DNA of 64,000 nt from Escherichia coli O157:H7 str. 2011EL-2287 (GTDB lineage Bacteria > Pseudomonadota > Gammaproteobacteria > Enterobacterales > Enterobacteriaceae). A program made the position numbers and the translations under genes. Under the pieces are notes generated by a model. It ran no database searches. It was not told the DNA's origin and saw only the letters and a list, made by a program, of their open reading frames with translations. Positions 1 to 64,000 of the stretch are shown piece by piece; positions within the stretch are counted from its first letter, which is position 1, and every line of letters starts with the position of its first letter. The stretch lies in NCBI GenBank assembly GCA_000614405.2, contig GCA_000614405.2_3612.1. The stretch is one strand, 5' to 3'.

Positions 1-13
1 GGGAAGTAAATTT

Positions 14-2077
14 ATGGCATCTGCATACAACCGTTTCGGTGAGCCAAACCCGAAAGCAACTAAGTATAAAAGTGGGGGAAGTGTGAAACGAGACTATCGT
101 GATGAAAAAGAAGTTGAAACTGTAGAGACTGTTTTAGAAAATACTAAAATTGTCCCTGTCCCACAACAAAATATCGGTCTGATGGCTGCACAATATTTTG
201 GTGTGCGATCAGCATTGTCCCAAGAAGACGGTGTGACAGTCACTGCAACATATTTCCCATATTACGACCGCTACGGAAATCTGTCTGGTTTCAAAAAGCG
301 TGACTGGACTATTCCTAAAGAGCAAAGGGGCCATTTCTCCGTTGTTGGCATCGTAAAGGCCAACTCCCAGATGTTTGGTCAAAAGCTGTGTGCATCTTCC
401 AACAACCGTAAGCAGATTAACGTTTGTGAGGGAGAAGGTGATGTTATTGCAGCATGGCAGGCTGCATATCAGATACAAGTAAAAGGGATTCTCACCAACG
501 CTAAAGCCCCGGCAAAGGTGAAGCAGTGGGCTAAAGAGGTCCAGGACGGGATCGACGCAGTTATCAACGGTGGTGATCTGGCAGGAAAACCCTGCCTGCC
601 TTTTGTTGGAATTAACTGTGGATGTGCAAACGCAGTAGATACTTTTGCAAACAATGAGAAGTTTATCCGTAGCTATGGAACAGTTGTGCTGGCAATGGAT
701 AACGATGCAGCTAACGAGGTAGAGAAGCAAAAACACGTCATTAAAGGTGTTGAGGCCACGCACAATATCGCAGCATTTTTGATGGCTGATAACGTTTACC
801 ACGTAGAATACCCTGGTGAAGTAAATGACCCTGACGGTGTAAAAGATATCCGAGACATGCTGAAGGCTAAAAAGCTGGAAGATATTGTCAACATGTTCCG
901 GCACCCTGTTAAATATGTGCCTGATGCTGTGTCGGATTTAGAAGACTTCTCTATCGAGTCTTTGCGGAAAAAGACTTCCAACGGGGTAGATATCAGTGCA
1001 GAGTTCCCAAAACTGCAAAAAATGCTAAAAGGCTTGCACAAAGGGACACTCGTAATGCTTACAGGTCCATCAGGCGGCGGTAAAACAACCGTGGCTAAAA
1101 AACTGGAACACTGTATTGCAAGATACCTAATGGACCCGACATGCCCGAAGGCCGATGACTATGAAGAGGATGATCGTCTATGCATGATCCATCTTGAGGA
1201 GGATCCAGAGGAAGCAATTAACTCCTTGTATGCAAACCAGTTAGGGTTTGATGTTAAAGAGTTTGTTGAAGATCCTAGCCAGTTTTTAACTGATCAAGAA
1301 CATGCAGAGATTCACCAATCATGGGCAAAAGCTGGAAAAATCAAAGTGTTCAAACATTTCGGGTCTATTCCAGTGGACGAGTTGATTACCAAGCTTAAGC
1401 AAATGGTCTGCCTATACCATTGTCGCTATATTGTGCTGGATCACCTGTCTATGGTAATTTCAGGGCTTAATGTTAAAGATGAGCGAAAAGAACTGGACAT
1501 GGCTATGACTCAGCTGGCTGCGTTTTGTAAGCAGTTTAACGTGTTTATCTTGGTGATCGCTCACCTCAAACGTACAGAGATTGTGCCTCCTAAGGACAAG
1601 GATGGTAACCCATTACCTTTCTGGTATCCTGTGCGAAAAGAGAATTTGCGAGGATCGGCTGGGCTTGAACAGTTGAGTTGGGTAGTCATAGGTGTCGAGG
1701 CCGAAGAAATGGTGGATCGTTCTCGTGGGCGTGTCCGTCTGGTAGGTCTTAAAAACCGTCCAGCAAAAACTTTAGGTATTGCTGACACTTTAGTTATGGA
1801 CCCACATACAGGTAAGTTCCATGATGCCAGTAATTGGTACTGGGACAAAGAAATGCAGATGTTTACAGACGGAGAAGGTGGGGAGATTGTTTGGAGACCT
1901 CAGGCCATGTTTGAGGACCAAGAGCATGCAGTTGTAGAAACACCTATGGGCAAGGTTGTAGCCGATAAGGTTGTAACTCCTACTATTAAGCCTGTTGACA
2001 CGCAGGAAGACCTCCAGTACGATGATCCATCCTCTGATCCGGTCCCCGGTTTTGAGGATGATGAAACACCTTTTTAA
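14..2077 (+). CDS. DNA primase-helicase (TOPRIM primase domain fused to DnaB/T7 gp4-like helicase); frame is open to the window edge so the N-terminus may lie upstream
   Basis: 687-aa ORF; primase motifs NVCEGEGD and VLAMDNDAAN; Walker A GPSGGGKTT; acidic C-terminal tail ending EDDETPF; GGAAG SD before ATG at 14. Confidence 0.85.
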   Translation: MASAYNRFGEPNPKATKYKSGGSVKRDYRDEKEVETVETVLENTKIVPVPQQNIGLMAAQYFGVRSALSQEDGVTVTATYFPYYDRYGNLSGFKKRDWTIPKEQRGHFSVVGIVKANSQMFGQKLCASSNNRKQINVCEGEGDVIAAWQAAYQIQVKGILTNAKAPAKVKQWAKEVQDGIDAVINGGDLAGKPCLPFVGINCGCANAVDTFANNEKFIRSYGTVVLAMDNDAANEVEKQKHVIKGVEATHNIAAFLMADNVYHVEYPGEVNDPDGVKDIRDMLKAKKLEDIVNMFRHPVKYVPDAVSDLEDFSIESLRKKTSNGVDISAEFPKLQKMLKGLHKGTLVMLTGPSGGGKTTVAKKLEHCIARYLMDPTCPKADDYEEDDRLCMIHLEEDPEEAINSLYANQLGFDVKEFVEDPSQFLTDQEHAEIHQSWAKAGKIKVFKHFGSIPVDELITKLKQMVCLYHCRYIVLDHLSMVISGLNVKDERKELDMAMTQLAAFCKQFNVFILVIAHLKRTEIVPPKDKDGNPLPFWYPVRKENLRGSAGLEQLSWVVIGVEAEEMVDRSRGRVRLVGLKNRPAKTLGIADTLVMDPHTGKFHDASNWYWDKEMQMFTDGEGGEIVWRPQAMFEDQEHAVVETPMGKVVADKVVTPTIKPVDTQEDLQYDDPSSDPVPGFEDDETPF

Positions 2078-2135
2078 TGTTTAACAAAGAGTGGGAGGGG
2101 TAGTACAACCGCCTCCCCTTTAAGGAGAACTGTAT

Positions 2136-4565
2136 ATGAGCATGTGGTCGTTCGACTTTGAGTCATCCGGTTTGCTGGAAGACCCAGATCTTTATTATCA
2201 CTGCGGCCTGTTTAAAGAGCTGAATAAGAACCGTTTTATGCTGTTCCTTCCTCTAAATGACCGCACACACTACTCCGAGGAGGATATAGAAAAGGCTAAG
2301 AACTTCATTCTGGCAAAGAAAACTCTTTATAAAGATTTTGAAGTTCGCATAGCAGATTTTTCAGAGTTGGAAGGTTGGCTTACAGGAAATTCTGACTGGT
2401 CACCAACAGCTTTGAACTGCCATAACTGCTACAGTTATGACTTTATGCTGATGGAAAGATTATCTGGTATTCATTTTGATATGTTCCGTGATCCTAAATG
2501 TATGGGGACTATCAACGATCACCAGGTTAACCTGTTTGATACGTTGGCGATGAGCCGAATCTTGTGGCCTGATCGCCCTTTACCAAAAGGTTGTCCGGAC
2601 TCTGTATTCAACCCGGTTACTAAGAAAATGCAGCCTGTTGGTCCTCACGGCCTTATGGCATGGGGCTACGCCCTTGGTAACCAGAAAGTTCAAATTGATG
2701 ACTGGCGCGATCTTCCGTTATGGAAGTATGTGGATCGTGTATTTGAGGACGTTATCATCCAGGAGCTGCTCTGGAAAGAGCTGGTAGCGGAATCAAAAGG
2801 TGTATTCTACGGCAAATCTGACATGCAGAACTTTATGTACGATCCTGCCAAAGAGAAGCCGAAAGGGTTCAAGAAGATCACCTGGAAGAACGCATTACGT
2901 CGAGGCATGTTGCAGCACTTCCTGATGGAGCTGCAGGCCCGTCAGGGTGTATACTTCGACATAGATGGAGCTATTGCTTTACGTGACCGTTGCGATGCGT
3001 GGATGAAAGAAATCGCTGATCGTGTTGAACCACAACTGCCTTTAAAAGAGCTGTTAATGTCTCAGCGGCCCAAGTTCCCTGAAAAGCCGTTTAACCAAGA
3101 TGGGACAATCTCTAATAATGGTTGGAAATGGTTAAAAGATAAGCTTGGCTATCCTGTGGACATGAGTGCTTTAGAGTTCAAAGCCCCACCTAAGCGAGCA
3201 TTTACCTCTACAGGAGATGTCAGTAAGATGGGGATAAAATGGTGTGAAGAGATGGGCTGCAAAGACCACGATAAGATGGCTGATTTCTTGAGAGGCTATA
3301 TTAAGGGCACCTCCACACCACAACCTTTACCTAAAGAGCTGATGGATCAGGCAATAAGCGATCTGCAGCAGAAGCGAATGCCTGACTGCAAGATACCTAT
3401 GAAAATCAGCAATCAGGACGATATTAAGCGATACCTGATCAGTGCTGGTTGGCTTCCGACAATGTGGAGAACTAAGGATGTAACTAAAGACAGCAAGAAG
3501 AAAGCTTTACCTGATGCAGATGTTGATGCACGAGTATATGCATATATGGACGAGCTTTTGGAGTCAGAGTATTGTGACCTAATTATCAACTTCTGGAACA
3601 AAACTGATGCTAAGTTCCAGACAACCGTGCACAAGTTCCGAAGCTTTCCTAACTCCGAAAGGATTAAAAAGGAAGTATTCGGGAAAATACGTAGAAAAGC
3701 TAGGGCACTTATTACTTCTCCGCAACTGAAAGATACGTTTGGACACCTGTGTCCGAATCTTGAAAAATTGAACGGAGAGATGGCTAAAGATATCGTCTTA
3801 TGGTTATCATTGCGAAACCGCAGATCGGTCCTTGATCCACTCAAGGAGGATAAGGTTGACACTGGTCTTCTTAATCACCCACGCTTGAAGATTGACCATA
3901 AGCTTCCTGCTAAAAGTTCTGGGCTAACAAACACTTCCAGACAGAAACACAGTATTTGTGCAAACATGCCTAAACCATCTCCTAAAGTGGTTATGGGTAA
4001 AGAGATGCGTAGTCTATGGGGTGTTCCTCCGGGATACTTTGAGATCGGTATTGACGGGTCCAACTTAGAGCAGCTTATCGGAGCTTGGGGTGCCTTTGAG
4101 TTCGACAACGGCTTGTATTATGATGTTGTAAGTAACGGGGACGCACACCAAAACAATGCTGAGGCATATACAAAAGTAGCAGGTAGAGAGGTGTCTCGTA
4201 ACGACGGTAAACCTATCACGTATGGGGTTATGTACGGGGCACAAAAAGATAAAGTTGCAGACATGCTGGATATCTCTCCAGAGTTGGGACAAAGGGTAAT
4301 CGATGCACTCTGGGATGCCAACCCTGGTCTTAAGGGGCGCAAAGAGGATCTGGAGAAATTCTGGGAAGCAACAGGTAAGAAGTTTATCTACTCTTTTGAT
4401 GGTCATGCTATCTGGACCCGATCTAAACACTCTTTACTTAATGCATACCAACAGAATGGTGGTGCATCGCTGTGTGACTTAGTTGGGATACTCATGCACC
4501 ACCAAATGGTGAAGCGTGGGTGGTACGATGAAGGTGTTCGTCGTATTATTTATTACCATAAATAA
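2136..4565 (+). CDS. DNA polymerase, family A, exon 1 (3'-5' exonuclease domain plus polymerase motifs A and B); ORF as read stops 2 codons into an intron, true exon end about 4559
   Basis: Exo I FDFESSG; motif A IGIDGSNLEQL; motif B RNDGKPITYGVMYG; ends ...RRIIYYH exactly at the His of motif C (HDE); SD AAGGAG upstream. Confidence 0.88.
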   Translation: MSMWSFDFESSGLLEDPDLYYHCGLFKELNKNRFMLFLPLNDRTHYSEEDIEKAKNFILAKKTLYKDFEVRIADFSELEGWLTGNSDWSPTALNCHNCYSYDFMLMERLSGIHFDMFRDPKCMGTINDHQVNLFDTLAMSRILWPDRPLPKGCPDSVFNPVTKKMQPVGPHGLMAWGYALGNQKVQIDDWRDLPLWKYVDRVFEDVIIQELLWKELVAESKGVFYGKSDMQNFMYDPAKEKPKGFKKITWKNALRRGMLQHFLMELQARQGVYFDIDGAIALRDRCDAWMKEIADRVEPQLPLKELLMSQRPKFPEKPFNQDGTISNNGWKWLKDKLGYPVDMSALEFKAPPKRAFTSTGDVSKMGIKWCEEMGCKDHDKMADFLRGYIKGTSTPQPLPKELMDQAISDLQQKRMPDCKIPMKISNQDDIKRYLISAGWLPTMWRTKDVTKDSKKKALPDADVDARVYAYMDELLESEYCDLIINFWNKTDAKFQTTVHKFRSFPNSERIKKEVFGKIRRKARALITSPQLKDTFGHLCPNLEKLNGEMAKDIVLWLSLRNRRSVLDPLKEDKVDTGLLNHPRLKIDHKLPAKSSGLTNTSRQKHSICANMPKPSPKVVMGKEMRSLWGVPPGYFEIGIDGSNLEQLIGAWGAFEFDNGLYYDVVSNGDAHQNNAEAYTKVAGREVSRNDGKPITYGVMYGAQKDKVADMLDISPELGQRVIDALWDANPGLKGRKEDLEKFWEATGKKFIYSFDGHAIWTRSKHSLLNAYQQNGGASLCDLVGILMHHQMVKRGWYDEGVRRIIYYHK

Positions 4566-4835
4566 CATTGTGGCTTCATAGAGTAATCTATGTCGAATAA
4601 CCTCTTTAACTGCGGGAAGCCTAAACCTTATGGCAAGGTAATCCGCAACGAAGCGCTCAAAAGAGCGAACGCTCAGAGGCCATTCCGAAAGGAAGTAGAC
4701 CAGCAAGTGCGGTCGAAATGGGAGGATTCCTGTGGTTGCTTATCATAGGAATATGAGATGGTCCGATCCTACGTGAAAACGTATGGCTATGCACGTAATG
4801 GTGCGGGGTAGCTTAACGACCTACCTGAACTATTG
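4560..4835 (+). ncRNA. putative group I self-splicing intron (no homing endonuclease ORF) interrupting the DNA polymerase gene
   Basis: 276-nt gap between pol exons; preceded by U, ends in G; contains AACUGCGGGAAG and AAUCCGCAAC resembling group I P/Q core elements; flanking exons restore YYH-DEY (motif C). Confidence 0.6.
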
Positions 4836-5189
4836 GATGAGTACCAACTTCAGGTCCCTGACACACCTAAGTATAAGACTGTGTACACCTTCGACACAAT
4901 TGAAGAACTGGAAGCATTTAAGGCAGAGCAGGAAGCCAAACTTCATGTGTTCGACGGTCATAAGTACAAAAAGGCACGCAAGGATGAAAACGGAAACGAG
5001 GTGGTTGACAGAGACGGAAACACGGTGTACGATCCTATCCTGAACGATGACGGAAAGCTTGAACTTATCTGGAGCCCTGTGGGCGAGATGGTGGTACATT
5101 GCTTCTGGCAAGCTTCTAAAATGATGGGAGTCCCGTTCCAGATCACAGGTGAATACTTGTGTGGTCGTAACTGGGGTGATTGTCACTAA
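4836..5189 (+). CDS. DNA polymerase, family A, exon 2 (motif C Asp-Glu onward to C-terminus)
   Basis: In-frame continuation DEYQL...; C-terminus GRNWGDCH matches Pol I/T7 gp5 GxNW..H terminal motif. Confidence 0.75.
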   Translation, partial: DEYQLQVPDTPKYKTVYTFDTIEELEAFKAEQEAKLHVFDGHKYKKARKDENGNEVVDRDGNTVYDPILNDDGKLELIWSPVGEMVVHCFWQASKMMGVPFQITGEYLCGRNWGDCH

Positions 5190-5238
5190 TGTAAACTATC
5201 AGCACAGGGAGGTGCTGTTGAGCAAAGAGGAGACTTTT

Positions 5239-5523
5239 ATGGTAGTAGAGCCAACAAAAACATTTACATCCATGACCATTCCTGTTATTATGCAGGTGGA
5301 GTGTGTTCAGGTATCTCAAGTGTGGCCTGGCACCAAAATCCCAACAGGGCCTGATTTCTTTCAGGTTGGGAAAGTGTACAATGTCTGGAAGGCACCAGAT
5401 TGTTACCCTTTCATTAAAGATGACCGTGGGATGCTGTGGTATCTTGGAAATGACTTGACACTGCACCTTGGGAATGCTATTATTGCAGTATTCAGACTTA
5501 ACAAGAAGGAGACCGATCAATGA
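5239..5523 (+). CDS. hypothetical protein
   Basis: ORF with SD AAGAGGAG before ATG 5239. Confidence 0.5.
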   Translation: MVVEPTKTFTSMTIPVIMQVECVQVSQVWPGTKIPTGPDFFQVGKVYNVWKAPDCYPFIKDDRGMLWYLGNDLTLHLGNAIIAVFRLNKKETDQ

Positions 5524-5747
5524 CAACTTTGGTTAAAGCTACTTTTGTAGAAGAAAAGATGACAGACCTGTCCTTCTTTAAAGAAGGAAAGACCTACGAG
5601 GTTTATTACGATAAAAATCGTGCAAACAAGATGATTAAAGACGAGGAAGGGATTGCCTGGTTTATCTCCCATCTGGCAAACGGTGAGTATCATATCTACG
5701 GAACCGCCCTGCTTGCCAAGTTTGTAGCTGTTGAAGAGGGCCTATGA
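5520..5747 (+). CDS. hypothetical protein
   Basis: ORF, ATGA overlap with upstream gene. Confidence 0.5.
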   Translation: MTTLVKATFVEEKMTDLSFFKEGKTYEVYYDKNRANKMIKDEEGIAWFISHLANGEYHIYGTALLAKFVAVEEGL

Positions 5748-5938
5748 AAGTAAAGTATCTGGCTGAGGGTATGAGTAGGTATTTCACCCTTGGTGAAGAA
5801 TATTGGCCCTTTACAAGCAACGGCGATGTCTACGTGAAAGATAATTTCGGCACGCCGTGGTTTCTGCACTCTAATGGGTTGGGATATTCCATTTACTGCG
5901 GTGCAGTGAACAACACAACTCTTGCAGAGTTCGTTTAG
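5744..5938 (+). CDS. hypothetical protein
   Basis: ORF, overlapping start/stop with neighbours. Confidence 0.45.
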   Translation: MKVKYLAEGMSRYFTLGEEYWPFTSNGDVYVKDNFGTPWFLHSNGLGYSIYCGAVNNTTLAEFV

Positions 5939-5948
5939 AGGAGGTAGG

Positions 5949-6320
5949 ATGTTAGTAAAAGGTACCCACACAGTCAAACAACGTATCGAAGTTGAGATCG
6001 ATGACTGCGAGCTGAAGCATATTTTACGGTCATGTTCTAACGTTTTGCTACTCAGTATTCTCCAGGAGCGAGCGGAGAACGAGTTCTTAAATGCATTGGC
6101 AGGCCGTCCTGGTGACTTCTGCGTGCGTAAACGTGAAGGTCATAAGTCATGGTTGTGGGAAATCGATGCCGACTGGGATTACCACAAAAATGAGGGTATA
6201 GATGAGCCTATTCGTGAACTGACGGACAAAGAGATTCAGATGTACAATGAAGTTTGTCATTGGGCAACACGCCAACAAATTTACCTCGACCCTGTGTGGC
6301 TGATTGAAAATAGCCATTGA
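5949..6320 (+). CDS. hypothetical protein
   Basis: ORF with SD AGAGGAGG before ATG 5949. Confidence 0.55.
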   Translation: MLVKGTHTVKQRIEVEIDDCELKHILRSCSNVLLLSILQERAENEFLNALAGRPGDFCVRKREGHKSWLWEIDADWDYHKNEGIDEPIRELTDKEIQMYNEVCHWATRQQIYLDPVWLIENSH

Positions 6321-6396
6321 CAAGAAGTAAGATTAGATATAAGATGCTTCACACAAACAGAGCGTTGATTTTTAAATAACTAAGGAGACTGCCAAG

Positions 6397-6651
6397 ATGA
6401 AAATTACTTTGAAGCCAGAATGCGTTGCAAATGACCGAGCTTTTAAAGATTGCACAGTCGGTGCAATTTATGAAGCAGAGTTTTGTGAGAACCCTCTGGT
6501 AAAAGCCCTTCTGGAAGAAGGGGCCCCTTTATCACAAGAAGAGATCGATGAGCTGGAAAACTCAGCACAGTGCCTTACCTTTAAAGATGATGAAGGAGAC
6601 TCTGTCTGGTGCACTGTTAATGAAGTCGTTTTTGTAAAACCTGAACATTAA
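6397..6651 (+). CDS. hypothetical protein (paralog of 6715-6987)
   Basis: ORF with SD AAGGAG; shares KP..FKDCT...KDDEGD..C motif with next gene. Confidence 0.55.
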   Translation: MKITLKPECVANDRAFKDCTVGAIYEAEFCENPLVKALLEEGAPLSQEEIDELENSAQCLTFKDDEGDSVWCTVNEVVFVKPEH

Positions 6652-6714
6652 TACTTGACAACAGCGATAGGACCTAATACAATGGTCCTATCAAAACGAA
6701 AGGGGACCACAACA

Positions 6715-6987
6715 ATGACCAAACAATACCAACGAATTAAAGCCAAGGTTAAGCCAGACTATCTGGAGAAGGACTCTGCTTTTCGGGACTGCACAGCTGA
6801 CAAAGTTTACACAGGGGCCGTCCTGTTGAACGATGAACTTGAAGTAGATATTCTTGGTAAAGAGGCCACTATTAAGGACGACCAAGGCGATTATGTTTGC
6901 TGCACCACACGGGAGCTAGAAATCTTAGAATACTTCGGTGAAATCTTCACCTCTCTTGATGATTACTTAGATGACGAGGAAGCGTAA
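6715..6987 (+). CDS. hypothetical protein (paralog of 6397-6651); start could be 6655
   Basis: ORF; SD-like AAAGGGGA before ATG 6715; paralog motifs. Confidence 0.5.
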   Translation: MTKQYQRIKAKVKPDYLEKDSAFRDCTADKVYTGAVLLNDELEVDILGKEATIKDDQGDYVCCTTRELEILEYFGEIFTSLDDYLDDEEA

Positions 6988-7376
6988 TGAAAAATATTTG
7001 GGATATTGATATCTTTGAAGCCTCTAAGCTTGACGGTGCTGATGGAGTGATTATGGTGTCTGATGGCAAGGCAACACTAACTTCCGGAGATATCATCTAT
7101 GCCTTGGACGAGCTGGCGCTTCTGAAGTCTACCGGTAACACTCTAGAGGAGCGTCTTCAAGGCTTCGCCTTCAAAGAAGGCACAAATACCGCCATGATGT
7201 GCACCACACGGACAGTTCAGGTGGGTAACGGTGTCTATATGATCATTGCTGTGTGTCCTAAATTCAGCAACGTCAACAAAGATGATACTGACGCTGTCAA
7301 CGATGTGGTTGTTCTCTTCGTTGGTGACGCTATGGCAGATCTGATGAATGCAGGAGAGGCAGCAAATGAAGACTGA
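6987..7376 (+). CDS. hypothetical protein
   Basis: ORF, coupled start. Confidence 0.5.
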   Translation: MKNIWDIDIFEASKLDGADGVIMVSDGKATLTSGDIIYALDELALLKSTGNTLEERLQGFAFKEGTNTAMMCTTRTVQVGNGVYMIIAVCPKFSNVNKDDTDAVNDVVVLFVGDAMADLMNAGEAANED

Positions 7377-7668
7377 AAACATCACCCCCGCAGGGTTCTT
7401 AAAAGTATACCGTGAACTGCTATACACTACAGAGGACAGTATTCTAGAGTATCCAGAGTATCTTTTGCTGTATAAGTATCTGCAGGAGGCTGGTGAAAAT
7501 CTGCCAGTTAGTGCAGAAGGTGGTCCGAACTGGATATACAGCGCATGGAGAAAGGTTGACATTCTCCCAGACCCAGGTAAAGATATGGTAGTTTGGCAGC
7601 TTATCAACAACATCGGGATTCCAATCTTTGATGAAGCTGTTAAAATCTATTTTGAACTTGACGATTAA
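7366..7668 (+). CDS. hypothetical protein
   Basis: ORF with SD GGAGAGG before ATG 7366. Confidence 0.5.
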   Translation: MKTENITPAGFLKVYRELLYTTEDSILEYPEYLLLYKYLQEAGENLPVSAEGGPNWIYSAWRKVDILPDPGKDMVVWQLINNIGIPIFDEAVKIYFELDD

Positions 7669-7685
7669 TATCAGGAGACCTTAAG

Positions 7686-7931
7686 ATGGCTGAAGTAGTT
7701 GCTCGCGCAGGACAGAAAGTACGTTGTGTGGAAGTAGGTTTTGGTGGCAAAGGGTGTCAAAACTTGACTCAAGGTAAGGAATACGCTGTTATTTCTGGTG
7801 GTGGCGACGAGAGTATTGTGTTCGAGGGCCACATCCTGGATGCTGAAAACTTTGAAATCTTTGACGACGATGGAGATCCGATCACCTGCCTGCTGGACGG
7901 GAATTGGGGAACTTTCGAAGTGATTGGCTAA
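7686..7931 (+). CDS. hypothetical protein
   Basis: ORF with SD AGGAGA upstream. Confidence 0.5.
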   Translation: MAEVVARAGQKVRCVEVGFGGKGCQNLTQGKEYAVISGGGDESIVFEGHILDAENFEIFDDDGDPITCLLDGNWGTFEVIG

Positions 7932-8014
7932 CAAATACCTATTGTAATTTACAGAAGGGGATGCTAAAATAGTGTCTCCTTCTATGTTGTTCAAATAAAA
8001 TCGGAGATTCCATA

Positions 8015-8380
8015 ATGGAACAAATGAACGATCAAGCGTCGGTTGCGATGAACGAGCAAGAACAACCTCAAGAATTTTTCTTAGGGTTAAGTAAAGATCA
8101 AGTGTCTCTTCTGCTAGTGCTTTCTTCTTTCATGGGAAGACTTCAGGAGCTCACACAACAGCCAGAGGCTGAACAATTATTCCAAGCTTTGCGTGAAGAA
8201 GAAAAATATCGTCGTTTGGACTATGCCTTAGGTTGGGTAGCTCAACAACGGGATATGCTGATGGCCCTCTCTGGGACCACAAGTTTTGCAATGGGCCTGT
8301 TGGCTCAAGTTCAGGACAAATTAATTCAAGCAGGGTTCGCACACACGGCAAGCACTAACGAAGAACAAGGAGACAAATAA
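8015..8380 (+). CDS. hypothetical protein
   Basis: ORF with SD GGAGA upstream. Confidence 0.5.
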   Translation: MEQMNDQASVAMNEQEQPQEFFLGLSKDQVSLLLVLSSFMGRLQELTQQPEAEQLFQALREEEKYRRLDYALGWVAQQRDMLMALSGTTSFAMGLLAQVQDKLIQAGFAHTASTNEEQGDK

Positions 8381-9606
8381 TGAGCGTTATTCAACAATTC
8401 GCTAACCCAATGAATCCGCGTGAAACTGTTTTACTAGCTCACGGCATGATTAAACGTGTTAGCATCAAGCCTATTAAAGGTGCTGATCCTACAACAGGTA
8501 TTAAAACCACTGTGTGGCAAGGTAAGAAAATTGAATCCAGCCACACCATCTCTTTACTGATTTCTGAACTGGATTCCTCTGATAACCTGCTTCAAGGTGG
8601 TGAAGAAGTCTGGATCAGCATGGGTGATAAGCTGCTTAAACCCGGTCATCAAGACTCTGTCTCTGTTAAGATTGATGACAAGTGGGAAACCGTAACGCCA
8701 GGATGGATCGTAAATATCCCTTTGAAGGCAAACGAGCATAACGGTAAGACCTATTACAAGGGCTCACTGGCTAAGATGGTTAAGCTGGGTGCAGGAGAGG
8801 CTCCAGCAGCGACTCAGCAGCAAAAACAGCAACAAGGTGCACAATCACAAGGCCAGAAGCAGAAACCTCAGCAGAATGCCAATCAGGACGTTTTACGCAT
8901 CTATGGTGATGTGACTCAGATTGTTGGCAACGTGGTTACTGTTAATGACCACAAGATTGGCGAAGGTGCTATGGTTGTAACTGATGAGCAGCTTAAAGAC
9001 CTGGTGGTAGGTGGTCGTGTTGCAGCCATTGTTGACAAAGACACCGGAAACATTATCAGTGGTTTCAAGGCCTATCCTCCTAAGGCAGAGAACGGCACTC
9101 AAGGATCTGGTGGCAAGCGTAAATCCTCTTACGACCCTATCGGTGTGGAAACGGGGCATAGCATCAATGCGTTGCAGATCATCCTGGATCGCGGGTTTAA
9201 GGTAGACGACCCACTGGGCGTGGCTAAAACACTGCACGTAGTCACCATTGAGCTTAAGAAAGAGTATGCTCAAGCCACCAACCGAACTGAAGATGAAGTA
9301 GGTGCCAGTGTCGGTAATGCGGTGTTGAACGCTTGTCGCCGTATTGACAAGAAAACGAAAGTTGATGATTTTGCAGCGGCAATTACTGCAGAAGCAAAAG
9401 ATGTCTTGACTAATCTGGCTGAACCGTTGTACGATTGGATCAAGAACGGTGCTGGGTCAACCGACCATCAAGAACCTCAGGCTGCCAAACAGGAAGCAGC
9501 TCCACAGCAAAACACTGTAGACGCTCCTCCTGTAAATGATGCGGAAGATGACCCAATGGATCAGAATCCAGCACAGTACGCCTTTGATGATGACATCCCT
9601 TTTTAA
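8380..9606 (+). CDS. ssb: single-stranded DNA-binding protein (SSB-like) with Gln-rich linker
   Basis: 408-aa ORF ending AFDDDIPF, the hallmark acidic C-terminal tail of bacterial-type SSB. Confidence 0.7.
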   Translation: MSVIQQFANPMNPRETVLLAHGMIKRVSIKPIKGADPTTGIKTTVWQGKKIESSHTISLLISELDSSDNLLQGGEEVWISMGDKLLKPGHQDSVSVKIDDKWETVTPGWIVNIPLKANEHNGKTYYKGSLAKMVKLGAGEAPAATQQQKQQQGAQSQGQKQKPQQNANQDVLRIYGDVTQIVGNVVTVNDHKIGEGAMVVTDEQLKDLVVGGRVAAIVDKDTGNIISGFKAYPPKAENGTQGSGGKRKSSYDPIGVETGHSINALQIILDRGFKVDDPLGVAKTLHVVTIELKKEYAQATNRTEDEVGASVGNAVLNACRRIDKKTKVDDFAAAITAEAKDVLTNLAEPLYDWIKNGAGSTDHQEPQAAKQEAAPQQNTVDAPPVNDAEDDPMDQNPAQYAFDDDIPF

Positions 9607-9668
9607 CAATTAGTTAACATAGCCCTGCCCGAAAGGGTGGGGCATTTTTGTATAAGGAGATCTGAAAA

Positions 9669-10085
9669 ATGACATTAGAAGATATCATTGTTAAACCTGA
9701 GAACTATGACCAATACAACCTGTCAACTCAATCTGTAGACCTCGGATGCGCCACAGTCAGTGCATGGCTGGTTAACGGAAAAGAGCTTGACGAGTGCCTG
9801 GAAGCACACATGTCGGTGAATAAATTTCTTGATGAAAATACCCACTGGATAGAGGGTGCAGGAGTATATGCTTCATGGTTGGAGAGTATGGGATTCGACT
9901 ACCAATCTGAAGAGGGGTGGTGGAGCTATTTAGCTGTCTGCCCAGAGACGCTGCAATGCTTCATGAAATATTCTGAAGATTTGGAGTACCGGGCGGTGGT
10001 TGATAGTGCCATTGCCCGTTATAGCCGTAAACCTTTTTCCCACGACATTAAAACTGTGGAAGAATTTGTTGAAGTTTTCTGTTGA
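9669..10085 (+). CDS. hypothetical protein
   Basis: ORF with SD AAGGAGA upstream. Confidence 0.5.
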   Translation: MTLEDIIVKPENYDQYNLSTQSVDLGCATVSAWLVNGKELDECLEAHMSVNKFLDENTHWIEGAGVYASWLESMGFDYQSEEGWWSYLAVCPETLQCFMKYSEDLEYRAVVDSAIARYSRKPFSHDIKTVEEFVEVFC

Positions 10086-10181
10086 CACAGGTTGAAAGGT
10101 GTGCAATTATAACTTCATATAACGGGAGGACGCGATGAACGAAGAAAACTGGGATGTATAACTAACAGGAGGCCACTGCCC

Positions 10182-10379
10182 ATGATTTATCGAATCCGTG
10201 TAAGAGAAGACGCACCAGGCTGTTACTTTGACTGGCGTGGGTGGTGGTTTCTCCACCCAATGGATGGACTCACAGATAGAATGCTGGATGCTGCCCTTTA
10301 CACAGATACCGACATAGAATATAATCTCTATCTGAAGGACGGTATAGATAACGGCCTGTTTGAAGCAATTCCTGTGTAA
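10182..10379 (+). CDS. hypothetical protein
   Basis: ORF with SD AGGAGG upstream. Confidence 0.45.
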   Translation: MIYRIRVREDAPGCYFDWRGWWFLHPMDGLTDRMLDAALYTDTDIEYNLYLKDGIDNGLFEAIPV

Positions 10380-10447
10380 GAGACTGTGATAACTATGTTT
10401 TATGATCTTCCTGTAGCGCCACCACCTGTTGAACCCGGAGAACTAAG

Positions 10448-10873
10448 ATGATCTATGAAATGCCAAAACTGATTCGTGACGATGCCCAAAACGCTCACAC
10501 CATTATTATGGGCAAACGCATGGATATTATTTGTCATAAAGATTTCTGGGAAGGAAGTTACTTCACAGAGTATTTTGGTAAACTGGACAATGGTCTGCTG
10601 ATCCAGTTCTACACCGATGCGGAAAACAATATCTGCTGGGAGTTCGAAACTGAAGATATCCATAAACTTTTCACCTTCCTCGGTATTAAGGTTGAGGCCA
10701 AGTTTGAAGAAGGTGAGTGCGACGATTGTGGATTCTACGAGGTAACAGATTTCTACCTCCCGAGCGGTGAGAACCTTTACTATGAAAGCCACTTCGGTAA
10801 CTCCAATATGCCACAGTGCTGGACTGAGTTTTTTGAAATTGCGGAAGAGGAGCTGGCATACCGTGATTATTGA
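10448..10873 (+). CDS. hypothetical protein
   Basis: ORF with SD GGAGA upstream. Confidence 0.5.
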   Translation: MIYEMPKLIRDDAQNAHTIIMGKRMDIICHKDFWEGSYFTEYFGKLDNGLLIQFYTDAENNICWEFETEDIHKLFTFLGIKVEAKFEEGECDDCGFYEVTDFYLPSGENLYYESHFGNSNMPQCWTEFFEIAEEELAYRDY

Positions 10874-11321
10874 TACTGTAGGGGGAGATCTAATCTCTCT
10901 TTTCAAGAAAGGGTCGGGCCACATGATCCACGGTTGTAACTGCTTTCACACAATGGGTGCAGGCATAGCGAAAGACATTGCCCGTGAGTTCCCTCAAGCA
11001 CTGGCAGCCGACAAAGAGACTGCTTATGGTAATCTAGACAAGCTGGGTATGTTTTCTTGTTGGGAGCATTTTGCCAAGAACAGGGCCGTATATGGAATCA
11101 ACCTGTATACCCAGTTCTACCCAGGGCCCAATGCTGAATACTTCTCAATCATGAAAGGTTTTGAGCGAGTCAACGAGGTATTCAAAGGTGTGTCATTGCC
11201 GTTCTACATTCCTAAAATCGGATGCGGTATTGGCGGTCTAAAGTGGGAACATGTAGAAGATGTAATTAATCTTGCAACCACAGATATTGATGTGGTTGTA
11301 GTAGAGTACAAAAAGTGTTGA
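10863..11321 (+). CDS. macro domain protein (ADP-ribose binding/processing), probable GTG start
   Basis: IDTVGGDLISLF...HMIHGCNCFHTMGAGIAKDIAREFP matches macro-domain core; GAGGAG SD 9 nt before GTG 10863. Confidence 0.6.
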   Translation: MIIDTVGGDLISLFKKGSGHMIHGCNCFHTMGAGIAKDIAREFPQALAADKETAYGNLDKLGMFSCWEHFAKNRAVYGINLYTQFYPGPNAEYFSIMKGFERVNEVFKGVSLPFYIPKIGCGIGGLKWEHVEDVINLATTDIDVVVVEYKKC

Positions 11322-11572
11322 CGACCATCTTCTGAGGTGATATAGTCTCCACAACAACTAAGAGAGGAGAGCACTGTGGAGACTAAAATCTTAATTCTTG
11401 CTGTGGTAGATACAACCGAAGGAGCTATATTCGAATCTGCAGGAGGGTATTTCTACCTACCATACGGAAAAAGAACTTCCGAGCCAAGTAAAGATTCAAT
11501 CCGCAAAGTGTTCCCGTGTGCTTTCTGGCTGGAGATTTTGGTATAAGATTGCAGAGGATTTGGGAGAGAATT

Positions 11573-11767
11573 ATGAGAAACAAGAAAGAGCTTTACTCTG
11601 GTGAGTGGATCAACGATCAACAGGTGGGAGAGGTAACCTGCTTCCGATGTTTTACCAGGTACAATCTTAAAACTGCACCAAAAAGTGTTCCAAAGACTGA
11701 TGGTTATTACATAAAAGAACCTTATTGCCCAAAATGTAAATGCCGATTATACTGGAGTAACCTGTAA
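11573..11767 (+). CDS. small zinc-ribbon protein
   Basis: ORF with SD GGGAGAG; two CxxC pairs (CFRC, CPKCKC). Confidence 0.5.
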   Translation: MRNKKELYSGEWINDQQVGEVTCFRCFTRYNLKTAPKSVPKTDGYYIKEPYCPKCKCRLYWSNL

Positions 11768-11830
11768 AAGATTGACATCTGAAAACTGCAGTGTATAATA
11801 TATGCATAAACTAACAGAGAGTGATGTATT

Positions 11831-12022
11831 ATGGTAATTTTTAACCGGGATGGTATCATAGTTAGACAGCACCCGTTCCTTGAATACTATCAAATTGAGC
11901 AATGGTGCTACGGGGATTGCAGTCACTCCTATGGGCAAAGTTGGGGATATCGTACAGTTTTTGAATCCACAGACCTTGACAAAGTAAGACAGAAAGTTTT
12001 AGAACTTATTAACAACAAGTGA
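11831..12022 (+). CDS. hypothetical protein
   Basis: ORF with SD GAGAG upstream. Confidence 0.4.
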   Translation: MVIFNRDGIIVRQHPFLEYYQIEQWCYGDCSHSYGQSWGYRTVFESTDLDKVRQKVLELINNK

Positions 12023-12029
12023 GTATGAT

Positions 12030-12362
12030 ATGGTAACATTAGAAAGACGTAAAGCTATCGCCGCCACACTGGCAGACATCTTTTGGGAGTGCAATTTAAA
12101 AGATACTAGATATTGTGGCGCATCTGTAGATGCATTGTTCCCACGGCCTACTATTGTTGCAATGGGCAACCTGCTCGATGTGGTATATGGAGCATGGGAC
12201 AAGGAAGGTGGATTCTATATCTGGCAACCTGACTACGGGACTTGGAAAGAGGTTAGTGGTTCTTCGGACTTCACTCCTGCAGTGGCTAAAATGGATGGCT
12301 GGAAAATCTATGTCGGTAACGACATGGAACTGAAAGGCGAAATTGTTTACTGGTTACCTTAA
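12030..12362 (+). CDS. hypothetical protein
   Basis: ORF. Confidence 0.5.
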   Translation: MVTLERRKAIAATLADIFWECNLKDTRYCGASVDALFPRPTIVAMGNLLDVVYGAWDKEGGFYIWQPDYGTWKEVSGSSDFTPAVAKMDGWKIYVGNDMELKGEIVYWLP

Positions 12363-12383
12363 GAAAGTCCAGGAGATAAAGTT

Positions 12384-12629
12384 ATGAACAAAGGGTGGAC
12401 ATTTGTAGACGGCGTTAAAAACATGCCTCTAGGAAAGTATATTGTAGCCATGGCAGATGAGAATGGCAATGTGGATTTCGGAGCTTGCGAGGTTGTTCTT
12501 GCAGGATCTGGTAACTATGTGGACAAAACCGGGATAATTAACGGTCAGTTCTACTTTGATCACAACCCTGTTGTAGCGTATATGGCTATGCCAGAGTTCA
12601 AGTTCCCAAAGGAGGGTGCAGATGTTTAA
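12384..12629 (+). CDS. hypothetical protein
   Basis: ORF with SD AGGAGA upstream. Confidence 0.5.
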   Translation: MNKGWTFVDGVKNMPLGKYIVAMADENGNVDFGACEVVLAGSGNYVDKTGIINGQFYFDHNPVVAYMAMPEFKFPKEGADV

Positions 12630-12819
12630 GCTTAAATCTGCATGGAACATCGCTGTGGGGGACGAGATCCGTATCCCAGGTGGAAAGACCATTATGAAGA
12701 TATCTCGTATCGAGTACGAAGGTGATCGTGTATTTCATATCTTTGCAGAGGATGGTCGAGAAATTTATATACAGGCAGGCTCTCACATCTATATTCGTAA
12801 GAAAGGGGACGACAAATGA
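12616..12819 (+). CDS. hypothetical protein
   Basis: ORF with SD AAGGAGGG upstream. Confidence 0.5.
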   Translation: MQMFKLKSAWNIAVGDEIRIPGGKTIMKISRIEYEGDRVFHIFAEDGREIYIQAGSHIYIRKKGDDK

Positions 12820-13145
12820 CAGAGATCATCATTTCAACTGCAGGGTATGTGTTCCTGACAATCATTGCACTGACCATTCTGGTGGTGGTATATGGAATTG
12901 TTATTCTCCCTATTCTTGAGACAATTAGTTTGTGTCGGTGTTGGAGAAAGGCTTACGGTCCACAGCCGTGGAAGGACTGGCCCCACCTGGTGCACATAGC
13001 GTTCTCTTATGCTTATGATCACGCCAGCAGTGCATGCATAACCGGGTATCACGCCCACAACTGGAGCTGGGAAGGGTTGAGGAAATGGAATGTTACAAAG
13101 ACCATACCTCTGCGCATGTACAAACCTAAAAACAAAGACAGCTGA
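12816..13145 (+). CDS. hypothetical membrane protein
   Basis: ORF; hydrophobic N-terminal segment LTIIALTILVVVYGIVILPIL. Confidence 0.5.
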   Translation: MTEIIISTAGYVFLTIIALTILVVVYGIVILPILETISLCRCWRKAYGPQPWKDWPHLVHIAFSYAYDHASSACITGYHAHNWSWEGLRKWNVTKTIPLRMYKPKNKDS

Positions 13146-13740
13146 TACTTGAAAATTCCTGGCATATCAAGTATAAGGGGGATTTCTAAAATGGATTTCC
13201 TCCTTTTGATATTTCACCGGGCCGGATATTTTAAAATTCTTAGAAAATCAGAAAATGGATCGAAAACTAAAATGGATTTTTCAGAGTAGGCGCGACAAGC
13301 TGAATAACTCATCCTATCGTTTGCACCATATTCCAGACCACCATTATAGATTTCCCGCACATGCTTACATCTCGCTACTAGAACTTCCTCCACTTACCCT
13401 TGACCTTTTATAGCAATAATCCAACCACTATCTTGAAGTTGCGGTGCAGCTTTCCAGGTACTCGATCTGTTTTTCGTTTCAAAGATTGAATTTTCTGAAA
13501 ATTTTTCTCGATAAATTTCTCAGTACTCGATCTGTTTTTCGTTTTCTGAATCGGATTTTCTGGAAATCGCTCCGGCTCTTGGCCTAAACTTTTTGGGGAC
13601 GAAATCGATTTTTCGTTTTCAGAAATGGATTTTTAAAATTTCTATATGGGAATATTTTAGTGGATACTATTTTATAGGAAATTGTTACGGAGGGTAATTA
13701 GCGTGCTAATTAAATTTATTAAATGCGAGGAGTTCTCATT
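13146..13740. repeat. ORF-free AT-rich region with iteron-like direct repeats (candidate replication origin or control region)
   Basis: AAAATGGAT(T) motif at least 4 times; 22-bp direct repeat GTACTCGATCTGTTTTTCGTTT twice (about 13459 and 13523); GATTTTCTGGAAA-type repeats; no ORF with SD. Confidence 0.5.
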
Positions 13741-13748
13741 TAGAATTT

Positions 13749-13766
13749 TGAATGATAATCATTCTC
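13749..13766 (+). promoter_or_regulatory. Fur-box-like operator 1
   Basis: TGAATGATAATCATTCTC, about 15/19 match to GATAATGATAATCATTATC consensus. Confidence 0.4.
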
Positions 13767-13865
13767 GTTTGCAGAATAACGGGCAGGCCCGGTGATTGTC
13801 TCCCGGCCCCTACTGCCCCGGCTTGTTATTATAGTAACACACAGGACAAAGAAAGCAAGAAGTTT

Positions 13866-13902
13866 TTGCATAAATTTTTAGACGATAATGATAATCGTTC
13901 TC
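13866..13902 (+). promoter_or_regulatory. sigma70-like promoter (TTGCAT-N18-GATAAT) overlapped by Fur-box-like operator 2
   Basis: GATAATGATAATCGTTCTC is 17/19 to Fur consensus and overlaps the -10 hexamer, the classic Fur-repressed architecture. Confidence 0.45.
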
Positions 13903-14164
13903 ATTTCATGCAGCGCCCATCCCCGGTGGTTGTCTCCCCCGTCACCGGTGCCTGCCGTCCTTTCGATAGGTATATTTTGCCACCTGGCGGGGCCGCTGTC
14001 AACACTTTTCAAAAAAAAAAATTTCTAACCTGATGCGCTGACCGCTGCAACCTGGCGGGGCCAGCCTGGCAGGGCCTAACTGACCAGGTAGGAGAGAATG
14101 AAGGCTTGCAAACCTGGTGGGCCTATGCTATAGGATAGGTAACAATTGAAGAGGAGGTACAAAA

Positions 14165-14341
14165 ATGGAAGGTAATATGATCCCCCTGGAAAATGTAGCT
14201 ATTAATGACGCTGAGGCTATCGCCCTGGTTGAAAAGGCTATGGCGGGAGCGTTGGAACATAAAGAAGAGTACGAAAAAATGATGGTTAACCTGGCAGGGG
14301 CGGCGGCTGGAGAATTCTACCCAAAAAATAATTTTAACTAA
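14165..14341 (+). CDS. hypothetical small protein (58 aa)
   Basis: ORF below track cutoff; strong SD GAAGAGGAGG 7 nt before ATG. Confidence 0.5.
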   Translation: MEGNMIPLENVAINDAEAIALVEKAMAGALEHKEEYEKMMVNLAGAAAGEFYPKNNFN

Positions 14342-14344
14342 TGG

Positions 14345-14373
14345 TTGACAGCTCGGACAGTTCTTGTTATTCT
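14345..14373 (+). promoter_or_regulatory. sigma70-like promoter
   Basis: TTGACA-N17-TATTCT upstream of gene at 14429. Confidence 0.5.
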
Positions 14374-14428
14374 TATCCTCGCAAGGTGAACAACACCACA
14401 CCAATTAACAGAGAGGATAAAAAAAATC

Positions 14429-14626
14429 ATGAACGCCTACGGAATTAAAGTACGTCGCAACACTCGCCAGGTGGTCACCAATCAAGTGATTTGCCGGGTG
14501 GATGTAACCATCAACAACGGGCAAGGCCTTTATAAATTTCGTCGCGGTCATAGCTATACCCTGCAACAGCTTAACCGTTGCGCCCTGACAAAAGGTCAGA
14601 TCAACCACTGGTTTAATAAAAAATAA
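14429..14626 (+). CDS. hypothetical protein
   Basis: ORF with SD GAGAGGA and own promoter. Confidence 0.55.
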   Translation: MNAYGIKVRRNTRQVVTNQVICRVDVTINNGQGLYKFRRGHSYTLQQLNRCALTKGQINHWFNKK

Positions 14627-14628
14627 TG

Positions 14629-14657
14629 TTGACATATGGTCTGACACAAAATACACT
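14629..14657 (+). promoter_or_regulatory. sigma70-like promoter
   Basis: TTGACA-N17-TACACT upstream of gene at 14690. Confidence 0.5.
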
Positions 14658-14689
14658 GAAATCGCAAAAGACACTAAGAGGATAAAATC

Positions 14690-15088
14690 ATGAAAACCAC
14701 TACCTTTAATTTTGATAATGCGGACTTTTCTTTTTCTGATGTCAAGAACTGCCGCCGTGATCGTGGATTTTACAAGGCTTATAATCTGGTGGGCCTGGAC
14801 GATGACAATAATTTGCACGAAGTAGCTGAGATCCGGTATTATGCCGCCGCCAGTGGTAACACTCACTACTGCGTGTTTTGGATTCACGACAACAAGAACA
14901 ATAAGTACGGTTATACTGGCGGCAAGGCGAGCGGTCACGGTTACGATAAAGCTAACGCAGCACTTGAGAGTGCATTAAATGCTATGGGGATCACTGCCGA
15001 CGGCTGGATCTACGAAGAAGAGTTTTTGTCGGCACTTGCTGACCACCTGGGCTATAAAAAGCACATTGTGACATGCGCCCACGAATAA
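14690..15088 (+). CDS. hypothetical protein
   Basis: ORF with SD AAGAGGA. Confidence 0.55.
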   Translation: MKTTTFNFDNADFSFSDVKNCRRDRGFYKAYNLVGLDDDNNLHEVAEIRYYAAASGNTHYCVFWIHDNKNNKYGYTGGKASGHGYDKANAALESALNAMGITADGWIYEEEFLSALADHLGYKKHIVTCAHE

Positions 15089-15094
15089 AAATCA

Positions 15095-15151
15095 TTGACA
15101 CGCTGCAAAATTTAAGTAAACTAGACACAAAAGGCGGGAATGTTTCCCGCC
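15095..15151 (+). promoter_or_regulatory. sigma70-like promoter followed by leader stem-loop GGCGGGAATGTTTCCCGCC
   Basis: TTGACA-N16-TAAACT; 7-bp GC stem in leader; not followed by a U tract. Confidence 0.5.
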
Positions 15152-15170
15152 AGCACAAAGGAAAAAGATC

Positions 15171-15575
15171 ATGAATAAGAACGTACGCCGCATCATGAAC
15201 GAACTGGCAAACGATGAAAAAATTATTGACATGCACTTAGTGAACATTTGCCGCCGTTGTGTAACCTATAACAACCGCGCCGCAAAAGCGCGTGAGATGA
15301 ACGCAAAAGGCACCTTAAAGCCCTTCCAGGTGGTGGTAAAGGCCATTAAAGATGTAGCTAATACGGCAAACCAGGTACAGGGGAACACCAACGAGAGTAC
15401 CAATATTGATCCGGCTTACATCATGAAACGGATCCGGACCTGCAAGAACAAAGAGCAAGTGTATAACGTCATAGACTGGTTGGATTCCATGGGCGACGTG
15501 GTTTATAATAGGTTTTCTGCAGCCATTGAGATCCAGCTAGACAGGTTGGACGGGAAAGTACTAAAAACTTATTGA
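15171..15575 (+). CDS. hypothetical protein
   Basis: ORF with SD AAAGGAAAAAG. Confidence 0.55.
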   Translation: MNKNVRRIMNELANDEKIIDMHLVNICRRCVTYNNRAAKAREMNAKGTLKPFQVVVKAIKDVANTANQVQGNTNESTNIDPAYIMKRIRTCKNKEQVYNVIDWLDSMGDVVYNRFSAAIEIQLDRLDGKVLKTY

Positions 15576-15577
15576 GT

Positions 15578-15622
15578 TTATTTTTAGATGGCCTTGACTC
15601 CAGGGCCATCGATAAAGTAAAC
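15578..15622 (+). repeat. about 45-bp intergenic repeat element, copy 1 (TTATTTTTAGATGGCCTTGACTCCAGGGCCATCxATAAAGTAAA)
   Basis: Near-identical copies at about 16197, 19942 and a divergent one at 16533; each directly follows a stop codon; contains imperfect hairpin and TTGACT hexamer. Confidence 0.6.
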
Positions 15623-15655
15623 TAATCTCAGTTAAGCGAAAAAGGGGGCTTTAAG

Positions 15656-15775
15656 ATGGGCACTACACGCCAATACACAAAGGTAACTATTATCGTCTGC
15701 GTTGTCGGTTACATCCTGGCGCAAATGTTAATGAGTAGCGCTAACAGTTTTGCAAAATTTTTCTTAAATTTTTAA
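15656..15775 (+). CDS. hypothetical small hydrophobic peptide (39 aa)
   Basis: ORF below cutoff; SD AAAGGGGG; hydrophobic core VTIIVCVVGYILAQML. Confidence 0.35.
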   Translation: MGTTRQYTKVTIIVCVVGYILAQMLMSSANSFAKFFLNF

Positions 15776-15854
15776 TTGACAAGCTAACTTAGATCGGTAT
15801 ACTTAAACCCGTAAACGGGAAAACTTCCCAGAACACACAAAAGGAGAAAACACC

Positions 15855-16196
15855 ATGACCACTATGACCGCCGCAGAAAAAGCTATTCAGGTTGCCGCAC
15901 TGAAAAAACAGATCGCAGACCTTGAGAACAAGATCGATACCTTTGAAATCGACGAGGACAAGTACGACGAAAACTATGATGAATGGTTAGACGAGATCTA
16001 CGGAGAAATCATGATCGGAAACATTTCTTTTCTTCCGTCGCGTATCCTCAAGGAGCTAGATCCTATCGCTTACCGCTGCGGATTTAGCGACTACATCGAC
16101 AGCCTGGATATTGAGGACGATGAAGAATACCAGGAATTACAGACAGAGTTAGAAGAAGCAAAAGAAGAGCTTGCGGAGCTGGAAGAAAACGAGTAA
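15855..16196 (+). CDS. hypothetical acidic protein
   Basis: ORF with SD AAGGAGAAAA and upstream TTGACA promoter plus hairpin. Confidence 0.55.
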   Translation: MTTMTAAEKAIQVAALKKQIADLENKIDTFEIDEDKYDENYDEWLDEIYGEIMIGNISFLPSRILKELDPIAYRCGFSDYIDSLDIEDDEEYQELQTELEEAKEELAELEENE

Positions 16197-16244
16197 GATT
16201 ATTTTTAGATGGCCTTGACTCCAGGGCCATCAATAAAGTAAACT
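16197..16244 (+). repeat. about 45-bp intergenic repeat element, copy 2
   Basis: See copy 1. Confidence 0.6.
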
Positions 16245-16285
16245 TTATACTGTTAACACTGAACTAATGCATAGGAGTTAAAACC

Positions 16286-16531
16286 ATGGCAGCACTAATC
16301 ACCAAATATTATGCCCCTACCAACACCAAAAGCGCCCGTATCATGGTAAAAGGCTTCGGACGTAAAAAGGTTTACACCTGGGATTATGCCTTAGACACGG
16401 AAGACAACTACACCAACGCGATGACAGATTTTATTAATGAGCTGAACACGCGGATCTTGACAAATTATAAAATTACCGATATTGCCTATATAGGGGAAGG
16501 CGGGATCTGTTTTGTCGGTATCGTCAAATAA
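16286..16531 (+). CDS. hypothetical protein
   Basis: ORF with SD AGGAG. Confidence 0.55.
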   Translation: MAALITKYYAPTNTKSARIMVKGFGRKKVYTWDYALDTEDNYTNAMTDFINELNTRILTNYKITDIAYIGEGGICFVGIVK

Positions 16532-16532
16532 G

Positions 16533-16580
16533 CTGTTTTTTCGGTGGTCCTGGTAGCAGGGCCATCTATAAAGATAGTTT
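16533..16580 (+). repeat. intergenic repeat element, divergent copy 3
   Basis: GGTGGTCCTGGTAGCAGGGCCATCTATAAAGATAG resembles copies 1, 2 and 4. Confidence 0.4.
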
Positions 16581-16606
16581 ATCAACACAATGAAAGGAGA
16601 AAGTAC

Positions 16607-16960
16607 ATGATCAGCGGGGCAAGTTTTATTATTGGCGCTATTGCTACGGCTTTAATTGTAAACAAGATCCAATCTAAAAACGAAAAAGAGAGCAACGCGC
16701 TCACAGAATACCCATTTTGGGTATTCAACGACAATGAAGACTACATTATCAAGTACAAGAATGAGAAGGGCGACCAGGTAACACCGCGACCGATCCCGGC
16801 TTACAAGATGCAAGAAACACTATACCGCCTAAAGGCTGGAGGCGCAAAAATCGTAGACTTTTGGGGATATGATTGCAAGGATCAGGAGGTTATAAAGCGC
16901 CGTATCCGGGCTATTCAGGCCAATATTGAAGTTAGCAAGGGGGGAATATATGAAGATTAA
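16607..16960 (+). CDS. hypothetical membrane-anchored protein
   Basis: ORF with SD AAAGGAGAAAG; N-terminal hydrophobic segment. Confidence 0.55.
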   Translation: MISGASFIIGAIATALIVNKIQSKNEKESNALTEYPFWVFNDNEDYIIKYKNEKGDQVTPRPIPAYKMQETLYRLKAGGAKIVDFWGYDCKDQEVIKRRIRAIQANIEVSKGGIYED

Positions 16961-17147
16961 TTTTGAGAAGATTGTAAAGCGATCTCATGATTCCGAAGAG
17001 CTGCCGGAACGACGCCAGCGTAACAATAAACTGAATAAGCCGAAAAGATTTGGGAAGATCTGGCGAAATCACTATGATCGCAAATTACCCAGCCTGCTTT
17101 TGGAACGTGAACGACAAGCGGAACGATACCGCCACAAAGACAAATAG
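16950..17147 (+). CDS. hypothetical basic protein
   Basis: ORF with SD AAGGGGGG. Confidence 0.45.
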   Translation: MKINFEKIVKRSHDSEELPERRQRNNKLNKPKRFGKIWRNHYDRKLPSLLLERERQAERYRHKDK

Positions 17148-17155
17148 CAACCAAC

Positions 17156-17182
17156 GCCCCGCCATTGTGCGGGGTTTTTTAT
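17156..17182 (+). terminator. rho-independent terminator
   Basis: GCCCCGC-loop-GCGGGG hairpin followed by TTTTTTAT. Confidence 0.7.
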
Positions 17183-17393
17183 TTCTATCCTACGAATAGC
17201 GCCCCTGGTTGGCCCCACAAACGCCACAAAAGCCCCTACCTATGCAATCCCCTTTATTAACCTGAAAACATCACCCAGGGCCGTTTTATGGTGTTAAAAA
17301 ATATCATTGACAGTGATTTTATTTAAAGCTTGACACCTTGGAATAGTCCGGATATACTAACCACATCAAAGCAAGAAGGAAGGAGTAAACGCC

Positions 17394-17654
17394 ATGCGTA
17401 AATTAAAAAATTTTGATAAAGTTGATGTTGTCCTGAATAATTTTTACTACTGCAATAACAAGGCCATTTGGTGGCGTGATAGTTCCACCGATAAAGTCAA
17501 GGCGCGCTTTCTCCAGGGGCACTGGCAAGGCCGTCCAGTGATTAAAATCATGGGGCAATTGGTAGCGTTTAAAAATTGCCGCCGTGTTGATGACGTTGAA
17601 GAGATTTTAAGCATTTTGCGCCACAATAATTTAAAAAATAGTGTTGACAAGTAA
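17394..17654 (+). CDS. hypothetical protein
   Basis: ORF with SD GAAGGAAGGAG; upstream TTGACA-N17-TATACT promoter. Confidence 0.55.
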   Translation: MRKLKNFDKVDVVLNNFYYCNNKAIWWRDSSTDKVKARFLQGHWQGRPVIKIMGQLVAFKNCRRVDDVEEILSILRHNNLKNSVDK

Positions 17655-17700
17655 ATCTCGATAAGTATACTTAAACACACAGGCGGGAAAACTTCCCGCC
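17644..17700 (+). promoter_or_regulatory. sigma70-like promoter followed by leader stem-loop GGCGGGAAAACTTCCCGCC
   Basis: TTGACA-N16-TATACT; GC hairpin near predicted transcript start. Confidence 0.55.
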
Positions 17701-17728
17701 ACTAACAAAGAAAATAGGAGAAAATATC

Positions 17729-18352
17729 ATGACCACCGTTAACATTACCACAGGTTACAATTTATCTTTCGACGTGCTGACCGATGAACAAAAAGAAAAA
17801 GCTATTGAAATGGTCCGCGAAAGAGAAGAACACAGCGGGGATAACTTTTTTGCAGAAAGTGTAATTGAAGACTATAAAGAACATATCTTTCCAGAGTATG
17901 GCCTTGAAGATACCAAGGTACATTGGTCCGGCTTTTGGTGCCAGGGCGACGGCGCGTCAATCAGTGCGGAAAACGTGGATTTAGAAAAATTCTTGCGTAA
18001 AGTCAAGTCTCTGACTAAATTCCGCTCAATTCGTCACTTGTTCGGCACAATGCACGATGGCGAGCTATCCGCAAGTGTTGAGCGTGATCCATATAGCCGC
18101 TATAGTCACGAAAATACTGTGAGCGGGTACATCGATACTACATGGCTAGACCTGACAGCCAAGCAAGAAAGTAAGGTTGAAGAGCTGGAAGAGTTGATCA
18201 CCGAGAACGTACGGGAACTATCCCGCAAGGTTTACGTAGACCTGGAGCAAGCTTATCTTGAACAATTTACTACCGAAAACCTGATCGGCCTTATCGAGGC
18301 CAATGATTGGCGGTTTGATGTGGATGAATATGGAGAGATGAGTTTTTCATAA
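17729..18352 (+). CDS. hypothetical protein
   Basis: 207-aa ORF with SD ATAGGAGAAAA. Confidence 0.6.
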   Translation: MTTVNITTGYNLSFDVLTDEQKEKAIEMVREREEHSGDNFFAESVIEDYKEHIFPEYGLEDTKVHWSGFWCQGDGASISAENVDLEKFLRKVKSLTKFRSIRHLFGTMHDGELSASVERDPYSRYSHENTVSGYIDTTWLDLTAKQESKVEELEELITENVRELSRKVYVDLEQAYLEQFTTENLIGLIEANDWRFDVDEYGEMSFS

Positions 18353-18442
18353 ATAAAGTGTTGCAATAATCTAAAAACCTGCTATATTAAAACTCAAGGG
18401 GCAAGACGTTTGCCCCCCACACAAAACAAAGAGGAAAACATC

Positions 18443-18823
18443 ATGAAAAACACTACTAAAGCTATTGACACCGTCATGTTTAACCTGGTTACCTTTCGCG
18501 AGGATATGAAAGATCTTCCACGTGAAACAGTGTGCGATCACATTGAAAACTATCGCAAACTAATCAAAGAGTTGCCTTTAAAACGTGATCAGTATGCGGC
18601 TAACGCCATGCTTAATGCCATGATCAAAAAGATGATCCAGTGTGATTTAACTCTGGCCTATGACTATGCGGGTGGTCGTTTTGCAGTATACAATCAGCCC
18701 GTGCCCGGTATGGGCACCACCGAAGAATTGCACGCGTTAAATCTGAAGCAAGATGTATGGGATAACATGCCCCGCGTGGTGGTGTGGGCAGAAAGCGGAA
18801 AGATTTACGGCGATAATTTTTAA
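18443..18823 (+). CDS. hypothetical protein
   Basis: ORF with SD AAGAGGAAAA. Confidence 0.55.
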   Translation: MKNTTKAIDTVMFNLVTFREDMKDLPRETVCDHIENYRKLIKELPLKRDQYAANAMLNAMIKKMIQCDLTLAYDYAGGRFAVYNQPVPGMGTTEELHALNLKQDVWDNMPRVVVWAESGKIYGDNF

Positions 18824-18887
18824 TCAGGTAACAGGCGGCATATTTGCCGCCTTATTGTTAAACAGAGTTGCAAAAGAGGTACATAGA

Positions 18888-19259
18888 ATGGAATTTATTA
18901 TTTTGGCTGTAGTAGTTGCCTTGTTCAACGCCTGGATAGCTGGCAAAATAGGTAGATCCGCTTTTCTATGGTTTGTTATATCTATTTTCCTGGGAGTGGT
19001 TGCAACCATTGTACTAGTTATCCTTGCAATTGTTGACAAGGATAATAATAAGAAGGGTAAAGTATTTTCCGACCTGTATGACGCCCAAACTTTTGTTAAC
19101 GCCTATTATAGTGATCTTCCGGTCTCCTTGCGCTGCAGCCTGGCGCAACAAGTTTTTGATGAGGCTAAAACCAGAGATCAAGCCCATGAGATATGTTTAA
19201 CTGAGGCGGATCGCCTATTTGAGAGGAATAGAAAATATGTGGGCCAGCCGTTTAAATAA
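18888..19259 (+). CDS. hypothetical membrane protein (two predicted TM helices)
   Basis: ORF with SD AAAGAGG; hydrophobic N-terminal half. Confidence 0.55.
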   Translation: MEFIILAVVVALFNAWIAGKIGRSAFLWFVISIFLGVVATIVLVILAIVDKDNNKKGKVFSDLYDAQTFVNAYYSDLPVSLRCSLAQQVFDEAKTRDQAHEICLTEADRLFERNRKYVGQPFK

Positions 19260-19482
19260 TACCACGTTAATTAATCCCTTTAATGAAGATTTGAAGCCAG
19301 CCGCCTGGCGTGATGGATTCAATAACGAACGCTTTATTTTCAGGCCTGATCTTGAGGAATTTTATAACAATGGATCGAACAACGACAGAGATAATTTTTC
19401 TTGTGATGTGCGTGGTGATGGTACTCCTGGGGGACATTGTAAACCACGTCACTACTACCAGGAGGAAAGGGGGAGACGATGA
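19237..19482 (+). CDS. hypothetical protein
   Basis: ORF with SD GAGAGGAA. Confidence 0.45.
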   Translation: MWASRLNNTTLINPFNEDLKPAAWRDGFNNERFIFRPDLEEFYNNGSNNDRDNFSCDVRGDGTPGGHCKPRHYYQEERGRR

Positions 19483-19598
19483 CAACCAAGGATAAGCCCC
19501 GCACCGATAAGGTGCGCCAGGTTATGGTATGGCTTGAGATCATCGCCCTTGAAATATTGTTAGGGGTAGGAATGTACTTTATTGCTATAAGTAACTGA
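19479..19598 (+). CDS. hypothetical small membrane peptide (39 aa)
   Basis: ORF below cutoff; SD GGAGGAAAGGGGGAG; ATGA overlap with upstream stop; hydrophobic C-terminal half. Confidence 0.4.
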   Translation: MTTKDKPRTDKVRQVMVWLEIIALEILLGVGMYFIAISN

Positions 19599-19602
19599 TA
19601 AC

Positions 19603-19630
19603 GCCCCCGATCATGGGGGCTTAACTTTTT
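19603..19630 (+). terminator. rho-independent terminator
   Basis: GCCCCCGA-loop-GGGGGC hairpin followed by T-rich tract. Confidence 0.6.
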
Positions 19631-19737
19631 CAAAAAATTTTTCTTCCAGGGTGTTGCAATCTGGTCCGCAATATGGATAATAACAATCAACGGGGAAACA
19701 TCCCCACCAACACAAAAACCAGAAAGGAGAAACAAAA

Positions 19738-19938
19738 ATGAGCAACAATATCCGCGTTATTAACTTCAAAAAAGAAGAAAAAATTGCCGTGCTGATTGAC
19801 GGTCAAGAAATCTTCAAGGGCGACTATGAAGATCATCAAACGGCGATTAGTATCACTCGCGTGATTGGTTACCATAATTTTTACCCCCAAGGCGCTGAGG
19901 CGGCGGTTAAACGAATCAAAGAGATTGTAGGCCTGTAA
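19738..19938 (+). CDS. hypothetical protein
   Basis: ORF with SD AAAGGAGAAA; upstream TTGCAA-N16-GATAAT promoter and GGGGAAACATCCCC hairpin. Confidence 0.55.
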   Translation: MSNNIRVINFKKEEKIAVLIDGQEIFKGDYEDHQTAISITRVIGYHNFYPQGAEAAVKRIKEIVGL

Positions 19939-19941
19939 AAT

Positions 19942-19988
19942 TTATTTTTAGATGGCCTTGACTCTAGGGCCATCAATAAAGTAAATTT
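19942..19988 (+). repeat. about 45-bp intergenic repeat element, copy 4
   Basis: See copy 1. Confidence 0.6.
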
Positions 19989-20031
19989 AAACCCTGTTAA
20001 AATACCACGCAGTTAACAAGGAGTGATAGAC

Positions 20032-20331
20032 ATGTTTATCCAGGCTAATAATCTTTATTTCTTTGATGGTCAGATCGTAGATGGTGTGGAAGTGGAGATC
20101 ACTGGGTGCCCTGGTGGTCAGGCTATGACTTTTCGGAATAATGCCTTTGATGATTCTCATATCGTTATGAGAATGGAAGTTACAAAGCTGGACGACAAGA
20201 AAACGCTCATTGACTATTCCGTGAAAGATCATCCAGACTACCACATGATCTATGGTGATTTGTGCATTGTTGACCGTGACAAGGTGGGCGGCATTGTGAT
20301 CGCTATTGTGAACGATGTTTTCTCTGTATAG
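20032..20331 (+). CDS. hypothetical protein
   Basis: ORF with SD AAGGAG before ATG 20032 (GTG 20023 alternative). Confidence 0.5.
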   Translation: MFIQANNLYFFDGQIVDGVEVEITGCPGGQAMTFRNNAFDDSHIVMRMEVTKLDDKKTLIDYSVKDHPDYHMIYGDLCIVDRDKVGGIVIAIVNDVFSV

Positions 20332-20389
20332 TTCCGGCAAATGATGCAAAATAAGGCCCCTAGCAGGGCCTGCAGCGATATAATCACAT

Positions 20390-20423
20390 AAAGGCCATGC
20401 GGTTGCATGGCCTTTATTATTTT
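20390..20423 (+). terminator. rho-independent terminator
   Basis: AAAGGCCATGC-GGTT-GCATGGCCTTT hairpin followed by ATTATTTT. Confidence 0.7.
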
Positions 20424-20552
20424 GGCGTTACAACGGCCTCCAAGGCGCTTAAAAATTTTTTAAAGAAGTACTTGCATCAAGCCCTACAATATGGATAATA
20501 GTACGTGTCAGGGGGCGGCCCCCAATCATTAACAGAAACAGGAGTTAAAACT

Positions 20553-20837
20553 ATGGCTATTGTTACCGCTGGCGATGTAGTAGAAATGGAAGCAAAATAC
20601 TTAAAAGCGGGTATGCATATCCTGCGCAACGATCTTGAACTGGTCTTGACAATGGTTGACTATAACCCAGGGCAAGATTATCCAAGTGTTGACTACTTTT
20701 TTGAGTATGTTGATGAAGAGTTGAAAGAGGATGAGGCCTATTGCGGTGAGTTCTGCAACTTCTTTTGTCCTGATGAGGTTGTAAAGGTTATCTATCAACC
20801 TGGCGTAGCTTTCCCGCTGCACGCTATCAATAAATAA
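20553..20837 (+). CDS. hypothetical protein
   Basis: ORF with SD ACAGGAG; upstream TTGCAT-N16-GATAAT promoter and GGGGGCGGCCCCC hairpin. Confidence 0.55.
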   Translation: MAIVTAGDVVEMEAKYLKAGMHILRNDLELVLTMVDYNPGQDYPSVDYFFEYVDEELKEDEAYCGEFCNFFCPDEVVKVIYQPGVAFPLHAINK

Positions 20838-20899
20838 ACCTGGCGGGGCCGAAAAGGCCTCCGCCTGAAATTATGAAAAATAAAAAGAGGCAAACTATC

Positions 20900-21130
20900 A
20901 TGATGGAACAAATTAAACGCGCTGAGGCTATTAATGGCAATGTGATCTATTTTGTCAGCAATAACGAAAAAGGCGTACCATATGCGGCGGTAATAGTACA
21001 GCCTGACGGCGATTATTGGTTTACTGTGTACGGCGCTTACTCTTTTGGGCGTCCAGTGCATGATAAAATTTTGAAAGTAGCGAACCCTACCGGGAAGAAT
21101 ATCACAGCAGAAAAATTTTTTGAAAAATAG
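20900..21130 (+). CDS. hypothetical protein
   Basis: ORF with SD AAAGAGG. Confidence 0.5.
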   Translation: MMEQIKRAEAINGNVIYFVSNNEKGVPYAAVIVQPDGDYWFTVYGAYSFGRPVHDKILKVANPTGKNITAEKFFEK

Positions 21131-21185
21131 TTGACATGGCCTTATAAGACTGTAGAATATAAATCAAAGGGGGCAACAAGCCCCA
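21131..21185 (+). promoter_or_regulatory. sigma70-like promoter followed by leader stem-loop
   Basis: TTGACA-N16-TAGAAT, then GGGGGCAACAAGCCCC hairpin and CACAAAGAGGA leader. Confidence 0.55.
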
Positions 21186-21210
21186 CCAACCACAAAGAGG
21201 ATAAAAAATC

Positions 21211-21390
21211 ATGGCTATTATTGCAAAGACTGAGATCGTAGGCTTAGATTCTATTCTCCTCGCATATGAGGAAGCTATAGAAATGTATGTGGTTTCCTAT
21301 GGTGAATATATCCGTGAATATAAATCTATTGATCTGGCTTTTGAATGTTATATTCGCCAGGTTAATAAAGCGTACGATGATTATCGTTAA
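21211..21390 (+). CDS. hypothetical protein (59 aa)
   Basis: ORF below cutoff; SD AAAGAGGATAAAA; own promoter. Confidence 0.5.
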   Translation: MAIIAKTEIVGLDSILLAYEEAIEMYVVSYGEYIREYKSIDLAFECYIRQVNKAYDDYR

Positions 21391-21480
21391 AATAGCTTGA
21401 CAACAAACAACCATCTAACAAAGCATAATACATAAGGCGGTGGAATGGTCCGCCACCTGGAACAAGAAGAGGAAAACAAG

Positions 21481-21585
21481 ATGAAACAGAAATTAATTGA
21501 TGCGGTGATCCTGGTTATTGCCCTGGGTATTGGCCTGATTGCAACCATGTCTAATATGATCTTGTCTTCCAACGGTATCGGGTGA
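21481..21585 (+). CDS. hypothetical small membrane peptide (34 aa)
   Basis: ORF below cutoff; SD AAGAGGAAAA; hydrophobic. Confidence 0.4.
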   Translation: MKQKLIDAVILVIALGIGLIATMSNMILSSNGIG

Positions 21586-21594
21586 GGTTGGCAA

Positions 21595-21810
21595 ATGATC
21601 ACTAACAAAACAGGCAAAACAGAATTTTTACGCAACTTACAGATCGGCAAGCCTGAGATCTGGTATTGCACTAAAACACCACGTGACGAAATGAAAGACT
21701 TCACCGCCACGCTGCAACGGGTAAAGATATCCATCACGCAGAAAAAGGCCTTATTAGTGGTGGAAGGTGAGATCCCCCAAACCGTTGTTATAGTTGAGCG
21801 TACAGCATAG
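21595..21810 (+). CDS. hypothetical protein
   Basis: ORF with SD GAGG upstream. Confidence 0.5.
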   Translation: MITNKTGKTEFLRNLQIGKPEIWYCTKTPRDEMKDFTATLQRVKISITQKKALLVVEGEIPQTVVIVERTA

Positions 21811-21901
21811 TTTAATTTATACCGATACCCGAAAATTAACCAACAAAGCATAAACAGGCGGTTACCGCCGCCTTAAACGTAGCAGAAAGAGGATAGACAC
21901 A

Positions 21902-22186
21902 ATGAAAAAGATGATCGCAGCGGTTGCCCTGGTTGTTGGACTTAATGCGCCTGTAATGGCTAAAGAGCTGGCAAAAGAGGTTAATCTAACGGATATTCAT
22001 GCCGTCAATCAAATCGGGGTTACTTATCGCTTATGCCTTGCCGCTAAAACTTTCCAGGACGGCACGACAGAGTACTACGGATTCGAGGGTATCCGGTGCG
22101 GTGAGCTTGCTCGCGACCTTAAGGAAGATCCAGACCTGGAAGATCTGCCCATCACCGTAAACGGTAAAGCTTACGTAAACCGTTAA
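21902..22186 (+). CDS. hypothetical secreted or periplasmic protein
   Basis: ORF with SD AAAGAGGA; N-terminal signal-peptide-like MKKMIAAVALVVGLNAPVMA. Confidence 0.55.
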   Translation: MKKMIAAVALVVGLNAPVMAKELAKEVNLTDIHAVNQIGVTYRLCLAAKTFQDGTTEYYGFEGIRCGELARDLKEDPDLEDLPITVNGKAYVNR

Positions 22187-22188
22187 CC

Positions 22189-22323
22189 ATGAGAAAGATA
22201 ATCATCACCTTGGGGATTGTGGCGGGATCGCTGGCGCTCTTTCCCATTATGGTTAGGTATGTGCTGATCAGTATTGTCCTGGTAGTCAGTGATCTATTGG
22301 AAACGGTTGGCACCTTGTTTTAA
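22189..22323 (+). CDS. hypothetical small membrane peptide (44 aa)
   Basis: ORF below cutoff immediately after upstream stop; hydrophobic; weak SD. Confidence 0.3.
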   Translation: MRKIIITLGIVAGSLALFPIMVRYVLISIVLVVSDLLETVGTLF

Positions 22324-22342
22324 AGAGCGATAAAAAAAAAAA

Positions 22343-22534
22343 ATGAATGTCGAACAAGTTAGAAAGGTATTGGCGGTACTGCGTTATCATAATCATAGAA
22401 AGGTCATAGACGATCCTGATTATGTCGATTCAAACCTGGAAGAGGATACACTACAAGCCATAAGTAACATGCAAGAATTGCTAAAGCGCATGACAGAGAA
22501 AAACCGACCGGACTACATAGGCGAAAAAATATAA
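22343..22534 (+). CDS. hypothetical protein
   Basis: ORF. Confidence 0.45.
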   Translation: MNVEQVRKVLAVLRYHNHRKVIDDPDYVDSNLEEDTLQAISNMQELLKRMTEKNRPDYIGEKI

Positions 22535-22549
22535 TATTTATAAACTACA

Positions 22550-22580
22550 AAACAGGGCTTGCAATGGTCCTGTTTTTTGT
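22550..22580 (+). terminator. rho-independent terminator
   Basis: CAGGGC-loop-GTCCTG hairpin followed by TTTTTTGTT. Confidence 0.65.
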
Positions 22581-22744
22581 TATACTTATTCCACGGCAGG
22601 CACCTGGCGACGGGGGAGACAATCACCGGGCCTGCCTGTCATATAAGAACTATAAAAACCGTTGACATCTGCCATGGGGTGGGGTAACATTTATCTTGAA
22701 GGGGCAAAAGTGCCCACACAACACCCAGGAGAGAGGAAAACATT

Positions 22745-23017
22745 ATGTCAAGCTGGATTAATCAAGAAGTCGAATCACGTTTTAATGCTATATGGGATCT
22801 CATCGAAAAAGAGGACGGAACATCAAGCCCCTACCTCAACAATTTGGAATTCCATTTTGTGGAAGCGATGAACGCAGAACATGATCACGAAGGTGGCGCA
22901 GATGAGTTCGCTAAAGGTTATGGCTTTAACAATGCCAACGAAATGATCGAGGCGGTAGTACTCCAGGCTGAGGAAGATTATCAATTAAAAACGCTTGAAT
23001 TCTGCCGCCGTAAGTAA
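22745..23017 (+). CDS. hypothetical protein
   Basis: ORF with SD AGGAGAGAGGAAAA; upstream TTGACA promoter and hairpin. Confidence 0.55.
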   Translation: MSSWINQEVESRFNAIWDLIEKEDGTSSPYLNNLEFHFVEAMNAEHDHEGGADEFAKGYGFNNANEMIEAVVLQAEEDYQLKTLEFCRRK

Positions 23018-23077
23018 TAAGATAATGACACGGGCCAAAAGGCCCACTAATCAGAACCACACAAAGAGAGAAAGAAA

Positions 23078-23296
23078 ATGACAACCCGTAAAATTAAAGT
23101 TGTTTGCATTGAATCGACTGGGGGCGCTTTTGTAGTTGGTCAGGAATATAATGCGGTTTTAATGGGTACGGATTGGAAGGTTAAAGGCCTTAATGGTTAC
23201 GAGTACGGCACTACTTGCGGCTTGCGTGGTCGAATCGGATACGTGAGTTTAGACAATAAAGAAAAATTTGTTTTCGACACCCTTGTGAGTAAATAG
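23078..23296 (+). CDS. hypothetical protein
   Basis: ORF with SD AAAGAGAGAAAG; GGGCCAAAAGGCCC hairpin in leader. Confidence 0.5.
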   Translation: MTTRKIKVVCIESTGGAFVVGQEYNAVLMGTDWKVKGLNGYEYGTTCGLRGRIGYVSLDNKEKFVFDTLVSK

Positions 23297-23373
23297 CATG
23301 AATTGCTAAAAACTGATCTGCGAACTGCTGTATTATCAACTAATCAAAACGAACCACATAAAGAGGAAACATC

Positions 23374-23637
23374 ATGAAACGTCTGGATCAGCTTAAACTA
23401 GTTCAGTACATGGCCTACAAAGTTCTTGAAGTCCAAAAAGGTAGCAAAAAAGAGGTTTGCGAGAAAGCTTATAAGATCTTTACCCGCAAAAAAGATGACT
23501 GGATGCTACGCCAGACCAAAAAGGCTGACATCTTGGGGTACCTGGAAGAAGAGATCCGCCTTGAAGAGCAAGAAGAGATCCGCCGCAGTGAAGCAGATTA
23601 TCAGGCAGCCTGGGAAAACTGGATGAATAACAAATAA
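23374..23637 (+). CDS. hypothetical protein
   Basis: ORF with SD AAAGAGGAAA. Confidence 0.5.
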   Translation: MKRLDQLKLVQYMAYKVLEVQKGSKKEVCEKAYKIFTRKKDDWMLRQTKKADILGYLEEEIRLEEQEEIRRSEADYQAAWENWMNNK

Positions 23638-23782
23638 TACAACAAGTTACATGGTCAGGGGGGCAATAAAGCCCCTTGATCACATAAAAATTATGCTATC
23701 CTTATTGACAAGGATCGGCAGTTTTGCTATATTCTTTTTTAAAGGGAAGTTGTAAGAAAATTAACTAAGAGGTAAAAACACC

Positions 23783-24202
23783 ATGAACATTAAATCTAAT
23801 AATCCGGCATATAGCTTTGATAACGCTTTTTGTCACGGTCCGGCGGCGAAAGGATTCGAAATCGATGGTAAACTAATTATTGTCAATGTTGACGGGGAAG
23901 AGGTTGCAGTATATCCGGTGGCAGACGTAAAAAGCCGTTTACAATGCCGCATTGATGTTACCGCCTATCAGCTTGATCCGGTCCGCATAGTTGCCCTGGT
24001 CCTGGAAGAAGAAATTAAAGCCATGCACCATAGCAACAGGTTTATTGGTGACGCTCAGGATAATATGAAGGTGTGCCGCCATAAAGTTAATGAAGTGCTT
24101 AAAGAGTACGGCTATAAAGATCTTATGATCAAACGTGATGAAAAATTCCGGTACCGTAACGACCTGGCAAATCGGATTTTTGAAATATACGAATCATTAT
24201 AA
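23783..24202 (+). CDS. hypothetical protein
   Basis: ORF with SD AAGAGG; upstream TTGACA-N17-TATATT promoter. Confidence 0.55.
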   Translation: MNIKSNNPAYSFDNAFCHGPAAKGFEIDGKLIIVNVDGEEVAVYPVADVKSRLQCRIDVTAYQLDPVRIVALVLEEEIKAMHHSNRFIGDAQDNMKVCRHKVNEVLKEYGYKDLMIKRDEKFRYRNDLANRIFEIYESL

Positions 24203-24220
24203 TTTTTTAACTGAATTATC

Positions 24221-24246
24221 AAGGGGCTTAGGCCCCTTTCTTTTTG
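24221..24246 (+). terminator. rho-independent terminator ending the plus-strand gene array
   Basis: AGGGGC-TTAG-GCCCCT hairpin followed by TTCTTTTTG. Confidence 0.7.
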
Positions 24247-25156
24247 TCTGATCTTCCCCCTACCATAAACGGCCCTACCTGGCAAGTGGAATAATTGACG
24301 AGCCATCAACCCCACACACTGTACAAATATACATGGAAAATAACTATTGCATAATTTTTCATTGTGTGGTAGCAAGTCCATTTTTACCCGTTTTCTCTCC
24401 CAAAAGTGCACGTAATGCCGCTATTGCACAAATTTTAACCTGATGCACATCTCCAATATCTTGTCAACAACTAAAAATCTTTATAAGTCATACACTTACA
24501 CAGCATCGAAAGCGTGTTCTACGCGAAAAATCGAGTATAACTATAGCCGCCAGATCTCAGAATTCACGTACGCACGCCATTCTATAGCCTGCAAAGTATT
24601 TATTCCAACCACAGAATAACGGAATAGTCAATACCTGCATAAAATAATTATTCGTGTAAACTGCATAACATAAATCAGCTCAGGTGTCAACATTTTTCGT
24701 AAACAGTCCGAAATTATCACGATGAGTTATCATAAACAGAGAAATCTTTAGTCGTCTAATGTTTACTGTACATTACTATATTGACTGGAATCATTAGATG
24801 ACTAATAGAAAGATAAGAAATAATTAACAATACAATTATTTTATCTGTAACAATAAGGCAACTATGCAAACGAATGGCATGGCGCGACGGAGTCGCGACA
24901 TAATATAAAAGCAGTAACCATCACCCCCGTGATAGTTTGTCTGCAATCTATTAATCAGATCATAGTTGCCTTGTATTTAGTTAATCATGACATAACAAGC
25001 AAGGCAACTATAGATCTGCTAATAGTTGCCCTGCTTTTATATTATGTCATAGAAACACCCGAAGGGGTGACCAAAGGTCACCTGGCATAGCCAGTGAAAT
25101 ATTGTAAACAAGTTAATTATTGTCATGCAAACGAATGGCATGGCTTATCATCTCTG

Positions 25157-25350
25157 TGTAAACAGTTTGTTTGTAAACAGTTTATACGTGAACAGTTAAC
25201 TATGTAAACTATTGAGAATGTAAACAGTAAAGGAAGTGAATAGTAAGCGAGTGAATATTAATAGCGTGAATAGTGACAGCGTAAACAGTCAGGCATGTCA
25301 ATTAAGTCTAAAGTGTCAAAGGTGTCATATTATGTCACCATTATGTCAGA
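25157..25350. repeat. array of short degenerate tandem direct repeats (GTAAACAGT / GTGAATAGT units, then TGTCA units)
   Basis: About 9 units of GT(A/G)AA(C/T)AGT at 12-17 bp spacing, then about 6 TGTCA repeats; no coding potential. Confidence 0.6.
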
Positions 25351-25609
25351 CAAGTTTTTCTCCTCTTTGTCAAGTGCTGCATGAAAATTTACAATCTGGT
25401 ATGGTAGCATTTTTGCGGCCCTGTTTACATTCAGTTGTGTATGTATAAGCCTTGTTGTGTGGGCGTTTAGACGTCTAGACGGTTGGAAGTCTACAGGTCA
25501 ATATCTAATCTATTGGTTGCTAACTATATCCCACACAAATAGTAAGAAATATAATTGTTATGTGTGTAAACTGTAACTCATGTTATCAATCCCTGTATGG
25601 ATCGCCAGT

Positions 25610-25637
25610 GGTGCGCATAATGGGTATTATGTTAAAT
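25610..25637 (+). other. dif: dif-like XerC/XerD site-specific recombination site
   Basis: GGTGCGCATAA-TGGGTA-TTATGTTAAAT: both 11-bp arms identical to E. coli dif as recalled, 2 differences in the 6-bp central region. Confidence 0.7.
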
Positions 25638-26765
25638 TGCCCGTAATGATAACAGTTCTCACAATGATAGGTATTCTCATTCACCCCACAAGATAGGTTG
25701 CAAATGTTGTGCCACTGTGTGAACGGCCTCACCTATTAATTTGCCTCACTGCCTCGATATTTGAGAATTATTATAAGAATGAGAAGTATTCCCATTCCGT
25801 CCGCCTGGCAGCACTCCTGTCGGTCAGGTCAAAATCGTGGTAGAATTGGGCCTATTCAGATATTTCTGGCTGACTCTTCAGGTCTGTGTGGGAAAAGCCA
25901 ACCTCTCCGGCGGGGCAGGGGGAGGTCAATTAAAAAATTTACGTGGTGTATGAAGCGCTCTTCAGGTAAGGCAGGTATTATGGGATGAAACCCTCTTCAG
26001 GCAATGATATTTGTGGGTGTGATATTTGCTGGAAAGCCAGATATGACGGGACTCCCGGCGGGGCAGGGGTAGTACAGACAGGGAAAATATGGGGATGTAG
26101 TTGGGTGAATTGATCGGGCAGGTAGAGTATGGAATATGTTACAAGTATGTTAAATATGGAGGTTGAATATCTGTAGGATTTGTGTGTAAAATCAAAGACT
26201 TAAGGGGTGTTGTGGTATTTTCTATAAATAATTCAAGTTTAATAGGCAATATTTGTCTCTATCCGCTTTGTGTGGTAAACAGATTCAGATTAGATTGGTT
26301 TACAAGTGTATACATAATATACAAATTAAAGATACAAGAAACCCCCCTCCCCCCTTCGGCTACCATTCACCTTTTCCTCTGACTGGTACTTAAACACTTA
26401 TTCAGACTCTTCAGGTTATCACCCATATATCATATGGCAGTGACTGGTGTCCTCCGGCCCCTCTTTCGTCACCCGTCCGCTTCGCCATGCTAATGCCATA
26501 GCTAATGGTTCGGTTGTTCACCCTGTTCACTCAGGTGTATCTCTATACCCCTTCAAACCGAAGAGAACAGAAAACCCGAATTACTCGGTAAAAGAAAAGA
26601 GAAGAACTTAATTTTATCAGGATAGGCAAGAATGTCAAGGCATGACTGCTCACTAAACAAGCAAACAGTCATGTGTGGGAGGTAAGTGATTGTGGTGGTA
26701 GGAAATTTAGTTGAAAGATGTGTTATAGGTGCTTCCAGCACTTTAGCCGGGCAGCTAATTGTGTG

Positions 26766-26981
26766 TCAGTCCAGCGGTTCATCCTCTACTTCACTGAAAT
26801 CAATGTTCATGGTCTCTTCCCAACCATCGATCTCAGCACAAGAGTGGAGTTCTTTAGGGTTTACTCCCAAAGCCTCAGCAACAGAGTCTATATTTAACAC
26901 CTCTGGCAGGTATGATTCATCGAATTCAAGGTAAATCAGGCCACGAGTGTTGTCAGCTCCACCAAATATTTCTATCTTCAT
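26766..26981 (-). CDS. hypothetical acidic protein
   Basis: ORF; last gene of the minus-strand transcription unit. Confidence 0.5.
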   Translation of the reverse strand: MKIEIFGGADNTRGLIYLEFDESYLPEVLNIDSVAEALGVNPKELHSCAEIDGWEETMNIDFSEVEDEPLD

Positions 26982-27102
26982 AAAATCTCCTCTGGGAATG
27001 AAAGTGTGAACAGGGTTTTATACGTTCTAATGCACAGGAATTATACACGTTTGCCTCTTCAGGCCATGCTTTAGCATGAGGAACCTGTGTGGGCTCGGTG
27101 CT

Positions 27103-27516
27103 TCATAGTCTACCACCTCTGAACTCTTCGTGCTCAGGCATAATAGAGAACCAGATATCTACGATGTCCTCCCACGTCAGGTCATCAGCCTCAGGATCTG
27201 TCTGGGACGAAGATGAAGAGTCCTCAGAATCTAAGTTTTCCTCTTTAACTGGCTCATCCAAGGGACATATGGTCACTCCTTCGGATGTCTCTTCAGATGC
27301 ATGTGTGTTGATCATGTTCCACCCGTGAGTATTCCGGCAACAGCCGCTATGGAAGTAATGATCATCAGGATCACCACTAAAACTTCGGACAATGTTCTCA
27401 TTGTGTATTCCATATTCTCCAAATGATGTGTGGATATTATCACTGGAGCGGCAATGTGTCAACAGAAACGCCGCGAGGGTTTGGTTAAAATCCGAGCGTA
27501 TGGTGATTTGGGTCAA
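27103..27516 (-). CDS. hypothetical acidic protein (start uncertain; internal ATG at 27315 has better SD)
   Basis: ORF; Ser/Asp/Glu-rich. Confidence 0.4.
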   Translation of the reverse strand: MTQITIRSDFNQTLAAFLLTHCRSSDNIHTSFGEYGIHNENIVRSFSGDPDDHYFHSGCCRNTHGWNMINTHASEETSEGVTICPLDEPVKEENLDSEDSSSSSQTDPEADDLTWEDIVDIWFSIMPEHEEFRGGRL

Positions 27517-27675
27517 AACGGACGTGCGTTCTCGCTACGCTCGAAAAAGAGAGTTGTTTGTAGGAAGCTCTTAAACGCTCTGTAAGGAGATTATCTGTCC
27601 AAGGTATGCAATCGTGCACCAGATAAAGAAAAGGACGCCACAGAGCGTCCTAGGTGTCTTAAATTTGATATTTTG

Positions 27676-27987
27676 CTATACCCATGAGGGCTTATCAAGG
27701 TTGGAGTAGCTAAAAGGTGTCAAAAGGTGACTGTCAAAATCTCTCAAACTATCCAAATCTTTTTCCTCGTCCTGACACCATCTGTGCCTACATTTATTGT
27801 TGTAGTGCATAGAATGCATAGCGTTCTGCAACTTAACAGGCACAATTGATTCAGGAGTAGTTAGTATTGTTGGGTATGCCAGAACCACCTCAAACAGTGG
27901 AAACACATCGAAACTAAAATCTACCTCTGCAGAGGTTGATGGCATGTAGGAGTATTTAGCCGTCTTTGTAGACATAATCCACCTCAC
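27676..27987 (-). CDS. hypothetical protein
   Basis: ORF, coupled to upstream gene. Confidence 0.5.
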   Translation of the reverse strand: MRWIMSTKTAKYSYMPSTSAEVDFSFDVFPLFEVVLAYPTILTTPESIVPVKLQNAMHSMHYNNKCRHRWCQDEEKDLDSLRDFDSHLLTPFSYSNLDKPSWV

Positions 27988-28310
27988 ACAGGTTTGATAA
28001 TACCTTCACCGAATAACTCTTCATATCTAATCTTATCCGGATCCCACTCCTGGATAATTTCGAAGACAATATCCAACCCTGGGATAATCACTTCTCCAGT
28101 GTCAAGTTTGGCAAGAACAAAACCAGAAGGCTGAATGGTTTCCCAGTTGCGACGATTGGAATAGAAGACCTCGAAAATATCACCGACCTTGATCTGTTGA
28201 TCAAGATGTTCAAGGTTCTCTTTCATGTAGACGCAGCGTATTTTTCGTGCAGGCCATAGACCACCTGCATCGCGTTCATTCAATTCTTTTACAGTGATCG
28301 GTATACTCAT
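27984..28310 (-). CDS. hypothetical protein
   Basis: ORF with SD GGAGA. Confidence 0.55.
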   Translation of the reverse strand: MSIPITVKELNERDAGGLWPARKIRCVYMKENLEHLDQQIKVGDIFEVFYSNRRNWETIQPSGFVLAKLDTGEVIIPGLDIVFEIIQEWDPDKIRYEELFGEGIIKPV

Positions 28311-28330
28311 CTCAAATCTCCTTCATAGAT

Positions 28331-28362
28331 AGTAAAAAGAGGGGCCCAAGCCCCTCTCTTTG
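28331..28362 (-). terminator. rho-independent terminator-like hairpin (minus strand)
   Basis: AGAGGGGC-TTGG-GCCCCTCT followed by TTTTTAC on minus strand. Confidence 0.5.
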
Positions 28363-28365
28363 TCA

Positions 28366-28671
28366 TTATTCTACAGAGCGTTTGAACAGAATGTCTGCCT
28401 CGGACATGTGCTCAACCTCTTCTTCGATTTTAGCTCGACGTTTTTCAGCCTCATATCGAATATCGAACTCGGTAGCCACCAGAGATTTGATGAATTTAGG
28501 AGAATACAGATGATCCTGCTTCTCAACAAGAATGATATCCTTGATGGCATCTTTCAGATCTTTAATCTGAAGTTGGAGTTCCACCAGTTCTTCGATTGTT
28601 TTGCGAAGGCGATCACGCTCTGCAGTGTCAGAAGGAAGAGAGGTGAACAGTTCAACTTTAGATTTAGCCAT
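28366..28671 (-). CDS. hypothetical protein
   Basis: ORF with SD AGGAGAC. Confidence 0.55.
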   Translation of the reverse strand: MAKSKVELFTSLPSDTAERDRLRKTIEELVELQLQIKDLKDAIKDIILVEKQDHLYSPKFIKSLVATEFDIRYEAEKRRAKIEEEVEHMSEADILFKRSVE

Positions 28672-28699
28672 AGTAAGAGTCTCCTTATGTTGTTTTAAA

Positions 28700-28951
28700 T
28701 TAACGTTCTACAAAAATACCGTTCAGTTCAATAACCAGGAATTTCTGGTCTTCACTATCGTCTCGTGCCAGCACCTCACAGACGTATCGGTCATCCCCAT
28801 CATCATCGCAGTCAAATACAAGACTGAGGACTTTATCATGATAAACCTTCGCCACTACCGCCTCGTAAGTATTGCCGATTGTGAATCCAAGATAATCTCC
28901 GATGCATTTGACAACAACATGGTCGCCAGCATTCAAGTCAATCTTCGTCAT
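28700..28951 (-). CDS. hypothetical protein (ORF extends to 29017; ATG 28951 has SD AGGAG)
   Basis: ORF. Confidence 0.5.
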   Translation of the reverse strand: MTKIDLNAGDHVVVKCIGDYLGFTIGNTYEAVVAKVYHDKVLSLVFDCDDDGDDRYVCEVLARDDSEDQKFLVIELNGIFVER

Positions 28952-29106
28952 TACTGCGCTCCTTGGGTAATAATACTGTATGTAAAACTTTAACCAGAGA
29001 TGTGAATAACGCCCCAAAACACACCGATAGCGCTAAAACAGACAAGGCCATCATTAAAGCTTCAGTAAAATCTGTCATTCCTCACCTCTTGTTAGTCACT
29101 ATACTA

Positions 29107-29370
29107 TCATTTATCCTTACCGTCAAGAACTTTTTTAAATCTTTCAGGGATATCTCCCGTTCTTAGATAGTTCATGACCTCACAAGGTTCCCACTTGAAT
29201 TTCTTACAAAGCAGGGCGGCTGATATTGTCTCATTGCGAAAAGAAAGGATATTAATATCCCATTCTGAGAACCCCAACTTCCGAAGGGTAGCTACAGAAA
29301 TCCTCACCGCAACCCAGCAGCAAAAACATGCAACAAACGCCACTGCTATAACCCACATCAGGATGTTCAT
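29107..29370 (-). CDS. hypothetical membrane protein
   Basis: ORF; N-terminal TM segment ILMWVIAVAFVACFCCWVAV. Confidence 0.5.
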   Translation of the reverse strand: MNILMWVIAVAFVACFCCWVAVRISVATLRKLGFSEWDINILSFRNETISAALLCKKFKWEPCEVMNYLRTGDIPERFKKVLDGKDK

Positions 29371-29459
29371 ACAAGCACCTCACTGAAATACAAGACACAG
29401 TGTTAAGGTTACTGACCAGCAAATAATTAACAGTGCCGTTGCAACCTTGGCAAGATTTA

Positions 29460-29747
29460 TCATAGTGCCTCTAAGATTTCATATCCTTCGGGTCGGAATA
29501 CAAGCCACTCCGTGGCTCCGTTTGGTCGATACGCTTTATACAGAACAACCTGATCTCGGCACATGCACATAGCTACATAGTTTTCATCCACACCTGCAGC
29601 CTGCATTGCAGCTTCTTCTCCGGCAACTGCTTTGCTTACAACCTCCTTGGTAGGCAGGTGTGCGATCAGCTCGTCACCATCATTAATTCCAAAATGGCTG
29701 AGCTCTCCATTGGTATCTTTAATCTTAATCTTAACCAGATCTTTCAT
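29460..29747 (-). CDS. hypothetical small acidic protein
   Basis: ORF in tightly coupled operon. Confidence 0.5.
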   Translation of the reverse strand: MKDLVKIKIKDTNGELSHFGINDGDELIAHLPTKEVVSKAVAGEEAAMQAAGVDENYVAMCMCRDQVVLYKAYRPNGATEWLVFRPEGYEILEAL

Positions 29748-30076
29748 TAGTCTTCCTCCAGGTTCAAAGGCCCTAAGATTTCATATGCCAGATTAGAAGT
29801 TACCAGAGGGTCTTCTGCATCTTTAGTATTATACCACCCGTGAATAACCAGAGTCCCACTCTGTTTCATATCCAACTGGAACTGTTCTGCAGTTTCCTCA
29901 TCCATCTCTAAGATCTCCATGAGGTATTTGATGTTAGGAAGGTATGCAGCTGTTACAGTTCCCTCCACCAAACCTTCGGGCCAACCTACATCTGGATGAC
30001 AAGTAGGAACCAGGTTGGTCAGCTTAATGGTGTACGCTTTTTCTGCACGAGCCTTCAGTAACGGGTCAATCTTCAT
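29747..30076 (-). CDS. hypothetical small acidic protein
   Basis: ORF; start/stop overlap with neighbours. Confidence 0.5.
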   Translation of the reverse strand: MKIDPLLKARAEKAYTIKLTNLVPTCHPDVGWPEGLVEGTVTAAYLPNIKYLMEILEMDEETAEQFQLDMKQSGTLVIHGWYNTKDAEDPLVTSNLAYEILGPLNLEED

Positions 30077-30426
30077 TATTCGTCCTCCTCTTCGGTGCCT
30101 GCTTCCAGTAATAAGTTAAGAATATCTTCTGCACAAGGCTCATAGAACTCTTGGCCTTCATTATCGATGATTTTGTAGTCATCTCCACGAATAATCAGAG
30201 GATCACTCTCAAAATTATCGAGACCTTTAACAACGACAACACGATCGATTGCCATCATTGTAAGAACTTTATCAACATCTTCCTCTGCTACACCATACTG
30301 CAGCAGAATGTCTTTGGTAGGAGGAACAGCATCCACCACAACACCGTTACCAAAACCTTCCGGCAATTTAGATAAAATATCTTCCGGAACCGCATTCACA
30401 TCAAAACCGGTAATTTCTACTTTCAT
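30076..30426 (-). CDS. hypothetical small acidic protein
   Basis: ORF; start/stop overlap. Confidence 0.5.
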   Translation of the reverse strand: MKVEITGFDVNAVPEDILSKLPEGFGNGVVVDAVPPTKDILLQYGVAEEDVDKVLTMMAIDRVVVVKGLDNFESDPLIIRGDDYKIIDNEGQEFYEPCAEDILNLLLEAGTEEEDE

Positions 30427-30687
30427 TTACAGCACCTCTTCGTCGACTACTTCATAAAAATGGCTTGGGATTGCAATAGCGTTCTCACCTTCACCTACAA
30501 ACACAGTTCCGTCAAGAATCAACATCATAAGAATTTCTGGAATATCCTCTTCCGGAACGTTGCCAAAACCTTTAATCAGCGTGTAGGTTGGAAGATTTAC
30601 CTCTAAGATGTCACCATCTTTAGAACGGAAATCTACACCGTCCTGAATCTCTGCCGTTTCAAGGTTTTTCAATTTAATCTTCATCAA
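30427..30687 (-). CDS. hypothetical small acidic protein (MKIKL family)
   Basis: ORF with SD CAGGAGAC; minus-strand TTGACA-N17-AATAAT promoter upstream. Confidence 0.55.
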   Translation of the reverse strand: MMKIKLKNLETAEIQDGVDFRSKDGDILEVNLPTYTLIKGFGNVPEEDIPEILMMLILDGTVFVGEGENAIAIPSHFYEVVDEEVL

Positions 30688-30763
30688 TCGGTCTCCTGTC
30701 TTGTTAAGATGAAGGTATTATTTCACACAGGGTTGGCGTTGTCAACACCTGTGTGCAAGAAAA

Positions 30764-31159
30764 TTACTGAAACAGTGCGGATAAATTACCTTCTGGTGGA
30801 AACTTATCTGCCAAAAACGGTGTTAGCACAGTAGCCTTCTGAAGATCTGGGGTCCACTCGTTGTTCAGAACATCCCAGTAGTACGCAATGTTGCTGTGTG
30901 GGTGCCGCATTACGAACTTTTTCCCTTCGTAGTCATCTGAAACCTCTACAGAAGAAATAACAACAGAATCTTCAAGGGTTTCTTCATAGAAAGATCCACC
31001 TTCAAATTTCCAACGAGATGCAAGAGCCCCTGCCTTGAACGCTGCAGATAACGGACTGTCGGCAAGAACATACATTTCTTGCACTCTGTCGCTGCGATCT
31101 TTGCTTCTTACGTTGTATACAGTATCTGAGCTATACTCAACACGGTATAGTCTTACCAT
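30764..31159 (-). CDS. hypothetical protein (paralog of 32970-33368)
   Basis: ORF; shares H(P)..YW....W(T)P motif with 32970-33368. Confidence 0.55.
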   Translation of the reverse strand: MVRLYRVEYSSDTVYNVRSKDRSDRVQEMYVLADSPLSAAFKAGALASRWKFEGGSFYEETLEDSVVISSVEVSDDYEGKKFVMRHPHSNIAYYWDVLNNEWTPDLQKATVLTPFLADKFPPEGNLSALFQ

Positions 31160-31491
31160 TACCGCACCTCCTCAATAACTTCCACATCTGAACCTACCAC
31201 AAATGCAAAAGGACAGGTTTCATGAAAGACATCCGGATCGCCGCCAAGCTTGCTAACAATTTCTCCACCACTAATAAACACAAGCTCACCGATATTCATC
31301 AGATTGCTGAAATAGTATCCATAATGATTAAAGAATGCAGCAGGGTCAGGTAAACTAGTAGCCTCAAGTTCTACATCGTTTGAGATTACTTTCTTATCAT
31401 AACCTCTCGCCTTCTGAGATGCAAGATCTGCAGAATCTTCAGGCGACCGGAGATGCACAGGAATTGTTTCACCAATAAATCGTACTTTCAT
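31159..31491 (-). CDS. hypothetical small acidic protein (MKV family; ORF extends to 31518)
   Basis: ORF; SD GGGTGAG before ATG 31491. Confidence 0.5.
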   Translation of the reverse strand: MKVRFIGETIPVHLRSPEDSADLASQKARGYDKKVISNDVELEATSLPDPAAFFNHYGYYFSNLMNIGELVFISGGEIVSKLGGDPDVFHETCPFAFVVGSDVEVIEEVR

Positions 31492-31495
31492 ATTC

Positions 31496-31759
31496 TCACC
31501 CAACAACCATAGCTTCAAAAGGAGTCATGAACGAATAAACGGCATCATCATCTGCTTCAGGGAATGCTCCCAAAGACTTCATGTCTGAGCCCTTGACAAA
31601 TACAAGGTTTTGATCAAAAGCTTCTTGGGGATCAATCCGATACATATCTCGTAGAATATCGCTTACCTCCTCATCAAGAGGTGAGTATGCTGTGCACGTT
31701 TTTCCGATCAAGCTTTGAGAATCAGGGTATCCACCTGAAGTTTTAAAATAAACAATCAT
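31496..31759 (-). CDS. hypothetical small acidic protein (paralog family, KGSDMKSLGA motif)
   Basis: ORF. Confidence 0.5.
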   Translation of the reverse strand: MIVYFKTSGGYPDSQSLIGKTCTAYSPLDEEVSDILRDMYRIDPQEAFDQNLVFVKGSDMKSLGAFPEADDDAVYSFMTPFEAMVVG

Positions 31760-31854
31760 ATAGTATCACCTCTGGCAAGAGATGGGGATTCCTTTCCCAC
31801 AAATAATTACAAACTTTTCTTTTTATTGAGAGAAGTATGCTAATCCAAGCAGGA

Positions 31855-32124
31855 TTACTCTTCTACAATCTCATACACATCAGGAGTTACAATCAACTCT
31901 TCTCCGTTACCCGGTGCAACAAACACCACCAAGCCTTCAGGTGTGTGCTTTTTAGCCATCTCGATAACATCTTCCCGCAGAGCTGGCTCCATCAGATCAA
32001 AACCTTCACCCAGGGCATCACGAACCACCTTCATATAGTCCACTGGTTGTGCTTCAACAATCATGCCTTCAACCAGTCCACAGTTTTTGTCTGCCAGCTC
32101 AGTTTTGAATAATTTAATTTTCAT
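31855..32124 (-). CDS. hypothetical small acidic protein (MKIKL family)
   Basis: ORF with SD GAGGAGAC. Confidence 0.55.
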   Translation of the reverse strand: MKIKLFKTELADKNCGLVEGMIVEAQPVDYMKVVRDALGEGFDLMEPALREDVIEMAKKHTPEGLVVFVAPGNGEELIVTPDVYEIVEE

Positions 32125-32150
32125 TTAGAGGTCTCCTCAATTATTTGATA

Positions 32151-32252
32151 TTAATAGCCGTAACCTAACACATTAACTACAATTGCGATTGCAAACATAA
32201 TTTCAAAGCATGCAATCTCTACATTTGGGACTAATTTCTTAATCACACCCAT
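32151..32252 (-). CDS. hypothetical small hydrophobic peptide (33 aa)
   Basis: ORF below cutoff; SD GAGGTG 7 nt upstream. Confidence 0.3.
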   Translation of the reverse strand: MGVIKKLVPNVEIACFEIMFAIAIVVNVLGYGY

Positions 32253-32261
32253 TGTAGCACC

Positions 32262-32579
32262 TCATTCTCCAAAGTCAATCTTTACTTTGCCTTTCCCCTT
32301 ACCTTTCTTTCCACCACATTTAGCCAGCTGACGTGCTGCAACATCTACCATACGGTCAGTTGCCTCGTAAGCATCACTGCCTTTAGCTTTGGCAATAACT
32401 TCTTTTCCAGAATTGTCAAAAATGAACGCCATAACTTCCTGGTGATCATTTTCAACTTTTACACTCACACGTGCATAGTTGGCAGAGGGGTGCAAACGCT
32501 CCAGCTTAGACATTTTGTGGGAAATGAAAGACACCATACCTTCAGTGATTTCTACGTTGCCAGTGATTTCAATTTGCAT
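32262..32579 (-). CDS. hpf: ribosome hibernation promoting factor homolog (HPF/YfiA/RaiA family)
   Basis: MQIEITGNVEITEGMVSFISHKMSKLERL...VSVKVE...DAYEATDRMVDVAARQLAK aligns along its length with E. coli HPF (MQLNITGNNVEITEALREFV...KLARQLTK); SD AAGGAAC. Confidence 0.75.
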   Translation of the reverse strand: MQIEITGNVEITEGMVSFISHKMSKLERLHPSANYARVSVKVENDHQEVMAFIFDNSGKEVIAKAKGSDAYEATDRMVDVAARQLAKCGGKKGKGKGKVKIDFGE

Positions 32580-32626
32580 AACGTGTTCCTTTTAAAGAAG
32601 AGGGAATAACTCTCTCTTTGAAAACA

Positions 32627-32655
32627 ATAATACTATAGCTGAAGCGTTGTGTCAA
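32627..32655 (-). promoter_or_regulatory. sigma70-like promoter for the HPF homolog (minus strand)
   Basis: TTGACA-N17-TATTAT on minus strand about 50 nt upstream of the hpf start. Confidence 0.5.
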
Positions 32656-32661
32656 CAGTTT

Positions 32662-32952
32662 TTACAGATTGTTGTCGATAGTATTTAAAATATCCACAGC
32701 AAGATCTGCCATTTTTCGAACATACTCTGCAAACTCAACAGAATCCTTGATCAAAGAATTTACAGGGTCGTACCCTAGAGCGTTCAAAATGGCTGCAGCA
32801 TCTACAACCTTTTCATCATTTGCAAAGATCTCTCCGTCAAACTTATAGGTCCATTTTGAGTCAATCTTGGCAGGGCATGGCTGGTCCATGCTTGTTACAC
32901 CATCGTCTTTAACCTCTCCTGCGTTATCAATATTCAGAACTAAATCCATCAT
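32662..32952 (-). CDS. hypothetical protein
   Basis: ORF. Confidence 0.5.
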   Translation of the reverse strand: MMDLVLNIDNAGEVKDDGVTSMDQPCPAKIDSKWTYKFDGEIFANDEKVVDAAAILNALGYDPVNSLIKDSVEFAEYVRKMADLAVDILNTIDNNL

Positions 32953-32969
32953 AGTGGCACCTCACTGTT

Positions 32970-33368
32970 TCAGTTTAGCTTTTCTTCAACAACCCCATAG
33001 CTCGGGGCAGAGTCAAGAGCTTTTTGGTTTAAAAGTGGTGTAGCAGAATCTGCAAACGGTGTCCAAGTTTTTGTTCTGGCATTCCAGTAATGCTTCACTC
33101 TGGAATCTGGATGCACTATAACAAAAACTTTTTCACTTGTCAACACATTAATTTCTTCTACACCCTTGCTGATAATTTCTCCGTCATAGCCCCCAGTCTG
33201 GTATCCTTCGTACCAGGTTCTTGCATAGGCATAGCCAGCCTGCCAGCATGCAGCCTCCTCCGAGGTGGAGACTACGTAGAAGTCTTTCTCAAATTCTGGA
33301 ATACGCCCTTGCTTTACGCTCCAAGCTCCGCGAATTTTCATTGTAACTTTAAACAGTTTATTTTTCAC
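32970..33368 (-). CDS. hypothetical protein (paralog of 30764-31159)
   Basis: ORF; VIVHPDSRVKHYWNARTKTWTP versus VMRHPHSNIAYYWDVLNNEWTP. Confidence 0.55.
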   Translation of the reverse strand: MKNKLFKVTMKIRGAWSVKQGRIPEFEKDFYVVSTSEEAACWQAGYAYARTWYEGYQTGGYDGEIISKGVEEINVLTSEKVFVIVHPDSRVKHYWNARTKTWTPFADSATPLLNQKALDSAPSYGVVEEKLN

Positions 33369-33380
33369 AACGGTTACCCA

Positions 33381-33635
33381 TCACAGCTCTACAATATCTG
33401 CATCTGACCCTACCCCAAAGGCATAATAGGACTCTTCCCCGAAATAATATTCAGGTGCACCAGCGGTGATCAGGTCTGATCCCAAGATAAACACCACGTT
33501 GTGGCCTACATAACTGTGATGTTGCCGCACAGGATCATCCCACGGCAACCCTTCAAAGTATACCGCAGGAACGACCTTTCCATTCAGGAAGGATTGTCCC
33601 AAGTAGACGTTAGAATCAAGAATTTTAACCTTCAT
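33381..33635 (-). CDS. hypothetical small acidic protein (MKVK family)
   Basis: ORF; MKVKILDSNVYLGQ...SDLITAGA. Confidence 0.55.
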   Translation of the reverse strand: MKVKILDSNVYLGQSFLNGKVVPAVYFEGLPWDDPVRQHHSYVGHNVVFILGSDLITAGAPEYYFGEESYYAFGVGSDADIVEL

Positions 33636-33852
33636 GATCGTCCTCCACTACCTCTACATCCTCACCTAGGGCAAAGTTGTAGGTCCACTGACTGTCAAAG
33701 CATTCCTGAGATGCACCAGCGGCAATAAGATCTGCTCCTTTTATTTTTAAAAGGTCAGGGTAATCTTCGTTAGGGACAGCAGTAAACACTTTTCCTACTA
33801 AAGGCTCCTGACCAATATAGAAGCTTGAATCTAAAACTTTAACTTTCATCAA
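33625..33852 (-). CDS. hypothetical small acidic protein (MKVK family)
   Basis: ORF; MMKVKVLDSSFYIGQ...ADLIAAGA. Confidence 0.55.
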   Translation of the reverse strand: MMKVKVLDSSFYIGQEPLVGKVFTAVPNEDYPDLLKIKGADLIAAGASQECFDSQWTYNFALGEDVEVVEDDHEG

Positions 33853-34136
33853 CGGTCTCCATCAGGTGGTTGTGGGACGTAAACACTGTTACGAATATCG
33901 TCCGCAGTATAGTAATAAGTGTCTCCAACCCTATCTCTGGCTGCAATGTACTCTGCTATACCAATAAGTGCCATTGATTTGGTGGCGTATCTTCCCCACT
34001 CGTTAGCTCCCCAGTAGAATTTAGACCAATAGGGAATAAGACCGAACAAATATACCTTTTGACGAACTTCCCAGTAAGTGCCTTTCCCGACAAGTTTAAA
34101 CTCAACTTCACCACTGTTAATCTTTTTCATTATCAA
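33849..34136 (-). CDS. hypothetical protein
   Basis: ORF, ATGA-type coupling. Confidence 0.5.
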   Translation of the reverse strand: MIMKKINSGEVEFKLVGKGTYWEVRQKVYLFGLIPYWSKFYWGANEWGRYATKSMALIGIAEYIAARDRVGDTYYYTADDIRNSVYVPQPPDGDR

Positions 34137-34429
34137 TCTCCCTCTACCGTGGTCGGATTGTCAGTAATAAATTGAGCATTAGCTGGAGGTACGCCTGACA
34201 TTTTCCACACGACCATAAGTTTGTAACCAGGCACTCTATTAAGCGCAGATCGAGTAGAGTTTGTGCACGTATACTTTCGCTTTCCAAACCCGTTCTCCAT
34301 CATAATCCAGTACCCAGTATCTTTGTCACCAGGTATTGGTAGACCACCTTCATCAACCCACTGAATGGACCACGGCACGATGGCTACAGCTTTATATTTA
34401 AACTTTTTAAACCACTCAAAAAGTTTCAT
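34133..34429 (-). CDS. hypothetical protein
   Basis: ORF. Confidence 0.5.
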   Translation of the reverse strand: MKLFEWFKKFKYKAVAIVPWSIQWVDEGGLPIPGDKDTGYWIMMENGFGKRKYTCTNSTRSALNRVPGYKLMVVWKMSGVPPANAQFITDNPTTVEGD

Positions 34430-34524
34430 AATTCAGCCTCGCATAGACATAATCACTATAAACAGGCAAACAATGAATCCGAATGCCACGCCACCCATAA
34501 ACGTTAATATTGATGCAATCATAG

Positions 34525-34710
34525 TCAATCAGCCTCGCTTGGCAACTCTTCCACCTTAACATGCCGAAAAGTGTTACCGTAATGGTTGATCCATGACATC
34601 AGCTCACTTTCTTGCTCTTCCTCTGGAATGAACTCTCGAATACTGACAAGTTTTAAGAAAACCCAATCACAATCTGCACCCATTCTACCAGACAGACAAT
34701 AGTGCTTCAT
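34525..34710 (-). CDS. hypothetical protein
   Basis: ORF. Confidence 0.4.
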   Translation of the reverse strand: MKHYCLSGRMGADCDWVFLKLVSIREFIPEEEQESELMSWINHYGNTFRHVKVEELPSEAD

Positions 34711-34729
34711 AAAAACCCTCCATCCTGGT

Positions 34730-34930
34730 TTAGAATACTGCCTCTTTTAATGATCCAAGGCGCAGCAGGTGTGAAATCTGATCCACATTCATGGTAGATT
34801 CAATCTCCTCTCCTTTGAAAGGTTCTCGGCAAAACAGTACTACATTCGGGTTTTCGCTACGCACTATATAATACAGATCGTTCAAATCATTCTCATAGTA
34901 GGTATTAAATTTAAGAATTTTGTCACTCAT
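34730..34930 (-). CDS. hypothetical protein
   Basis: ORF. Confidence 0.45.
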   Translation of the reverse strand: MSDKILKFNTYYENDLNDLYYIVRSENPNVVLFCREPFKGEEIESTMNVDQISHLLRLGSLKEAVF

Positions 34931-35184
34931 TTTCTACTCCTCTTCTTAGATTTTTGGGGAGAAACGCTTTCTGCAATACGAGACAAACGTTCTTCTGAAG
35001 CCTTGCCTATTCCAGGTTTTTTGAGTGGATTATCTTTATGACCACAATCCAATTGGATATCGGATACCTCTCCAACCTTGTAAGTCAATTCTAGCAAAAG
35101 GTTGTCGTCCTTGTCAAATGTTCTTACGATAAATTTTTTATCGTTCTCCTGAACTTCATATCTGGTACCTGCAGTATACAGCAT
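34927..35184 (-). CDS. hypothetical protein
   Basis: ORF. Confidence 0.45.
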   Translation of the reverse strand: MLYTAGTRYEVQENDKKFIVRTFDKDDNLLLELTYKVGEVSDIQLDCGHKDNPLKKPGIGKASEERLSRIAESVSPQKSKKRSRK

Positions 35185-35199
35185 GGTGCGATATCCAGA

Positions 35200-35547
35200 T
35201 CATTGAGCCTCCTTCTGCTGCAACAGCATTAACTCTTTGTTAGAGATCTTTACTGCTGTTTTTATTGTTCCATCTTTACGGAACCACGACCAGAACTCTA
35301 CAGTGTCTCCACTATCAAGCAAAGCATGCCCATGGTAGAAGTCTTTGTCCTTGGACAGTTTCTCATCTATGTCTGCATCGACACATTCGTGATCCATAGC
35401 ATTTTGCCTGAATGCATCGGTTATGCCAATGCACGCCTTGCTCTCAAGACTGGCATATCCGATATCTTTTAATTCAGTTTCCCAAACCCAGAACCCTATA
35501 AAAGCCACAACAGCTACCCACATTAATATCGATTTAATCTTTGACAT
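35200..35547 (-). CDS. hypothetical membrane-anchored protein
   Basis: ORF; N-terminal TM segment ILMWVAVVAFIGFWVW. Confidence 0.5.
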   Translation of the reverse strand: MSKIKSILMWVAVVAFIGFWVWETELKDIGYASLESKACIGITDAFRQNAMDHECVDADIDEKLSKDKDFYHGHALLDSGDTVEFWSWFRKDGTIKTAVKISNKELMLLQQKEAQ

Positions 35548-35607
35548 TCTCTCTACCTCTTTCTTAATTTGTTTAATTATGGCACATCCTTTGTGCCTTG
35601 TTGCACA

Positions 35608-36069
35608 CTACTTAGACAACAGTTCAAAATAGTGCAAAATTAACAGAAGTTGAATTACGCCTAGCACAACGGCAAGTATGTTAATCTTAGAATCAAAAAA
35701 CTTCTTAACTTTTACCCTAAAAGGCTCCTTGATGTCCTTTACGATCCTATTTATAGATGATTTCATATCCCTGATTACCATCCTAAACATTAGAGACGGA
35801 TCTTCCTTCTCTGTAACAGAATCGAAAACATACTCTCTTCGGTCATAAGGACCTCCAGATCTGCGTATTAACCTCTCCACAGAGACCTCGTACGACACAC
35901 CTGTAACGTAATCATCTATGATAAGTAGTGACGGGTCTTTATCGTCCAAGGGTATTAAAGTTATCTTTCCAGATTTTGTTAAAATTTCTCCTTTTTCAAG
36001 CAAGGTGTACCAATGCTCTCTACCAAGATTGTTGAGGCACGTTTTTACATATTTAACAAACATCGTCAC
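35608..36069 (-). CDS. hypothetical protein
   Basis: ORF. Confidence 0.5.
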   Translation of the reverse strand: MTMFVKYVKTCLNNLGREHWYTLLEKGEILTKSGKITLIPLDDKDPSLLIIDDYVTGVSYEVSVERLIRRSGGPYDRREYVFDSVTEKEDPSLMFRMVIRDMKSSINRIVKDIKEPFRVKVKKFFDSKINILAVVLGVIQLLLILHYFELLSK

Positions 36070-36269
36070 CCCTCATCGCACGTCTGATATAACCACTCTA
36101 TGAAATCTTGATACCATTCGCCCTCTGAGCGCTCCGTAGGCCAATAATCTTCACCCTCTCGTGCATTAAAATCTGAGTATTCAACTTTCCACTCCTTTAC
36201 CAGCTCGTGGAGAAGGTTTTCAGCCTGCTCTAAAGATTTATTTTTTGCCATTGCTGTCTCCTTTTTCAA
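36066..36269 (-). CDS. hypothetical protein
   Basis: ORF with SD AGGAGAC. Confidence 0.45.
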   Translation of the reverse strand: MKKETAMAKNKSLEQAENLLHELVKEWKVEYSDFNAREGEDYWPTERSEGEWYQDFIEWLYQTCDEG

Positions 36270-36470
36270 GATAGTTATACATCAGAACTGCACCACCTAA
36301 AATGGCTACCAGTAACAATACCCCAGATAGCATCTCAATAAACATGGCTTGAAACACTGGAAGGTCTCCCTAAATTAACGCACCATTTTAAATACATGCT
36401 CTTTTCCCATAAAGGTGCCTGGCTAAGATCTGCGTAGAACGCAATCTCTTTAAGAACAGTATAAACAGTT

Positions 36471-36707
36471 TTAGGTGCGGTCTCCATCCCTACTCTCCTT
36501 TTTCTCCTTACGGATATTCTTGTAGTAATCAACTAGGCACATTATTACAATGAAGATAACAATAGGCCAAAAAGGTGCAGCAGTGATGATGGTGATAAAA
36601 TCATCAAACTTCACCTTTCGTCTAGCTACGATGCATACACCTGTCAAGAATACCGCTGTTATAACGGCTATTACCAGGTAACCTATTAGCACAGCATTTA
36701 TACTCAT
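36471..36707 (-). CDS. hypothetical membrane protein
   Basis: ORF; two hydrophobic segments. Confidence 0.5.
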   Translation of the reverse strand: MSINAVLIGYLVIAVITAVFLTGVCIVARRKVKFDDFITIITAAPFWPIVIFIVIMCLVDYYKNIRKEKKESRDGDRT

Positions 36708-36738
36708 TAGTCCTCCCTTTTGTAGGTTAAATTATATA

Positions 36739-37272
36739 CTACAGATGGTTGCTTATGGTGTCAAGAAAATTATCTCGTTCTTTCTCGGAGTTTTCACGGG
36801 TGTAGCTGAAAAACATATCTAGAATAACCTTATTGATATATTCCAGCTCCTCTGTGTTCAGGTACTTAGCAGGATCTACAATGACATCCCAAATATCATA
36901 CAGACCACACTCATGATATCCATAACGCCACTCAATTGTCAAGCTGAGCGGCAAATCTTTACCGTCACAAACAACCTTCCATCTACATATGTTGGTATCT
37001 GGGCGTATCTGTGCACGGTATACCTGTACAAAATCCAATTTGAATTTGAGGTATTCGTCATGCAATTTAAGCACAAAGCTCTCGATTTGTGGAGACACTT
37101 TTGCAGCAAACTGTGCGTATTTGTATTTGCACTGGATGATCTTTCTGCGTTTTGCAGTTAAATTTTTTGCCGCCAGTTGTTCTTCAGTGTATCTCCACCT
37201 ACGATCAACAAACGCAACAGGGTCTTTGTCCCCATAGAGGTCTTCCCAGTTAATCAGAAGCATACCTGTCAC
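36739..37272 (-). CDS. hypothetical protein
   Basis: 177-aa ORF. Confidence 0.5.
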   Translation of the reverse strand: MTGMLLINWEDLYGDKDPVAFVDRRWRYTEEQLAAKNLTAKRRKIIQCKYKYAQFAAKVSPQIESFVLKLHDEYLKFKLDFVQVYRAQIRPDTNICRWKVVCDGKDLPLSLTIEWRYGYHECGLYDIWDVIVDPAKYLNTEELEYINKVILDMFFSYTRENSEKERDNFLDTISNHL

Positions 37273-37502
37273 TCCTCCACAACTTCAAGGCCTTTACCGC
37301 CTCGCTCTGGCAGATTACTTAAAGATAGGTAATACATATAATCAGGAGAGATCCTGCCAGACTCTGCACCTGCAGATAGTAAATCTTTTCCCTTAACCAT
37401 GACAACATTATCGTTTGCAGATAGTCGTTTTGCTTCCACAATTTTACCAACGCAGTCAACCAAGGAAGGGTACCCTAAATCTGTAAGAAATTTAACTTTC
37501 AT
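37269..37502 (-). CDS. hypothetical small acidic protein (MKVK family)
   Basis: ORF; MKVKFL...GKDLLSAGA...EVVEE. Confidence 0.55.
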   Translation of the reverse strand: MKVKFLTDLGYPSLVDCVGKIVEAKRLSANDNVVMVKGKDLLSAGAESGRISPDYMYYLSLSNLPERGGKGLEVVEE

Positions 37503-37541
37503 GCTACCTCCTACTTCTACCGTCCCTGGTAAGATAAATTA

Positions 37542-37940
37542 TTACTGAACAAAGCGCGGAGCTGGGAAGGATAACTCTTCTAAAGAGAAGATTTCATTCC
37601 CCACAATCCATGTTGCAGGATCATCTGGGTTGACTGGATAGATAATCATCACCTCGTCAGTGTTACATACCCGCTTTTTACCTGTGGAGTCATCAGCAAC
37701 CAGCATGCGCGGTTCTTCAGAAATGCACAGGTAGCCTCCTCGGCCCACTGTTCCTTCCACAGGGTCTTGCCCTTTGATCACGATGATTATCTTCTCTCCT
37801 GAGGCGATATTACCTTGCACACTCACCGTTTGACCAACCTTGGATGTGCCAATCTTAGTGACTTCGAACATTACATCCCGAATTACTGTTGCATAATCGC
37901 CAGACACTTTCTTACCTTCTTTAGTGATCTCAATCTTCAT
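37542..37940 (-). CDS. hypothetical protein
   Basis: ORF. Confidence 0.5.
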   Translation of the reverse strand: MKIEITKEGKKVSGDYATVIRDVMFEVTKIGTSKVGQTVSVQGNIASGEKIIIVIKGQDPVEGTVGRGGYLCISEEPRMLVADDSTGKKRVCNTDEVMIIYPVNPDDPATWIVGNEIFSLEELSFPAPRFVQ

Positions 37941-38209
37941 ACACTGGGCTCCTTAAATGAATCTATGTAATCAATTAAATCCCAAGCATCCCTATGACCT
38001 GTCAGAGGGTATACTTCTCCAAGAGGGATCATAGCAATAAGTCTATCAAAAACCCAATCTGGACGCAACATTTTATGGTGATACTCCCACTCACCTTCTA
38101 CAGACTTTTTCTGAGTGATCAGGATCTCTGTGTAGTGTTTCGCCTGTCTTGAGTAGATTGAGAATGACTTGTACATAAATGGCCCCCTCTTGTTGAAAAC
38201 AAAATACAC
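37937..38209 (-). CDS. hypothetical protein
   Basis: ORF. Confidence 0.5.
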   Translation of the reverse strand: MYFVFNKRGPFMYKSFSIYSRQAKHYTEILITQKKSVEGEWEYHHKMLRPDWVFDRLIAMIPLGEVYPLTGHRDAWDLIDYIDSFKEPSV

Positions 38210-38211
38210 TA

Positions 38212-38526
38212 CTACCAGGTCACTGTCAAGTAGGCAACCGTGTTATTTTTCTCTGGAGAGATGCCAACAACATCTACCTGTAGACCTCCTGCCCTCAAAT
38301 CCCCAACAATATGCGGGAAGTAATCTGAGAGATGCGAGGGTAGATTTATCGAAAATCCGCATCCCAGAAAGCCTGCTAACGCTTTATTTTGTATCTCCCC
38401 TACAATCGCATCATAAATGGAGTTAAGCTCGTCAGGGAGCGTTACAGGACGTTTTAGCGCTAACTGGTGTAATTTGTCCTTAGCACTCATTTTCATTTCA
38501 GGTCTACCTCTGGTGGTGCCAACCAC
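38212..38526 (-). CDS. hypothetical protein
   Basis: ORF overlapping the end of the upstream methyltransferase gene. Confidence 0.45.
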   Translation of the reverse strand: MVGTTRGRPEMKMSAKDKLHQLALKRPVTLPDELNSIYDAIVGEIQNKALAGFLGCGFSINLPSHLSDYFPHIVGDLRAGGLQVDVVGISPEKNNTVAYLTVTW

Positions 38527-39026
38527 ATAAATGGCGGCAAGCCTAAACGGTTTTTCTTATCCCACACAAAATATGCATATGCTTGCCCGTCAGTTCTGCC
38601 ATTTGATTGAAATGACGGACGCTTAGATATTGTGATCACAGTGGTAGGTGCATTATCAAGCCACCATTCAAATCTGGCTTTGCTTTCCAGAAAATTAAGA
38701 CGTAAAAGCATAATAACTACGTCAGCATCTTTCAACGCCTTGTCTACAAACTCACGAGCCAAGCTGTATGGTGGGTTGGTGATAATACAGTCAACATGGT
38801 TGTATTCTGTATTCAGATAGTCAACACCTTCTTGGATTTCTCCCCATGCAGATCCTAACGGCATACGGGAGTAGAACACACCTGAGGCACTATTCCTGCA
38901 AGGCTCTAAGTAGGTCCAGTCTTCTGGGAACGGAATAAGGTCATACAGCCCTTCTGCACACCACTCCGGTGTCACATACTCATCGTAGGCGTTACGTTGT
39001 TCATCAGGTTTTCTAGCACAAGTCAT
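38493..39026 (-). CDS. DNA methyltransferase (N6-adenine or N4-cytosine class)
   Basis: Catalytic motif IV ITNPPY. Confidence 0.7.
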   Translation of the reverse strand: MTCARKPDEQRNAYDEYVTPEWCAEGLYDLIPFPEDWTYLEPCRNSASGVFYSRMPLGSAWGEIQEGVDYLNTEYNHVDCIITNPPYSLAREFVDKALKDADVVIMLLRLNFLESKARFEWWLDNAPTTVITISKRPSFQSNGRTDGQAYAYFVWDKKNRLGLPPFMWLAPPEVDLK

Positions 39027-39047
39027 GCAAATCTCCAGATCATAAAA

Positions 39048-39067
39048 GCCCTCCGAAGAGGGCTTTA
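39048..39067 (-). terminator. terminator-like hairpin after the ClpP-like gene (minus strand)
   Basis: AAGCCCTC-TTCG-GAGGGCTT followed by TTATGATC on minus strand. Confidence 0.4.
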
Positions 39068-39077
39068 GAATTAATGT

Positions 39078-40127
39078 TTAAACTTCTTCGACAATTCCTG
39101 CACCCAGGATTTTTTCATTGAGCTCTTTTGCTGTTTTAATAATATTATCTACCAGACGCTTGCGAGTCTTATCTTTCACCTTAACCTCTTCACCGCCGTT
39201 CAGAGTAGTCTTCAATTGAGACAGAATATCCTGAAGTTCAACGACAGAGAATCTCTGCAGATCTTCTGAAGTAATCTCACCCAGGGCAATTCGGACGGTC
39301 TCGCCACTTTCCATCTGCAGATTCAGGAACACAGTGTGAACATCACCTTTCGAACCACCCGCTTTTGCAGATTCAACAGCATGAACTAACTCATCTAAAG
39401 ATGTGCACTGGTGAATCTCCGGAAGACCTGCTTCACCTAACACGCCTTCTTCATCACCTTTTGCCAGAAGCTTTTTCGGTTTTTGTCCGTTCTGGATGCG
39501 TTGTATGTTGCCTTCATCCAGAATAATAGCTCCAGTGCGTGCTGCCAGCTCTTCTCCGTCCAACCACACTTCGCCACCAGCTGTGATGGATGCGATCTCA
39601 TCTTCTGTCAGCACCCCACCGTAGTATTTTTCGATTAAGCGTTCGAAACGTTTTTTCCAGTAGCTGACCTGAGTATTCATGTTCACACCGTTACCATAAG
39701 TGCCACCTTGGTAGTAGTGGAACATAAACTCTGTGTCCGGAGCCACAGTGCGTTCTTTGCAACCCAGCCATAAGATTGTTCCCGCAGAGCAGCACATCCC
39801 TTCAGCATGTGCAACAACGCTTGCCTGAGACTCGCGGAATGCCTGCAGATAAGCCATTGCAATGTGCACGCAACCCCCAGGACTATTGATGATCACCCGA
39901 ATGCTTTCTTCCGGCTGAGCCATACGGATCGTCTGCAGACGAGACATATGATCTTGTAAGTCTTCCAAATCGTCGATATAAAGAACGTGGTCAACAACTG
40001 GTGTTGGGTAGCTGTATGTTTCCATAATACCACCCGGCATACCGAACATTTTATTACTCATAGGTTCGAAACCGTTCTGTTTTTCTTTCATGCCGTGTAC
40101 CATGGTGCTACGAGGTGTTAAATTCAT
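39078..40127 (-). CDS. ClpP-family serine protease homolog with about 150-aa C-terminal extension
   Basis: INSPGGCVH motif and ClpP-like Ser (CCSAGT) context; 349 aa. Confidence 0.65.
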   Translation of the reverse strand: MNLTPRSTMVHGMKEKQNGFEPMSNKMFGMPGGIMETYSYPTPVVDHVLYIDDLEDLQDHMSRLQTIRMAQPEESIRVIINSPGGCVHIAMAYLQAFRESQASVVAHAEGMCCSAGTILWLGCKERTVAPDTEFMFHYYQGGTYGNGVNMNTQVSYWKKRFERLIEKYYGGVLTEDEIASITAGGEVWLDGEELAARTGAIILDEGNIQRIQNGQKPKKLLAKGDEEGVLGEAGLPEIHQCTSLDELVHAVESAKAGGSKGDVHTVFLNLQMESGETVRIALGEITSEDLQRFSVVELQDILSQLKTTLNGGEEVKVKDKTRKRLVDNIIKTAKELNEKILGAGIVEEV

Positions 40128-40187
40128 GAGAAATCCTTAATATTGGAAGTTGAAAGCTATTTATTTAAACCTGATTCACATTTACCT

Positions 40188-40499
40188 TTATTTAGCAATC
40201 ACTATAGAGTACTTACGATTGTCAGAAGCATCGCAGCTCAATGATTGCCAGTCTACCACATACCACGTATCATTGTCAACAATCACTTTATCGCCTGTTC
40301 TGTAGCAGGTGCTGCTTTCAATAATCCGAGACTCGATAAAGAATCTGTGTCGGCGCTCACGTAGCAACGCTAAGTTGATTATATTGCCACCACTGTCCTT
40401 GATCCATACATTCTTGGATCCTTTATATGCCAGAATTGTCTCGCCGTTATAGACAAACAGGCAGTATATTTTATTTAGTTTCTCTTGTATTGTGGCCAT
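40188..40499 (-). CDS. hypothetical protein
   Basis: ORF. Confidence 0.5.
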   Translation of the reverse strand: MATIQEKLNKIYCLFVYNGETILAYKGSKNVWIKDSGGNIINLALLRERRHRFFIESRIIESSTCYRTGDKVIVDNDTWYVVDWQSLSCDASDNRKYSIVIAK

Positions 40500-40602
40500 A
40501 CTATCTCCTTCTCCTTGTCTTGTCCGATAATAATATCTAAAGCTTACCTGTTTGTCAACAACTGTTTTAGATATTTAAGGGTGGAATAACCACCCTTCTG
40601 TA

Positions 40603-41391
40603 TTACTCGGAAACAGGGGTCCAAATATGATTTGCACGATCCTCTATAAGATTGAGAGCAATCTGACGACCCAACCCGGAACGAACGACATCGTCTGGAC
40701 TATCAAAGCTGATCATTCCAACCTCGGGATCTGGATGACGAGTAAAGAAATCCGTCACCCATGCAAGGCCAGATTTACCAGGGATGTCACGTTGACTATT
40801 ATCGCCCATAATTACAAGGGTGGCCTGATCAGAGATCCTTGTAATAATTGACAACATTTCTTCAGGGTTAGTTTGCTGTGCCTCGTCAATCAGGACAAAG
40901 CATCGCTCATCGAAACTACGACCACGAATGCTTTCAACTTCACAAATCTCGATACGGCTGTTCTGACCATCTCCCAGCATTGCGGCAAAAGCACCTTTGC
41001 CAACACGACGACAAATAGTGTCCATCATGCTTCGAAGATAGGGCCACAGTTTTTGCATTGCATTCCCTGGTTTAAATCCTGAAGTCTTTCCTGTCTGAAC
41101 GTAAGGACGTGCAACAATGATCTTATCAATCTCGTTCTTACGCAGAAGATCACCTGCATATGCAGATGCCATGAATGTCTTACCGGATCCAAACACACCG
41201 TTTACAATAATAATCTTACGTGACCCTAGATAATCAAGATACTTTTGCTGCTTCTTATTCATTGGTCGGAGAGCTGGAGCAGTGTGCTCTCTTTCGTCAG
41301 CAAATTTCTCAGCAGCCTTACGCAGGCGATCAGATTTGCGAGCCTCTCTAGCTTCATCACGCATGCGTTTTGTTTCTTTAGCTCGACCCAT
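40603..41391 (-). CDS. phoH: PhoH-like ATPase
   Basis: Walker A GVFGSGKTFMA; Walker B-like VLIDEAQ; 262 aa. Confidence 0.75.
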   Translation of the reverse strand: MGRAKETKRMRDEAREARKSDRLRKAAEKFADEREHTAPALRPMNKKQQKYLDYLGSRKIIIVNGVFGSGKTFMASAYAGDLLRKNEIDKIIVARPYVQTGKTSGFKPGNAMQKLWPYLRSMMDTICRRVGKGAFAAMLGDGQNSRIEICEVESIRGRSFDERCFVLIDEAQQTNPEEMLSIITRISDQATLVIMGDNSQRDIPGKSGLAWVTDFFTRHPDPEVGMISFDSPDDVVRSGLGRQIALNLIEDRANHIWTPVSE

Positions 41392-41429
41392 GTTGGGACT
41401 CCTTTCAGATTGAGATGTGCCAAGTACTT

Positions 41430-41780
41430 TTACTGCAACAGTTTTTCAATAGCCGCTTCCATGCTGCTTGCAACAGCCTGAACTCGGATATTCATCTCTT
41501 CTTGGTGGATCAGCTCCTTAAGCTCTTTAATGGTAAATTCTTTAGAGAAACCTTCCACCATAATCTTGTGTAAGGCTTCTTGCGTGTCTACTTGCAAGAA
41601 CTTTTCCAGTTTGTTGGCAGAGGCTTCTAAATCAGCCCGAATGCGAGGGTCATCTGTGCGATTCAGCATTAGGCGTAAGCCATCAAGATTAGTAGAAATA
41701 GCGTCTGCATGTTGAGTAACTAACCGTGGCAAAATGAGATCTACAAACTTATTAGCCAAATCGATACGTTCTTGTGTCAC
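41430..41780 (-). CDS. hypothetical protein
   Basis: ORF. Confidence 0.5.
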   Translation of the reverse strand: MTQERIDLANKFVDLILPRLVTQHADAISTNLDGLRLMLNRTDDPRIRADLEASANKLEKFLQVDTQEALHKIMVEGFSKEFTIKELKELIHQEEMNIRVQAVASSMEAAIEKLLQ

Positions 41781-41954
41781 TGTTGCACCCCCTCTTCATC
41801 CTCATGATGTTTCTTTTCACGCTTGTGTTTTTTCTTGAGCTCAAGCGCAATTTCTTTTTTGTACGCCTTCTTCAAGGCTTTTTTAGCCATTTGGCACCTC
41901 CTCTGCTTTCATTTTACGATAATTATACCTATCTAAACAAAGCTTTGTCAACAG

Positions 41955-42428
41955 CTAGTCTACCTGGACCCAACCGCCTGATACTTTTTTAAACATTCTT
42001 TGGTTATCACTGCCTCGGAACGGTTTCTTGGTTGGTAAATCTTTTACATACTTACCGTCAATGATGATATCAGCCAGTTTAAGAACATCACTAGAGATAT
42101 GGTCAAATGTGAACCCAGTATATACAAGAATAGTTTTCTTGTCACCAAATTTTTCCTTAATTTTCTCCATCAGGCTAATAATATCTGGCTCATTATAGTA
42201 TGCTAAGGGTTCTCCACCCAGCAGAGAGATACCGCACACAGACGGGTTATCTAAATCTGACAAGATTTTTTGCAAGTCTTCTTCAGTAAACTCTCTTCCC
42301 TTATCTTTTGACCAAAATGCCTGATTAAAGCAACCAGGGCAAGCGTGTGGGCACCCAGATACCCACAAGGCAGTTCTAATACCTGGCCCTTCGGTGTAAG
42401 ATATTTCTGTGTATCCGGCAATATTCAT
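41955..42428 (-). CDS. nrdG: anaerobic ribonucleotide reductase activating protein (radical SAM)
   Basis: CPHACPGC radical-SAM cysteine motif; 157 aa; adjacent to nrdD. Confidence 0.8.
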   Translation of the reverse strand: MNIAGYTEISYTEGPGIRTALWVSGCPHACPGCFNQAFWSKDKGREFTEEDLQKILSDLDNPSVCGISLLGGEPLAYYNEPDIISLMEKIKEKFGDKKTILVYTGFTFDHISSDVLKLADIIIDGKYVKDLPTKKPFRGSDNQRMFKKVSGGWVQVD

Positions 42429-42541
42429 AGATACTCCGCATCACATTTAGGGCAATGCCAAATAAAATCGTCCAGTGCCTTGCACCAACGAAGATTGCAA
42501 CGACAACCACACTTGCAAATTTTATAAATACCTGTAGACAT
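42425..42541 (-). CDS. small cysteine-rich protein (38 aa, 8 Cys) translationally coupled to nrdG
   Basis: ORF below cutoff; strong SD AGGAGG 6 nt before ATG; stop overlaps nrdG start (ATGA); CKCGCRC...C...CPKC. Confidence 0.5.
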   Translation of the reverse strand: MSTGIYKICKCGCRCNLRWCKALDDFIWHCPKCDAEYL

Positions 42542-42604
42542 ACTGTACCTCCTAGCTCACTGTGTGTCAATAATATGCCACATCCTTGTGGCTTTTGTCA
42601 AGTA

Positions 42605-43867
42605 TCAGCAACCACAACTTCCGTAGTGCTTAACCCGTTCTATAACTTCCGCTTGCTTACCTTTATTGTAAGGACGGGAGTTTGGACTAGACAGGTACCC
42701 GGATACACGTCTGATCACACTGATCGTTCCCTCTTCATGGTTTCCACACTCTGGGCATACGAATCCCTTAGCTGTTGCACTGAACTCACCAGAGAAACCA
42801 CACTTAAGACATTTATCCACAGGCTGGTTGATACCAAAATACATAATGTGTTTATATCCAAAATCAACAAGAGCTTCCAAAGCATCTAAGTTGTTTTTCA
42901 GATTTGGTGTCTCTACGTATCCGATGTTGCCACCAGAGGAGATCATAGCAAAACCTTCCTCATACGCCCACTTATCAAAAGGAGAGCTATTGATCCATAC
43001 TGGCTGATGGAAACTGTTGGTGAGATATTCATGCTCGTGCTTCAACACTTCAGGATATTCACGATCCAGACAGGTTGCAGCTTTATAGCATAGACTCTCA
43101 GAAGGGGTGCCGTACAAGCTAAACGCTAGTCTACTTTCCTTCTTGTATCGCTCACAAGCATCTCTCATGTGCTGAAGTATTCCAAGAGCTAAAGCCTTGT
43201 CACCCTCCCTGCCCAAAATCTGACAGGTTTCATACACACCAATATACCCAATACTGATGGAAGCGTACCCGTCATAGAAGAGTTTATCAATACTCTCTTC
43301 AGGATCCAGGCGAGCAAGAGCGCCTTCACACCACATGATAGGGTTCTGCCCTGCCTTTGTTCCTTTTAGACGGTTAACCCTTACAAGGTGAGCCTCGTAT
43401 GCAAGATCCAGGTATTCGTCAAGAACTGCAAAGAAATCAACACCTTCCGTTTTAGCTTTTGCCGCAATCATTGGCAGGTTAAGGCTAACAACGCCTAAGT
43501 TAAATCTGCCAAGGTATTTCTCCTCGCCTGTTTCCAAGTCATTATATTTGCTAAGAAAACTCCGGCAACCCATGCTCGTTACTTTACCATCTGTCGAGCC
43601 TGTCACTTTACGATTTAGTGGAACAGAAACAAAGTCAGGATAAATCCGCTCTGCAGAGCATTCCAGAGCTAATCGTTTCAAATCATAGTTAGGATCTCCA
43701 GGGTTCATGTTGACACCCTCTTCTAGGAAGAACAGCACTTTAGGGAACACAGGTGTGATACGTTCTTCACCAAGACCCATTTTGTGGACTTTCAAGTAAT
43801 TTTTGGTAATCATTCTACCAAAGACCGAGGTATCCAGTCCTAAACTTAATGTGATAAAAGGGGTTTG
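42605..43867 (-). CDS. nrdD: anaerobic ribonucleoside-triphosphate reductase, exon 2 (C-terminal part with glycyl-radical and Zn-ribbon motifs)
   Basis: Frame open upstream of first ATG (43813) back to 43867, encoding QTPFITLSLGLDTS; glycyl radical motif RRVSGYL; CxxC...CxxC ribbon. Confidence 0.8.
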   Translation of the reverse strand, partial: QTPFITLSLGLDTSVFGRMITKNYLKVHKMGLGEERITPVFPKVLFFLEEGVNMNPGDPNYDLKRLALECSAERIYPDFVSVPLNRKVTGSTDGKVTSMGCRSFLSKYNDLETGEEKYLGRFNLGVVSLNLPMIAAKAKTEGVDFFAVLDEYLDLAYEAHLVRVNRLKGTKAGQNPIMWCEGALARLDPEESIDKLFYDGYASISIGYIGVYETCQILGREGDKALALGILQHMRDACERYKKESRLAFSLYGTPSESLCYKAATCLDREYPEVLKHEHEYLTNSFHQPVWINSSPFDKWAYEEGFAMISSGGNIGYVETPNLKNNLDALEALVDFGYKHIMYFGINQPVDKCLKCGFSGEFSATAKGFVCPECGNHEEGTISVIRRVSGYLSSPNSRPYNKGKQAEVIERVKHYGSCGC

Positions 43868-44124
43868 CGGTCCCCACCCTTATGTTTCCACAAGGCCAGA
43901 CTATCTCTTGCCTGAAATCACACCGTGTGATTCTTAATCAGACCTCTGCGTTTCGGAATCTTCCATAATCCCTACACCAAAAGGTTAGTCGTTACAACCG
44001 CCTCACTCCTTGTGAAGCTAGTCACGGGATTGGCATAGCTTGAGCCTTAGCGTTCCCCGTTAGCCAGCGATCAGCTGACCCCTCATACTGAGGTTAGCAG
44101 AGTTTTAAAACGGCCAGTTTGTTA
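43868..44124 (-). ncRNA. putative group I intron interrupting nrdD
   Basis: 257-nt gap between nrdD halves; follows U of GGU, ends in G; minus-strand segments resemble group I core elements (AAGAGAUAGUCUGG, AACGACUAACC). Confidence 0.55.
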
Positions 44125-44985
44125 ACCGTTGACAGAAGTTAACGTATTGATTTGATAGAGCAAAGTCTGCATGCTGTCAAATACGTCTTTATCTGTCATT
44201 TGCATTGCAACAGTCTCAGCATCTGGCAACCAATGTTCTTGGCAAAATTTAAGGTTCTTCTCATAGGTCGCTTCAGCATACTGTGCCAGATAATGATCAA
44301 TATGGCTCATAGTCTGACCCCCATATTGAGCACTAGCTACTGCACTAGAGATTTGGCTAAGGATTGTTGTTGCAACCCCTATTGACTTCGGCTTACTGAC
44401 ATGGGCGTTACCAATGTTGAATCCGTTTTCCAACATATCTGGATAATTTACCAAACAACAGTTTGTTAACGGACTGATCAAGTAGTCAAGATCATGCACA
44501 TGGATGAAGCCTTTATTGTGCTCTTCTGAGACACGGTCTGGCAGGATCTGTGTTGATGCAAGGTGTTTGCTAAGGATGCCTGCAAGCAGGTCACGATGAG
44601 TGTGTACATGATTGGTAGGCTTATTTGCGTTTTCTTTTGTAAATTCATCACAAGTGCGATCCAAGAAGCCACTAATATCTGCAAGCAGTTTTCCACCTGC
44701 CTCTCTGTTATTATCTCTTGTCTGCCTATACTGGATGTATTCTCTGGCTGCACATTTTAAACCCATATCCATAAGAGCGTCTTCAACAAGGATATGGATA
44801 TTTTTTACAGAGATCGTGCACTGGTCGATTGGTAGATTGTTAGCAACAACTTCATTAACCGCGCAGGCGATCCGGTAAGCTTCTTCTTCAGTATGTCCAG
44901 ACTCAAGTAAGGCGGACTCTGCCGCCTTGATCACCTTAATTCCGTTATAGAACTCTTCTCTACCGTCCCGTTTTACAACTTTCAC
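44122..44985 (-). CDS. nrdD: anaerobic ribonucleoside-triphosphate reductase, exon 1 (N-terminal part; ORF as read includes intron-encoded stop, exon end about 44125)
   Basis: 287-aa ORF ending ...YQINTLTSVNG, a conserved NrdD motif that continues as QTPF in exon 2. Confidence 0.8.
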   Translation of the reverse strand: MKVVKRDGREEFYNGIKVIKAAESALLESGHTEEEAYRIACAVNEVVANNLPIDQCTISVKNIHILVEDALMDMGLKCAAREYIQYRQTRDNNREAGGKLLADISGFLDRTCDEFTKENANKPTNHVHTHRDLLAGILSKHLASTQILPDRVSEEHNKGFIHVHDLDYLISPLTNCCLVNYPDMLENGFNIGNAHVSKPKSIGVATTILSQISSAVASAQYGGQTMSHIDHYLAQYAEATYEKNLKFCQEHWLPDAETVAMQMTDKDVFDSMQTLLYQINTLTSVNG

Positions 44986-45260
44986 TTTTTCTCTCCAAAA
45001 CCATTCTTAACAAAAGAGATGAAATCGTCAGCACCGCCTATATGGACACTGTCAAGATCGCTCTCTAAGAAGATCTGCGGCAACGTTCTAGGGACGATTG
45101 GACTACACTTCTCAATAAGCTCTTCTTTTGTATAGCCCTCGCCAAGTGTCTTATATACAAAAGGCAGATCTTTGCTGACTGCAAATTCTTTTGCTCTTAC
45201 ACAATGTGGGCAGTTATCTTTACCGTAAATGATAAAGAAAAAAGATTTTTCACAGCTCAT
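44982..45260 (-). CDS. glutaredoxin/NrdH-like redoxin
   Basis: CPHC active-site motif; 92 aa; adjacent to nrd genes. Confidence 0.7.
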   Translation of the reverse strand: MSCEKSFFFIIYGKDNCPHCVRAKEFAVSKDLPFVYKTLGEGYTKEELIEKCSPIVPRTLPQIFLESDLDSVHIGGADDFISFVKNGFGEKK

Positions 45261-45263
45261 ATA

Positions 45264-46352
45264 TTAAAACTCCCAAATTTCTTCTTCAGCGTCGTTAACA
45301 GTTGTGTTGACGCGGTAGTCGGTGTTCGACATTTCCTGGTTAGCCGTCTGTTGCAATGAAGGTTTCATCCACACCTGCATAAACGGTAGCGGGTCCTTTG
45401 TTGGCGGCACAAAGTCTTTGTCAATGCCGTAGTAATCATAAATCGGTGAGCAGTTATAGTCAACCCATTCTTTAAGCAACGGTGAGTTAAGACCTATAAT
45501 CGCTCTTCCTTCGCTGAAAATATAGTCACTCCAACCGTACTCTTTGGTTCGTACTTCATCAAGAATCTCTTTTAACTCCCCTTTTATCTCAAGGAAGCTT
45601 TTCTCCCATGCTGGATCATTAAGCAGGATATCAATGATGGCAAAATCACCTTTCGAGTGTAGCATTTCGTCAAGCATGATTTTTTGAACAAGCTGCGCCA
45701 CCTGAACAAAAATACCCTGTTCAGCTACTGCGAAAGTGCATGCAAAACTTGCAATAAACTCAATACTTTCCAGGGCTAAAAGTGCAAAAAGCGCTCTAAG
45801 AATGCATTTCCGCACAATATCTTCTTCAACACTAGAAGGATCCAGTCGGTATTTTGCACCAATAACCTCAAGCTCTTGCATGTATTTGACAATAACGCCA
45901 GATCTGCTCAGAACGTTTTGGTTTTCCTGAATCTCTTCTATAATCTCACGGGCATTGGGGAGGCATTGTCTAACAATCTCTGAGTAAGTTAGTGCGTGAA
46001 GAACTTCAATCTCTGACTGTTTCATCAATAGAGTGAAAAGCTCACTATTAGTGATGAATGGTGAAAAGAGGCAGATGATTGATCTTGCCGCAACGCTATC
46101 AGCTTCCCATTGCCACATCAAGGTCTGCACCATCACATCATAAGTTGACTTGGAGCATGTTACAAAATCTGAAATAGATTGCGACAAATCCACTTCATCC
46201 TCTGCCCAGTCTTGTTCTTTTTGTTTTTTGTACAGTTCGAACAGTTGTGGATATTTTTTGTTGATAGAGTCGTACATACCCATTTGCTGTCCCAGAAACA
46301 GTGGATAGTCACCAGTTTTATGAGCGGTGTTCTCAGCATTAAATACAGCCAT
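45264..46352 (-). CDS. nrdB: ribonucleoside-diphosphate reductase beta subunit
   Basis: 362-aa ORF adjacent to nrdA; acidic C-terminal tail ending EEIWEF. Confidence 0.8.
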   Translation of the reverse strand: MAVFNAENTAHKTGDYPLFLGQQMGMYDSINKKYPQLFELYKKQKEQDWAEDEVDLSQSISDFVTCSKSTYDVMVQTLMWQWEADSVAARSIICLFSPFITNSELFTLLMKQSEIEVLHALTYSEIVRQCLPNAREIIEEIQENQNVLSRSGVIVKYMQELEVIGAKYRLDPSSVEEDIVRKCILRALFALLALESIEFIASFACTFAVAEQGIFVQVAQLVQKIMLDEMLHSKGDFAIIDILLNDPAWEKSFLEIKGELKEILDEVRTKEYGWSDYIFSEGRAIIGLNSPLLKEWVDYNCSPIYDYYGIDKDFVPPTKDPLPFMQVWMKPSLQQTANQEMSNTDYRVNTTVNDAEEEIWEF

Positions 46353-46391
46353 TATTCTAACCTCTAAAATGGGGCCGAAGCCCCTTTAAAA

Positions 46392-48707
46392 TTATAGTGC
46401 ACAGCTTTCGCAATACGGATCTTCAACTGAACTATCTGCAATCAAAGGATAGTTCTTTCTGGTTTCATCTTCAGCCTGTTTCTTGGCATGAAGTTCCTCT
46501 GCCAAGGAGTCACCAGCACCAACCCTAGAGTTTAAATAATACCATGTCTTCATCCCGAATTTAGTGGCACGGATAAGGTACCCTAGCTGCTCCTTCATTG
46601 AAATTTTACCATCTTTCAACTTGGTGTAGTCTATGTATAAATCCGCGCTGATTGCCTGACCTGTGAATTTTTGAATCACAGCATACATATCGATCATGTC
46701 GTTAGTATCAACGTCCCAAGCCGAGGTGTAATACTCTTTCAACTCATCATAGTCAGGAACGATAAACAGCACCTGCCCTTGTGGCGATTTTTTAAAGATA
46801 ATGTGCTCACGGACAGGATAAACCCCATTAGTGGTGTTTGTTGCCAGCGAAGAGCTTTCATTAGGCATATATGCTTCAAGAACGCTATTACGTAGCCCAC
46901 CATTTTCAATGATTTCTTTACGTAACCCTTCCCAATCCTGTTTAAGAGAAGGATCTTTCACCACACTATCGACCTCTTTGTTATAAGTGTCGATTGGTAA
47001 CCAACCTTCTGGATATTTTGTTTTATACATCCACTCGCAGACACCACGCTCTTTTGCCAACCGTAAACTTGCCTTATGCAAGCTGTAGCTGTGAAGTTCT
47101 GCAAGATCGTGAACAAGCTGTTTACTTTCAGGGGATCCGTAAGTAACCTTGTGGCTGGCAATAAAATGTGCAACATTGGTAAGGCCAACCCCGATGGATC
47201 TGCGTTTTTTAACAGTGCTCTCCATATTTTCATACGGATATGTCATGATTTCCATAACATTGTCAATCATAAGCACCGTGTAATATGCAACATCCTCATA
47301 CTCCTCTGGGGTAACCCTTCCAGCTACAAGGGATGACAGGAAGCACAATGCAACTTCGCCATCATCAACATCGTGCTTGAAGATATTACGCATATCTGAA
47401 TAGCCTTTTGTCGGGAGGGCTATTTCTGCACACAGGTTACTTGAATAGATCACATCTTTAAAAGGTGTATGTCTATTCATCTCGTCTGTCCAGTATACGA
47501 ACAGCCTTCCAACCTCAGTACGCTGCGTGAGCAGTTCAACAGCAAGATCTCTAGCTCGGATCCATGTTTTAGGAATACTGTCATCTTTAGCGATACGATC
47601 AACCTCTGCATCAAACTCCTCCATAGACATGGTGAAGATACCTTCATGCAGTTGAGGCGCGTGCTTATAAGAAACAAGCATCCAATCTAAATTCTTAGCC
47701 ACACGGTTGATAAACGACCTATTAATACCTATAGAGTAGTCCATGGTGTTGATTCTTTTTGAAGCAACAGTCATAGGGTTTCTCAAACGGATTAGCTCAT
47801 CAATCTGCGGGTCTAGTGCAAGGAATGATACTGTTGCAGAACCGCCACGTGATTGTTGTCTGTTCTCCTTAACCCCAGCATCAATACCTCGATAATATGG
47901 AATCTTACCCATGTGTTTAATAGTGTTACCACGAACACCATCGCCTGCAGATCTTGATGATAAATAGTAGCCGATACCTGCTTGGTTAACCGTCATTGTG
48001 TACGCAACTTCACGTGCCACACCAATAGATTTTGCTGTATCATCAGCTTTTATTACACAACAAGATGCATACCCTGTCTTACCTGTGCGCAGCCCGTTTA
48101 AGTACGGTGTCGGGGCATTGATCTTTAAGTCGGATAGATAAGTGTATAATTTTACAACATCGTTGATACGACGTTCTTTCGGCATATTCTTCATGACAGC
48201 CATTGCTATTCCCATAAACATCATCTGGGGAGATTCAAACAAGGTGTCTTTAAGAGTATCCTTGATCCCGTATTTGTCGCGAAACTGTTTAAGGACTGCA
48301 TAGCCATAACCGAGATCTTTACTGTGGTCAATAACAGCGTCTAAAGTGTTTAGCTCGGTAAAGCTATAGCCCATATCCTCCCAATACCCTTTCTCAACCA
48401 TGGTATTGTAAAATGATGGTAAGGAAGGGATCTTTGTAAACCCCCCAAAAGCCTCTTTATAAATCTGACCAATAAGAACACGACCAGCCATACGGGAATG
48501 TGCTTCGTCTTTACGGCTAACACAGGAGTCTATGATAGCTTGGTTAACTTCTTTGGTTGTACATCCATCATACAGTCGTTTGTATGCATCCAGTGCAATG
48601 TGTGACCAATTGCCGTTACCGTCGTCACCGAAAATAGCGGCCTTATTTAAACGTTCTGGATCGAATGCCACTTCACATCCGTTGCTTTTAATTACCTTGG
48701 TGATCAA
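46392..48707 (-). CDS. nrdA: ribonucleoside-diphosphate reductase alpha subunit
   Basis: 771-aa ORF (E. coli NrdA is about 760 aa); C-terminal Cys pair (YCESCAL). Confidence 0.85.
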   Translation of the reverse strand: MITKVIKSNGCEVAFDPERLNKAAIFGDDGNGNWSHIALDAYKRLYDGCTTKEVNQAIIDSCVSRKDEAHSRMAGRVLIGQIYKEAFGGFTKIPSLPSFYNTMVEKGYWEDMGYSFTELNTLDAVIDHSKDLGYGYAVLKQFRDKYGIKDTLKDTLFESPQMMFMGIAMAVMKNMPKERRINDVVKLYTYLSDLKINAPTPYLNGLRTGKTGYASCCVIKADDTAKSIGVAREVAYTMTVNQAGIGYYLSSRSAGDGVRGNTIKHMGKIPYYRGIDAGVKENRQQSRGGSATVSFLALDPQIDELIRLRNPMTVASKRINTMDYSIGINRSFINRVAKNLDWMLVSYKHAPQLHEGIFTMSMEEFDAEVDRIAKDDSIPKTWIRARDLAVELLTQRTEVGRLFVYWTDEMNRHTPFKDVIYSSNLCAEIALPTKGYSDMRNIFKHDVDDGEVALCFLSSLVAGRVTPEEYEDVAYYTVLMIDNVMEIMTYPYENMESTVKKRRSIGVGLTNVAHFIASHKVTYGSPESKQLVHDLAELHSYSLHKASLRLAKERGVCEWMYKTKYPEGWLPIDTYNKEVDSVVKDPSLKQDWEGLRKEIIENGGLRNSVLEAYMPNESSSLATNTTNGVYPVREHIIFKKSPQGQVLFIVPDYDELKEYYTSAWDVDTNDMIDMYAVIQKFTGQAISADLYIDYTKLKDGKISMKEQLGYLIRATKFGMKTWYYLNSRVGAGDSLAEELHAKKQAEDETRKNYPLIADSSVEDPYCESCAL

Positions 48708-48934
48708 TTTGCTTCCTCCACTTCACTAACGTATTTATCAAGGCAGGTATCAGTATCTTGCTGGATAAAAGTATCCTCTTCTACAGAGATATTTATAATT
48801 TTACCTGTATACTCGTCATAATAAACATCATCATACATTTTAATATCGTTTGTCAGGCCGTTGAACCAAAGCCAACCAACATATTCTGCCCGACTTGCAA
48901 AACCAAGATCCTTCCACTTGGAGTTATGGCTCAT
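48704..48934 (-). CDS. hypothetical protein (ORF extends to 49012; ATG 48934 has SD AAGGTGGTG)
   Basis: ORF. Confidence 0.45.
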   Translation of the reverse strand: MSHNSKWKDLGFASRAEYVGWLWFNGLTNDIKMYDDVYYDEYTGKIINISVEEDTFIQQDTDTCLDKYVSEVEEAN

Positions 48935-48944
48935 CTTCACCACC

Positions 48945-49445
48945 TTAGCTTTCAATACCGAATAATTTTTCCAGGCGATGCAGATCTTCAAAATTGAAAG
49001 GTTCATCAACAATATGAATATCTTCAGCCTTTTCAGATTGTTTTGTATACTTTCTTACATTAACACGATCCTCTACGGGGATATCATACGGGAGATCTTG
49101 AACAAGCATTGCCTCACCAGGTGCTTTATCCACATCTAAAATATCTACACCGTTATACATTTGCGGGTATCTAAAGTCTGCACGCATAACACCAGCAAAT
49201 ACATCTGCCTTTCGATAATGTGTTGGCTTATTTTTGCATCGAACGTTTTTTCCACGAAGAACATCAATACTTTTTAAATCAAACCCTACGGCAAAGAGTG
49301 CAGCTCGGAGACCGTTTCGTGTGCGAACGTTAAACCCGGGAACGGTAGATAGGAAATCTAAAGTAACTGAAATAAATGTCTTTTTAGGAATCATAACATT
49401 ACTCATATCTGTCTCCATTTCTGGCTCACTAACAAAGTGAGCCAT
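48945..49445 (-). CDS. hypothetical protein
   Basis: 166-aa ORF. Confidence 0.55.
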   Translation of the reverse strand: MAHFVSEPEMETDMSNVMIPKKTFISVTLDFLSTVPGFNVRTRNGLRAALFAVGFDLKSIDVLRGKNVRCKNKPTHYRKADVFAGVMRADFRYPQMYNGVDILDVDKAPGEAMLVQDLPYDIPVEDRVNVRKYTKQSEKAEDIHIVDEPFNFEDLHRLEKLFGIES

Positions 49446-49504
49446 TATTATAGATTATCTAATACTATTAGTCAACACAAAAATTACCTATCGCTGTGAT
49501 AGGA

Positions 49505-50488
49505 TTAACCTTTCACGAAGTGGTTATTAAGCAGTTGTCTGTGCTGAACCCACCCACAAAAGTTGGCAGACCAGAATTTACCATCACGATCTTGATGGGT
49601 TACACCTTCCTGCCAAGTACTGATGTCTTGTGTGATTTCACATGAAGACAGGTAGTAGTTTAAACGTTCCATTGCGTTATCGTGATCCATAGGTGTTGCC
49701 TGGTGCTCGTAAGGGCTTGCATGAATACGATCCCCACCAATCAATTTTTTAGCCACACTGTCTGCCTTTTCAAACGTGCTGTCAATATTTCGATAAGATA
49801 CTTGTGCACAGCAACTAGCACTGATAGACAGAGCTTCTTTAGTATCGAGGATGCAGAGCTTTCCTTCTGTGTCACGTACAGCGTAGTTAAACTCTCCGTC
49901 CAAATAAACGTGCTCTACATATGGGGTGTGCCATTGACCCGGTTTAAGGATCTCAGGGGTGCTATTCACAAGAGCTTCCCACATGCAATTAGCCAACATC
50001 TGAATCGTAGGATCCGCATCGTGCCAGCAACGGAGGTGGAAAAAATTATTCCACTCGGTGCTTGTTACAACTGTTTTCATGCGTTGAAAAGGCTCCACTA
50101 AGCGGTTACATACTTGCTTATGGTAACCAGCAAGGGCGAACTTCTCTGCATGCCAAGCGGCGTTTTTTGCAGCTTCTTTCCAAAATTCTTCAGGAGTTAA
50201 CTCCATGTCAGTGTACTCTACACGGATCTTTTGATCGTGTTCTCCACCATCTTCCATCCCTCGCTTATTTACACCGAAGCGAACTGGCATTGCCGGATTC
50301 TCCACAATCTGTTGCAGCATCTTGCCGACAGGCACTGCACGGGAAGACATGGCGTTTCGGCTGAACACTCGATGTGTCATAAGCTCTGAGTGAATAATTC
50401 GAGGATACTCTAGCTCAAAAGTGGTGATACGCTTACCTTTCTCGGAAATGCTGTCAGCAATGATCTTTGCAGTGCACAGTTTTAGCAT
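49505..50488 (-). CDS. thyX: ThyX-family protein (flavin-dependent thymidylate synthase-like)
   Basis: THRVFSRNAMSSRA matches ThyX signature RHRxxSxNxxSxR; 327 aa is longer than canonical ThyX. Confidence 0.6.
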   Translation of the reverse strand: MLKLCTAKIIADSISEKGKRITTFELEYPRIIHSELMTHRVFSRNAMSSRAVPVGKMLQQIVENPAMPVRFGVNKRGMEDGGEHDQKIRVEYTDMELTPEEFWKEAAKNAAWHAEKFALAGYHKQVCNRLVEPFQRMKTVVTSTEWNNFFHLRCWHDADPTIQMLANCMWEALVNSTPEILKPGQWHTPYVEHVYLDGEFNYAVRDTEGKLCILDTKEALSISASCCAQVSYRNIDSTFEKADSVAKKLIGGDRIHASPYEHQATPMDHDNAMERLNYYLSSCEITQDISTWQEGVTHQDRDGKFWSANFCGWVQHRQLLNNHFVKG

Positions 50489-50688
50489 TATTTAGCTCTC
50501 CTTGTTTTAATTTTGGAAATTTCGTCTGGGTTTATGTTAGCCTTAAATGCAAGGTATCTGTTGAACATATCGGAGCACATGTCTTGGGTGATCCTGGAGG
50601 CATACACCAGCTTGCCACCCAGATCATATACCTCCAGCCAGTCACCGTATCTGACTACAGGATCGCCACCTTTAGAACATCTGCCCAT
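50488..50688 (-). CDS. hypothetical protein
   Basis: ORF. Confidence 0.45.
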   Translation of the reverse strand: MGRCSKGGDPVVRYGDWLEVYDLGGKLVYASRITQDMCSDMFNRYLAFKANINPDEISKIKTRRAK

Positions 50689-50689
50689 T

Positions 50690-51283
50690 TCAAATACCTT
50701 CTAAAAACTTTCCTATTTTATACCAGCTATTAGTGGTATAGTCAACACTGACCTTTAACTCCTCGAATTGCTCATAAGGTGTGTCTTTTAGGATTTTAAT
50801 AACTTCAGGTCGTGAAGCGAATTGGTTCAGGTATTCATGCCTGTCGTCAATTATAACATCTACAGCCACATTACCTTTGAAATGTGTGGCGTAGAAGCCG
50901 TGACCCTGGGTGTGATCATCCAGATCCATAAAATCACTGGTCCAACGCTTTAAGAACCTTGATTTAGATGCAAGGTGACCTTTCTTGCATACCGAGATAA
51001 ATGCGAGCTTGTGACCGCGAGCCACCAAATCTTTCATAACCTCAATAGCCCCCTCTTCAGGCTTAAGGAAGTCGTAGAGGAACGGATCACTCCAGAAATC
51101 AAAAGGTCCTATGATGTTTTCTTTGGGGCGATCAGGCCAATACTTTGACAGATCGTAATACATCAGCCCATTAGAAGGTTTAACGACTGTCTTACTGGCT
51201 GGACCATACAAACGCTCCAACCACTCCCACCATGCTGTTCCTGAATCTACCAGTGTCAAATCTACATCAATTCCGATTAACAT
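50690..51283 (-). CDS. HAD-superfamily phosphatase (putative 5' nucleotidase)
   Basis: N-terminal HAD motif I IGIDVDLTLVD. Confidence 0.55.
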   Translation of the reverse strand: MLIGIDVDLTLVDSGTAWWEWLERLYGPASKTVVKPSNGLMYYDLSKYWPDRPKENIIGPFDFWSDPFLYDFLKPEEGAIEVMKDLVARGHKLAFISVCKKGHLASKSRFLKRWTSDFMDLDDHTQGHGFYATHFKGNVAVDVIIDDRHEYLNQFASRPEVIKILKDTPYEQFEELKVSVDYTTNSWYKIGKFLEGI

Positions 51284-51891
51284 TCTTCTTGGGCCTCTTT
51301 AGCATCAATATACTTGCACACAATCTCCGATGCACATTCCCAAGGTGCACCTTCAGGATTTACAACATCGAACTCAATCCCTTTTATTCCGTTCTTTTCC
51401 AGACTTAGATAGGTTCTGGAATCATTTCCCCAGTCATATCCGACACGGTGAATACGGAACAACAACAGATCTCCACCTGTGCTGTATGCGTACTCACTAA
51501 GGCATGCCAGCTCCTCTTTGAATCCACCATCGGAGTAAACAACAACCCCTTTACCTTTAGGGAAATCTTTCTTCAAGGATGTGACTGCGGCCTTACCGAA
51601 AGCATCTTCACCAAAGATAGGTTTAATCAGATTTTCACTACAATGGATCATCCACTCTCGCGGAGAAACATGCTTACCGTCTATCATTAAGAAAGGGCAA
51701 GGCTCTTCTTTGTAGTGGCGGTCATAAAGTGCATTCCAGAGTTGAGGAGTTACACCAGCTGCCTTAATTGCCACGCTGAAGAGCATCTCCTTAACCTCAC
51801 GATGGTGTGAGTTAGGAATAGCTTCCAACAAGAGATCTGCAATGTGATCCTTACCACTGCTGGGTGGGGCGTTAAGAACAATAATATCCAT
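51277..51891 (-). CDS. putative deoxynucleoside monophosphate kinase (P-loop kinase)
   Basis: N-terminal P-loop LNAPPSSGKD; nucleotide-metabolism neighbourhood. Confidence 0.5.
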   Translation of the reverse strand: MDIIVLNAPPSSGKDHIADLLLEAIPNSHHREVKEMLFSVAIKAAGVTPQLWNALYDRHYKEEPCPFLMIDGKHVSPREWMIHCSENLIKPIFGEDAFGKAAVTSLKKDFPKGKGVVVYSDGGFKEELACLSEYAYSTGGDLLLFRIHRVGYDWGNDSRTYLSLEKNGIKGIEFDVVNPEGAPWECASEIVCKYIDAKEAQEEC

Positions 51892-52094
51892 TAAAAACCT
51901 CCGTGGTATTCTTCAACTGCATCAATAATACTTTTACACTTATCTACCAGCTCGTTAGCCACTACAGCATCGTCTTCCCAAACAGCCTCCTCAATCTGAT
52001 CAAGCAATGATCGCATCTTACTCATCATTTCTGGGATAAAGTTTTCTGAAAAGCTGTCTGGAATTGTTAACTCTAGTGTCATTTCGGTCTCCAA
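51891..52094 (-). CDS. hypothetical protein
   Basis: ORF. Confidence 0.45.
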   Translation of the reverse strand: METEMTLELTIPDSFSENFIPEMMSKMRSLLDQIEEAVWEDDAVVANELVDKCKSIIDAVEEYHGGF

Positions 52095-52109
52095 TCATAC
52101 TATGCGTTA

Positions 52110-52568
52110 TTAGAAGTTTGTTTTTACACGTCCCTTCTCATCAACCTCGTTGTTAGCTAAAAGCGTTACAAAGTCTGTGAAACGAACATGAAGAACCCTT
52201 TTCTTATCAAGGTATCCTAAAGCCACCCCTGAGAAATTTAGCATCAAAGGGGCTAAAGAAGCTCTGGCACTGAAATGCTGTTGTTCTACCCTTCCAACAC
52301 CCTTAGTGTAGGATGGGTTAAGATTGTAAGTTCTGAATCCCAGTTTTGTTGGAGCTTTAGAATTAAAAACGACTTTATAGCGTTTCTTACTCAACTTATG
52401 CTCCAGGATAAGCATTCCCTTATCACCTTTGATAAGTTGAAAATCTGTAAAGTGCTCTTTTAAGACGAAAGGTAGTGCCAGTCCCATCGCCTGTCCTCTT
52501 TGTACCGCTGTCTCACCAAAAGCTTTTGCATCAGTAAGTTCTTTGGTCAAGTCTATGCTTTTGATCAT
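52110..52568 (-). CDS. hypothetical protein
   Basis: ORF. Confidence 0.5.
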   Translation of the reverse strand: MIKSIDLTKELTDAKAFGETAVQRGQAMGLALPFVLKEHFTDFQLIKGDKGMLILEHKLSKKRYKVVFNSKAPTKLGFRTYNLNPSYTKGVGRVEQQHFSARASLAPLMLNFSGVALGYLDKKRVLHVRFTDFVTLLANNEVDEKGRVKTNF

Positions 52569-53379
52569 ACCTGGTCTCCAAAATGTATTGTAGTTCTTTC
52601 TTACCTATACTCTTCATTCCAGCAGTCTTACCTGCTTCTTCTTGAAAAGAAGAATAGCATTCAGCAAACACTCTGTCAACACCGTTAACTAAAGATTTTA
52701 TGAAATATGTTGATTCTTCAGATTTTGGGTCATCATCCCCCAATACTTTTCCAGCATTATACCCAACACGTCTTACACAGAAGTCGTAGTCATCTGGTGT
52801 GCTAAAAGAAAATAACTTATTCTCTCCAATCTCTACAGGATCCCTATTGCACGCCTTTTTCTCCCAAATTTGGAAAACACATGGCACGTCATAAGGTTTG
52901 CCATTAAGTAAAAACGAATTCTTAGGGCACCTTTCGCTGTAGACAAGGTGCATCGACATGTCCAGTTTGTTTGCAAAAAATATTTTTTCAAATGTCCGTG
53001 GCAAGATGAAGGCTATAGCCCCTCCAAGCTCTAGCAATGATGCACAATGGTTAAAGAATTTGCAAGCTAAGGATGAATTCTTGCCAAATGGTGGGTTACC
53101 TATGAAGACATCTGCCTTGGGATGCACCTCCAAGAAGTTTGCCTGAATGCACGGTGTTGGTCCTTCAAATTCAGGATCTGGTACTAAATCGTACGACAGT
53201 ATCTCTGAAAATAGTTTTGAAAAAGAACCCCTTCCAGCAGAAGGCTCAACGTATGCACAATTCCCATACTTATCTTTTACTTTACCAACAAGATATTCTG
53301 CATACTCAGGGTTTGTGTAGTATTTGTCGTTGGACTCTTTCTTGCTCAAAGTGCCTCCAAAAGGAAAAGGGAGGCGCAA
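52531..53379 (-). CDS. DNA N6-adenine methyltransferase
   Basis: SAM motif VEPSAGRGSF and catalytic motif IGNPPFG. Confidence 0.7.
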   Translation of the reverse strand: MRLPFPFGGTLSKKESNDKYYTNPEYAEYLVGKVKDKYGNCAYVEPSAGRGSFSKLFSEILSYDLVPDPEFEGPTPCIQANFLEVHPKADVFIGNPPFGKNSSLACKFFNHCASLLELGGAIAFILPRTFEKIFFANKLDMSMHLVYSERCPKNSFLLNGKPYDVPCVFQIWEKKACNRDPVEIGENKLFSFSTPDDYDFCVRRVGYNAGKVLGDDDPKSEESTYFIKSLVNGVDRVFAECYSSFQEEAGKTAGMKSIGKKELQYILETRYDQKHRLDQRTY

Positions 53380-53394
53380 GCCTCCCTATAATTG

Positions 53395-54378
53395 TTAGAT
53401 TATCTGAATCAGGGTATTTTTCATTTCTTCTCTGGTGCGGATGTTGTTACGGTCACGAACAACAGATCCACAACCTTCGCAGCGGTATGTTTTAAATGCA
53501 CTCAGTTGAGTATACGCCAAAGCTTCTTCCTCGTGAAGGTGTTCTCCACCACAGCGTGGGCAACGAACTTTTGGCTCCTCATCCTGGTAGTACAATGACA
53601 TGTTGGGGTGCTGCTTAGCAAACGGGCGAGCCAGCAAATACAGGCCTTCCAGAGATAGGATATCGCCAACATTGTACTCCCGCATCTGTTTAAACGCCTC
53701 AAGATCACCGTGAACACACTTGATCCACATTTCAAATGTGTGGTCAATCAGTTTCTGTCGGGCAAGTTGGAAGTATTTGCATGCATACTCCAAAGTGTTT
53801 GCATTCAAACGGAATGCCTTCTTGATCATTTTAAGGGTGTCAACCTCTTTGTAGGGGCTTGTTGGAGGCAATCCGTGAAATGCAAATCGTTGGTTGGCCC
53901 ACCCACAGTCAAAACCTGAATTGTGGGCTACTGCGACATCACATTTATCCAGATAATACCACAAATCCTGAATCAATTCGAGATCATTGTGAATATCCTC
54001 ATCCCACATTTTGTAATCAGGAAGAGCGCAGTCAACCACACTAGGACTGTCTAACCACTTACCTGCGAAAGTTAGCATGTAGGGCATAATTTCAATACCG
54101 CAGGTTTGAATGTTGGTCTTATAGTGCCCAAAGAACCAGCCGTTTGTTGGAGATGTCTCTGTATCATACACCCAAACTTTAGCACCTTTGTGCTCTTCAA
54201 GGAAGCGCTCCGTTGCTTCTCCTACAATCTCTGACATATTCTCTTGTGCACGTTTAAGCTGTAGTCGGATCCAGCTCTCACGTGACTCACGGCCTAAAAA
54301 TTCACGAGCAATTTGTCTATTAGTGTATCCCTGTTGCTTTAGTGTTAAAATTTGCTCAAGAGTTAACTTTGTCATCAT
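53395..54378 (-). CDS. DEDD-family 3'-5' exonuclease with N-terminal HTH and C-terminal zinc ribbon
   Basis: Exo motifs VYDTETS and AHNSGFD; CPRCGG...CEGCG. Confidence 0.65.
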   Translation of the reverse strand: MMTKLTLEQILTLKQQGYTNRQIAREFLGRESRESWIRLQLKRAQENMSEIVGEATERFLEEHKGAKVWVYDTETSPTNGWFFGHYKTNIQTCGIEIMPYMLTFAGKWLDSPSVVDCALPDYKMWDEDIHNDLELIQDLWYYLDKCDVAVAHNSGFDCGWANQRFAFHGLPPTSPYKEVDTLKMIKKAFRLNANTLEYACKYFQLARQKLIDHTFEMWIKCVHGDLEAFKQMREYNVGDILSLEGLYLLARPFAKQHPNMSLYYQDEEPKVRCPRCGGEHLHEEEALAYTQLSAFKTYRCEGCGSVVRDRNNIRTREEMKNTLIQII

Positions 54379-54390
54379 CGTTAAGATTCC

Positions 54391-54612
54391 TTAGTAAAAC
54401 TGAAGAATGTCTTTTAAAGCGAAGTCACGATATTCGCCCTTGTCTACATCGAAGGCACGCATCAACCACTGCTCTTCTTTATGATACTCTGTAGAGCCAA
54501 ACCATAAATTAGGCTCAGTAACGCAGCGATCTGCAACAACACCTTTCCAGTTACGGTATTTCATCCTGATCAGAACTGAATCGCAAGGATTGAATACCTT
54601 TTTCATCCCCAT
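54391..54612 (-). CDS. hypothetical protein
   Basis: ORF. Confidence 0.45.
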   Translation of the reverse strand: MGMKKVFNPCDSVLIRMKYRNWKGVVADRCVTEPNLWFGSTEYHKEEQWLMRAFDVDKGEYRDFALKDILQFY

Positions 54613-55156
54613 AGAAATCTCTCTCCTCAGTTTTCTTTATAAACTCCTGCATGTAGAACTCAATAGCCTCATGCTTGGTGCACTCCGGATTAATGACAAG
54701 ATTGAGATCTGATTCTGCTCGTGCAATGATCGTAGCTTTAGAGCATCTCCTCAAGAACTTTGTCATATCATCTCTGTAGTTTTTGTGGAGCGGGAAGTCG
54801 CTGTAGTCTTTCTCCAAATAGTCAGCCATCCGGCGCAACGCCTCTGATAAACTGCAATCTGTATACTCGTTACAGTATTTCATCCAGTATTTAAGCACAT
54901 ACCCCTCAAAGGTATTAGTGCATTGGGACAAAACACCCCTGCAACGACCAGTCAGATGGTCATGATCCAAACAAGGCTTACGAAGTGGCTCGCACAAGAT
55001 AGGATCAAGACCATCCTGCTCCTCTGACAATTCTTTTCGAAAGTTGGCTATGTCCTTAGAATCTTTTAACCACCCGTTATGAACGGGGGCTTTGACAGCT
55101 TTCTTTCTTATTTTACGCTTTGCGATAATCCCTCCAGATGCGCCCTGCCTATCCAA
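54551..55156 (-). CDS. HNH-motif nuclease-like protein
   Basis: CEPLRKPCLDHDHLTGRCRGVLSQCTN resembles HNH core. Confidence 0.5.
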   Translation of the reverse strand: MDRQGASGGIIAKRKIRKKAVKAPVHNGWLKDSKDIANFRKELSEEQDGLDPILCEPLRKPCLDHDHLTGRCRGVLSQCTNTFEGYVLKYWMKYCNEYTDCSLSEALRRMADYLEKDYSDFPLHKNYRDDMTKFLRRCSKATIIARAESDLNLVINPECTKHEAIEFYMQEFIKKTEERDFYGDEKGIQSLRFSSDQDEIP

Positions 55157-55737
55157 TAAGCATCTGCGAGATCGGCCTTACCTTGTACCAAATTGATCCC
55201 ATCTAGGAACCCAGGTTCAGATACTTCGCAGGCCTTAACCATCAACTTTTTATCCATCGTAACAGGTTTCTTCACAGTATGCTCTTTACCTGTCTTTTTG
55301 TCAAGCTTTTTCTTCTCCTCGAAAGCAAGTTCCTCAGGAAGATGACCACGAGCAAACTTTTTGGCAGTTGTTGGTGTCACTGTGTGGACCTTAAACAGGC
55401 CGTCATTTTCACAATCAGCTAAGGCATCCCAAAGCATAACTTCAAGACCGTAAAACAACCCAGCCAGTTCACGTGTGGCATCCCCGCGTGATCCAAAGGA
55501 AAGCCCTTCCATAACTACAGTGTCAACGCCGTGCGTGTGGATATAATATCTGACCTGTTTGCAGATCCAGTCAATACGCTCAGCAGCTGTTGCAAAAGAA
55601 ACCGTCCCTGGTTTCTTCTCTTTTGCAGATGAGCTTTGAGTTCGTAACACAACCTTATGAACAGGCTTTCCATCGTCCCATACAACGCAAGCTGTGTGTG
55701 TCAACGACTGGTCTATGGATAATAGACGCTCTCTCAT
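55108..55737 (-). CDS. RuvC-like Holliday junction resolvase
   Basis: LSIDQSLTHTACVV (RuvC motif I-like), VVMEG, ADLADAYWIGRAH (catalytic Asp/His region). Confidence 0.6.
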   Translation of the reverse strand: MRERLLSIDQSLTHTACVVWDDGKPVHKVVLRTQSSSAKEKKPGTVSFATAAERIDWICKQVRYYIHTHGVDTVVMEGLSFGSRGDATRELAGLFYGLEVMLWDALADCENDGLFKVHTVTPTTAKKFARGHLPEELAFEEKKKLDKKTGKEHTVKKPVTMDKKLMVKACEVSEPGFLDGINLVQGKADLADAYWIGRAHLEGLSQSVK

Positions 55738-56069
55738 GCTTCCTCATCCTCCTCTCCTTCATCAGGAGCATAAGCCTTATCTTTGAACAGGACGAGAGAG
55801 CAAAGCTTAACATCTGTTTCCACACTGGTGAACATGCATAACCGCTCTCCCTCAATCAGCTCACAATCCTCTTTTAAAACAGCAGACCATACACGGTCAT
55901 CTGCGTAATCATCCGTGTACAGGATATATGAAATGGTGTCATCTTCATACAACCGCCACATACCTGTGGCAACAATAAATGTATTTTTTGTTTTAATGGT
56001 CCCTGTTGTATGATCATCCTCAAAAACAGCTTCCATAATTGCATTATCTACAGAATTTTTAGTCATCAA
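55734..56069 (-). CDS. hypothetical protein
   Basis: ORF. Confidence 0.5.
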   Translation of the reverse strand: MMTKNSVDNAIMEAVFEDDHTTGTIKTKNTFIVATGMWRLYEDDTISYILYTDDYADDRVWSAVLKEDCELIEGERLCMFTSVETDVKLCSLVLFKDKAYAPDEGEEDEEA

Positions 56070-57205
56070 ATTGCTCCAACATTTCTAAGAACGTTAACAA
56101 GTTTTGTTTGATCATTGAATGTTCGCTTCATATACAAACAGTCAAAAATTATACTCATCCATTGACCTACGGAGATTCTACGATCAATACCATTGAAGTC
56201 AGTATACTTAACAACACCTTTCGGGAACCACTTCTTGTACTGATCAATAATAGCCACCCACATCTCCTTTGGAGTGCTGCACTGAGACAGTAGGTAGAAT
56301 GCTGAGGCATCTCCGAACTTACCCTTACCGATAAGTCCTTGATACGGCTTGATGTTGTCAGCAGAGTCACCACACAGCATTTGGTATCCGAAGAACAGCA
56401 TTCCGTAACCACCAACCTCTCCATTAGGCTTCATGAAGATGTTCCCCATACCGTTATCGATCAGCATAGGGGTTTCCCTTACAAAATCTCCCTTATCGTT
56501 TCGCATGGGATCGAACACAAGCCCCGGTAGTGTTCTTTGGTCCTTATCAATAGAGATAATAAACTTGTTGAACTTACCTGTTTTTTGGTAGTGGTTCCAA
56601 CCTTCAAATTGCTGGATAGCTAACCAGTCATCAGCCTCGATACCGTTGATCACTTGAGCATTATACTGCTTTTGGAGATACTGTCTTGCATCTCCAAGCA
56701 GCAGTGGTCGAAGAGTATTGTTACGGTTGGCTTTGTATCTTTCCGGCATTGGAAGATCTAGTCTGAAGTTACCTGTGCCTCCCAACACCCCGACACATCG
56801 CTCTTCCGGAATACCAAGATAGTTAAGAACTGCATTTGCCTTACATTTTATTGTGTGCAAGCAGTTCTCTACAGGGTCAGGTGTTTGGATATCCAAGACA
56901 TCAAAATCTTCACGTGTCCACGGAATAAACTCCTTACCAGACTTTTTACATGCGGCTTCACGGTTGGTATTCTCAGCTTTTAGCCAACCACCAACGGTGT
57001 TCTTCTGCCGCCCCCAGAACTCTGTTCGTGTTTTAAACATCTTCTTACGTCCGGAGGCTTTGTGTGTTACCTCAATTGTCCTTTTTTCACAACTTGCTGC
57101 AGCTTGATATGCAACCTGATCGAAGTCATAATAAACTATAGCGTCAGGTTCAAGAAGATCAGCCAGACAATCTATGGACTCAATAAGTGGATATTCTCTA
57201 CTCAA
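56066..57205 (-). CDS. 5'-3' exonuclease / flap endonuclease (T4 RNase H / T5 D15 family)
   Basis: GIEADDWLA and LCGDSADNI motifs typical of FEN-family nucleases. Confidence 0.75.
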   Translation of the reverse strand: MSREYPLIESIDCLADLLEPDAIVYYDFDQVAYQAAASCEKRTIEVTHKASGRKKMFKTRTEFWGRQKNTVGGWLKAENTNREAACKKSGKEFIPWTREDFDVLDIQTPDPVENCLHTIKCKANAVLNYLGIPEERCVGVLGGTGNFRLDLPMPERYKANRNNTLRPLLLGDARQYLQKQYNAQVINGIEADDWLAIQQFEGWNHYQKTGKFNKFIISIDKDQRTLPGLVFDPMRNDKGDFVRETPMLIDNGMGNIFMKPNGEVGGYGMLFFGYQMLCGDSADNIKPYQGLIGKGKFGDASAFYLLSQCSTPKEMWVAIIDQYKKWFPKGVVKYTDFNGIDRRISVGQWMSIIFDCLYMKRTFNDQTKLVNVLRNVGAI

Positions 57206-57506
57206 AGACCCTCCTGTTAGTTATTCTGCAAGATGGTTGGATGCTGTAATGGAATGCATCATCACTCTCTGCAATAAGTGACTCAACATCCCAATACTTT
57301 TCAAAAAGGAACGGATTAGACCCCCAGTGGTGGGTTATTTTCATCAAGGAGTCTGGTATCATATAACCACAGAGCTTAATTACATCGCCAGGTTGAATTG
57401 TGTTTTCATGAAGGTTGCTTGCCTTCTTCAGAATCATACCTTTATGATTCTCGTTTGCATACAACTGGACAATATCTTTATCTTCAACAATAAAAATTTT
57501 AAGCAT
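57198..57506 (-). CDS. hypothetical protein
   Basis: ORF. Confidence 0.5.
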   Translation of the reverse strand: MLKIFIVEDKDIVQLYANENHKGMILKKASNLHENTIQPGDVIKLCGYMIPDSLMKITHHWGSNPFLFEKYWDVESLIAESDDAFHYSIQPSCRITNRRVFE

Positions 57507-57565
57507 ACCTAGTTCTCCTAGTTTATAGATATCTGACCGATAATATCAGATTAATAACACTTTTG

Positions 57566-57859
57566 TCAAGACTTTTTAGTCTTTCTTGGAGAGCTTTTTG
57601 TTGATCTTTTCCTTTTGTGGTAGATTCCAAGTGCAGCGTTTTCTTGGGCGCACGTTTTAACAGTTCTCAGACAAGAGCTTTCAGCTTTAGGCAGGTTTAA
57701 CTCCCACCAACCAAGCCAGTAAAGTTCTGATTCAGACAACTGCTCAGATTCAGCCTTCCGATACAAGGCTTGCATACCCCTGATGATATCGTCCAGAGGT
57801 GTATCGAATACAAAAGCTGTCTTATCGAATTTCTCTTTTACAGATCTCTTAGCCATCAA
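57566..57859 (-). CDS. hypothetical basic protein
   Basis: ORF. Confidence 0.5.
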   Translation of the reverse strand: MMAKRSVKEKFDKTAFVFDTPLDDIIRGMQALYRKAESEQLSESELYWLGWWELNLPKAESSCLRTVKTCAQENAALGIYHKRKRSTKSSPRKTKKS

Positions 57860-58313
57860 GGTAACCCTCTATCCACGAAAAGTCAGTCTTCCATTCTGGA
57901 ACTTTACTAAGCTCACGCCACTCTGCAAAGCAGTCTCGGTAATACGCCTCTGCCATACCTTTGGTGATCTTATTCACCTTAGCCAACTGATTAACTGCCT
58001 GAGCATACTTTCCACGGATATTTGCTAACCCAGGATGCACCGATGTGTGACAATCTGGGCACAACGCTATCAGTCCGACAAGCCGGATCACTCCCTCTTC
58101 GAAAGTGTAAAGTTCATGACACTCCACTGGATGTTTGCTGCCTTTACCGCCGCACACCTCGCAAGTGTAGTTTGCCTCTCTGTAGCACTTCTTACGGATC
58201 TTATCCCACTCACTCTTCTTCACAGCGTTTCGGAGGTTATTATACCAAGCTGTTTCTGGGATCAGTTGCACAATAAGCCTGCGTTCAGACCTCATTAAAC
58301 GTCCGTCTTCCAC
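57849..58313 (-). CDS. HNH endonuclease
   Basis: CEVCGG...H..ECHEL...ALCPDCH HNH zinc-finger nuclease motif. Confidence 0.65.
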   Translation of the reverse strand: MEDGRLMRSERRLIVQLIPETAWYNNLRNAVKKSEWDKIRKKCYREANYTCEVCGGKGSKHPVECHELYTFEEGVIRLVGLIALCPDCHTSVHPGLANIRGKYAQAVNQLAKVNKITKGMAEAYYRDCFAEWRELSKVPEWKTDFSWIEGYLDG

Positions 58314-58322
58314 GTATCCCCC

Positions 58323-58544
58323 TTATTCAAAGAAATGGGTGCGAGGGCAGGAACCTGCCTCGCCTTGTTTCACAAGCTCGTAGAGCTCACCTTGGCTTGT
58401 CTCATAAAGGCAAATACGTTTACCATTGTCCCGATACACATCGACAAGATACGCTGTTTCACCCGCAAACACGACACCACAGGCCAGACATGCTGCCATG
58501 AACAAAATTGCCAACAGAAAATCTTTCATGGTTAAACACTCCAT
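58323..58544 (-). CDS. small secreted or lipoprotein-like protein downstream of the endolysin
   Basis: Signal-peptide-like N-terminus MKDFLLAILFMAACLAC with Cys after hydrophobic core. Confidence 0.5.
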   Translation of the reverse strand: MECLTMKDFLLAILFMAACLACGVVFAGETAYLVDVYRDNGKRICLYETSQGELYELVKQGEAGSCPRTHFFE

Positions 58545-58592
58545 AACATTTTATGAGGTAACAATACCACGTCCGTGTGGTTATGTCAATGA

Positions 58593-59063
58593 TCAATCCA
58601 GGACAACACCGCCTGCCTTTTTAAACACCTCGATCAACTTCTCGATCTTCTGTTCATGCTGACCATATCCAGCGCCGGGTAACGAAGCCCAGCGGGAACG
58701 GCATTTGCGGATAGCTTCGTGGATACGCCCTTCGTCAATGTCGGCGAGAGCCTTGCACTCACGGATCAGTTGCAACGCAATCTTGTCCTGACTGGCAGGG
58801 CCAAAATCTGGTAATCCTAACTGTTTCATGTAGTGTTTAGCAAACTTCTCCAAAACCTGGTAACGCCCAGCAGCGGAGGAGGTAAGTTTAGCATTTAGCT
58901 TAACGTAAACACCCGGATGCTTGCTGTAATCGCTGAACAGCTTGCCGCCGACTATGACATCGTACCCCCGATCCTTGGTAGGTTGTCTACCATTATCTGT
59001 TCCTTCCGAATATGCGATCATATCCAAGAAAGCTTTTCGTTGAACATTTTTATCAAGTTTCAT
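58593..59063 (-). CDS. endolysin, lambda R-like lytic transglycosylase
   Basis: QRKAFLDMIAYSEGTDNGRQPTKDRGYDVIVGG...GRYQ...WASLPGAGYGQHE closely matches phage lambda R as recalled. Confidence 0.85.
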   Translation of the reverse strand: MKLDKNVQRKAFLDMIAYSEGTDNGRQPTKDRGYDVIVGGKLFSDYSKHPGVYVKLNAKLTSSAAGRYQVLEKFAKHYMKQLGLPDFGPASQDKIALQLIRECKALADIDEGRIHEAIRKCRSRWASLPGAGYGQHEQKIEKLIEVFKKAGGVVLD

Positions 59064-59187
59064 TTTTCATACTCTCCAGTTTACTCATAACTAACCCGAT
59101 CAACAACACTGCATAGTGTGGTTATGTAGGTGCCAATTGAAAAACCATCATTCAATTGGCTACCGTTACCTACTAAACCATCCTACA

Positions 59188-60471
59188 TCATTCCAGAACC
59201 TCCCAAGTGTCTGGGTTAACATTTCGGACGCAGATACCGACAGGGAATTGGTAGTTGTTGTCTTCTGTCCTTGCTTGATATTTGAAGGTGACAAACTTGC
59301 CGATCATTTCCTGCATCCTGTCATAGCTACGCTCCTCGTGCGTGCCTTTCATCTTCATTTTAACAACAACACCTTCCTTGTCAACACAGATAAGAACACC
59401 TTCATCATTCTTATCTTTCTCAACGTCAATAACTTTCACCTCTGCGTCGTTGAACTTTTTCCATTTCAATGCTTCAGATGTTCGCTGACCATACTCATAT
59501 TTACCACAGAAGTTACGCATAATGGTACCTTCATATCCCTCAGACATAAATATACCAACAGACTCTTCGCACCGATCAACTGTGTATGCAATCTCTGCAT
59601 CAACAACCTTAATATGATCAAGCATCAAAGAAGCAATAGCACCATTTGCCTCCATAAGATCCTTACAGCGTCCAGACTCTGTTTCAGGATCCCACCACAC
59701 CTTATCGCTAGGAATATCGAAAATATGATACTCTAAGTCGTAGCTGCAGTACCCTCCGTAACGCAAATCATCACGAACAGGCTCAACATCAACAGGAATG
59801 TCCATCTTGTTGAAGTTTTTGTATGTTGCTAAACCTGCTTTAATCGCAGCCTGACGGCGTTTTTTATCTGCCTTGTAGTCTTTATCGATCTCGGCCTGAA
59901 TTTCTTCCTGTGTGCGCCACCGTTTAGCAAGAGACACTATTTTCTGCAGAGGCAGACCATGAATATAGAGCTCTCCGTCGAGCTGTTTAATCCCGGTGGT
60001 TAGGTGGAAAGAGCGAAGTTGCTCCAGAAGCTTCCCTTGAATAGGGTAGGACTTATTACCACGGGAAATAAATTTAGGCTCACCATTCTGGAAAACAACA
60101 AGTAGACGAAGGCCATCTAACTTACGCAAGATCCAGCAAGGTAATTTAAGTGCCTTGCCACGCTTCAGGTAGTCATGCACCAACATGGGTAAAAGATCAA
60201 CACCTTGCTCACAATCTTCCATACTCTCCACGTACCCGAGTCGGACCTGTTTTTCCCACTTACTGATCGCTTCCAGCTCGGCCTGTTGCTCAGCTGTAGT
60301 TTCATTAGCGCGACCCACGTTCTTAGGTGTGCAGATCGTCTCTTTGTATTGCAGTTTACCATCAAGCTTGCCAAACTCTACGATAACCTTATCACCATCC
60401 GTGAATACTTTCCACTGTTGGTAGCTGCCATCTTTGTTCAGTGCGTACAGTGTTGTTTTGATCTGATGCAT
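59188..60471 (-). CDS. ATP-dependent DNA ligase
   Basis: Nucleotidyltransferase motif I KLDGLR, motif IV EGTIMR, motif V KWKKF; 427 aa. Confidence 0.7.
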   Translation of the reverse strand: MHQIKTTLYALNKDGSYQQWKVFTDGDKVIVEFGKLDGKLQYKETICTPKNVGRANETTAEQQAELEAISKWEKQVRLGYVESMEDCEQGVDLLPMLVHDYLKRGKALKLPCWILRKLDGLRLLVVFQNGEPKFISRGNKSYPIQGKLLEQLRSFHLTTGIKQLDGELYIHGLPLQKIVSLAKRWRTQEEIQAEIDKDYKADKKRRQAAIKAGLATYKNFNKMDIPVDVEPVRDDLRYGGYCSYDLEYHIFDIPSDKVWWDPETESGRCKDLMEANGAIASLMLDHIKVVDAEIAYTVDRCEESVGIFMSEGYEGTIMRNFCGKYEYGQRTSEALKWKKFNDAEVKVIDVEKDKNDEGVLICVDKEGVVVKMKMKGTHEERSYDRMQEMIGKFVTFKYQARTEDNNYQFPVGICVRNVNPDTWEVLE

Positions 60472-60740
60472 TACTCGGCCTCTTCCTTAAAAATGTTAAA
60501 CATCTCTTCTTTACTCATTACCAGCCAGTCCCCCATAAAATCAACAAGCCAATCACCCTGGTACAAGACTAGGTTACCAAACGGCTCTACAAGCTCACAC
60601 ATGCGACGAAGATCTCTGGTCCGAACAGGTGACGATGTAAACACACCTGTATCAATCCACCGTTGCAGATCAGATACTGATGAAGAGCTTCCGTCAAACT
60701 GGTGTGCTTCTACAGGTTTAGCAAGATTAAATAATGGCAT
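60471..60740 (-). CDS. hypothetical protein
   Basis: ORF. Confidence 0.5.
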   Translation of the reverse strand: MPLFNLAKPVEAHQFDGSSSSVSDLQRWIDTGVFTSSPVRTRDLRRMCELVEPFGNLVLYQGDWLVDFMGDWLVMSKEEMFNIFKEEAE

Positions 60741-61035
60741 TGCAGTCCTCCTTATCTAATAGGTCTTTTATCGGGTAAACAAGCAGGTGTGGATCGTAAT
60801 AATTTATAGTTTTATTCTGCCACACTATGAACTTAATTACAACTAAATTTACCACATCTTTATCTCCATGTAGTCCAACACACAGATTTGTCCATATTTT
60901 GTGGTTGAATACTTTGCTGTCGATGTAGATTTTAGTGTCAAACTTATCCTCTATCCTGCCTATGAGTTTAACCAACTCTTTCATCTGATCCCCAAACACA
61001 GCATCGTTTTCAAGATCTCTAGAGTGCTTGTACAT
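60727..61035 (-). CDS. hypothetical protein
   Basis: ORF. Confidence 0.5.
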   Translation of the reverse strand: MYKHSRDLENDAVFGDQMKELVKLIGRIEDKFDTKIYIDSKVFNHKIWTNLCVGLHGDKDVVNLVVIKFIVWQNKTINYYDPHLLVYPIKDLLDKEDCNAII

Positions 61036-61097
61036 AACTAACTACCTCACTGCATACTTTCCATAATAAGTAAAGCCGGGTAATCCCGGCTATGTTG

Positions 61098-61811
61098 TTA
61101 AATATACTCTGTTACATCCTTGAAGCTCGAAGGCTTCATGATCTTACCTTTACTGTCAAGGAATATGATAACTTTATTACCGTTGTAGAATTCTTCCTTG
61201 GCAACAAAACCTTCATATCGACCATCAAAGCGTCGTTCAAGATCTTTAATCTCCAACTCGATTAGTTGTTCAGCAGGCATATCTGCACTGGCACCGTGTG
61301 AATACCGTAGATGGTTGACCCGTGCAAACTTGCTGTCATTCGATTTGAGAACCTTACGCATCATCCCGCACACATCGCCGCGAAGCTGGAACAGTAAAGC
61401 TGTTGACAACTCCGCTAAGCGGTAAGCTGACGCTCTTTGCTTAGATGTGTTTTTAGCAGCGATCAGTGTATCATAGAACTCACCGATCTTGAACTTAAGA
61501 CCTCGTGGATTATCAAACAGGTTTGACCACTTTTCGTGATTGTCATTAACAAGATAAGCGGCATAACTTGTGACAACGTGAAGATCGCAGGCCTCTTTTA
61601 GCAGGTGATCTCCACCATCACCTTTCTCCAGCTCTTCCAAAACTTCATTGAACTCTTCCTCAATGAAGCTAAGCTGTAATTCGAACGGTGTGTATGATTT
61701 TTTCACTTTAGCTGCCACACGGTTCCAGTTTTCCACCCAGTTGGCAGACCAAAGGTAGTTTTCAGGTTGGGACAGTTTTTCCAGGTTGTCAATTAATTTG
61801 GTATTCAGCAT
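61098..61811 (-). CDS. hypothetical protein (possible MazG-like NTP pyrophosphohydrolase)
   Basis: Glu-rich SFIEEEFNEVLEELEKGD segment weakly resembling MazG/HisE metal-binding helix. Confidence 0.4.
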   Translation of the reverse strand: MLNTKLIDNLEKLSQPENYLWSANWVENWNRVAAKVKKSYTPFELQLSFIEEEFNEVLEELEKGDGGDHLLKEACDLHVVTSYAAYLVNDNHEKWSNLFDNPRGLKFKIGEFYDTLIAAKNTSKQRASAYRLAELSTALLFQLRGDVCGMMRKVLKSNDSKFARVNHLRYSHGASADMPAEQLIELEIKDLERRFDGRYEGFVAKEEFYNGNKVIIFLDSKGKIMKPSSFKDVTEYI

Positions 61812-61824
61812 TAAAGGTCTCCTT

Positions 61825-62586
61825 TTAAAGTTCCATAAAGTTTTCTACGGTCTCAATGAATGTTTTATCAGAGAAAGCGTCAACCGCCCCGTTAAACCAA
61901 ACTGGGATGCCGCGATCCTCATACTGGTAAATATCACTACGTGAAATGCCATTCTCCTCTAGATGCTGTGAGTCGTATTTGTTAACGATCAGCAGTTTGG
62001 TTCCCTTATTGCAGGCAGGGAATAGTTCCCAGTTAAAATTGATAACTGTGTTGGAACAACCTACAAGGATAACCATATCATTGCTAGTGAGAGAAGTCAA
62101 CAGGTCATACATGTCTGTATACTTCGGAGCTACTTCTCCGAAGAACACCACATTAGGCTTAACCCAGATATACTTTCCTGCATCTACCTCAGAGTATCCA
62201 ATGTCCCTAATGACGTTACTTCCTTCATCGTCCTCATAGACTATTTCTGGCAAATACCCGTGGACATGTAGAATATCTTCATGTTTTACACCAGCACGCT
62301 CCAGCAAATCATCTACATTGGTGGTAAGATTGATCACACGGCCAGGCCAGCGGGAATACCACTCAGCGATCCGGAGATGCGCAAGGTTAGGATCAACACT
62401 GCCCAGAGCTACACGGCGTGCATTGTAAAAGTCATGCACCTTATAGTAGTTCTTGGCAAAGGTGTGGATGTTGCACACCTCATCGATGCTGAAATTCTCC
62501 CACATTGCAGTGCTACCAGATCGGAAAGTGGGAATACCAGATTCAGCGCTCAAACCAGCACCGGAGATAATAATCAGTCGTCGCAT
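61825..62586 (-). CDS. Sir2 (sirtuin) family NAD-dependent protein
   Basis: GAGLSAESGIPTFRS, TTNVDDL and HG motifs of the sirtuin Rossmann fold; no obvious zinc-ribbon Cys pairs. Confidence 0.75.
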   Translation of the reverse strand: MRRLIIISGAGLSAESGIPTFRSGSTAMWENFSIDEVCNIHTFAKNYYKVHDFYNARRVALGSVDPNLAHLRIAEWYSRWPGRVINLTTNVDDLLERAGVKHEDILHVHGYLPEIVYEDDEGSNVIRDIGYSEVDAGKYIWVKPNVVFFGEVAPKYTDMYDLLTSLTSNDMVILVGCSNTVINFNWELFPACNKGTKLLIVNKYDSQHLEENGISRSDIYQYEDRGIPVWFNGAVDAFSDKTFIETVENFMEL

Positions 62587-62594
62587 AAGTGTCC

Positions 62595-62975
62595 TCAGTA
62601 GATGTTTTGTTTAATCTCTATTCCAAACTTTTTAAACGAGTCAGCTGCAAGCATGAATTTACGAGCCGCTGATGGATTAGAAGTATGCACGAAAATCTTC
62701 ACGTTGTCAACTACAGGAGGCTTACCAAATACAAATTTTTCCTCTAACATGCAGAAACAGTCGTACCCTTCGAAGACTTCTCCTAAATCGCTGTCAAAAT
62801 GCCACTCAGAAACGCGCCTGTAGAGCTTTCTATTATCGTTAATAAAATCCATGAACTCAGAAGAGTTCTTCAGCCAAAGAGCATCTTGGATTCCGTAATT
62901 TGACGGATCTCTCAAGTCATCCAGCCACACAATCAACTTCTTCATTGCATATAGTCCTCGTTGTGAAAATAGCAA
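62595..62975 (-). CDS. hypothetical protein
   Basis: ORF. Confidence 0.5.
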   Translation of the reverse strand: MLFSQRGLYAMKKLIVWLDDLRDPSNYGIQDALWLKNSSEFMDFINDNRKLYRRVSEWHFDSDLGEVFEGYDCFCMLEEKFVFGKPPVVDNVKIFVHTSNPSAARKFMLAADSFKKFGIEIKQNIY

Positions 62976-63877
62976 TCAAGTATCTCACGGCGTTCCTGCT
63001 CCAGGAGGCAGTTCCACACATCTTCTGTGTAATTGCTACGAATGAAGTTTACCATTCCGTAAAACTCTTCGTCAATACGTTTAAAGATATCATCATCCCA
63101 AATCTTCCAAGCTTTACCCCTCATTACGGCCTTCCGTGCCAAATAGTATGGAGACTTGATCTTCAGCTGCAGGTCATAAGGGTAGTAAGGCTTACGGATC
63201 ATATACCCTTCGCCCATTGTTTCTGCAGCTAATTCTTTTGCATAGCTGAACGGGATTTCACGCACAGTGTGAGGACGTTTTGCACCAAGGTATTTGGCAA
63301 TCCCATCTAAAGCTGCTTCTGGTAGCATTATTCCAGAATCATTATATCTGCAACCTATCAAATATGCGCCATGGTCTTCTTGAACAATATGCGGATCTGA
63401 AGGGTGACAAATTTCAAACATGAATGTCATGTTTTCATTGCCCATAACCTTCTTGATAAGATCTAAATTACCACATTGCTCTTGGATGGTTTCCTTTGCA
63501 AGGTTACAATATGGAGAATCAAGAGACCCGGTTGTTGAGAACAATAGGTCACCTTTATGAGATGATACCACACCAAGGAATCCGTTCTTTTTCTCTACCG
63601 CCGTCACAAGCTTATTGTCAGGCAGGTTGGTGGAGTTTTCTCCCAAGTTAAACACTTTTGTGAAGGGCCATGCCACAACATTCCCTTCATTACCTACAAC
63701 AATGCCTCGGCACTCCAGCAAACGAGGAGACAAATGCCATAAATTGTTGTAAAATACTTTTCTGGCATATTTATAGATCTTTAATCCAAGATCTGGGTAA
63801 TATCTGCTGGTTACAAGACCTTTGTCAACTAGGTCGTCTGCATTAAAATACTTCATCATGCGTTCCTCATTTGTCAT
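62942..63877 (-). CDS. RNA ligase-like nucleotidyltransferase (Rnl family)
   Basis: Motif I EKKNGF, motif IV EGYMIRK, motif V LKIKSPYY. Confidence 0.55.
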   Translation of the reverse strand: MTNEERMMKYFNADDLVDKGLVTSRYYPDLGLKIYKYARKVFYNNLWHLSPRLLECRGIVVGNEGNVVAWPFTKVFNLGENSTNLPDNKLVTAVEKKNGFLGVVSSHKGDLLFSTTGSLDSPYCNLAKETIQEQCGNLDLIKKVMGNENMTFMFEICHPSDPHIVQEDHGAYLIGCRYNDSGIMLPEAALDGIAKYLGAKRPHTVREIPFSYAKELAAETMGEGYMIRKPYYPYDLQLKIKSPYYLARKAVMRGKAWKIWDDDIFKRIDEEFYGMVNFIRSNYTEDVWNCLLEQERREILDCYFHNEDYMQ

Positions 63878-63920
63878 TTTGTCAGTCTATCCTGCCACAC
63901 AAATAACCTGGTGTCAACAC

Positions 63921-63949
63921 TTGAAATTAACAAAACAGTTGGGTATACT
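63921..63949 (+). promoter_or_regulatory. sigma70-like promoter (divergent from minus-strand operon)
   Basis: TTGAAA-N17-TATACT upstream of ATG 63978. Confidence 0.4.
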
Positions 63950-63977
63950 ATCGTTGAAATTAAAACGGAGGATTACT

Positions 63978-64000
63978 ATGTCTAAAATGCTATATATCGT
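63978..64000 (+). CDS. hypothetical protein, 5' fragment (continues beyond window)
   Basis: ATG preceded by SD ACGGAGGA; truncated by window end. Confidence 0.4.

Follow-up and report, generated by a model that had tools for sequence, protein, structure and literature searches.

A core gene of the Vequintavirus genus for a short HPF/YfiA-family protein, and its possible role in managing idle ribosomes

The protein considered here, gp144, is the product of a small minus-strand phage gene and is a member of the HPF/YfiA (PF02482) fold family of the short type, that is, without a C-terminal dimerisation domain. Its most probable role, to which a probability of about one half is given, is the management of the idle ribosome pool, in which gp144 would bind vacant ribosomes and either protect them or compete with host factors. 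The gene, its promoter and its family assignment were already known, being present in GenBank and in a paper of 2019. What is added is that the gene is core to its genus and under purifying selection, that the protein lies on an isolated branch of the family, and that the published assay of its ribosome association was uninformative. The interest of such a gene lies in the phages that carry it and in the state of the cells that they meet. Vequintaviruses are among the most often isolated coliphages and are used in therapeutic and biocontrol cocktails, and hosts in the gut are often slow-growing or starved, with ribosomes that are hibernating. Phage control of hibernation, in either direction, would bear on the replication of virulent phages in bacteria that are not growing, where phage therapy meets a practical limit.

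The window, by which is meant the whole stretch of 64,000 nucleotides that was analysed, is by nucleotide identity that of a Vequintavirus, an rV5-type virulent coliphage. More than 100 Vequintavirus genomes (PDX, I29, rV5, FV3, BASEL Bas48-59 and others) share 97-98% identity with the 2 kb around the gene, in agreement with the initial annotation, which had taken the gene to be phage-encoded. The protein is 100% identical to rV5 ORF144 (ABI79209), annotated in the rV5 record DQ832317 as a 'sigma 54 modulation factor' behind a promoter annotated as P144, and over its full length it matches phrog_12469, a family labelled 'unknown function', at E 7.5e-71. Mizuno et al. reported in 2019 that an HPF is encoded by six closely related E. 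coli phages, rV5 among them, and by Cronobacter phage GAP32 (PMC6375957). A literature search found no transcriptome or functional papers on the gene beyond that one, and in the BASEL paper the gene goes without discussion. A 2020 paper refers to it with the words 'as already described'.

The open reading frame occupies positions 32262..32579 on the minus strand, begins with ATG and encodes 105 aa. Residues 1-88 (32316..32579, minus strand) form the HPF/YfiA-type core domain, and residues 89-105 (32265..32315, minus strand) form a C-terminal tail, GGKKGKGKGKVKIDFGE, which has a net charge of +4 and is predicted to be disordered. Overlapping the TGA stop codon (32262..32264, minus strand) is the GAGGTG ribosome-binding site that serves the next small ORF, rV5 ORF145 (32151-32252), which encodes a hydrophobic product of 33 aa. 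Upstream of the gene is an intergenic gap of 82 nt, the 5' leader (32580..32626, minus strand) carrying a Shine-Dalgarno sequence, AAGGA, at 32587-32591, 7 nt before the ATG. A hairpin in this leader was considered as an attenuator and dropped: relative to shuffles, the four loci that were folded gave z of +0.2 to -1.0, and in the divergent clade described below it has no counterpart. The gene sits in a long unit, read leftward, that holds genes of replication and small accessory genes. At E up to 0.1 Pfam matches none of the ten ORFs that flank it, and no RMF-like partner is seen among those ten by the same search; the window contains no tRNA genes.

The alignment of the product with bacterial HPF/YfiA, proposed in the initial annotation from a motif that reads in the protein just as it was quoted, is borne out by profile searches. 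The PF02482 model (Ribosomal_S30AE), which has 88 positions, matches residues 3-88 at E 1.8e-12 with 48.3 bits against a gathering cut-off of 23.7, and TIGR00741 is passed with 45.9 against 40.9. In a phmmer comparison with the PDB the best matches are to E. coli HPF (2RQL/4V8H/6H4N; E 5e-12 to 2.5e-11, residues 1-89), with YfiA/protein Y chains reaching an E of only 0.35-0.78. At the finer level of the equivalog models gp144 falls short of both, scoring 55.8 bits against a cut-off of 125 for NF007780 (the HPF equivalog, gammaproteobacterial YhbH) and 17.6 bits against 158 for NF007654 (the RaiA equivalog). By such scores gp144 is clearly nearer to HPF than to RaiA. Since NF007654 is failed and the tail is basic, the name 'RaiA' that RefSeq gives to the phage product is to be read as a label at the level of the family and not as an equivalog call.

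The predicted structure leads to the same family. An AF2 model for which the input was an alignment with enterobacterial HPFs has a pLDDT of 83.7 overall, with 88-95 in the residue blocks of 1-80, 80 in residues 81-90 and less than 50 in residues 91-105, which are predicted to be disordered. It shows the topology beta1-alpha1-beta2-beta3-beta4-alpha2, which is recovered with low confidence in a single-sequence model made with no alignment. When the structure was compared with the PDB by Foldseek, the best 35 matches were all to HPF, RaiA or pY, with TM values of up to 0.91; the leaders were V. cholerae HPF and the E. coli HPF of the 100S ribosome (4hei, 6h4n_x; TM 0.79-0.91, rmsd 1.0-1.1 A).

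How, then, does the phage protein compare with the better known members of the family? The closest in both sequence and structure is the short HPF of E. coli and other enterobacteria (YhbH, 95 aa; 2RQL, 6H4N, 6H58), with E 5e-12, 40-43% identity (37-43% across Enterobacterales HPFs) and an rmsd of about 1.1 A; both are single-domain proteins that have no dimerisation domain. HPF proper promotes 100S by acting on the 90S dimers that RMF induces and converting them. Unlike the enterobacterial protein, gp144 is served by a phage sigma-70 promoter and has a Gly/Lys tail that brings it to 10 residues more than the enterobacterial HPFs, uniformly of 95 aa; the host hpf is transcribed within the rpoN operon. 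The RaiA protein of E. coli (YfiA, protein Y; 113 aa) shares with gp144 the fold, the predicted binding site and an extension beyond alpha2, but identity is only 22% and the RaiA tail is acidic (-4) where that of gp144 is basic (+4). The long HPFs of Firmicutes and others (about 190 aa, for instance in S. aureus and B. subtilis) have an N-terminal domain of the same fold, found at Foldseek ranks 9, 17, 20 and 25. They differ in having the C-terminal dimerisation domain, in place of which gp144 has only its short, predicted disordered tail, and for this reason self-sufficient formation of 100S particles by gp144 is not expected. Among viruses, PF02482 proteins occur in large myoviruses, and the HPF of GAP32 clusters elsewhere than the rV5-type proteins (Mizuno et al. 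2019, PMC6375957). Among these other virus-encoded homologs, which include those of this Cronobacter jumbo phage and of metagenomic viral contigs, is PHROG 8990, which gp144 matches weakly (E 1.5e-6), the rV5-type proteins standing apart in their own PHROG 12469. A tblastn search with the rV5 protein at E up to 10 returned no other phage group beyond a few marginal matches, and this is in keeping with an independent acquisition.

Ahead of the gene is a predicted sigma-70-type promoter (32627..32655, minus strand), which corresponds to the rV5 promoter P144 annotated in DQ832317. Its -35 element, TTGACA (32650-32655, minus strand), is separated by 17 nt from the -10 element, TATTAT (32627-32632, minus strand), and the two hexamers together match the consensus at 11 of 12 positions. 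Sites with at least 11 of 12 matches number eight on the coding, minus strand between 24 and 42 kb and zero on the plus strand, against an expectation of 0.28 +/- 0.49 from 100 dinucleotide shuffles, so that P144 is more than a chance match. The extended -35 context, AAACTGTTGACA (32650-32661, minus strand), is three-fold enriched, with 30 copies in the window at up to two mismatches where 9.5 +/- 3 are expected, and the sole perfect copy is the site ahead of the gp144 gene. The -35 element together with a TATTAT or TATCAT -10 is kept in seven Vequintavirus loci, and in the divergent clade AAACTGTTGACAC is retained with a weaker -10. From these motifs P144 would be expected to act as a promoter. 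The consensus-like promoter that the initial annotation had noted is thus present and conserved; its further remark that few genes of the operon are so equipped holds roughly, with about eight strong sites over 18 kb of small genes. In the 82-nt gap a search turned up no terminator-like site, and P144 is therefore internal to a longer unit and not the sole source of transcript. In the rV5 paper the gene is placed in a transcription unit of genes 82-163, and 33 sigma-70 promoters are reported (PMC3606486).

The distribution of the gene is that of the genus. By tblastn 118 phage records contain gp144 at an identity of at least 90%, to be set beside 120 records that carry the NrdA of the window at 95% identity or more, which makes the gene core to Vequintavirus (118 of about 120 records). 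The 62 records with NrdA at 80-90% identity, for instance PVP-SE1 of the sister genus Seunavirus, give no match to gp144 even at E 10. In PVP-SE1 there is no hpf at the syntenic place and the region is not collinear, so that the acquisition cannot be dated more precisely from that phage. A more distant homolog, P0004, is a protein of 103 aa that is 64% identical to gp144 and is encoded in syntenic position on contigs of 125-137 kb from a divergent, uncultured relative. This lineage is absent from the isolate collection and has about 75% nucleotide identity to the window over one third of the region; the neighbours of its hpf are collinear with those of the window at 28-95% protein identity, with hpf itself mid-range. 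An exhaustive phmmer search over 1.84 billion representatives gave P0004 as the single sequence with E under 1e-10, and no cellular HPF-type sequence did better than E 2.5e-7, by which measure the phage clade is an isolated, divergent branch of the family. It is the exhaustive search that forms the basis for this isolation, a word-indexed homolog search with gp144 having returned its own clade only. Another hit, P0006 (1160 aa, E 2.9e-9), was rejected as a relative: it consists of eight near-identical tandem repeats and is matched in eight stretches, which added together appear to make up its score.

Between the gp144 and P0004 genes synonymous change is saturated (pS = 0.78) and pN in the core is only 0.22, which indicates purifying selection on the gene. 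Among seven Vequintavirus sequences that were compared, the core is invariant save for four variable positions and a one-residue N8/N9 indel. These data weigh heavily on the idea that the gene is a decaying, functionless passenger from a host. That idea can draw on the location of the gene in a variable accessory region, which is not collinear in the Seunavirus PVP-SE1, a phage without the gene, and on frameshift polymorphisms at the C-terminus. It has, however, to face a gene that is present in essentially every Vequintavirus record, with an intact ORF, a nearly invariant core and a conserved promoter and ribosome-binding site; the data on selection effectively refute it. A gene that is carried by all Vequintaviruses and is clearly selected is of use to the phage.

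The only published test of what that use might be is the one made by Mizuno et al., in which the rV5 protein was produced from pBAD with arabinose in E. coli and was detected by MS in the crude extract; no gp144 peptides were found in the 70S/100S fractions, and 100S was unchanged (PMC6375957). The cells were harvested at an OD600 of 1 and their ribosomes, ahead of the gradient, were spun down through 500 mM NH4Cl, and growth phase and salt washes are named by the authors as possible causes of the negative result (PMC6375957). The supplementary lists of that study allow the result to be read against the host's own factors. Crude extract from the gp144 strain yielded 4 peptides of host HPF, 5 of RMF and 5 of RaiA, and neither host HPF nor RMF appears in any of the three ribosome preparations. 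The assay would accordingly score E. coli HPF itself as non-binding and is uninformative on gp144; the published negative lacks a working positive control and is not decisive. Host RaiA also figures in the lists: ribosomes from cells expressing bS21 gave 1 peptide of it and those from cells expressing bL12 gave 2 peptides with 6 spectra, and it is not among the 71 proteins of the ribosome preparation from the gp144 strain. This absence comes from a single comparison of shotgun lists made without quantification, and sampling noise may account for it; the absence may also resemble displacement by a salt-labile competitor. That the published non-binding result came without a working positive control is worth carrying forward, as is the fact that the contact surface and the tail of gp144 differ from those of host HPF.

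The contact surface was compared in an alignment set of 118 Enterobacterales HPFs and 19 diverse family members. The hallmarks of the family that are kept in gp144 are, in E. coli numbering, K23, K26, E44, D69, Y71, D75, D79, R83, Q84 and K87, and those that survive in both phage clades include R83, Q/H84 and K87 on alpha2 and K22 and K25 on alpha1. R83 contacts m4C1402 in a ribosome structure described in a preprint (10.1101/2025.10.07.680626). Other positions have changed extensively. At sites that are invariant or nearly so among enterobacteria, gp144 has R17 changed to V, R33 to S, D/E51 to M, T53 to F, H55 to F, H62 to I, M70 to A and K80 to V and, towards the C-terminus, K89, K93 and H95 each changed to G. 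According to the cryo-EM work, T53 and H62 contact m2G966, H55 contacts the C-terminus of uS9, and K80 and K89 contact 16S rRNA (10.1101/2025.10.07.680626). Altogether 13 of the 19 reported contact positions differ between gp144 and E. coli HPF. The change of R33 to S is also among the changes at reported ribosome contacts. On the basic ridge of alpha2 (K80, R83, K87, K89, K91 in E. coli numbering) R83, K87 and K91 are kept and K80 and K89 have become V and G, with further lysines following in the tail; the P0004 clade has T at the K80 position and S at the K89 and K91 positions, and K80 is also missing in 3 of the 19 diverse bacterial family members. F55, V62 and V/T80 are likewise present in some bacterial HPFs of the diverse set, which places most of the gp144 substitutions inside the variation of the family. 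The aligned sample contains neither F nor R at position 53, neither M nor S at position 51 and no A at position 70.

So remodelled a surface invites the suggestion that the HPF fold has been neofunctionalised away from the ribosome, with the dsRBD-like beta-alpha-beta-beta-beta-alpha domain binding some other RNA or a host or phage protein. This is the main alternative to the preferred reading, though it is judged unlikely. The replacement of many contact residues that are invariant in enterobacteria would fit it, as would the long, isolated branch and the failure of Mizuno et al. to detect ribosome association (PMC6375957), which came from an assay that has no working positive control. It would also fit that comparison of the two phage clades reveals no added conservation at the putative contacts, where 9 of 16 positions are identical as against 52 of 72 in the rest of the core (Fisher p = 0.24, with few sites), and that the best conserved stretches are beta1/alpha1 (MQIxITGNVEITEGMVxFIS) and AKAKGxDAYEATD and not the distal basic ridge of alpha2. 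A precedent for dual function is offered by S. aureus HPF, which is reported also to bind YwlG (PMC9522360). What speaks against a move off the ribosome is the survival in both clades of the hallmark residues on alpha1 and alpha2 and the family-like character of most of the substitutions, and the neighbouring genes, with 0 of 10 matching Pfam, suggest no partner.

The preferred reading, that gp144 manages the idle ribosome pool, extends from the family, fold, promoter motif, conservation and selection of the protein to a putative binding of ribosomes and to its consequence. Host RNA polymerase would make gp144 from the start of infection, and on vacant 30S or 70S ribosomes the protein would then dock, like cellular HPF and RaiA, in the tRNA/mRNA channel that runs between the head and the body. 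Docking would proceed via the conserved K22, K25, E43, D69, Y71, D75, D79, R83, Q84 and K87, with remodelled contacts and a longer basic tail. In this position gp144 may shield the decoding and 3'-end region of 16S rRNA in vacated ribosomes from host RNases and may compete with host RaiA, HPF and RMF, and the result would be a stock of intact, quickly reusable ribosomes for making the late proteins of the phage, above all where the gut host grows slowly or is starved. For a large virulent phage such a stock would plausibly be of selective advantage in gut hosts that grow slowly. Such a scheme has its models in the host. The RMF, HPF and RaiA proteins of E. coli block YbeY and RNase R at sites on 16S rRNA, and regrowth is speeded by hibernation factors (PMC7913689); RaiA and HPF quit the ribosome once translation resumes and bind only ribosomes that are free of mRNA and tRNA (PMC8778775). 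Counting against a ribosomal role are the negative result of Mizuno et al., the change at 13 of 19 contacts, the lack of extra conservation at contact sites, the failure of the HPF equivalog model and the isolation of the branch.

That members of the family bind only ribosomes free of mRNA and tRNA makes a selective silencing of host translation unlikely, and the description of gp144 as a translation-silencing factor is an extrapolation from the family name. A cruder effect, general host shut-off, would have an early excess of gp144 block the A site and the P site, and so stop host synthesis or induce dormancy. By covering the sites of tRNA and mRNA, members of the family do inhibit translation in vitro (PMC8778775), and the gene lies behind what is predicted to be a strong promoter of early type. 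Yet a protein that binds vacant ribosomes is blind to the difference between host and phage mRNA, so that the phage would be starved equally, and arabinose-driven expression to OD 1 gave normal 70S profiles with no growth defect reported (PMC6375957). Dormancy and carriage, moreover, lie outside the known life cycle of a lytic phage, and general shut-off is accordingly thought very improbable. The same consideration removes the basis for the dormancy compatible with plasmid-like carriage that the initial annotation had envisaged, rV5 being lytic (PMC3606486).

A variant of the preferred reading carries the opposite sign for hibernation. Here gp144 would be an anti-hibernation factor that resembles RaiA in its action, occupying the HPF/RaiA site with its 17-residue basic tail directed towards the site of RMF. 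RMF would thereby be excluded and 100S particles either not formed or resolved, and host RaiA and HPF would be displaced by a loosely held gp144 that initiation factors and mRNA evict easily, such that the ribosomes of dormant hosts are woken or kept awake. A counter-hibernation HPF mimic of this kind, a loose binder enabled by its remodelled contact surface and basic tail to evict or exclude host RaiA, HPF and RMF without locking the ribosomes, is a doubtful proposition. If it were true, rV5-type phages could re-mobilise the ribosomes of starved or dormant E. coli, or save them from dismantling, and a first trace of counter-hibernation would then be that host RaiA is missing, in the published supplementary data, from the ribosomes of cells expressing gp144. 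That absence, with RaiA present in the crude extract of the same strain, may point to displacement, and competition with cellular homologs was proposed by Mizuno et al. (PMC6375957), but the comparison is single and unquantified and one of the positive samples amounts to one peptide. The small 100S peak, too, was unaffected in their experiment, though there is little 100S at OD 1.

The tail bears most directly on this variant. The C-terminal tail of RaiA is held to block RMF and the formation of 100S (PMC8778775, a review), and in gp144 the tail, longer by 10 residues, is of a kind whose sequence is free to vary while it stays basic: in P0004 it reads SKSKGIDKRTAKWDY, different and yet basic, with a charge of +3 beside the +4 of gp144. 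Against the parallel with RaiA stand the core of gp144, which is HPF-like and not RaiA-like, and a tail charge opposite to the -4 of RaiA. The tail is also polymorphic among isolates. Frameshift variants in APCEc02 and Murica shorten the protein to 99-101 aa, from which it follows that the distal part of the tail is dispensable, and YN3 carries a deletion of 2 aa.

The hpf gene of the window, which encodes the 105-aa gp144 of rV5-type phages, also occurs within a divergent, Vequintavirus-like lineage that is represented by four Logan/ENA contigs of 15-125 kb (L002-L005). In each of these the gene lies at 4001-4312, in a syntenic position, and its product is 64% identical to that of the window. 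The neighbouring genes are likewise collinear with those of the window, with protein identities that range from 28 to 95%, and nucleotide identity amounts to only ~75% across one third of an 8-kb stretch. No representative of this lineage was found among 50,697 isolate phage records, and the lineage probably forms a species or genus within the Vequintavirinae that has yet to be isolated.

The gene is followed in the window by a 33-aa hydrophobic ORF (MGVIKKLVPNVEIACFEIMFAIAIVVNVLGYGY; 32151-32252, minus strand), the equivalent of rV5 ORF145, which starts 9 nt past the hpf stop and whose GAGGTG ribosome-binding site overlaps that stop codon. A TTGACT-N16-TACAAT site (10/12, with TG; window 32278-32251) spans the end of hpf. 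The 33-aa ORF is absent from the corresponding position in the divergent clade carrying the 103-aa homolog P0004.

Among isolates, the window and loci L006-L010 included, a hotspot for insertions and deletions in hpf is the purine-rich tract (GGAAAGAAAGGTAAGGGGAAAGGCAAAG; window 32265-32315) that encodes the Lys/Gly tail. A +1 change in APCEc02 gives a 101-aa product ending in ...GRKKGKGERQSKD, a -1 change in Murica gives one of 99 aa ending in ...KGKAK, and YN3 has lost 6 nt. Towards the N-terminus, an AAT indel at N8/N9 splits the isolates into two groups, ITGNVEIT versus ITGNNVEIT, the second of which shares its form with E. coli HPF. Some of the hpf indels could be homopolymer sequencing errors.

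With regard to the host hibernation factors, the published analysis of salt-washed ribosomes (PMC6375957, Supplementary Data 2-5) lists RaiA in ribosomes of the viral bS21 and of the viral bL12 expression strain. For ribosomes of cells producing the rV5 HPF homolog, 71 proteins are listed, host RaiA not among them, although RaiA, HPF and RMF were all detected in the crude extract of those cells. Host HPF and RMF appear in none of the three ribosome preparations.

The small genes surrounding hpf include two sets of paralogs, all on the minus strand and all without a match in a Pfam search. One is a pair of ~131-aa proteins encoded on either side of hpf (window 30764-31159 and 32970-33368; 31% identity, E 1e-7), and the other a trio of 74-84-aa proteins (33381-33635, 33625-33852 and 37269-37502) that share 31-40% identity. 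On a larger scale, the extended -35 motif AAAnTGTTGACA, which forms part of the hpf promoter, occurs in copies that change strand at ~23-24 kb, being mostly on the plus strand within 11000-23000 and mostly on the minus strand within 24000-42000. This switch is consistent with two divergent, outward-reading blocks of small early genes that meet there.

The labelling of hpf in public records varies from sigma 54 modulation factor, RaiA, HPF and ribosome hibernation factor to hypothetical protein, and the PHROGs entry for the rV5-type family (phrog_12469) reads 'unknown function'. Some records, OR062525 and MT884008 among them, carry the erroneous label 'ATP-dependent protease La type I', and in APCEc02 and A6-1 'sigma 54 modulation factor' is placed on an unrelated 89-aa gene downstream of hpf. 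Finally, 18 records labelled as Campylobacter jejuni phages (MG0656xx; A147, A135, C15 and others) match E. coli rV5-type phages at 97-100% identity across the hpf region, and these are probably coliphage contaminants or mislabelled entries rather than true Campylobacter phages.

Follow-up and report, generated by a model that had tools for sequence, protein, structure and literature searches.

Genomes of rV5-like coliphages (Vequintavirus) carry a DNA-precursor gene block that has been annotated before now. Records for rV5, FFH2 and RudolfGeigy (BASEL collection, = Bas52) label ribonucleotide reductase (RNR) subunits, glutaredoxin, thymidylate synthase, a P-loop NTPase and two N6-adenine methyltransferases; the nucleotidase is labeled merely "hypothetical." The BASEL Vequintavirinae, including RudolfGeigy, were found to be "exceptionally susceptible" to restriction-modification (RM) systems when phages grown in restriction-free K-12 were challenged with a panel of six: EcoKI, EcoCFT_I, EcoRI, EcoRV, EcoCFT_II, and EcoP1_I (PMC8594841). 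Vequintavirinae are also sensitive to ARMADA II and to Druantia III(-A); Druantia III-A reportedly acts on unmodified or methylated DNA and is blocked by other chemical modifications. The pathways of T-hypermodification that PMC8989533 describes begin with a ThyA-family enzyme.

The window analyzed here is a stretch of 64,000 nucleotides from an assembly of Escherichia coli O157:H7 str. 2011EL-2287 (GCA_000614405.2), and 97–98% identity to over 100 sequenced phages, which have these genes annotated, reveals that its phage is a Vequintavirus, RudolfGeigy being 97.4% identical to it. A 15-kb block, in which all named ORFs and motifs were verified and lie on the minus strand throughout (Table 1), exhibits 97–98% nucleotide identity to phages such as RudolfGeigy and FFH2, whose annotation agrees; gene set and order are identical in rV5, FFH2 and RudolfGeigy, and the differences are small. 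It holds NrdAB, NrdDG, glutaredoxin, a ThyX-type synthase, a T4-gp1-family dNMP kinase, an NT5C-type 5′-deoxynucleotidase and PhoH. Because at least 115 phage records retain the block at 90–99% nucleotide identity, the bracketing of nucleotide-metabolism genes by two methyltransferases, already recognized in a preliminary description, is not due to chance. We consider it probable that the region is a conserved Vequintavirus module making canonical dNTPs, flanked by two orphan N6-adenine methyltransferases, and with like probability that it serves canonical dNTP supply and site-specific methylation rather than hypermodification.

Table 1. Features of the DNA-precursor block and its flanks
Feature	Position	Strand	Evidence
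MTase1, small gamma-order amino-methyltransferase, 177 aa	38493..39026	-	phrog_799
ClpP-like protease	39078..40127	-	Pfam CLP_protease E 2e-12; annotated in relatives
PhoH-like ATPase	40603..41391	-	Pfam PhoH E 3.6e-47
NrdG, activase of anaerobic RNR	41955..42428	-	annotation of 97% identical relatives
NrdD (class III RNR), two exons (44122-44985 + 42605-43813)	42605..44985	-	split ORFs
Glutaredoxin	44982..45260	-	CPHC motif in translation; annotation
NrdB, class Ia RNR small subunit	45264..46352	-	annotation; PVP-SE1 orthologue with Ribonuc_red_sm
NrdA, class Ia RNR large subunit	46392..48707	-	annotation; PVP-SE1 orthologue with Ribonuc_red_lgN/lgC
Two conserved ORFs of unknown function	48704..49445	-	phrog_5488, phrog_5557
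ThyX-like flavin-dependent thymidylate synthase, long THR-type segment-permuted clade, 327 aa	49505..50488	-	Pfam Thy1, phrog_85, AF2, Foldseek
Conserved 66-aa ORF	50488..50688	-	phrog_4903; stop overlaps ThyX start by 1 nt
HAD-superfamily NT5C-type 5′(3′)-deoxyribonucleotidase-like phosphatase	50690..51283	-	Pfam NT5C, phrog_420
P-loop (NAPPSSGKD) kinase, T4 gp1 dNMP-kinase PHROG family	51277..51891	-	phrog_139
Two conserved ORFs of unknown function, 67 aa + 152 aa	51891..52568	-	phrog_7393, phrog_9938
MTase2, gamma-class N6-adenine methyltransferase, type II DNA methyltransferase kind	52531..53349	-	PADLOC MTase_II, AF2, Foldseek
Intrinsic-terminator-like hairpin (GGGAGGC-TTGC-GCCTCCC), then T-run	53368..53387	-	between DnaQ-like exonuclease gene and MTase2

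Judged by homology, NrdAB (aerobic) and NrdDG (anaerobic) would carry out ribonucleotide reduction with the phage glutaredoxin. The long ThyX-type enzyme would convert dUMP to dTMP using methylene-tetrahydrofolate and reduced flavin, a reaction which yields no dihydrofolate and thus fits the lack of a phage DHFR. The gp1-family kinase would raise dNMPs to dNDPs, the nucleotidase may trim or balance dNMP pools and, after replication, the methyltransferases would place m6A at specific motifs. The PVP-SE1 orthologue of NrdG is assigned to Radical_SAM/Fer4_12. The two NrdD exons are parted by an intron of approximately 300 nt without an ORF, for which an Rfam group I intron match (43878-44134; 29.4 bits, E 1.7e-5) was sub-threshold. 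RudolfGeigy NrdD is likewise annotated as a two-piece join; the FFH2 intron contains an HNH ORF, whereas that of the window has no homing-endonuclease ORF.

The dNMP-kinase-like and HAD-phosphatase genes of the preliminary description were recovered in profile searches. The kinase matches phrog_139 ("dNMP kinase") with E 2.5e-43 over profile positions 83–265, and a T4 gp1 sequence occupies the same range (83–261; E 1.8e-65); when the two were compared using hhalign the P-loop alone aligned. This family is represented in over 1,500 phage records, including small (~40–55 kb) coliphage and Klebsiella phage genomes in which we know of no base replacement. The nucleotidase exceeds the Pfam NT5C cutoff (26.5 versus 24.8 bits), matches phrog_420, and possesses motif I (DVDLT; DxDxT) and motif IV (IIDD; DD). 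Its gene overlaps that of the kinase by 7 nt and, since the 67-aa ORF, kinase, nucleotidase, 66-aa ORF and ThyX genes overlap or abut, they probably form a single operon. Between ThyX and NrdA, the mechanical ORFs span 48704-49012 (102 aa) and 48945-49445 (166 aa); relatives give the first as a 76-aa protein.

The kinase-nucleotidase-ThyX-RNR block is syntenic across the Vequintavirinae. PVP-SE1 and phiTE keep the order exonuclease, kinase, nucleotidase, small ORF, ThyX, two small ORFs (the annotation of phiTE_157/158 notes their similarity to the PVP-SE1 pair), NrdA, NrdB. The ThyX slot of phiTE is occupied by a canonical-order protein of 226 aa, which suggests that the two are functionally equivalent. 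A phi92-like contig has a thymidine kinase next to the nucleotidase (an NT5C-bearing orthologue) and ThyX.

The ThyX-family protein had been described as unusually long, with Thr replacing the first Arg of the RHR signature, and both observations hold: it is ~100 residues longer than canonical ThyX (T. maritima TM0449, M. tuberculosis, PBCV-1 A674R), and the T of its signature motif THRVFSRNAMSSR aligns with R78 of T. maritima. It matches phrog_85 (E 1.6e-112) and Pfam Thy1 (37.4 bits, cutoff 24.8), the latter just over profile positions 60–190, and falls below the NCBIfam thyX equivalog (TIGR02170) cutoff (40 versus 87.9 bits). Comparison of its AF2 model (pLDDT 77, pTM 0.80) to the PDB using Foldseek gave 17 matches at E ≤0.001, all of them ThyX structures (canonical enzymes, E 6e-5), with PolB (4p5a) just outside at 1.3e-3. 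The clade comprises thousands of sequences, mostly phage or metagenomic; the Thr is near-invariant (232 of 236 motif-bearing homologues), and inteins are present in some members. Permutation tests reveal that the helix pair bearing HxSPxEH, which precedes the core in canonical ThyX, here follows it, and the window protein differs further in having extra β-hairpins and a conserved C-terminal tail.

Alignment, together with a review of solved ThyX enzymes, indicates that seven of ten canonical ligand residues are retained: H39, R40, S48, R50, and R153 (T. maritima H79, R80, S88, R90, and R174), S258 (M. tuberculosis S71) and, by spacing only, R30 (M. tuberculosis R87). R129, positioned by eye, is the probable R147 equivalent. 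Three of the ten are replaced. The protein has Thr for the first Arg of RHR, A51 in place of the Tyr "lid" and T144 where canonical ThyX has R165. The changes R78 to T, Y91 to A, E86 to A, and R165 and N163 to T are invariant in a 20-sequence alignment (A1), as are the remaining dUMP and phosphate ligands; in solved structures the altered positions contact the flavin ring, dUMP, and FAD phosphates. The shared xHRxxSxxxxSxR, R174 and H53 equivalents and Ser of HxSP are consistent with the same reaction. No biochemical study of this large rearranged clade was found in the literature and, since the equivalog cutoff is failed, ligands are lost and the segment order is non-canonical, ordinary dTMP synthesis is something that we infer.

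It had also been proposed that these enzymes resemble sets used by phages to make modified nucleotides or to methylate their DNA against restriction. The former is not upheld. Neither the window nor the complete RudolfGeigy genome revealed a ThyA-family hydroxymethylase, dNTPase (dCTPase/dUTPase/dTMPase), DHFR, 5-hmdU DNA kinase or glycosyl/amino-acid (base) transferase; tblastn detected no ThyA, FolA, or Dut homologues in either (E >0.6), no modification enzymes are annotated in RudolfGeigy, and close relatives are restriction-sensitive. As to the latter, both proteins are amino-methyltransferases of the N6-adenine (gamma) type, which makes it plausible that phage DNA is methylated at specific sites. 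Near-identical phages are restricted and sensitive to Druantia III-A, and therefore any protection would be confined to motifs outside the tested panel. Restriction sites are not avoided in the 64 kb (374 GATC, 8 GAATTC, and 26 GATATC). For Vequintavirus phages, neither a nucleoside analysis nor a methylome was found in the literature.

MTase1, first proposed from its ITNPPY motif, was confirmed by the sequence DCIITNPPYS (IITNPPY) and a match to phrog_799 ("DNA methyltransferase," E 5.5e-67). It possesses a variant motif I (EPCRNSASGVF), and matches to Pfam EcoRI_methylase and Dam and to TIGR01712 were weak and sub-threshold. The RudolfGeigy orthologue is labeled "putative N6 adenine methyltransferase"; the gene adjoins the ClpP-like gene in PVP-SE1, GAP31, FENT2, Hena1, and SalP219, and further relatives have homologues. 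For MTase2, proposed from IGNPPFG in an ORF reaching 53379, motif and family stand but the start does not: the terminator-like hairpin has the TTG at 53379 in its loop, and translation most likely starts from the TTG at 53349, which directly follows GGAGG and gives a 272-aa protein in agreement with public records. Its motifs (YYTNP, EPSAGRGSF, and IGNPPFG within VFIGNPPFGKN) are followed by a C-terminal domain of ~100 aa, and its AF2 model has a pLDDT of 89. Neither gene has an adjacent endonuclease or restriction partner; both are orphans. In relatives, two further methyltransferases lie immediately upstream of the window.

The long THR-type ThyX might instead be a neofunctionalized paralogue (acting on dCMP or UMP, using another flavin or reductant, or non-catalytic), with dTMP supplied by host ThyA. 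The failed equivalog cutoff, the invariant substitutions at ligand-contacting positions and the precedent of PolB speak for this, but dUMP and phosphate ligands are otherwise invariant, the gene sits in the slot of a canonical-order ThyX within a conserved RNR-kinase-nucleotidase module, and no second thymidylate synthase is encoded in the window or RudolfGeigy. Inteins typically sit at conserved sites of essential enzymes, and their presence argues that the enzyme is strongly selected for. A deviating motif is by itself weak evidence, because the phiTE ThyX also departs from RHR; on balance such a paralogue appears unlikely. It might further be argued that the ThyX-like enzyme acts together with the kinase and the nucleotidase in a pre-replicative pathway, in which the nucleotidase excludes a canonical dNMP and a modified base at least partly replaces the canonical one in virion DNA. 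T4 gp1 phosphorylates hmdCMP, dTMP-specific nucleotidases go with thymine replacement in PBS2 and SPO1-type phages, PolB (a UMP/dUMP methylase) is a ThyX paralogue with another substrate, and in the ThyX clade ligand residues are altered and the topology is rearranged. We nevertheless regard base replacement as highly improbable: the ThyA-type hydroxymethylase with which the T-hypermodification pathways of PMC8989533 begin, the dNTPase, the DNA-level kinase and the transferase are absent from the window and RudolfGeigy, the kinase family is common among phages, and the equivalent module has a canonical-order ThyX in phiTE and a thymidine kinase neighbor in a relative. Within a panel containing EcoRI, EcoRV, and EcoP1_I, moreover, near-identical phages are strongly restricted; they are also sensitive to Druantia III-A, a system reportedly blocked by non-methyl modifications.

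One or both methyltransferases might act on RNA (rRNA/tRNA m6A) or another substrate, unrelated to DNA modification or restriction. The MTase2 family profile matches Ta1320 (E 2.5e-4) and METTL5 (0.04) better than M.TaqI (0.7), its nearest PDB sequences by profile being METTL5-type RNA methyltransferases, the top Foldseek match of the model is TrmN, a tRNA m6A methyltransferase, and several homologues are called "predicted RNA methylase" by JGI; MTase1 has no recognizable separate target-recognition domain in its 177 aa, and its ClpP-like adjacency recurs in divergent relatives. Against this, MTase2 matches the PADLOC type II DNA-methyltransferase model (MTase_II, PDLC03255) over its full length (E 3.3e-34), a bacterial homologue has as neighbors a type I RM system and a small ORF that matches REase_II weakly, and the nearest PDB structures, all amino-methyltransferases, also include M.TaqI, M.BseCI, and CamA, bound to DNA. 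By our reading, gamma-class DNA methyltransferases have this arrangement of motifs, X-I-IV (YxTP, EPxxGxGxF, NPPY/F). We regard a non-DNA substrate as improbable and prefer methylation of phage DNA.

M.TaqI, M.BseCI, CamA, and PADLOC MTase_II share this order, with NPPY/NPPF, with the window enzymes, and MTase2 has a predicted Rossmann methyltransferase fold; the window enzymes are, however, orphans and much smaller than the solved ones. Hypermodification modules (T4 hmC: gp42, gp1, gp56, and glucosyltransferases; SPO1, ViI, and M6, hmU-derived) resemble the window in combining a C5-pyrimidine methyl-transfer enzyme with a nucleotidase and a dNMP kinase of the gp1 family, and differ in the hydroxymethylase, dNTP pyrophosphatase, 5-hmdU DNA kinase and transferase that the window lacks. 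PolB of Streptomyces cacaoi has the ThyX fold and sets a precedent for altered substrate use, whereas the window protein exhibits no specific sequence relationship to it, antibiotic-pathway context or evidence of changed substrate. In Certrevirus phiTE, ThyX has KHQ replacing RHR, pairwise BLAST detects no similarity between it and the window protein, and MTase2 is absent at the corresponding position, whereas exonuclease, phrog_139 kinase, phrog_420 nucleotidase and thymidylate synthase and, beyond them, NrdA, NrdB and glutaredoxin are ordered as in the window.

The 15-kb region carrying the two methyltransferase, ThyX-like, kinase and nucleotidase genes is a known dNTP-supply block, already annotated in a coliphage group that is very common. 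It shows 97-98% nucleotide identity to more than 100 genomes of Vequintavirus (rV5-like) coliphages, and a nucleotide search with the 15-kb region gave one match of at least 80% query coverage in 115 records. The same genes, in the same order, are already annotated in RudolfGeigy (BASEL Bas52), a complete close relative, and in FFH2: a putative N6-adenine methyltransferase, ClpP-like protease, PhoH-like ATPase, NrdG, NrdD (a two-piece join), glutaredoxin, NrdB, NrdA, thymidylate synthase, P-loop NTPase, a second putative N6-adenine methyltransferase and a DnaQ-like exonuclease. All genes of the region are encoded on the minus strand, in keeping with a switch in GC skew near 28 kb. Among more distant phages, the order exonuclease, kinase, nucleotidase, small ORF, ThyX, two ORFs, NrdA and NrdB is common to Salmonella phage PVP-SE1 and Pectobacterium phage phiTE, and on a phi92-like metagenomic contig a thymidine kinase gene adjoins those for the nucleotidase and ThyX. 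The coordinates of the features are collected in the table.

Several unannotated records named "Campylobacter phage" C2, C5, C7, C9, A112b, A141 and A142 (MG065655, MG065658, MG065659, MG065661, MG065662, MG065672 and MG065682; host given as C. jejuni) display 97-98% DNA identity to the Vequintavirus window where compared (1-6000 and 38400-53400), and C5 encodes a kinase protein 100% identical to that of the window. The host label of these records is probably wrong, or the isolates are contaminants.

Features of the window and of related phages
Feature	Coordinates	Strand	Remark
DNA polymerase ORFs flanking the intron	2136-4565, 4833-5189	+	
Group I intron in DNA polymerase gene	4550-4785	+	Rfam RF00028, 64.7 bits, E 4e-14
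MTase1 (177-aa methyltransferase)	38493-39026	-	
MTase1 and ClpP-like protease gene pair	38493-40127	-	
NrdD exons	44122-44985, 42605-43813	-	
NrdD intron	43814-44140	-	about 300 nt
Group I match in NrdD intron	43878-44134		sub-threshold, 29.4 bits, E 1.7e-5
Interval after the ThyX stop	49447-49503	-	hairpin, then promoter candidate
Terminator-like hairpin	49503-49487	-	
Sigma-70 promoter candidate	49475-49447	-	TTGACT, 17 nt, TATAAT
ThyX-like protein	49505-50488	-	327 aa
Nucleotidase (NT5C-type)	50690-51283	-	
Kinase (gp1 family)	51277-51891	-	
MTase2, from probable start	52531-53349	-	272 aa
Terminator-like hairpin	53387-53368	-	8 bp, 6 GC, T-run after
ThyX of phiTE (L029, NC_020201)	10323-11003	-	226 aa
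Two further methyltransferases of RudolfGeigy	64269-65594, 66858-67622		just upstream of window position 1

During infection the region would provide canonical dNTPs. Class Ia and class III ribonucleotide reductases, with the phage glutaredoxin, would yield deoxyribonucleotides whatever the oxygen supply; the enzyme of ThyX type would form dTMP without producing dihydrofolate (no phage DHFR was found); the kinase of the gp1 family would deliver dNDPs while the NT5C-type nucleotidase tunes the dNMP pools, and the methyltransferases would act after replication at specific motifs. We infer all of these activities from homology. The genes for ORF67, the kinase, the nucleotidase, ORF66 and ThyX abut one another or overlap by 1-7 nt, and terminator-like sites enclose them at 53.37 kb and 49.49 kb, an arrangement which suggests co-expression. 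A terminator-like hairpin after the ThyX stop, followed by a near-consensus sigma-70 promoter, suggests that a transcription unit may end with ThyX and a new one begin ahead of the ORF166/NrdA genes.

Two genes of the window are interrupted. A group I intron splits the DNA polymerase gene of the window, and in RudolfGeigy this gene is a two-piece join at the matching position. The NrdD intron, which scores below threshold against the Rfam group I model, holds no ORF; in FFH2 the same intron carries an HNH endonuclease ORF, so that the window copy looks endonuclease-free.

The preliminary description, made from the sequence alone, had listed two methyltransferases and ThyX-like, kinase-like and HAD-phosphatase genes, and all of these are present with their motifs. 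The kinase matches phrog_139 ("dNMP kinase") with an E-value of 2.5e-43 over positions 83-265 and has the P-loop NAPPSSGKD; T4 gp1 matches the same profile at 1.8e-65 (positions 83-261). By way of PHROG 139 the kinase thus belongs to the T4 gp1 homology family. Direct hhalign comparison of the kinase family with the T4 gp1 sequence aligned the P-loop alone (probability 54%), and against PDB neither single-sequence phmmer nor the profile search with this family reached T4 gp1 (1DEK), the profile giving a weak adenylate-kinase P-loop match. A kinase profile (A3, residues 97-192) also matched an Argonaute chain (5i4a, 496-593) at E 3e-4 on the conserved SDGGF motif, probably by chance. The nucleotidase passes the Pfam NT5C cutoff (26.5 versus 24.8 bits), and its translation shows the HAD motifs DVDLT (motif I) and IIDD (motif IV).

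The ThyX-like protein matches PF02511 (Thy1) at 37.4 bits (cutoff 24.8), with residues 23-178 covering profile positions 60-190 of 191, and falls below the NCBIfam TIGR02170 thyX equivalog cutoff (40 versus 87.9 bits). The AlphaFold2 model (pLDDT 77, pTM 0.80) yields Foldseek PDB matches at E<=0.001 to ThyX exclusively (probability 1.00, best E 6e-5, TM normalized to the target 0.45-0.55), PolB appearing just above that threshold; single-sequence phmmer against PDB gave nothing useful for this protein, and a BFVD structure search added little. As had been noticed, the protein is long and a Thr replaces the first Arg of the RHR signature: RHRxxSxxxxSxR reads THRVFSRNAMSSR with the remainder intact, and T38 aligns with R78 of Thermotoga maritima ThyX. 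Thr occupies this position in 232 of the 236 homologues bearing the motif. The clade comprises 5,031 representatives of clusters formed at 50% identity when the limit is E<=1e-3, and 1,987 of them reach E<=1e-30; its sequences are mostly of phage or metagenomic origin, and the named members come almost all from phages. A scan of genome contigs located 17 loci, mostly on MAG contigs. Mapping by sequence alignment and spacing indicates that, of ten dUMP and FAD ligand residues listed for solved ThyX enzymes, seven are kept (H39, R40, S48, R50, R153, S258 and R30) and that three are replaced, namely R78 by T38, the Tyr lid Y91 by A51, and R165 by T144. In solved ThyX enzymes the first RHR Arg touches the flavin ring and dUMP, and the R165 equivalent touches the FAD phosphate (PMC6514825).

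Long-type ThyX homologues of about 520-650 aa (P0246, P0267, P0275 and P0336) contain HNH or LAGLIDADG inteins at differing insertion points; inteins typically reside in conserved sites of essential enzymes. A second, degenerate RHR-like motif, WxQHRQ (aa 313-318), was considered as a remnant of a duplication and rejected, its His being unconserved and the model predicting strands.

The order of the segments also departs from that of canonical ThyX, in which the N-terminal helix pair with HxSPFEH precedes the RHR helix. Here the THR motif (aa 38-50) comes before HASPYEH (aa 256-262), an order found in all 211 homologues having both motifs. Against T. maritima ThyX the alignment of a family profile breaks into three pieces in permuted order, residues 224-270 corresponding to the canonical N-terminal ARVSF...HxTPFEH region, 21-50 to the RHR helix and 127-175 to the R174 helix. 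When residues 208-263 were spliced ahead of 19-205, the Pfam score rose from 37.4 to 47.5 bits and coverage extended to positions 15-190, as against 36-38 bits for control splices with reversed, shuffled or unrelated segments. Constructs from 204 family members, chosen for carrying the HxSPxEH motif, which makes the test partly circular, were scored with an independent HMM made from six canonical ThyX sequences. Putting the real segment in front of the core added 16.3 bits (sd 3.9) and putting it behind added 3.3 bits; a shuffled segment changed the score by -0.4 bits. With HxSPxEH alone left intact the gain was 11.5 bits, so that this motif accounts for most of it and the flanking helices for about 5 bits. 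Residues 211-266 are predicted to form strand, helix, helix, a loop with HASPYEH, and strand, which presumably matches the canonical N-terminal unit of the T. maritima ThyX fold. Local hhalign of ThyX sub-alignments against the six canonical sequences, which was underpowered (Neff about 2), gave even the accepted core a probability below 5%, and paired HASPYEH with HETPFEH and SASCCAQVSY with SAVRAARVSF in colinear fashion. Since the signal comes largely from one seven-residue motif in members selected by motif, the alignments and construct scores support, but do not prove, a circular-permutation-like rearrangement. A literature search, limited to accessible papers, found no description of a permuted ThyX or of this topology.

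On a novel reading, which we consider very improbable, the THR-type permuted clade would not carry out a plain FAD-dependent conversion of dUMP to dTMP. Loss of the first RHR Arg, the Tyr lid and the R165 equivalent would then reflect a different flavin-binding mode, reductant or nucleotide substrate, and Vequintavirus DNA could bear a pyrimidine modification missed by the six restriction-modification systems that have been tried on these phages. The phiTE ThyX has the canonical segment order, is not similar to the window protein in pairwise comparison and bears KHQxxxxxNEESRRY in place of RHR, a second type of departure from the textbook motif within the subfamily; the signature is therefore not universal, and its deviation alone is no evidence for new chemistry. 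Synteny, the canonical-order ThyX in the phiTE slot and the thymidine kinase neighbor all argue for ordinary thymidylate metabolism. That the clade is an ordinary thymidylate synthase with a permuted topology not described structurally is much likelier than altered chemistry, and we would give it roughly even chances. This is a very large, mostly viral ThyX clade with apparently rearranged segments and altered active-site ligands, for which we found no biochemical or structural study. Because antibacterial drugs are directed at ThyX and the enzyme serves as a mechanistic model of flavin-mediated methyl transfer, a natural variant lacking the first RHR Arg and the Tyr lid would be informative.

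Both methyltransferases are orphans with gamma-class motif order. MTase1 has IITNPPY and a variant motif I, and matches phrog_799 ("DNA methyltransferase") at E 5.5e-67; it scores under the curated cutoffs of Pfam Dam (19.2 versus 28.1 bits), EcoRI_methylase (20 versus 26.4) and TIGR01712 (16 versus 97). Its gene adjoins that of the ClpP-like protease in PVP-SE1, GAP31, FENT2, Hena1 and SalP219, with homologues in further relatives, and thus behaves like a core gene; the pair is conserved across divergent relatives. MTase2 combines a motif IV of the NPPY/F type, an FxGxG-like motif I, the order X-I-IV and a class I methyltransferase fold, and none of its motifs YYTNP, EPSAGRGSF and IGNPPFG varies among 24 homologues. 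It has no Pfam match, and aligns over its full length with the PADLOC type II methyltransferase model (MTase_II; E 3.3e-34). The closest solved neighbors of its AlphaFold2 model (pLDDT 89) are TrmN, a type I M subunit, M.TaqI, M.BseCI and CamA; single-sequence phmmer against PDB gave nothing useful for either enzyme. MTase2 is missing from this position in PVP-SE1 and phiTE and is therefore accessory. The preliminary description was right about this gene and its IGNPPFG motif and probably wrong about its start, placed at 53379. That TTG, the first in frame, lies inside the loop of a terminator-like hairpin 3' of the DnaQ-like exonuclease gene, whereas TTG 53349 follows GGAGG and yields the protein of the public annotation; the latter is probably the true start.

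Close relatives encode two more methyltransferases, one of 441 aa and N6-adenine type and the other a Dcm-like C5 enzyme, whose genes end at the left edge of the window, so that the phage would have four rather than two. Site-specific methylation of virion DNA by these enzymes is likely. MTase2 may instead act on RNA, its sequence profile being closer to Ta1320 and METTL5 than to M.TaqI, and so may MTase1; one bacterial homologue of MTase2 adjoins a type I restriction-modification system and a small ORF that matches REase_II weakly, which is weak evidence for a DNA substrate of MTase2. Palindrome statistics of the window revealed only the usual CTAG and GTAC depletion and no pointer to methyltransferase targets.

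It had been proposed that these genes form a DNA modification module. Methylation remains plausible; synthesis of modified nucleotides is not supported by gene content, distribution, synteny or restriction phenotypes. The 231 annotated features of RudolfGeigy include no ThyA-family enzyme, DHFR, dUTPase, dCTPase, dCMP deaminase, DNA-level kinase or base transferase, and tblastn with E. coli ThyA, FolA and Dut gave only E>0.6 in the window and the RudolfGeigy genome. Members of the kinase family were found in more than 1,500 phage records, including many coliphage and Klebsiella phage genomes of about 40-55 kb, small phages that are not known to replace a base. The window has 8 EcoRI, 26 EcoRV and 374 GATC sites, with no sign of avoidance. 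Maffei et al. used a panel of EcoKI, EcoCFT_I, EcoRI, EcoRV, EcoCFT_II and EcoP1_I, and described the Vequintavirinae as "exceptionally susceptible" to restriction-modification systems, seemingly without effective protection (PMC8594841). These phages are sensitive to Druantia III and ARMADA II as well, and according to a preprint Druantia III-A acts on DNA that is unmodified or methylated but is blocked by other chemical modifications. Our literature search found no methylome or nucleoside analysis of any Vequintavirus. The paradox is that phages with four methyltransferases are nevertheless highly restriction-sensitive.

The gene set resembles a modification toolkit, yet it is a standard annotated dNTP-supply block of a group whose restriction sensitivity has been measured, and the region should not be listed as a hypermodification candidate. 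The pathways of thymidine hypermodification described in PMC8989533 start with a ThyA-family dUMP hydroxymethylase. Of the components expected of modules like those of T4, SPO1 and ViI-M6, the RudolfGeigy annotation shows no hydroxymethylase, dNTP-exclusion enzymes or post-replicative transferases or kinase. Such a module would also be expected to make virion DNA broadly resistant to type I-III restriction; the Vequintavirinae are, on the basis of the literature, restriction-sensitive.

Follow-up and report, generated by a model that had tools for sequence, protein, structure and literature searches.

Large lytic phages commonly carry ClpP-like genes that lie outside the head module, and such genes are routinely named 'ATP-dependent protease' or 'head maturation protease' without evidence. 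The closest described systems are cellular ClpP (MEROPS S14; PDB 1TYF), the ClpP-related or S49-type head proteases (NF045542; lambda gpC/Nu3; Felix O1 gp56), which have a ClpP-clan fold and often a non-protease C-terminal region, and the XkdF/S78_2 proteases (rV5 gp063, ICP1 gp125), which are also serine peptidases but are unrelated in fold and family. Felix O1, a relative of phage rV5 in its head genes, uses a ClpP-related/S49-type head protease (PMC3185647). A comparison of jumbo phages proposes XkdF peptidases as head-processing enzymes and describes phage ClpP as patchily distributed, as expected of host-directed peptidases; a host-directed reading similar to the one favoured below for gp117 of rV5 was already put forward there for jumbo-phage ClpP proteases (PMC7824862).

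The clade mates of gp117 (PHROG 1827 / 5410) include ICP1 gp211, KVP40-type ClpP, Pakpunavirus ORF46, Barbavirus gp081 and CR9 gp221. All have in common with it the protease core, the Ser and His residues, a polar 'pocket' and a nucleotide-metabolism or replication setting, often 3′ of PhoH. Differences are found at the C-terminus: unlike gp117, the homologues of Pakpunavirus (182 aa) and of a T5-like phage (203 aa) have no extension and those of Barba and of a T4-like phage have short tails, while the long extension of the ICP1 homologue is unrelated to that of gp117 and the extension of the CR9 homologue is distantly related to it. A literature search turned up no work on the function of any ClpP-like phage protein from this clade.

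The window analysed here, a stretch of 64,000 nucleotides, is 99.2% identical to Escherichia phage rV5 (Vequintavirus; DQ832317 / NC_011041) and corresponds to the reverse complement of positions 66765-130764 of the rV5 record. It carries the complete ClpP-like gene, running from ATG to stop on the minus strand in the list of open reading frames (an orientation not given in the first-pass annotation); an AAGGA ribosome-binding site precedes its start codon by 7 nt. The gene and the segments of its product are:

39078..40127, minus strand: gp117 (ORF122), complete CDS, 349 aa plus stop, ClpP-fold serine peptidase with C-terminal extension
39996..40127, minus strand: N-terminal segment, aa 1-44, predicted disordered (pLDDT <50 for aa 1-43)
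39483..39995, minus strand: ClpP-fold core, aa 45-215 (PF00574; AlphaFold2 block with pLDDT mostly 82-93)
39399..39482, minus strand: charged flexible linker, aa 216-243 (pLDDT <50 for aa 222-240)
39102..39398, minus strand: orphan C-terminal alpha/beta domain, aa 244-342 (stand-alone AlphaFold2 pLDDT 78.7)

The open reading frame is 100% identical to the rv5_gp117 product in DQ832317, labelled 'ClpP ATP-dependent protease subunit' or 'ATP-dependent protease' in databases, so that gp117 is a gene already deposited and labelled and a member of a catalogued family. PHROG 5410 ('ATP-dependent protease') covers aa 24-345, equivalent to profile positions 4-322 of 323 (E 4.9e-155), and PHROG 1827 matches the core (aa 52-200, E 2.6e-40). 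Because the match to PHROG 5410 is full length, the long architecture, judged by profile, is itself that of an already catalogued phage family. Among 5.8 billion proteins searched, 39 homologue clusters of the same architecture (304-355 aa) were recovered, all from rV5-like or Vequintavirinae-type contigs. In the rV5 genome paper gp117 appears only in the annotation table, undiscussed, and no protease is mentioned (PMC3606486).

Domain boundaries are those of an AlphaFold2 monomer model built on a 29-sequence family alignment. The N-terminal segment, which has family-conserved F28, G29, Y40 and P41, stands in place of the axial-loop/helix-A region of ClpP. The core contains the handle helix and Gly-rich strand as well as the ClpP signatures noted in the first-pass annotation, IINSPGG at aa 79-85 and CCSAGT at aa 112-117. 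Beyond the linker, which differs in length and sequence between homologues, the C-terminal domain folds separately from the core; modelled alone, its ~100 aa form a helix, a beta-hairpin and then two more helices, and this helical domain carries a basic loop. The first-pass annotation had described an extra C-terminal domain of about 150 aa with no assigned function; the extension is real, at ~135 aa rather than ~150, and the description of a ClpP-like protease with an uncharacterised C-terminal domain holds within the reach of computation.

Conservation of the C-terminal domain is modest (37% mean column identity), with F293, E297 and R322 invariant. Comparison with PDB by Foldseek gave no fold match better than E 1.3, the sole significant match in BFVD by the same method was a gp117 family member, and a profile of the domain found five matches among 1.84 billion representative proteins, all from the gp117 family or fragments of it. 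Homology to the ICP1 extension was rejected (hhalign probability 0.4%), and a relationship to the C-terminus of the Certrevirus CR9 homologue is weak but plausible (hhalign probability 76%). By these searches and models, the domain appears to be without sequence or fold relatives outside the gp117 phage subfamily.

Pfam CLP_protease (PF00574) matches aa 59-168 (E 2.1e-12; 47.7 bits vs a gathering score of 20.2), and the best PDB sequence matches of gp117 are all ClpP (E about 1e-7). Scores against models of cellular ClpP are below cut-off for TIGR00493 (33.2 bits; cut-off 308.6), PRK00277 (38.2 bits; 249) and PRK12553 (39.2 bits; 228), and far under cut-off for all PRK ClpP models. NF045542 ('head maturation protease, ClpP-related') gives 60.4 bits, also below its cut-off of 120, and the head-protease PHROGs 1684, 94, 2976 and 133 match at E 1e-14 to 1e-22 (PHROG 1684, E 8.7e-22), far more weakly than PHROG 5410 or PHROG 1827. 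Scanned against Pfam at E up to 1, gp117 gave no match to Peptidase_S49; NfeD1b_N and SDH_protease matched weakly, both under cut-off. Classification, posed in the first-pass annotation as S14 ClpP versus S49 or prohead protease, comes out with the S14-type Pfam family matched, S49 absent and the NCBIfam cut-offs for ClpP and head protease missed. By profile score gp117 is slightly closer to the ClpP-related head proteases of phages than to ClpP of cells; missing the NCBIfam cut-offs for both, it is a standard member of neither group.

Compared with cellular ClpP, gp117 (about 21% identity) is alike in fold, Ser and His positions, INSPGG motif, handle helix and Gly-rich strand. Residues were mapped on what we take to be the E. 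coli ClpP reference sequence and numbering (UniProt P0A6G7, published structures), with the following catalytic positions:

39786-39788, minus strand: codon of Ser114
39717-39719, minus strand: codon of His137
39570-39572, minus strand: codon of Glu186, at the position of ClpP Asp171

Ser114 and His137 align to the catalytic Ser97 and His122 of E. coli ClpP and are invariant in the gp117 family and in distant phage homologues, and the oxyanion Gly85 and surrounding motifs are invariant across large evolutionary distances. As to the third member of the Ser-His-Asp triad, the Asp171 position is occupied by Glu186 in rV5, by Gln in most family members and by D, E or Q in distant phage homologues. 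With Gln as the third triad residue, activity might be lowered or altered in most relatives.

The surroundings of gp117 in the window bear on when it is made:

40603..41391, minus strand: PhoH-like ATPase gp115 (Pfam PhoH, E 3.6e-47)
40530..40558, minus strand: near-consensus sigma-70 promoter, TTGACA-17-TATTAT, 11/12 consensus matches in the scan
40188..40499, minus strand: orf121 (gp116), 103 aa, PHROG 5456, between the promoter and gp117
35608-36063: gp128 (ORF133), PHROG 7821, 3 kb downstream of gp117 in the same transcription unit

The sigma-70 promoter is listed as P121 in the supplement of the rV5 paper (PMC3606486). From its position it probably drives orf121 and gp117, the former presumably co-transcribed with the latter. 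gp117 lies inside the rV5 transcription unit of genes 82-163, with genes 27-66 being the late genes. The rV5 late-promoter motif TGGTAAAATA, allowing ≤1 mismatch, was not found within several kb of gp117 on the coding strand, and a late promoter upstream of gp117 was rejected as a candidate. No rV5 transcriptome was found. ICP1 has both the head and the nucleotide-metabolism modules in common with rV5, and RNA-seq of ICP1 classes gp122 (Phage_cap_E), gp123 (decoration), gp125 (Peptidase_S78_2) and gp128 (TerL) as 'Late' and gp211 ('ClpP ATP-dependent protease subunit'), nrdA/B and PhoH gp208 as 'Middle-late' (PMC7567579 Table S1). Expression timing, read here via ICP1 orthologues only, is 'Middle-late' for the ClpP-like gene vs 'Late' for the capsid genes.

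PhoH is immediately upstream of the ClpP-like gene in rV5, CR9, ICP1, Barba19A and V22, the order being PhoH, ClpP-like, methyltransferase in Barbavirus and RNR, Grx, PhoH, ClpP-like, methyltransferase in Certrevirus. Among 59 IMG/VR PhoH loci, 15 have a ClpP-like ORF within 10 kb, and 10 of the 59 have a strong one on the same strand as PhoH, 0-3.4 kb downstream of it; a locus search with a single PhoH query returned near-identical phages only. Only related myovirus lineages show the linkage; T4-like, T5-like and Pakpunavirus phages lack it, and there the homologous core is found between DHFR and DNA repair genes (T4-like vibriophage), next to a dNMP kinase (T5-like Sugarlandvirus) or with ligase and dCMP deaminase (Pakpunavirus). 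rV5 PhoH profiles as an SF1-helicase-like P-loop ATPase, not as an AAA+ unfoldase. PhoH as unfoldase partner of gp117 was rejected, since the linkage is lineage-bound and PhoH helicase-like, and the PhoH-ClpP-like neighbourhood is treated as probable inherited synteny and not as evidence of a complex.

The first-pass annotation had found no capsid genes in the window, which is essentially right: the portal, protease, scaffold candidate, decoration and major capsid genes of rV5 are at 53.4-57.9 kb of its record, and the window covers 66765-130764. The head module (53.4-60.9 kb) is outside the window and 35 kb from gp117 (90.6 kb), in the order TerL gp065, gp064, gp063, gp062, decoration gp061 and major capsid gp060. 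By profile search gp064 is a Mu-type portal (Portal_Mu) and gp060 a Phage_cap_E capsid protein, while gp063, between the portal and major capsid genes, is a Peptidase_S78_2 (XkdF) protein (E 1.1e-17). Its RefSeq name, 'DNA methyltransferase', is a mis-annotation; its homologue is a 'capsid protease' in the annotation of ICP1 and a 'prohead protease' in that of BASEL phage EmilHeitz. On its family and position, gp063 is the likely capsid-maturation enzyme in place of gp117.

The alternative that survives best, improbable as it is, makes gp117 an accessory second head-maturation protease or a protease-scaffold-like fusion (cf. lambda gpC/Nu3), its C-terminal helix-loop-helix directing it to the inside of procapsids for digestion of the scaffold or of internal proteins. 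The best NCBIfam match and several PHROG matches of gp117 are indeed to ClpP-related head maturation proteases. Protease, linker and helical C-terminal domain is the usual layout of prohead protease-scaffold fusions, and the resemblance of gp117 to it, with a flexible linker and a basic loop in the C-terminal domain, counts against a non-head reading, as does the 'Middle-late' peak of the ICP1 orthologue, which overlaps the time when heads begin assembly. Prohead proteases often leave the capsid, so the absence of gp117 from the reported rV5 virion proteins is weak evidence, and position alone does not exclude a virion role because the gene of ORF133, a protein abundant in mass spectra of rV5 virions, lies just 3 kb away in the same unit.

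Against an accessory head role stand the NF045542 score, half of the cut-off, the 35 kb that separate gp117 from the head module, its separate sigma-70 transcription unit outside the late unit, and the dedicated S78_2 protease with which it coexists and which already holds the canonical slot. ICP1 likewise has its own prohead protease (gp125), and T4-like phages and T5 are established to have theirs in gp21 and pb11. Neither by fold nor by sequence does the C-terminal domain match a scaffold or capsid protein, and it is absent or different in the ICP1, Barba, Pakpunavirus, T4-like and T5-like homologues. In none of the relatives examined is gp117 located beside a capsid gene, the arrangement that, with an extension known as a scaffold domain, would have spoken for a head protease. 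Very probably, gp117 is not a capsid-maturation enzyme.

Taken at its annotation, gp117 would be a true proteolytic subunit of an ATP-dependent Clp protease, assembling into rings that bind the ClpX/ClpA of the host, or mixing with the host's ClpP, and so redirecting host proteolysis. The above-threshold Pfam match, ClpP as the nearest solved structures, the handle helix and Gly-rich strand of the model and the conserved Ser and His all fit this role. The NCBIfam scores do not (TIGR00493, 33 bits vs 308.6, with the PRK ClpP models far under cut-off), nor does the absence of any counterpart in gp117 to E. coli ClpP residues 1-8, the N-terminal axial/gating loop. The docking pocket was compared by a gap-free mapping anchored on the INSPGG, catalytic Ser and catalytic His motifs, using E. 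coli residues that we take, from ClpP-ADEP and ClpXP structures, to dock the IGF/IGL loops of ClpX/ClpA:

E. coli ClpP Y60: rV5 gp117 R77
E. coli ClpP Y62: rV5 gp117 I79
E. coli ClpP F82: rV5 gp117 E99
E. coli ClpP I90: rV5 gp117 H107
E. coli ClpP M92: rV5 gp117 E109
E. coli ClpP F112: rV5 gp117 T127
E. coli ClpP L114: rV5 gp117 A129

R77, E99, H107, E109 and T127 are invariant in the gp117 family; I or V occupies position 79, and A or S position 129. Across the wider phage clade, pocket positions are predominantly polar or charged. The replacement of Y60/F82/I90/M92/F112/L114 by R/E/H/E/T/A, the missing axial loop, the change of Asp171 to Glu or Gln and the additional ~135 aa at the C-terminus set gp117 apart from cellular ClpP; judging from the ClpP structure, the appendage would emerge on the apical, ATPase-docking face. 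Profiles identified no ClpX/ClpA-like ATPase among the rV5 ATPases tested (gp004, gp005, gp077 and PhoH), and a phage-encoded Clp ATPase was rejected as a candidate, gp004, gp005 and gp077 matching only generic P-loop/kinase-like profiles at sub-threshold scores. A role as Clp subunit is accordingly hard to credit, and operation of gp117 with host Clp ATPases is probably not the case. The 'ATP-dependent' label is doubtful and would seem to derive from fold similarity alone, because docking and gating features, NCBIfam scores above cut-off and a ClpX/ClpA-like partner among the rV5 ATPases tested are all absent.

The reading that we favour, at a probability of roughly 0.5, is that gp117 is an active mid-infection ClpP-fold peptidase of the cytoplasm, neither a prohead protease nor dependent on ClpX/ClpA, whose C-terminal domain selects targets or partners or covers the apical face. 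It would be a catalytically competent ClpP-fold serine peptidase, made mid-infection together with nucleotide-metabolism genes and acting in the infected cytoplasm on host proteins or phage early proteins, with capsid maturation left to gp063, the XkdF/S78_2 protease. As gp117 lacks the N-terminal gate of true ClpP and its hydrophobic pockets for docking, it would probably function without the host unfoldases ClpX and ClpA. The tethered C-terminal domain, present in rV5-like phages only, would most simply be a module of this lineage for choosing substrates or partners, or a cover of the apical face. The fold, the conserved Ser and His, the missing docking features, the position and promoter of the gene, a second protease in the head module and the expression class of the ICP1 orthologues are observed here; that gp117 assembles into rings, acts independently of the ATPases and meets its target in the cytoplasm is inferred, as is what the C-terminal domain does.

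The non-morphogenetic role raised in the first-pass annotation, from the position of the gene among nucleotide-metabolism genes, gains circumstantial support from gp063 in the head slot, from the sigma-70 unit and from the 'Middle-late' class of the ICP1 orthologue, as well as from related cores in replication and nucleotide-metabolism modules of T4-like and T5-like phages. An elaboration of the favoured reading, unlikely in this full form, is a self-contained, unfoldase-independent ClpP-like machine in which the orphan C-terminal domain, tethered above a remodelled polar apical face, replaces the AAA+ partner or adaptor and delivers specific host proteins for degradation; these could be defence, takeover or nucleotide-pool regulators, and the PhoH-like ATPase, so often encoded just ahead, might cooperate functionally with gp117. 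A reading of gp117 as chiefly a non-catalytic decoy or binding protein (for example a poison subunit, an inhibitor of host ClpP/Lon pathways or a structural ring with the fold as scaffold) fits the change of the triad Asp to Gln in most family members and the invariant surface residues at the former docking pocket, which suggest a conserved protein-protein interface, but is very unlikely given the invariance of Ser114, His137, Gly85 and their motifs, the pattern expected of purifying selection on catalysis.

What this analysis provides is a sound refinement of annotation and not a discovery. New here are gp063 as candidate capsid protease, docking and gating features of ClpP that have been lost, a third triad residue that is not conserved and a C-terminal domain that is an orphan. 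Phage records matching gp117 at E no worse than 1e-5 number 946, a total that includes head-module ClpP-like maturation proteases, and model and therapeutic phages are among the carriers of gp117-like proteases. For rV5 and its relatives, the 'ATP-dependent' and head-protease labels are probably both wrong. The targets of gp117, if found, would reveal a proteolytic host-takeover step in rV5-like phages, ICP1 and Pakpunavirus.

The gene for the PhoH-like ATPase gp115 lies upstream of that for the ClpP-like protease gp117 in the nucleotide-metabolism transcription unit of rV5, and this arrangement was compared with the corresponding loci of other phages.

38493-41391, minus strand: PhoH to ClpP-like gene order

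In rV5, Cronobacter phage CR9 and Rheinheimera phage Barba19A, phoH is followed by 0-3 small ORFs, the ClpP-like gene and often a small DNA methyltransferase gene; the PhoH/ClpP-like order is kept in part in ICP1 and Alteromonas phage V22. IMG/VR yielded 10 PhoH loci in which a strong same-strand ClpP-like ORF lies 0-3.4 kb downstream of phoH. A search with window positions 38000-42000 also identified 19 GenBank 'Campylobacter phage' records (MG0656xx), 97-98% identical to rV5 over this region, lacking annotation and with C. jejuni as the stated host, which seem to be mislabelled or co-isolated E. coli Vequintaviruses.

A second protease, gp063, is encoded in the head module, outside the window.

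rV5 record 55883-56455: gp063, Peptidase_S78_2/XkdF

Flanked by portal and capsid genes, gp063 is likely the prohead protease of rV5. Its RefSeq name, 'DNA methyltransferase' (PHROG 1530 is labelled likewise), is a mis-annotation, and the same wrong label has spread to several relatives (e.g. Nernie, ZCKP1 and ETEC-TG).

One virion protein is encoded in the same non-late nucleotide-metabolism unit as gp117, distant from the structural genes despite its presence in the particle.

35608-36063, minus strand: gp128 (ORF133), PHROG 7821 'virion structural protein'

This 151-aa protein, with a hydrophobic C-terminal helix, ranked among the predominant proteins when rV5 virions were analysed by mass spectrometry (rV5 paper, PMC3606486).

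Two further features were noted elsewhere in the window.

about 24147-26752 (rV5 record 104013-106618): stretch of ~2.6 kb without annotated CDS
4550-4785, plus strand: group I catalytic intron (Rfam RF00028, 64.7 bits, E 4e-14)

Two transcription units converge at the CDS-free stretch, where all ORFs are <100 aa and within which the G+C minimum of the window is found (0.386, in 24001-26000); a replication origin, terminators or non-coding RNAs could lie here. The intron (about 125980-126215 in the rV5 record) matches the Rfam model over its full length and lies among the small ORFs gp218/gp219; gp223 and gp220, which are pieces of the DNA polymerase, come just upstream. Absent from the annotation of the record, it probably splits the T7-like DNA polymerase gene of rV5.
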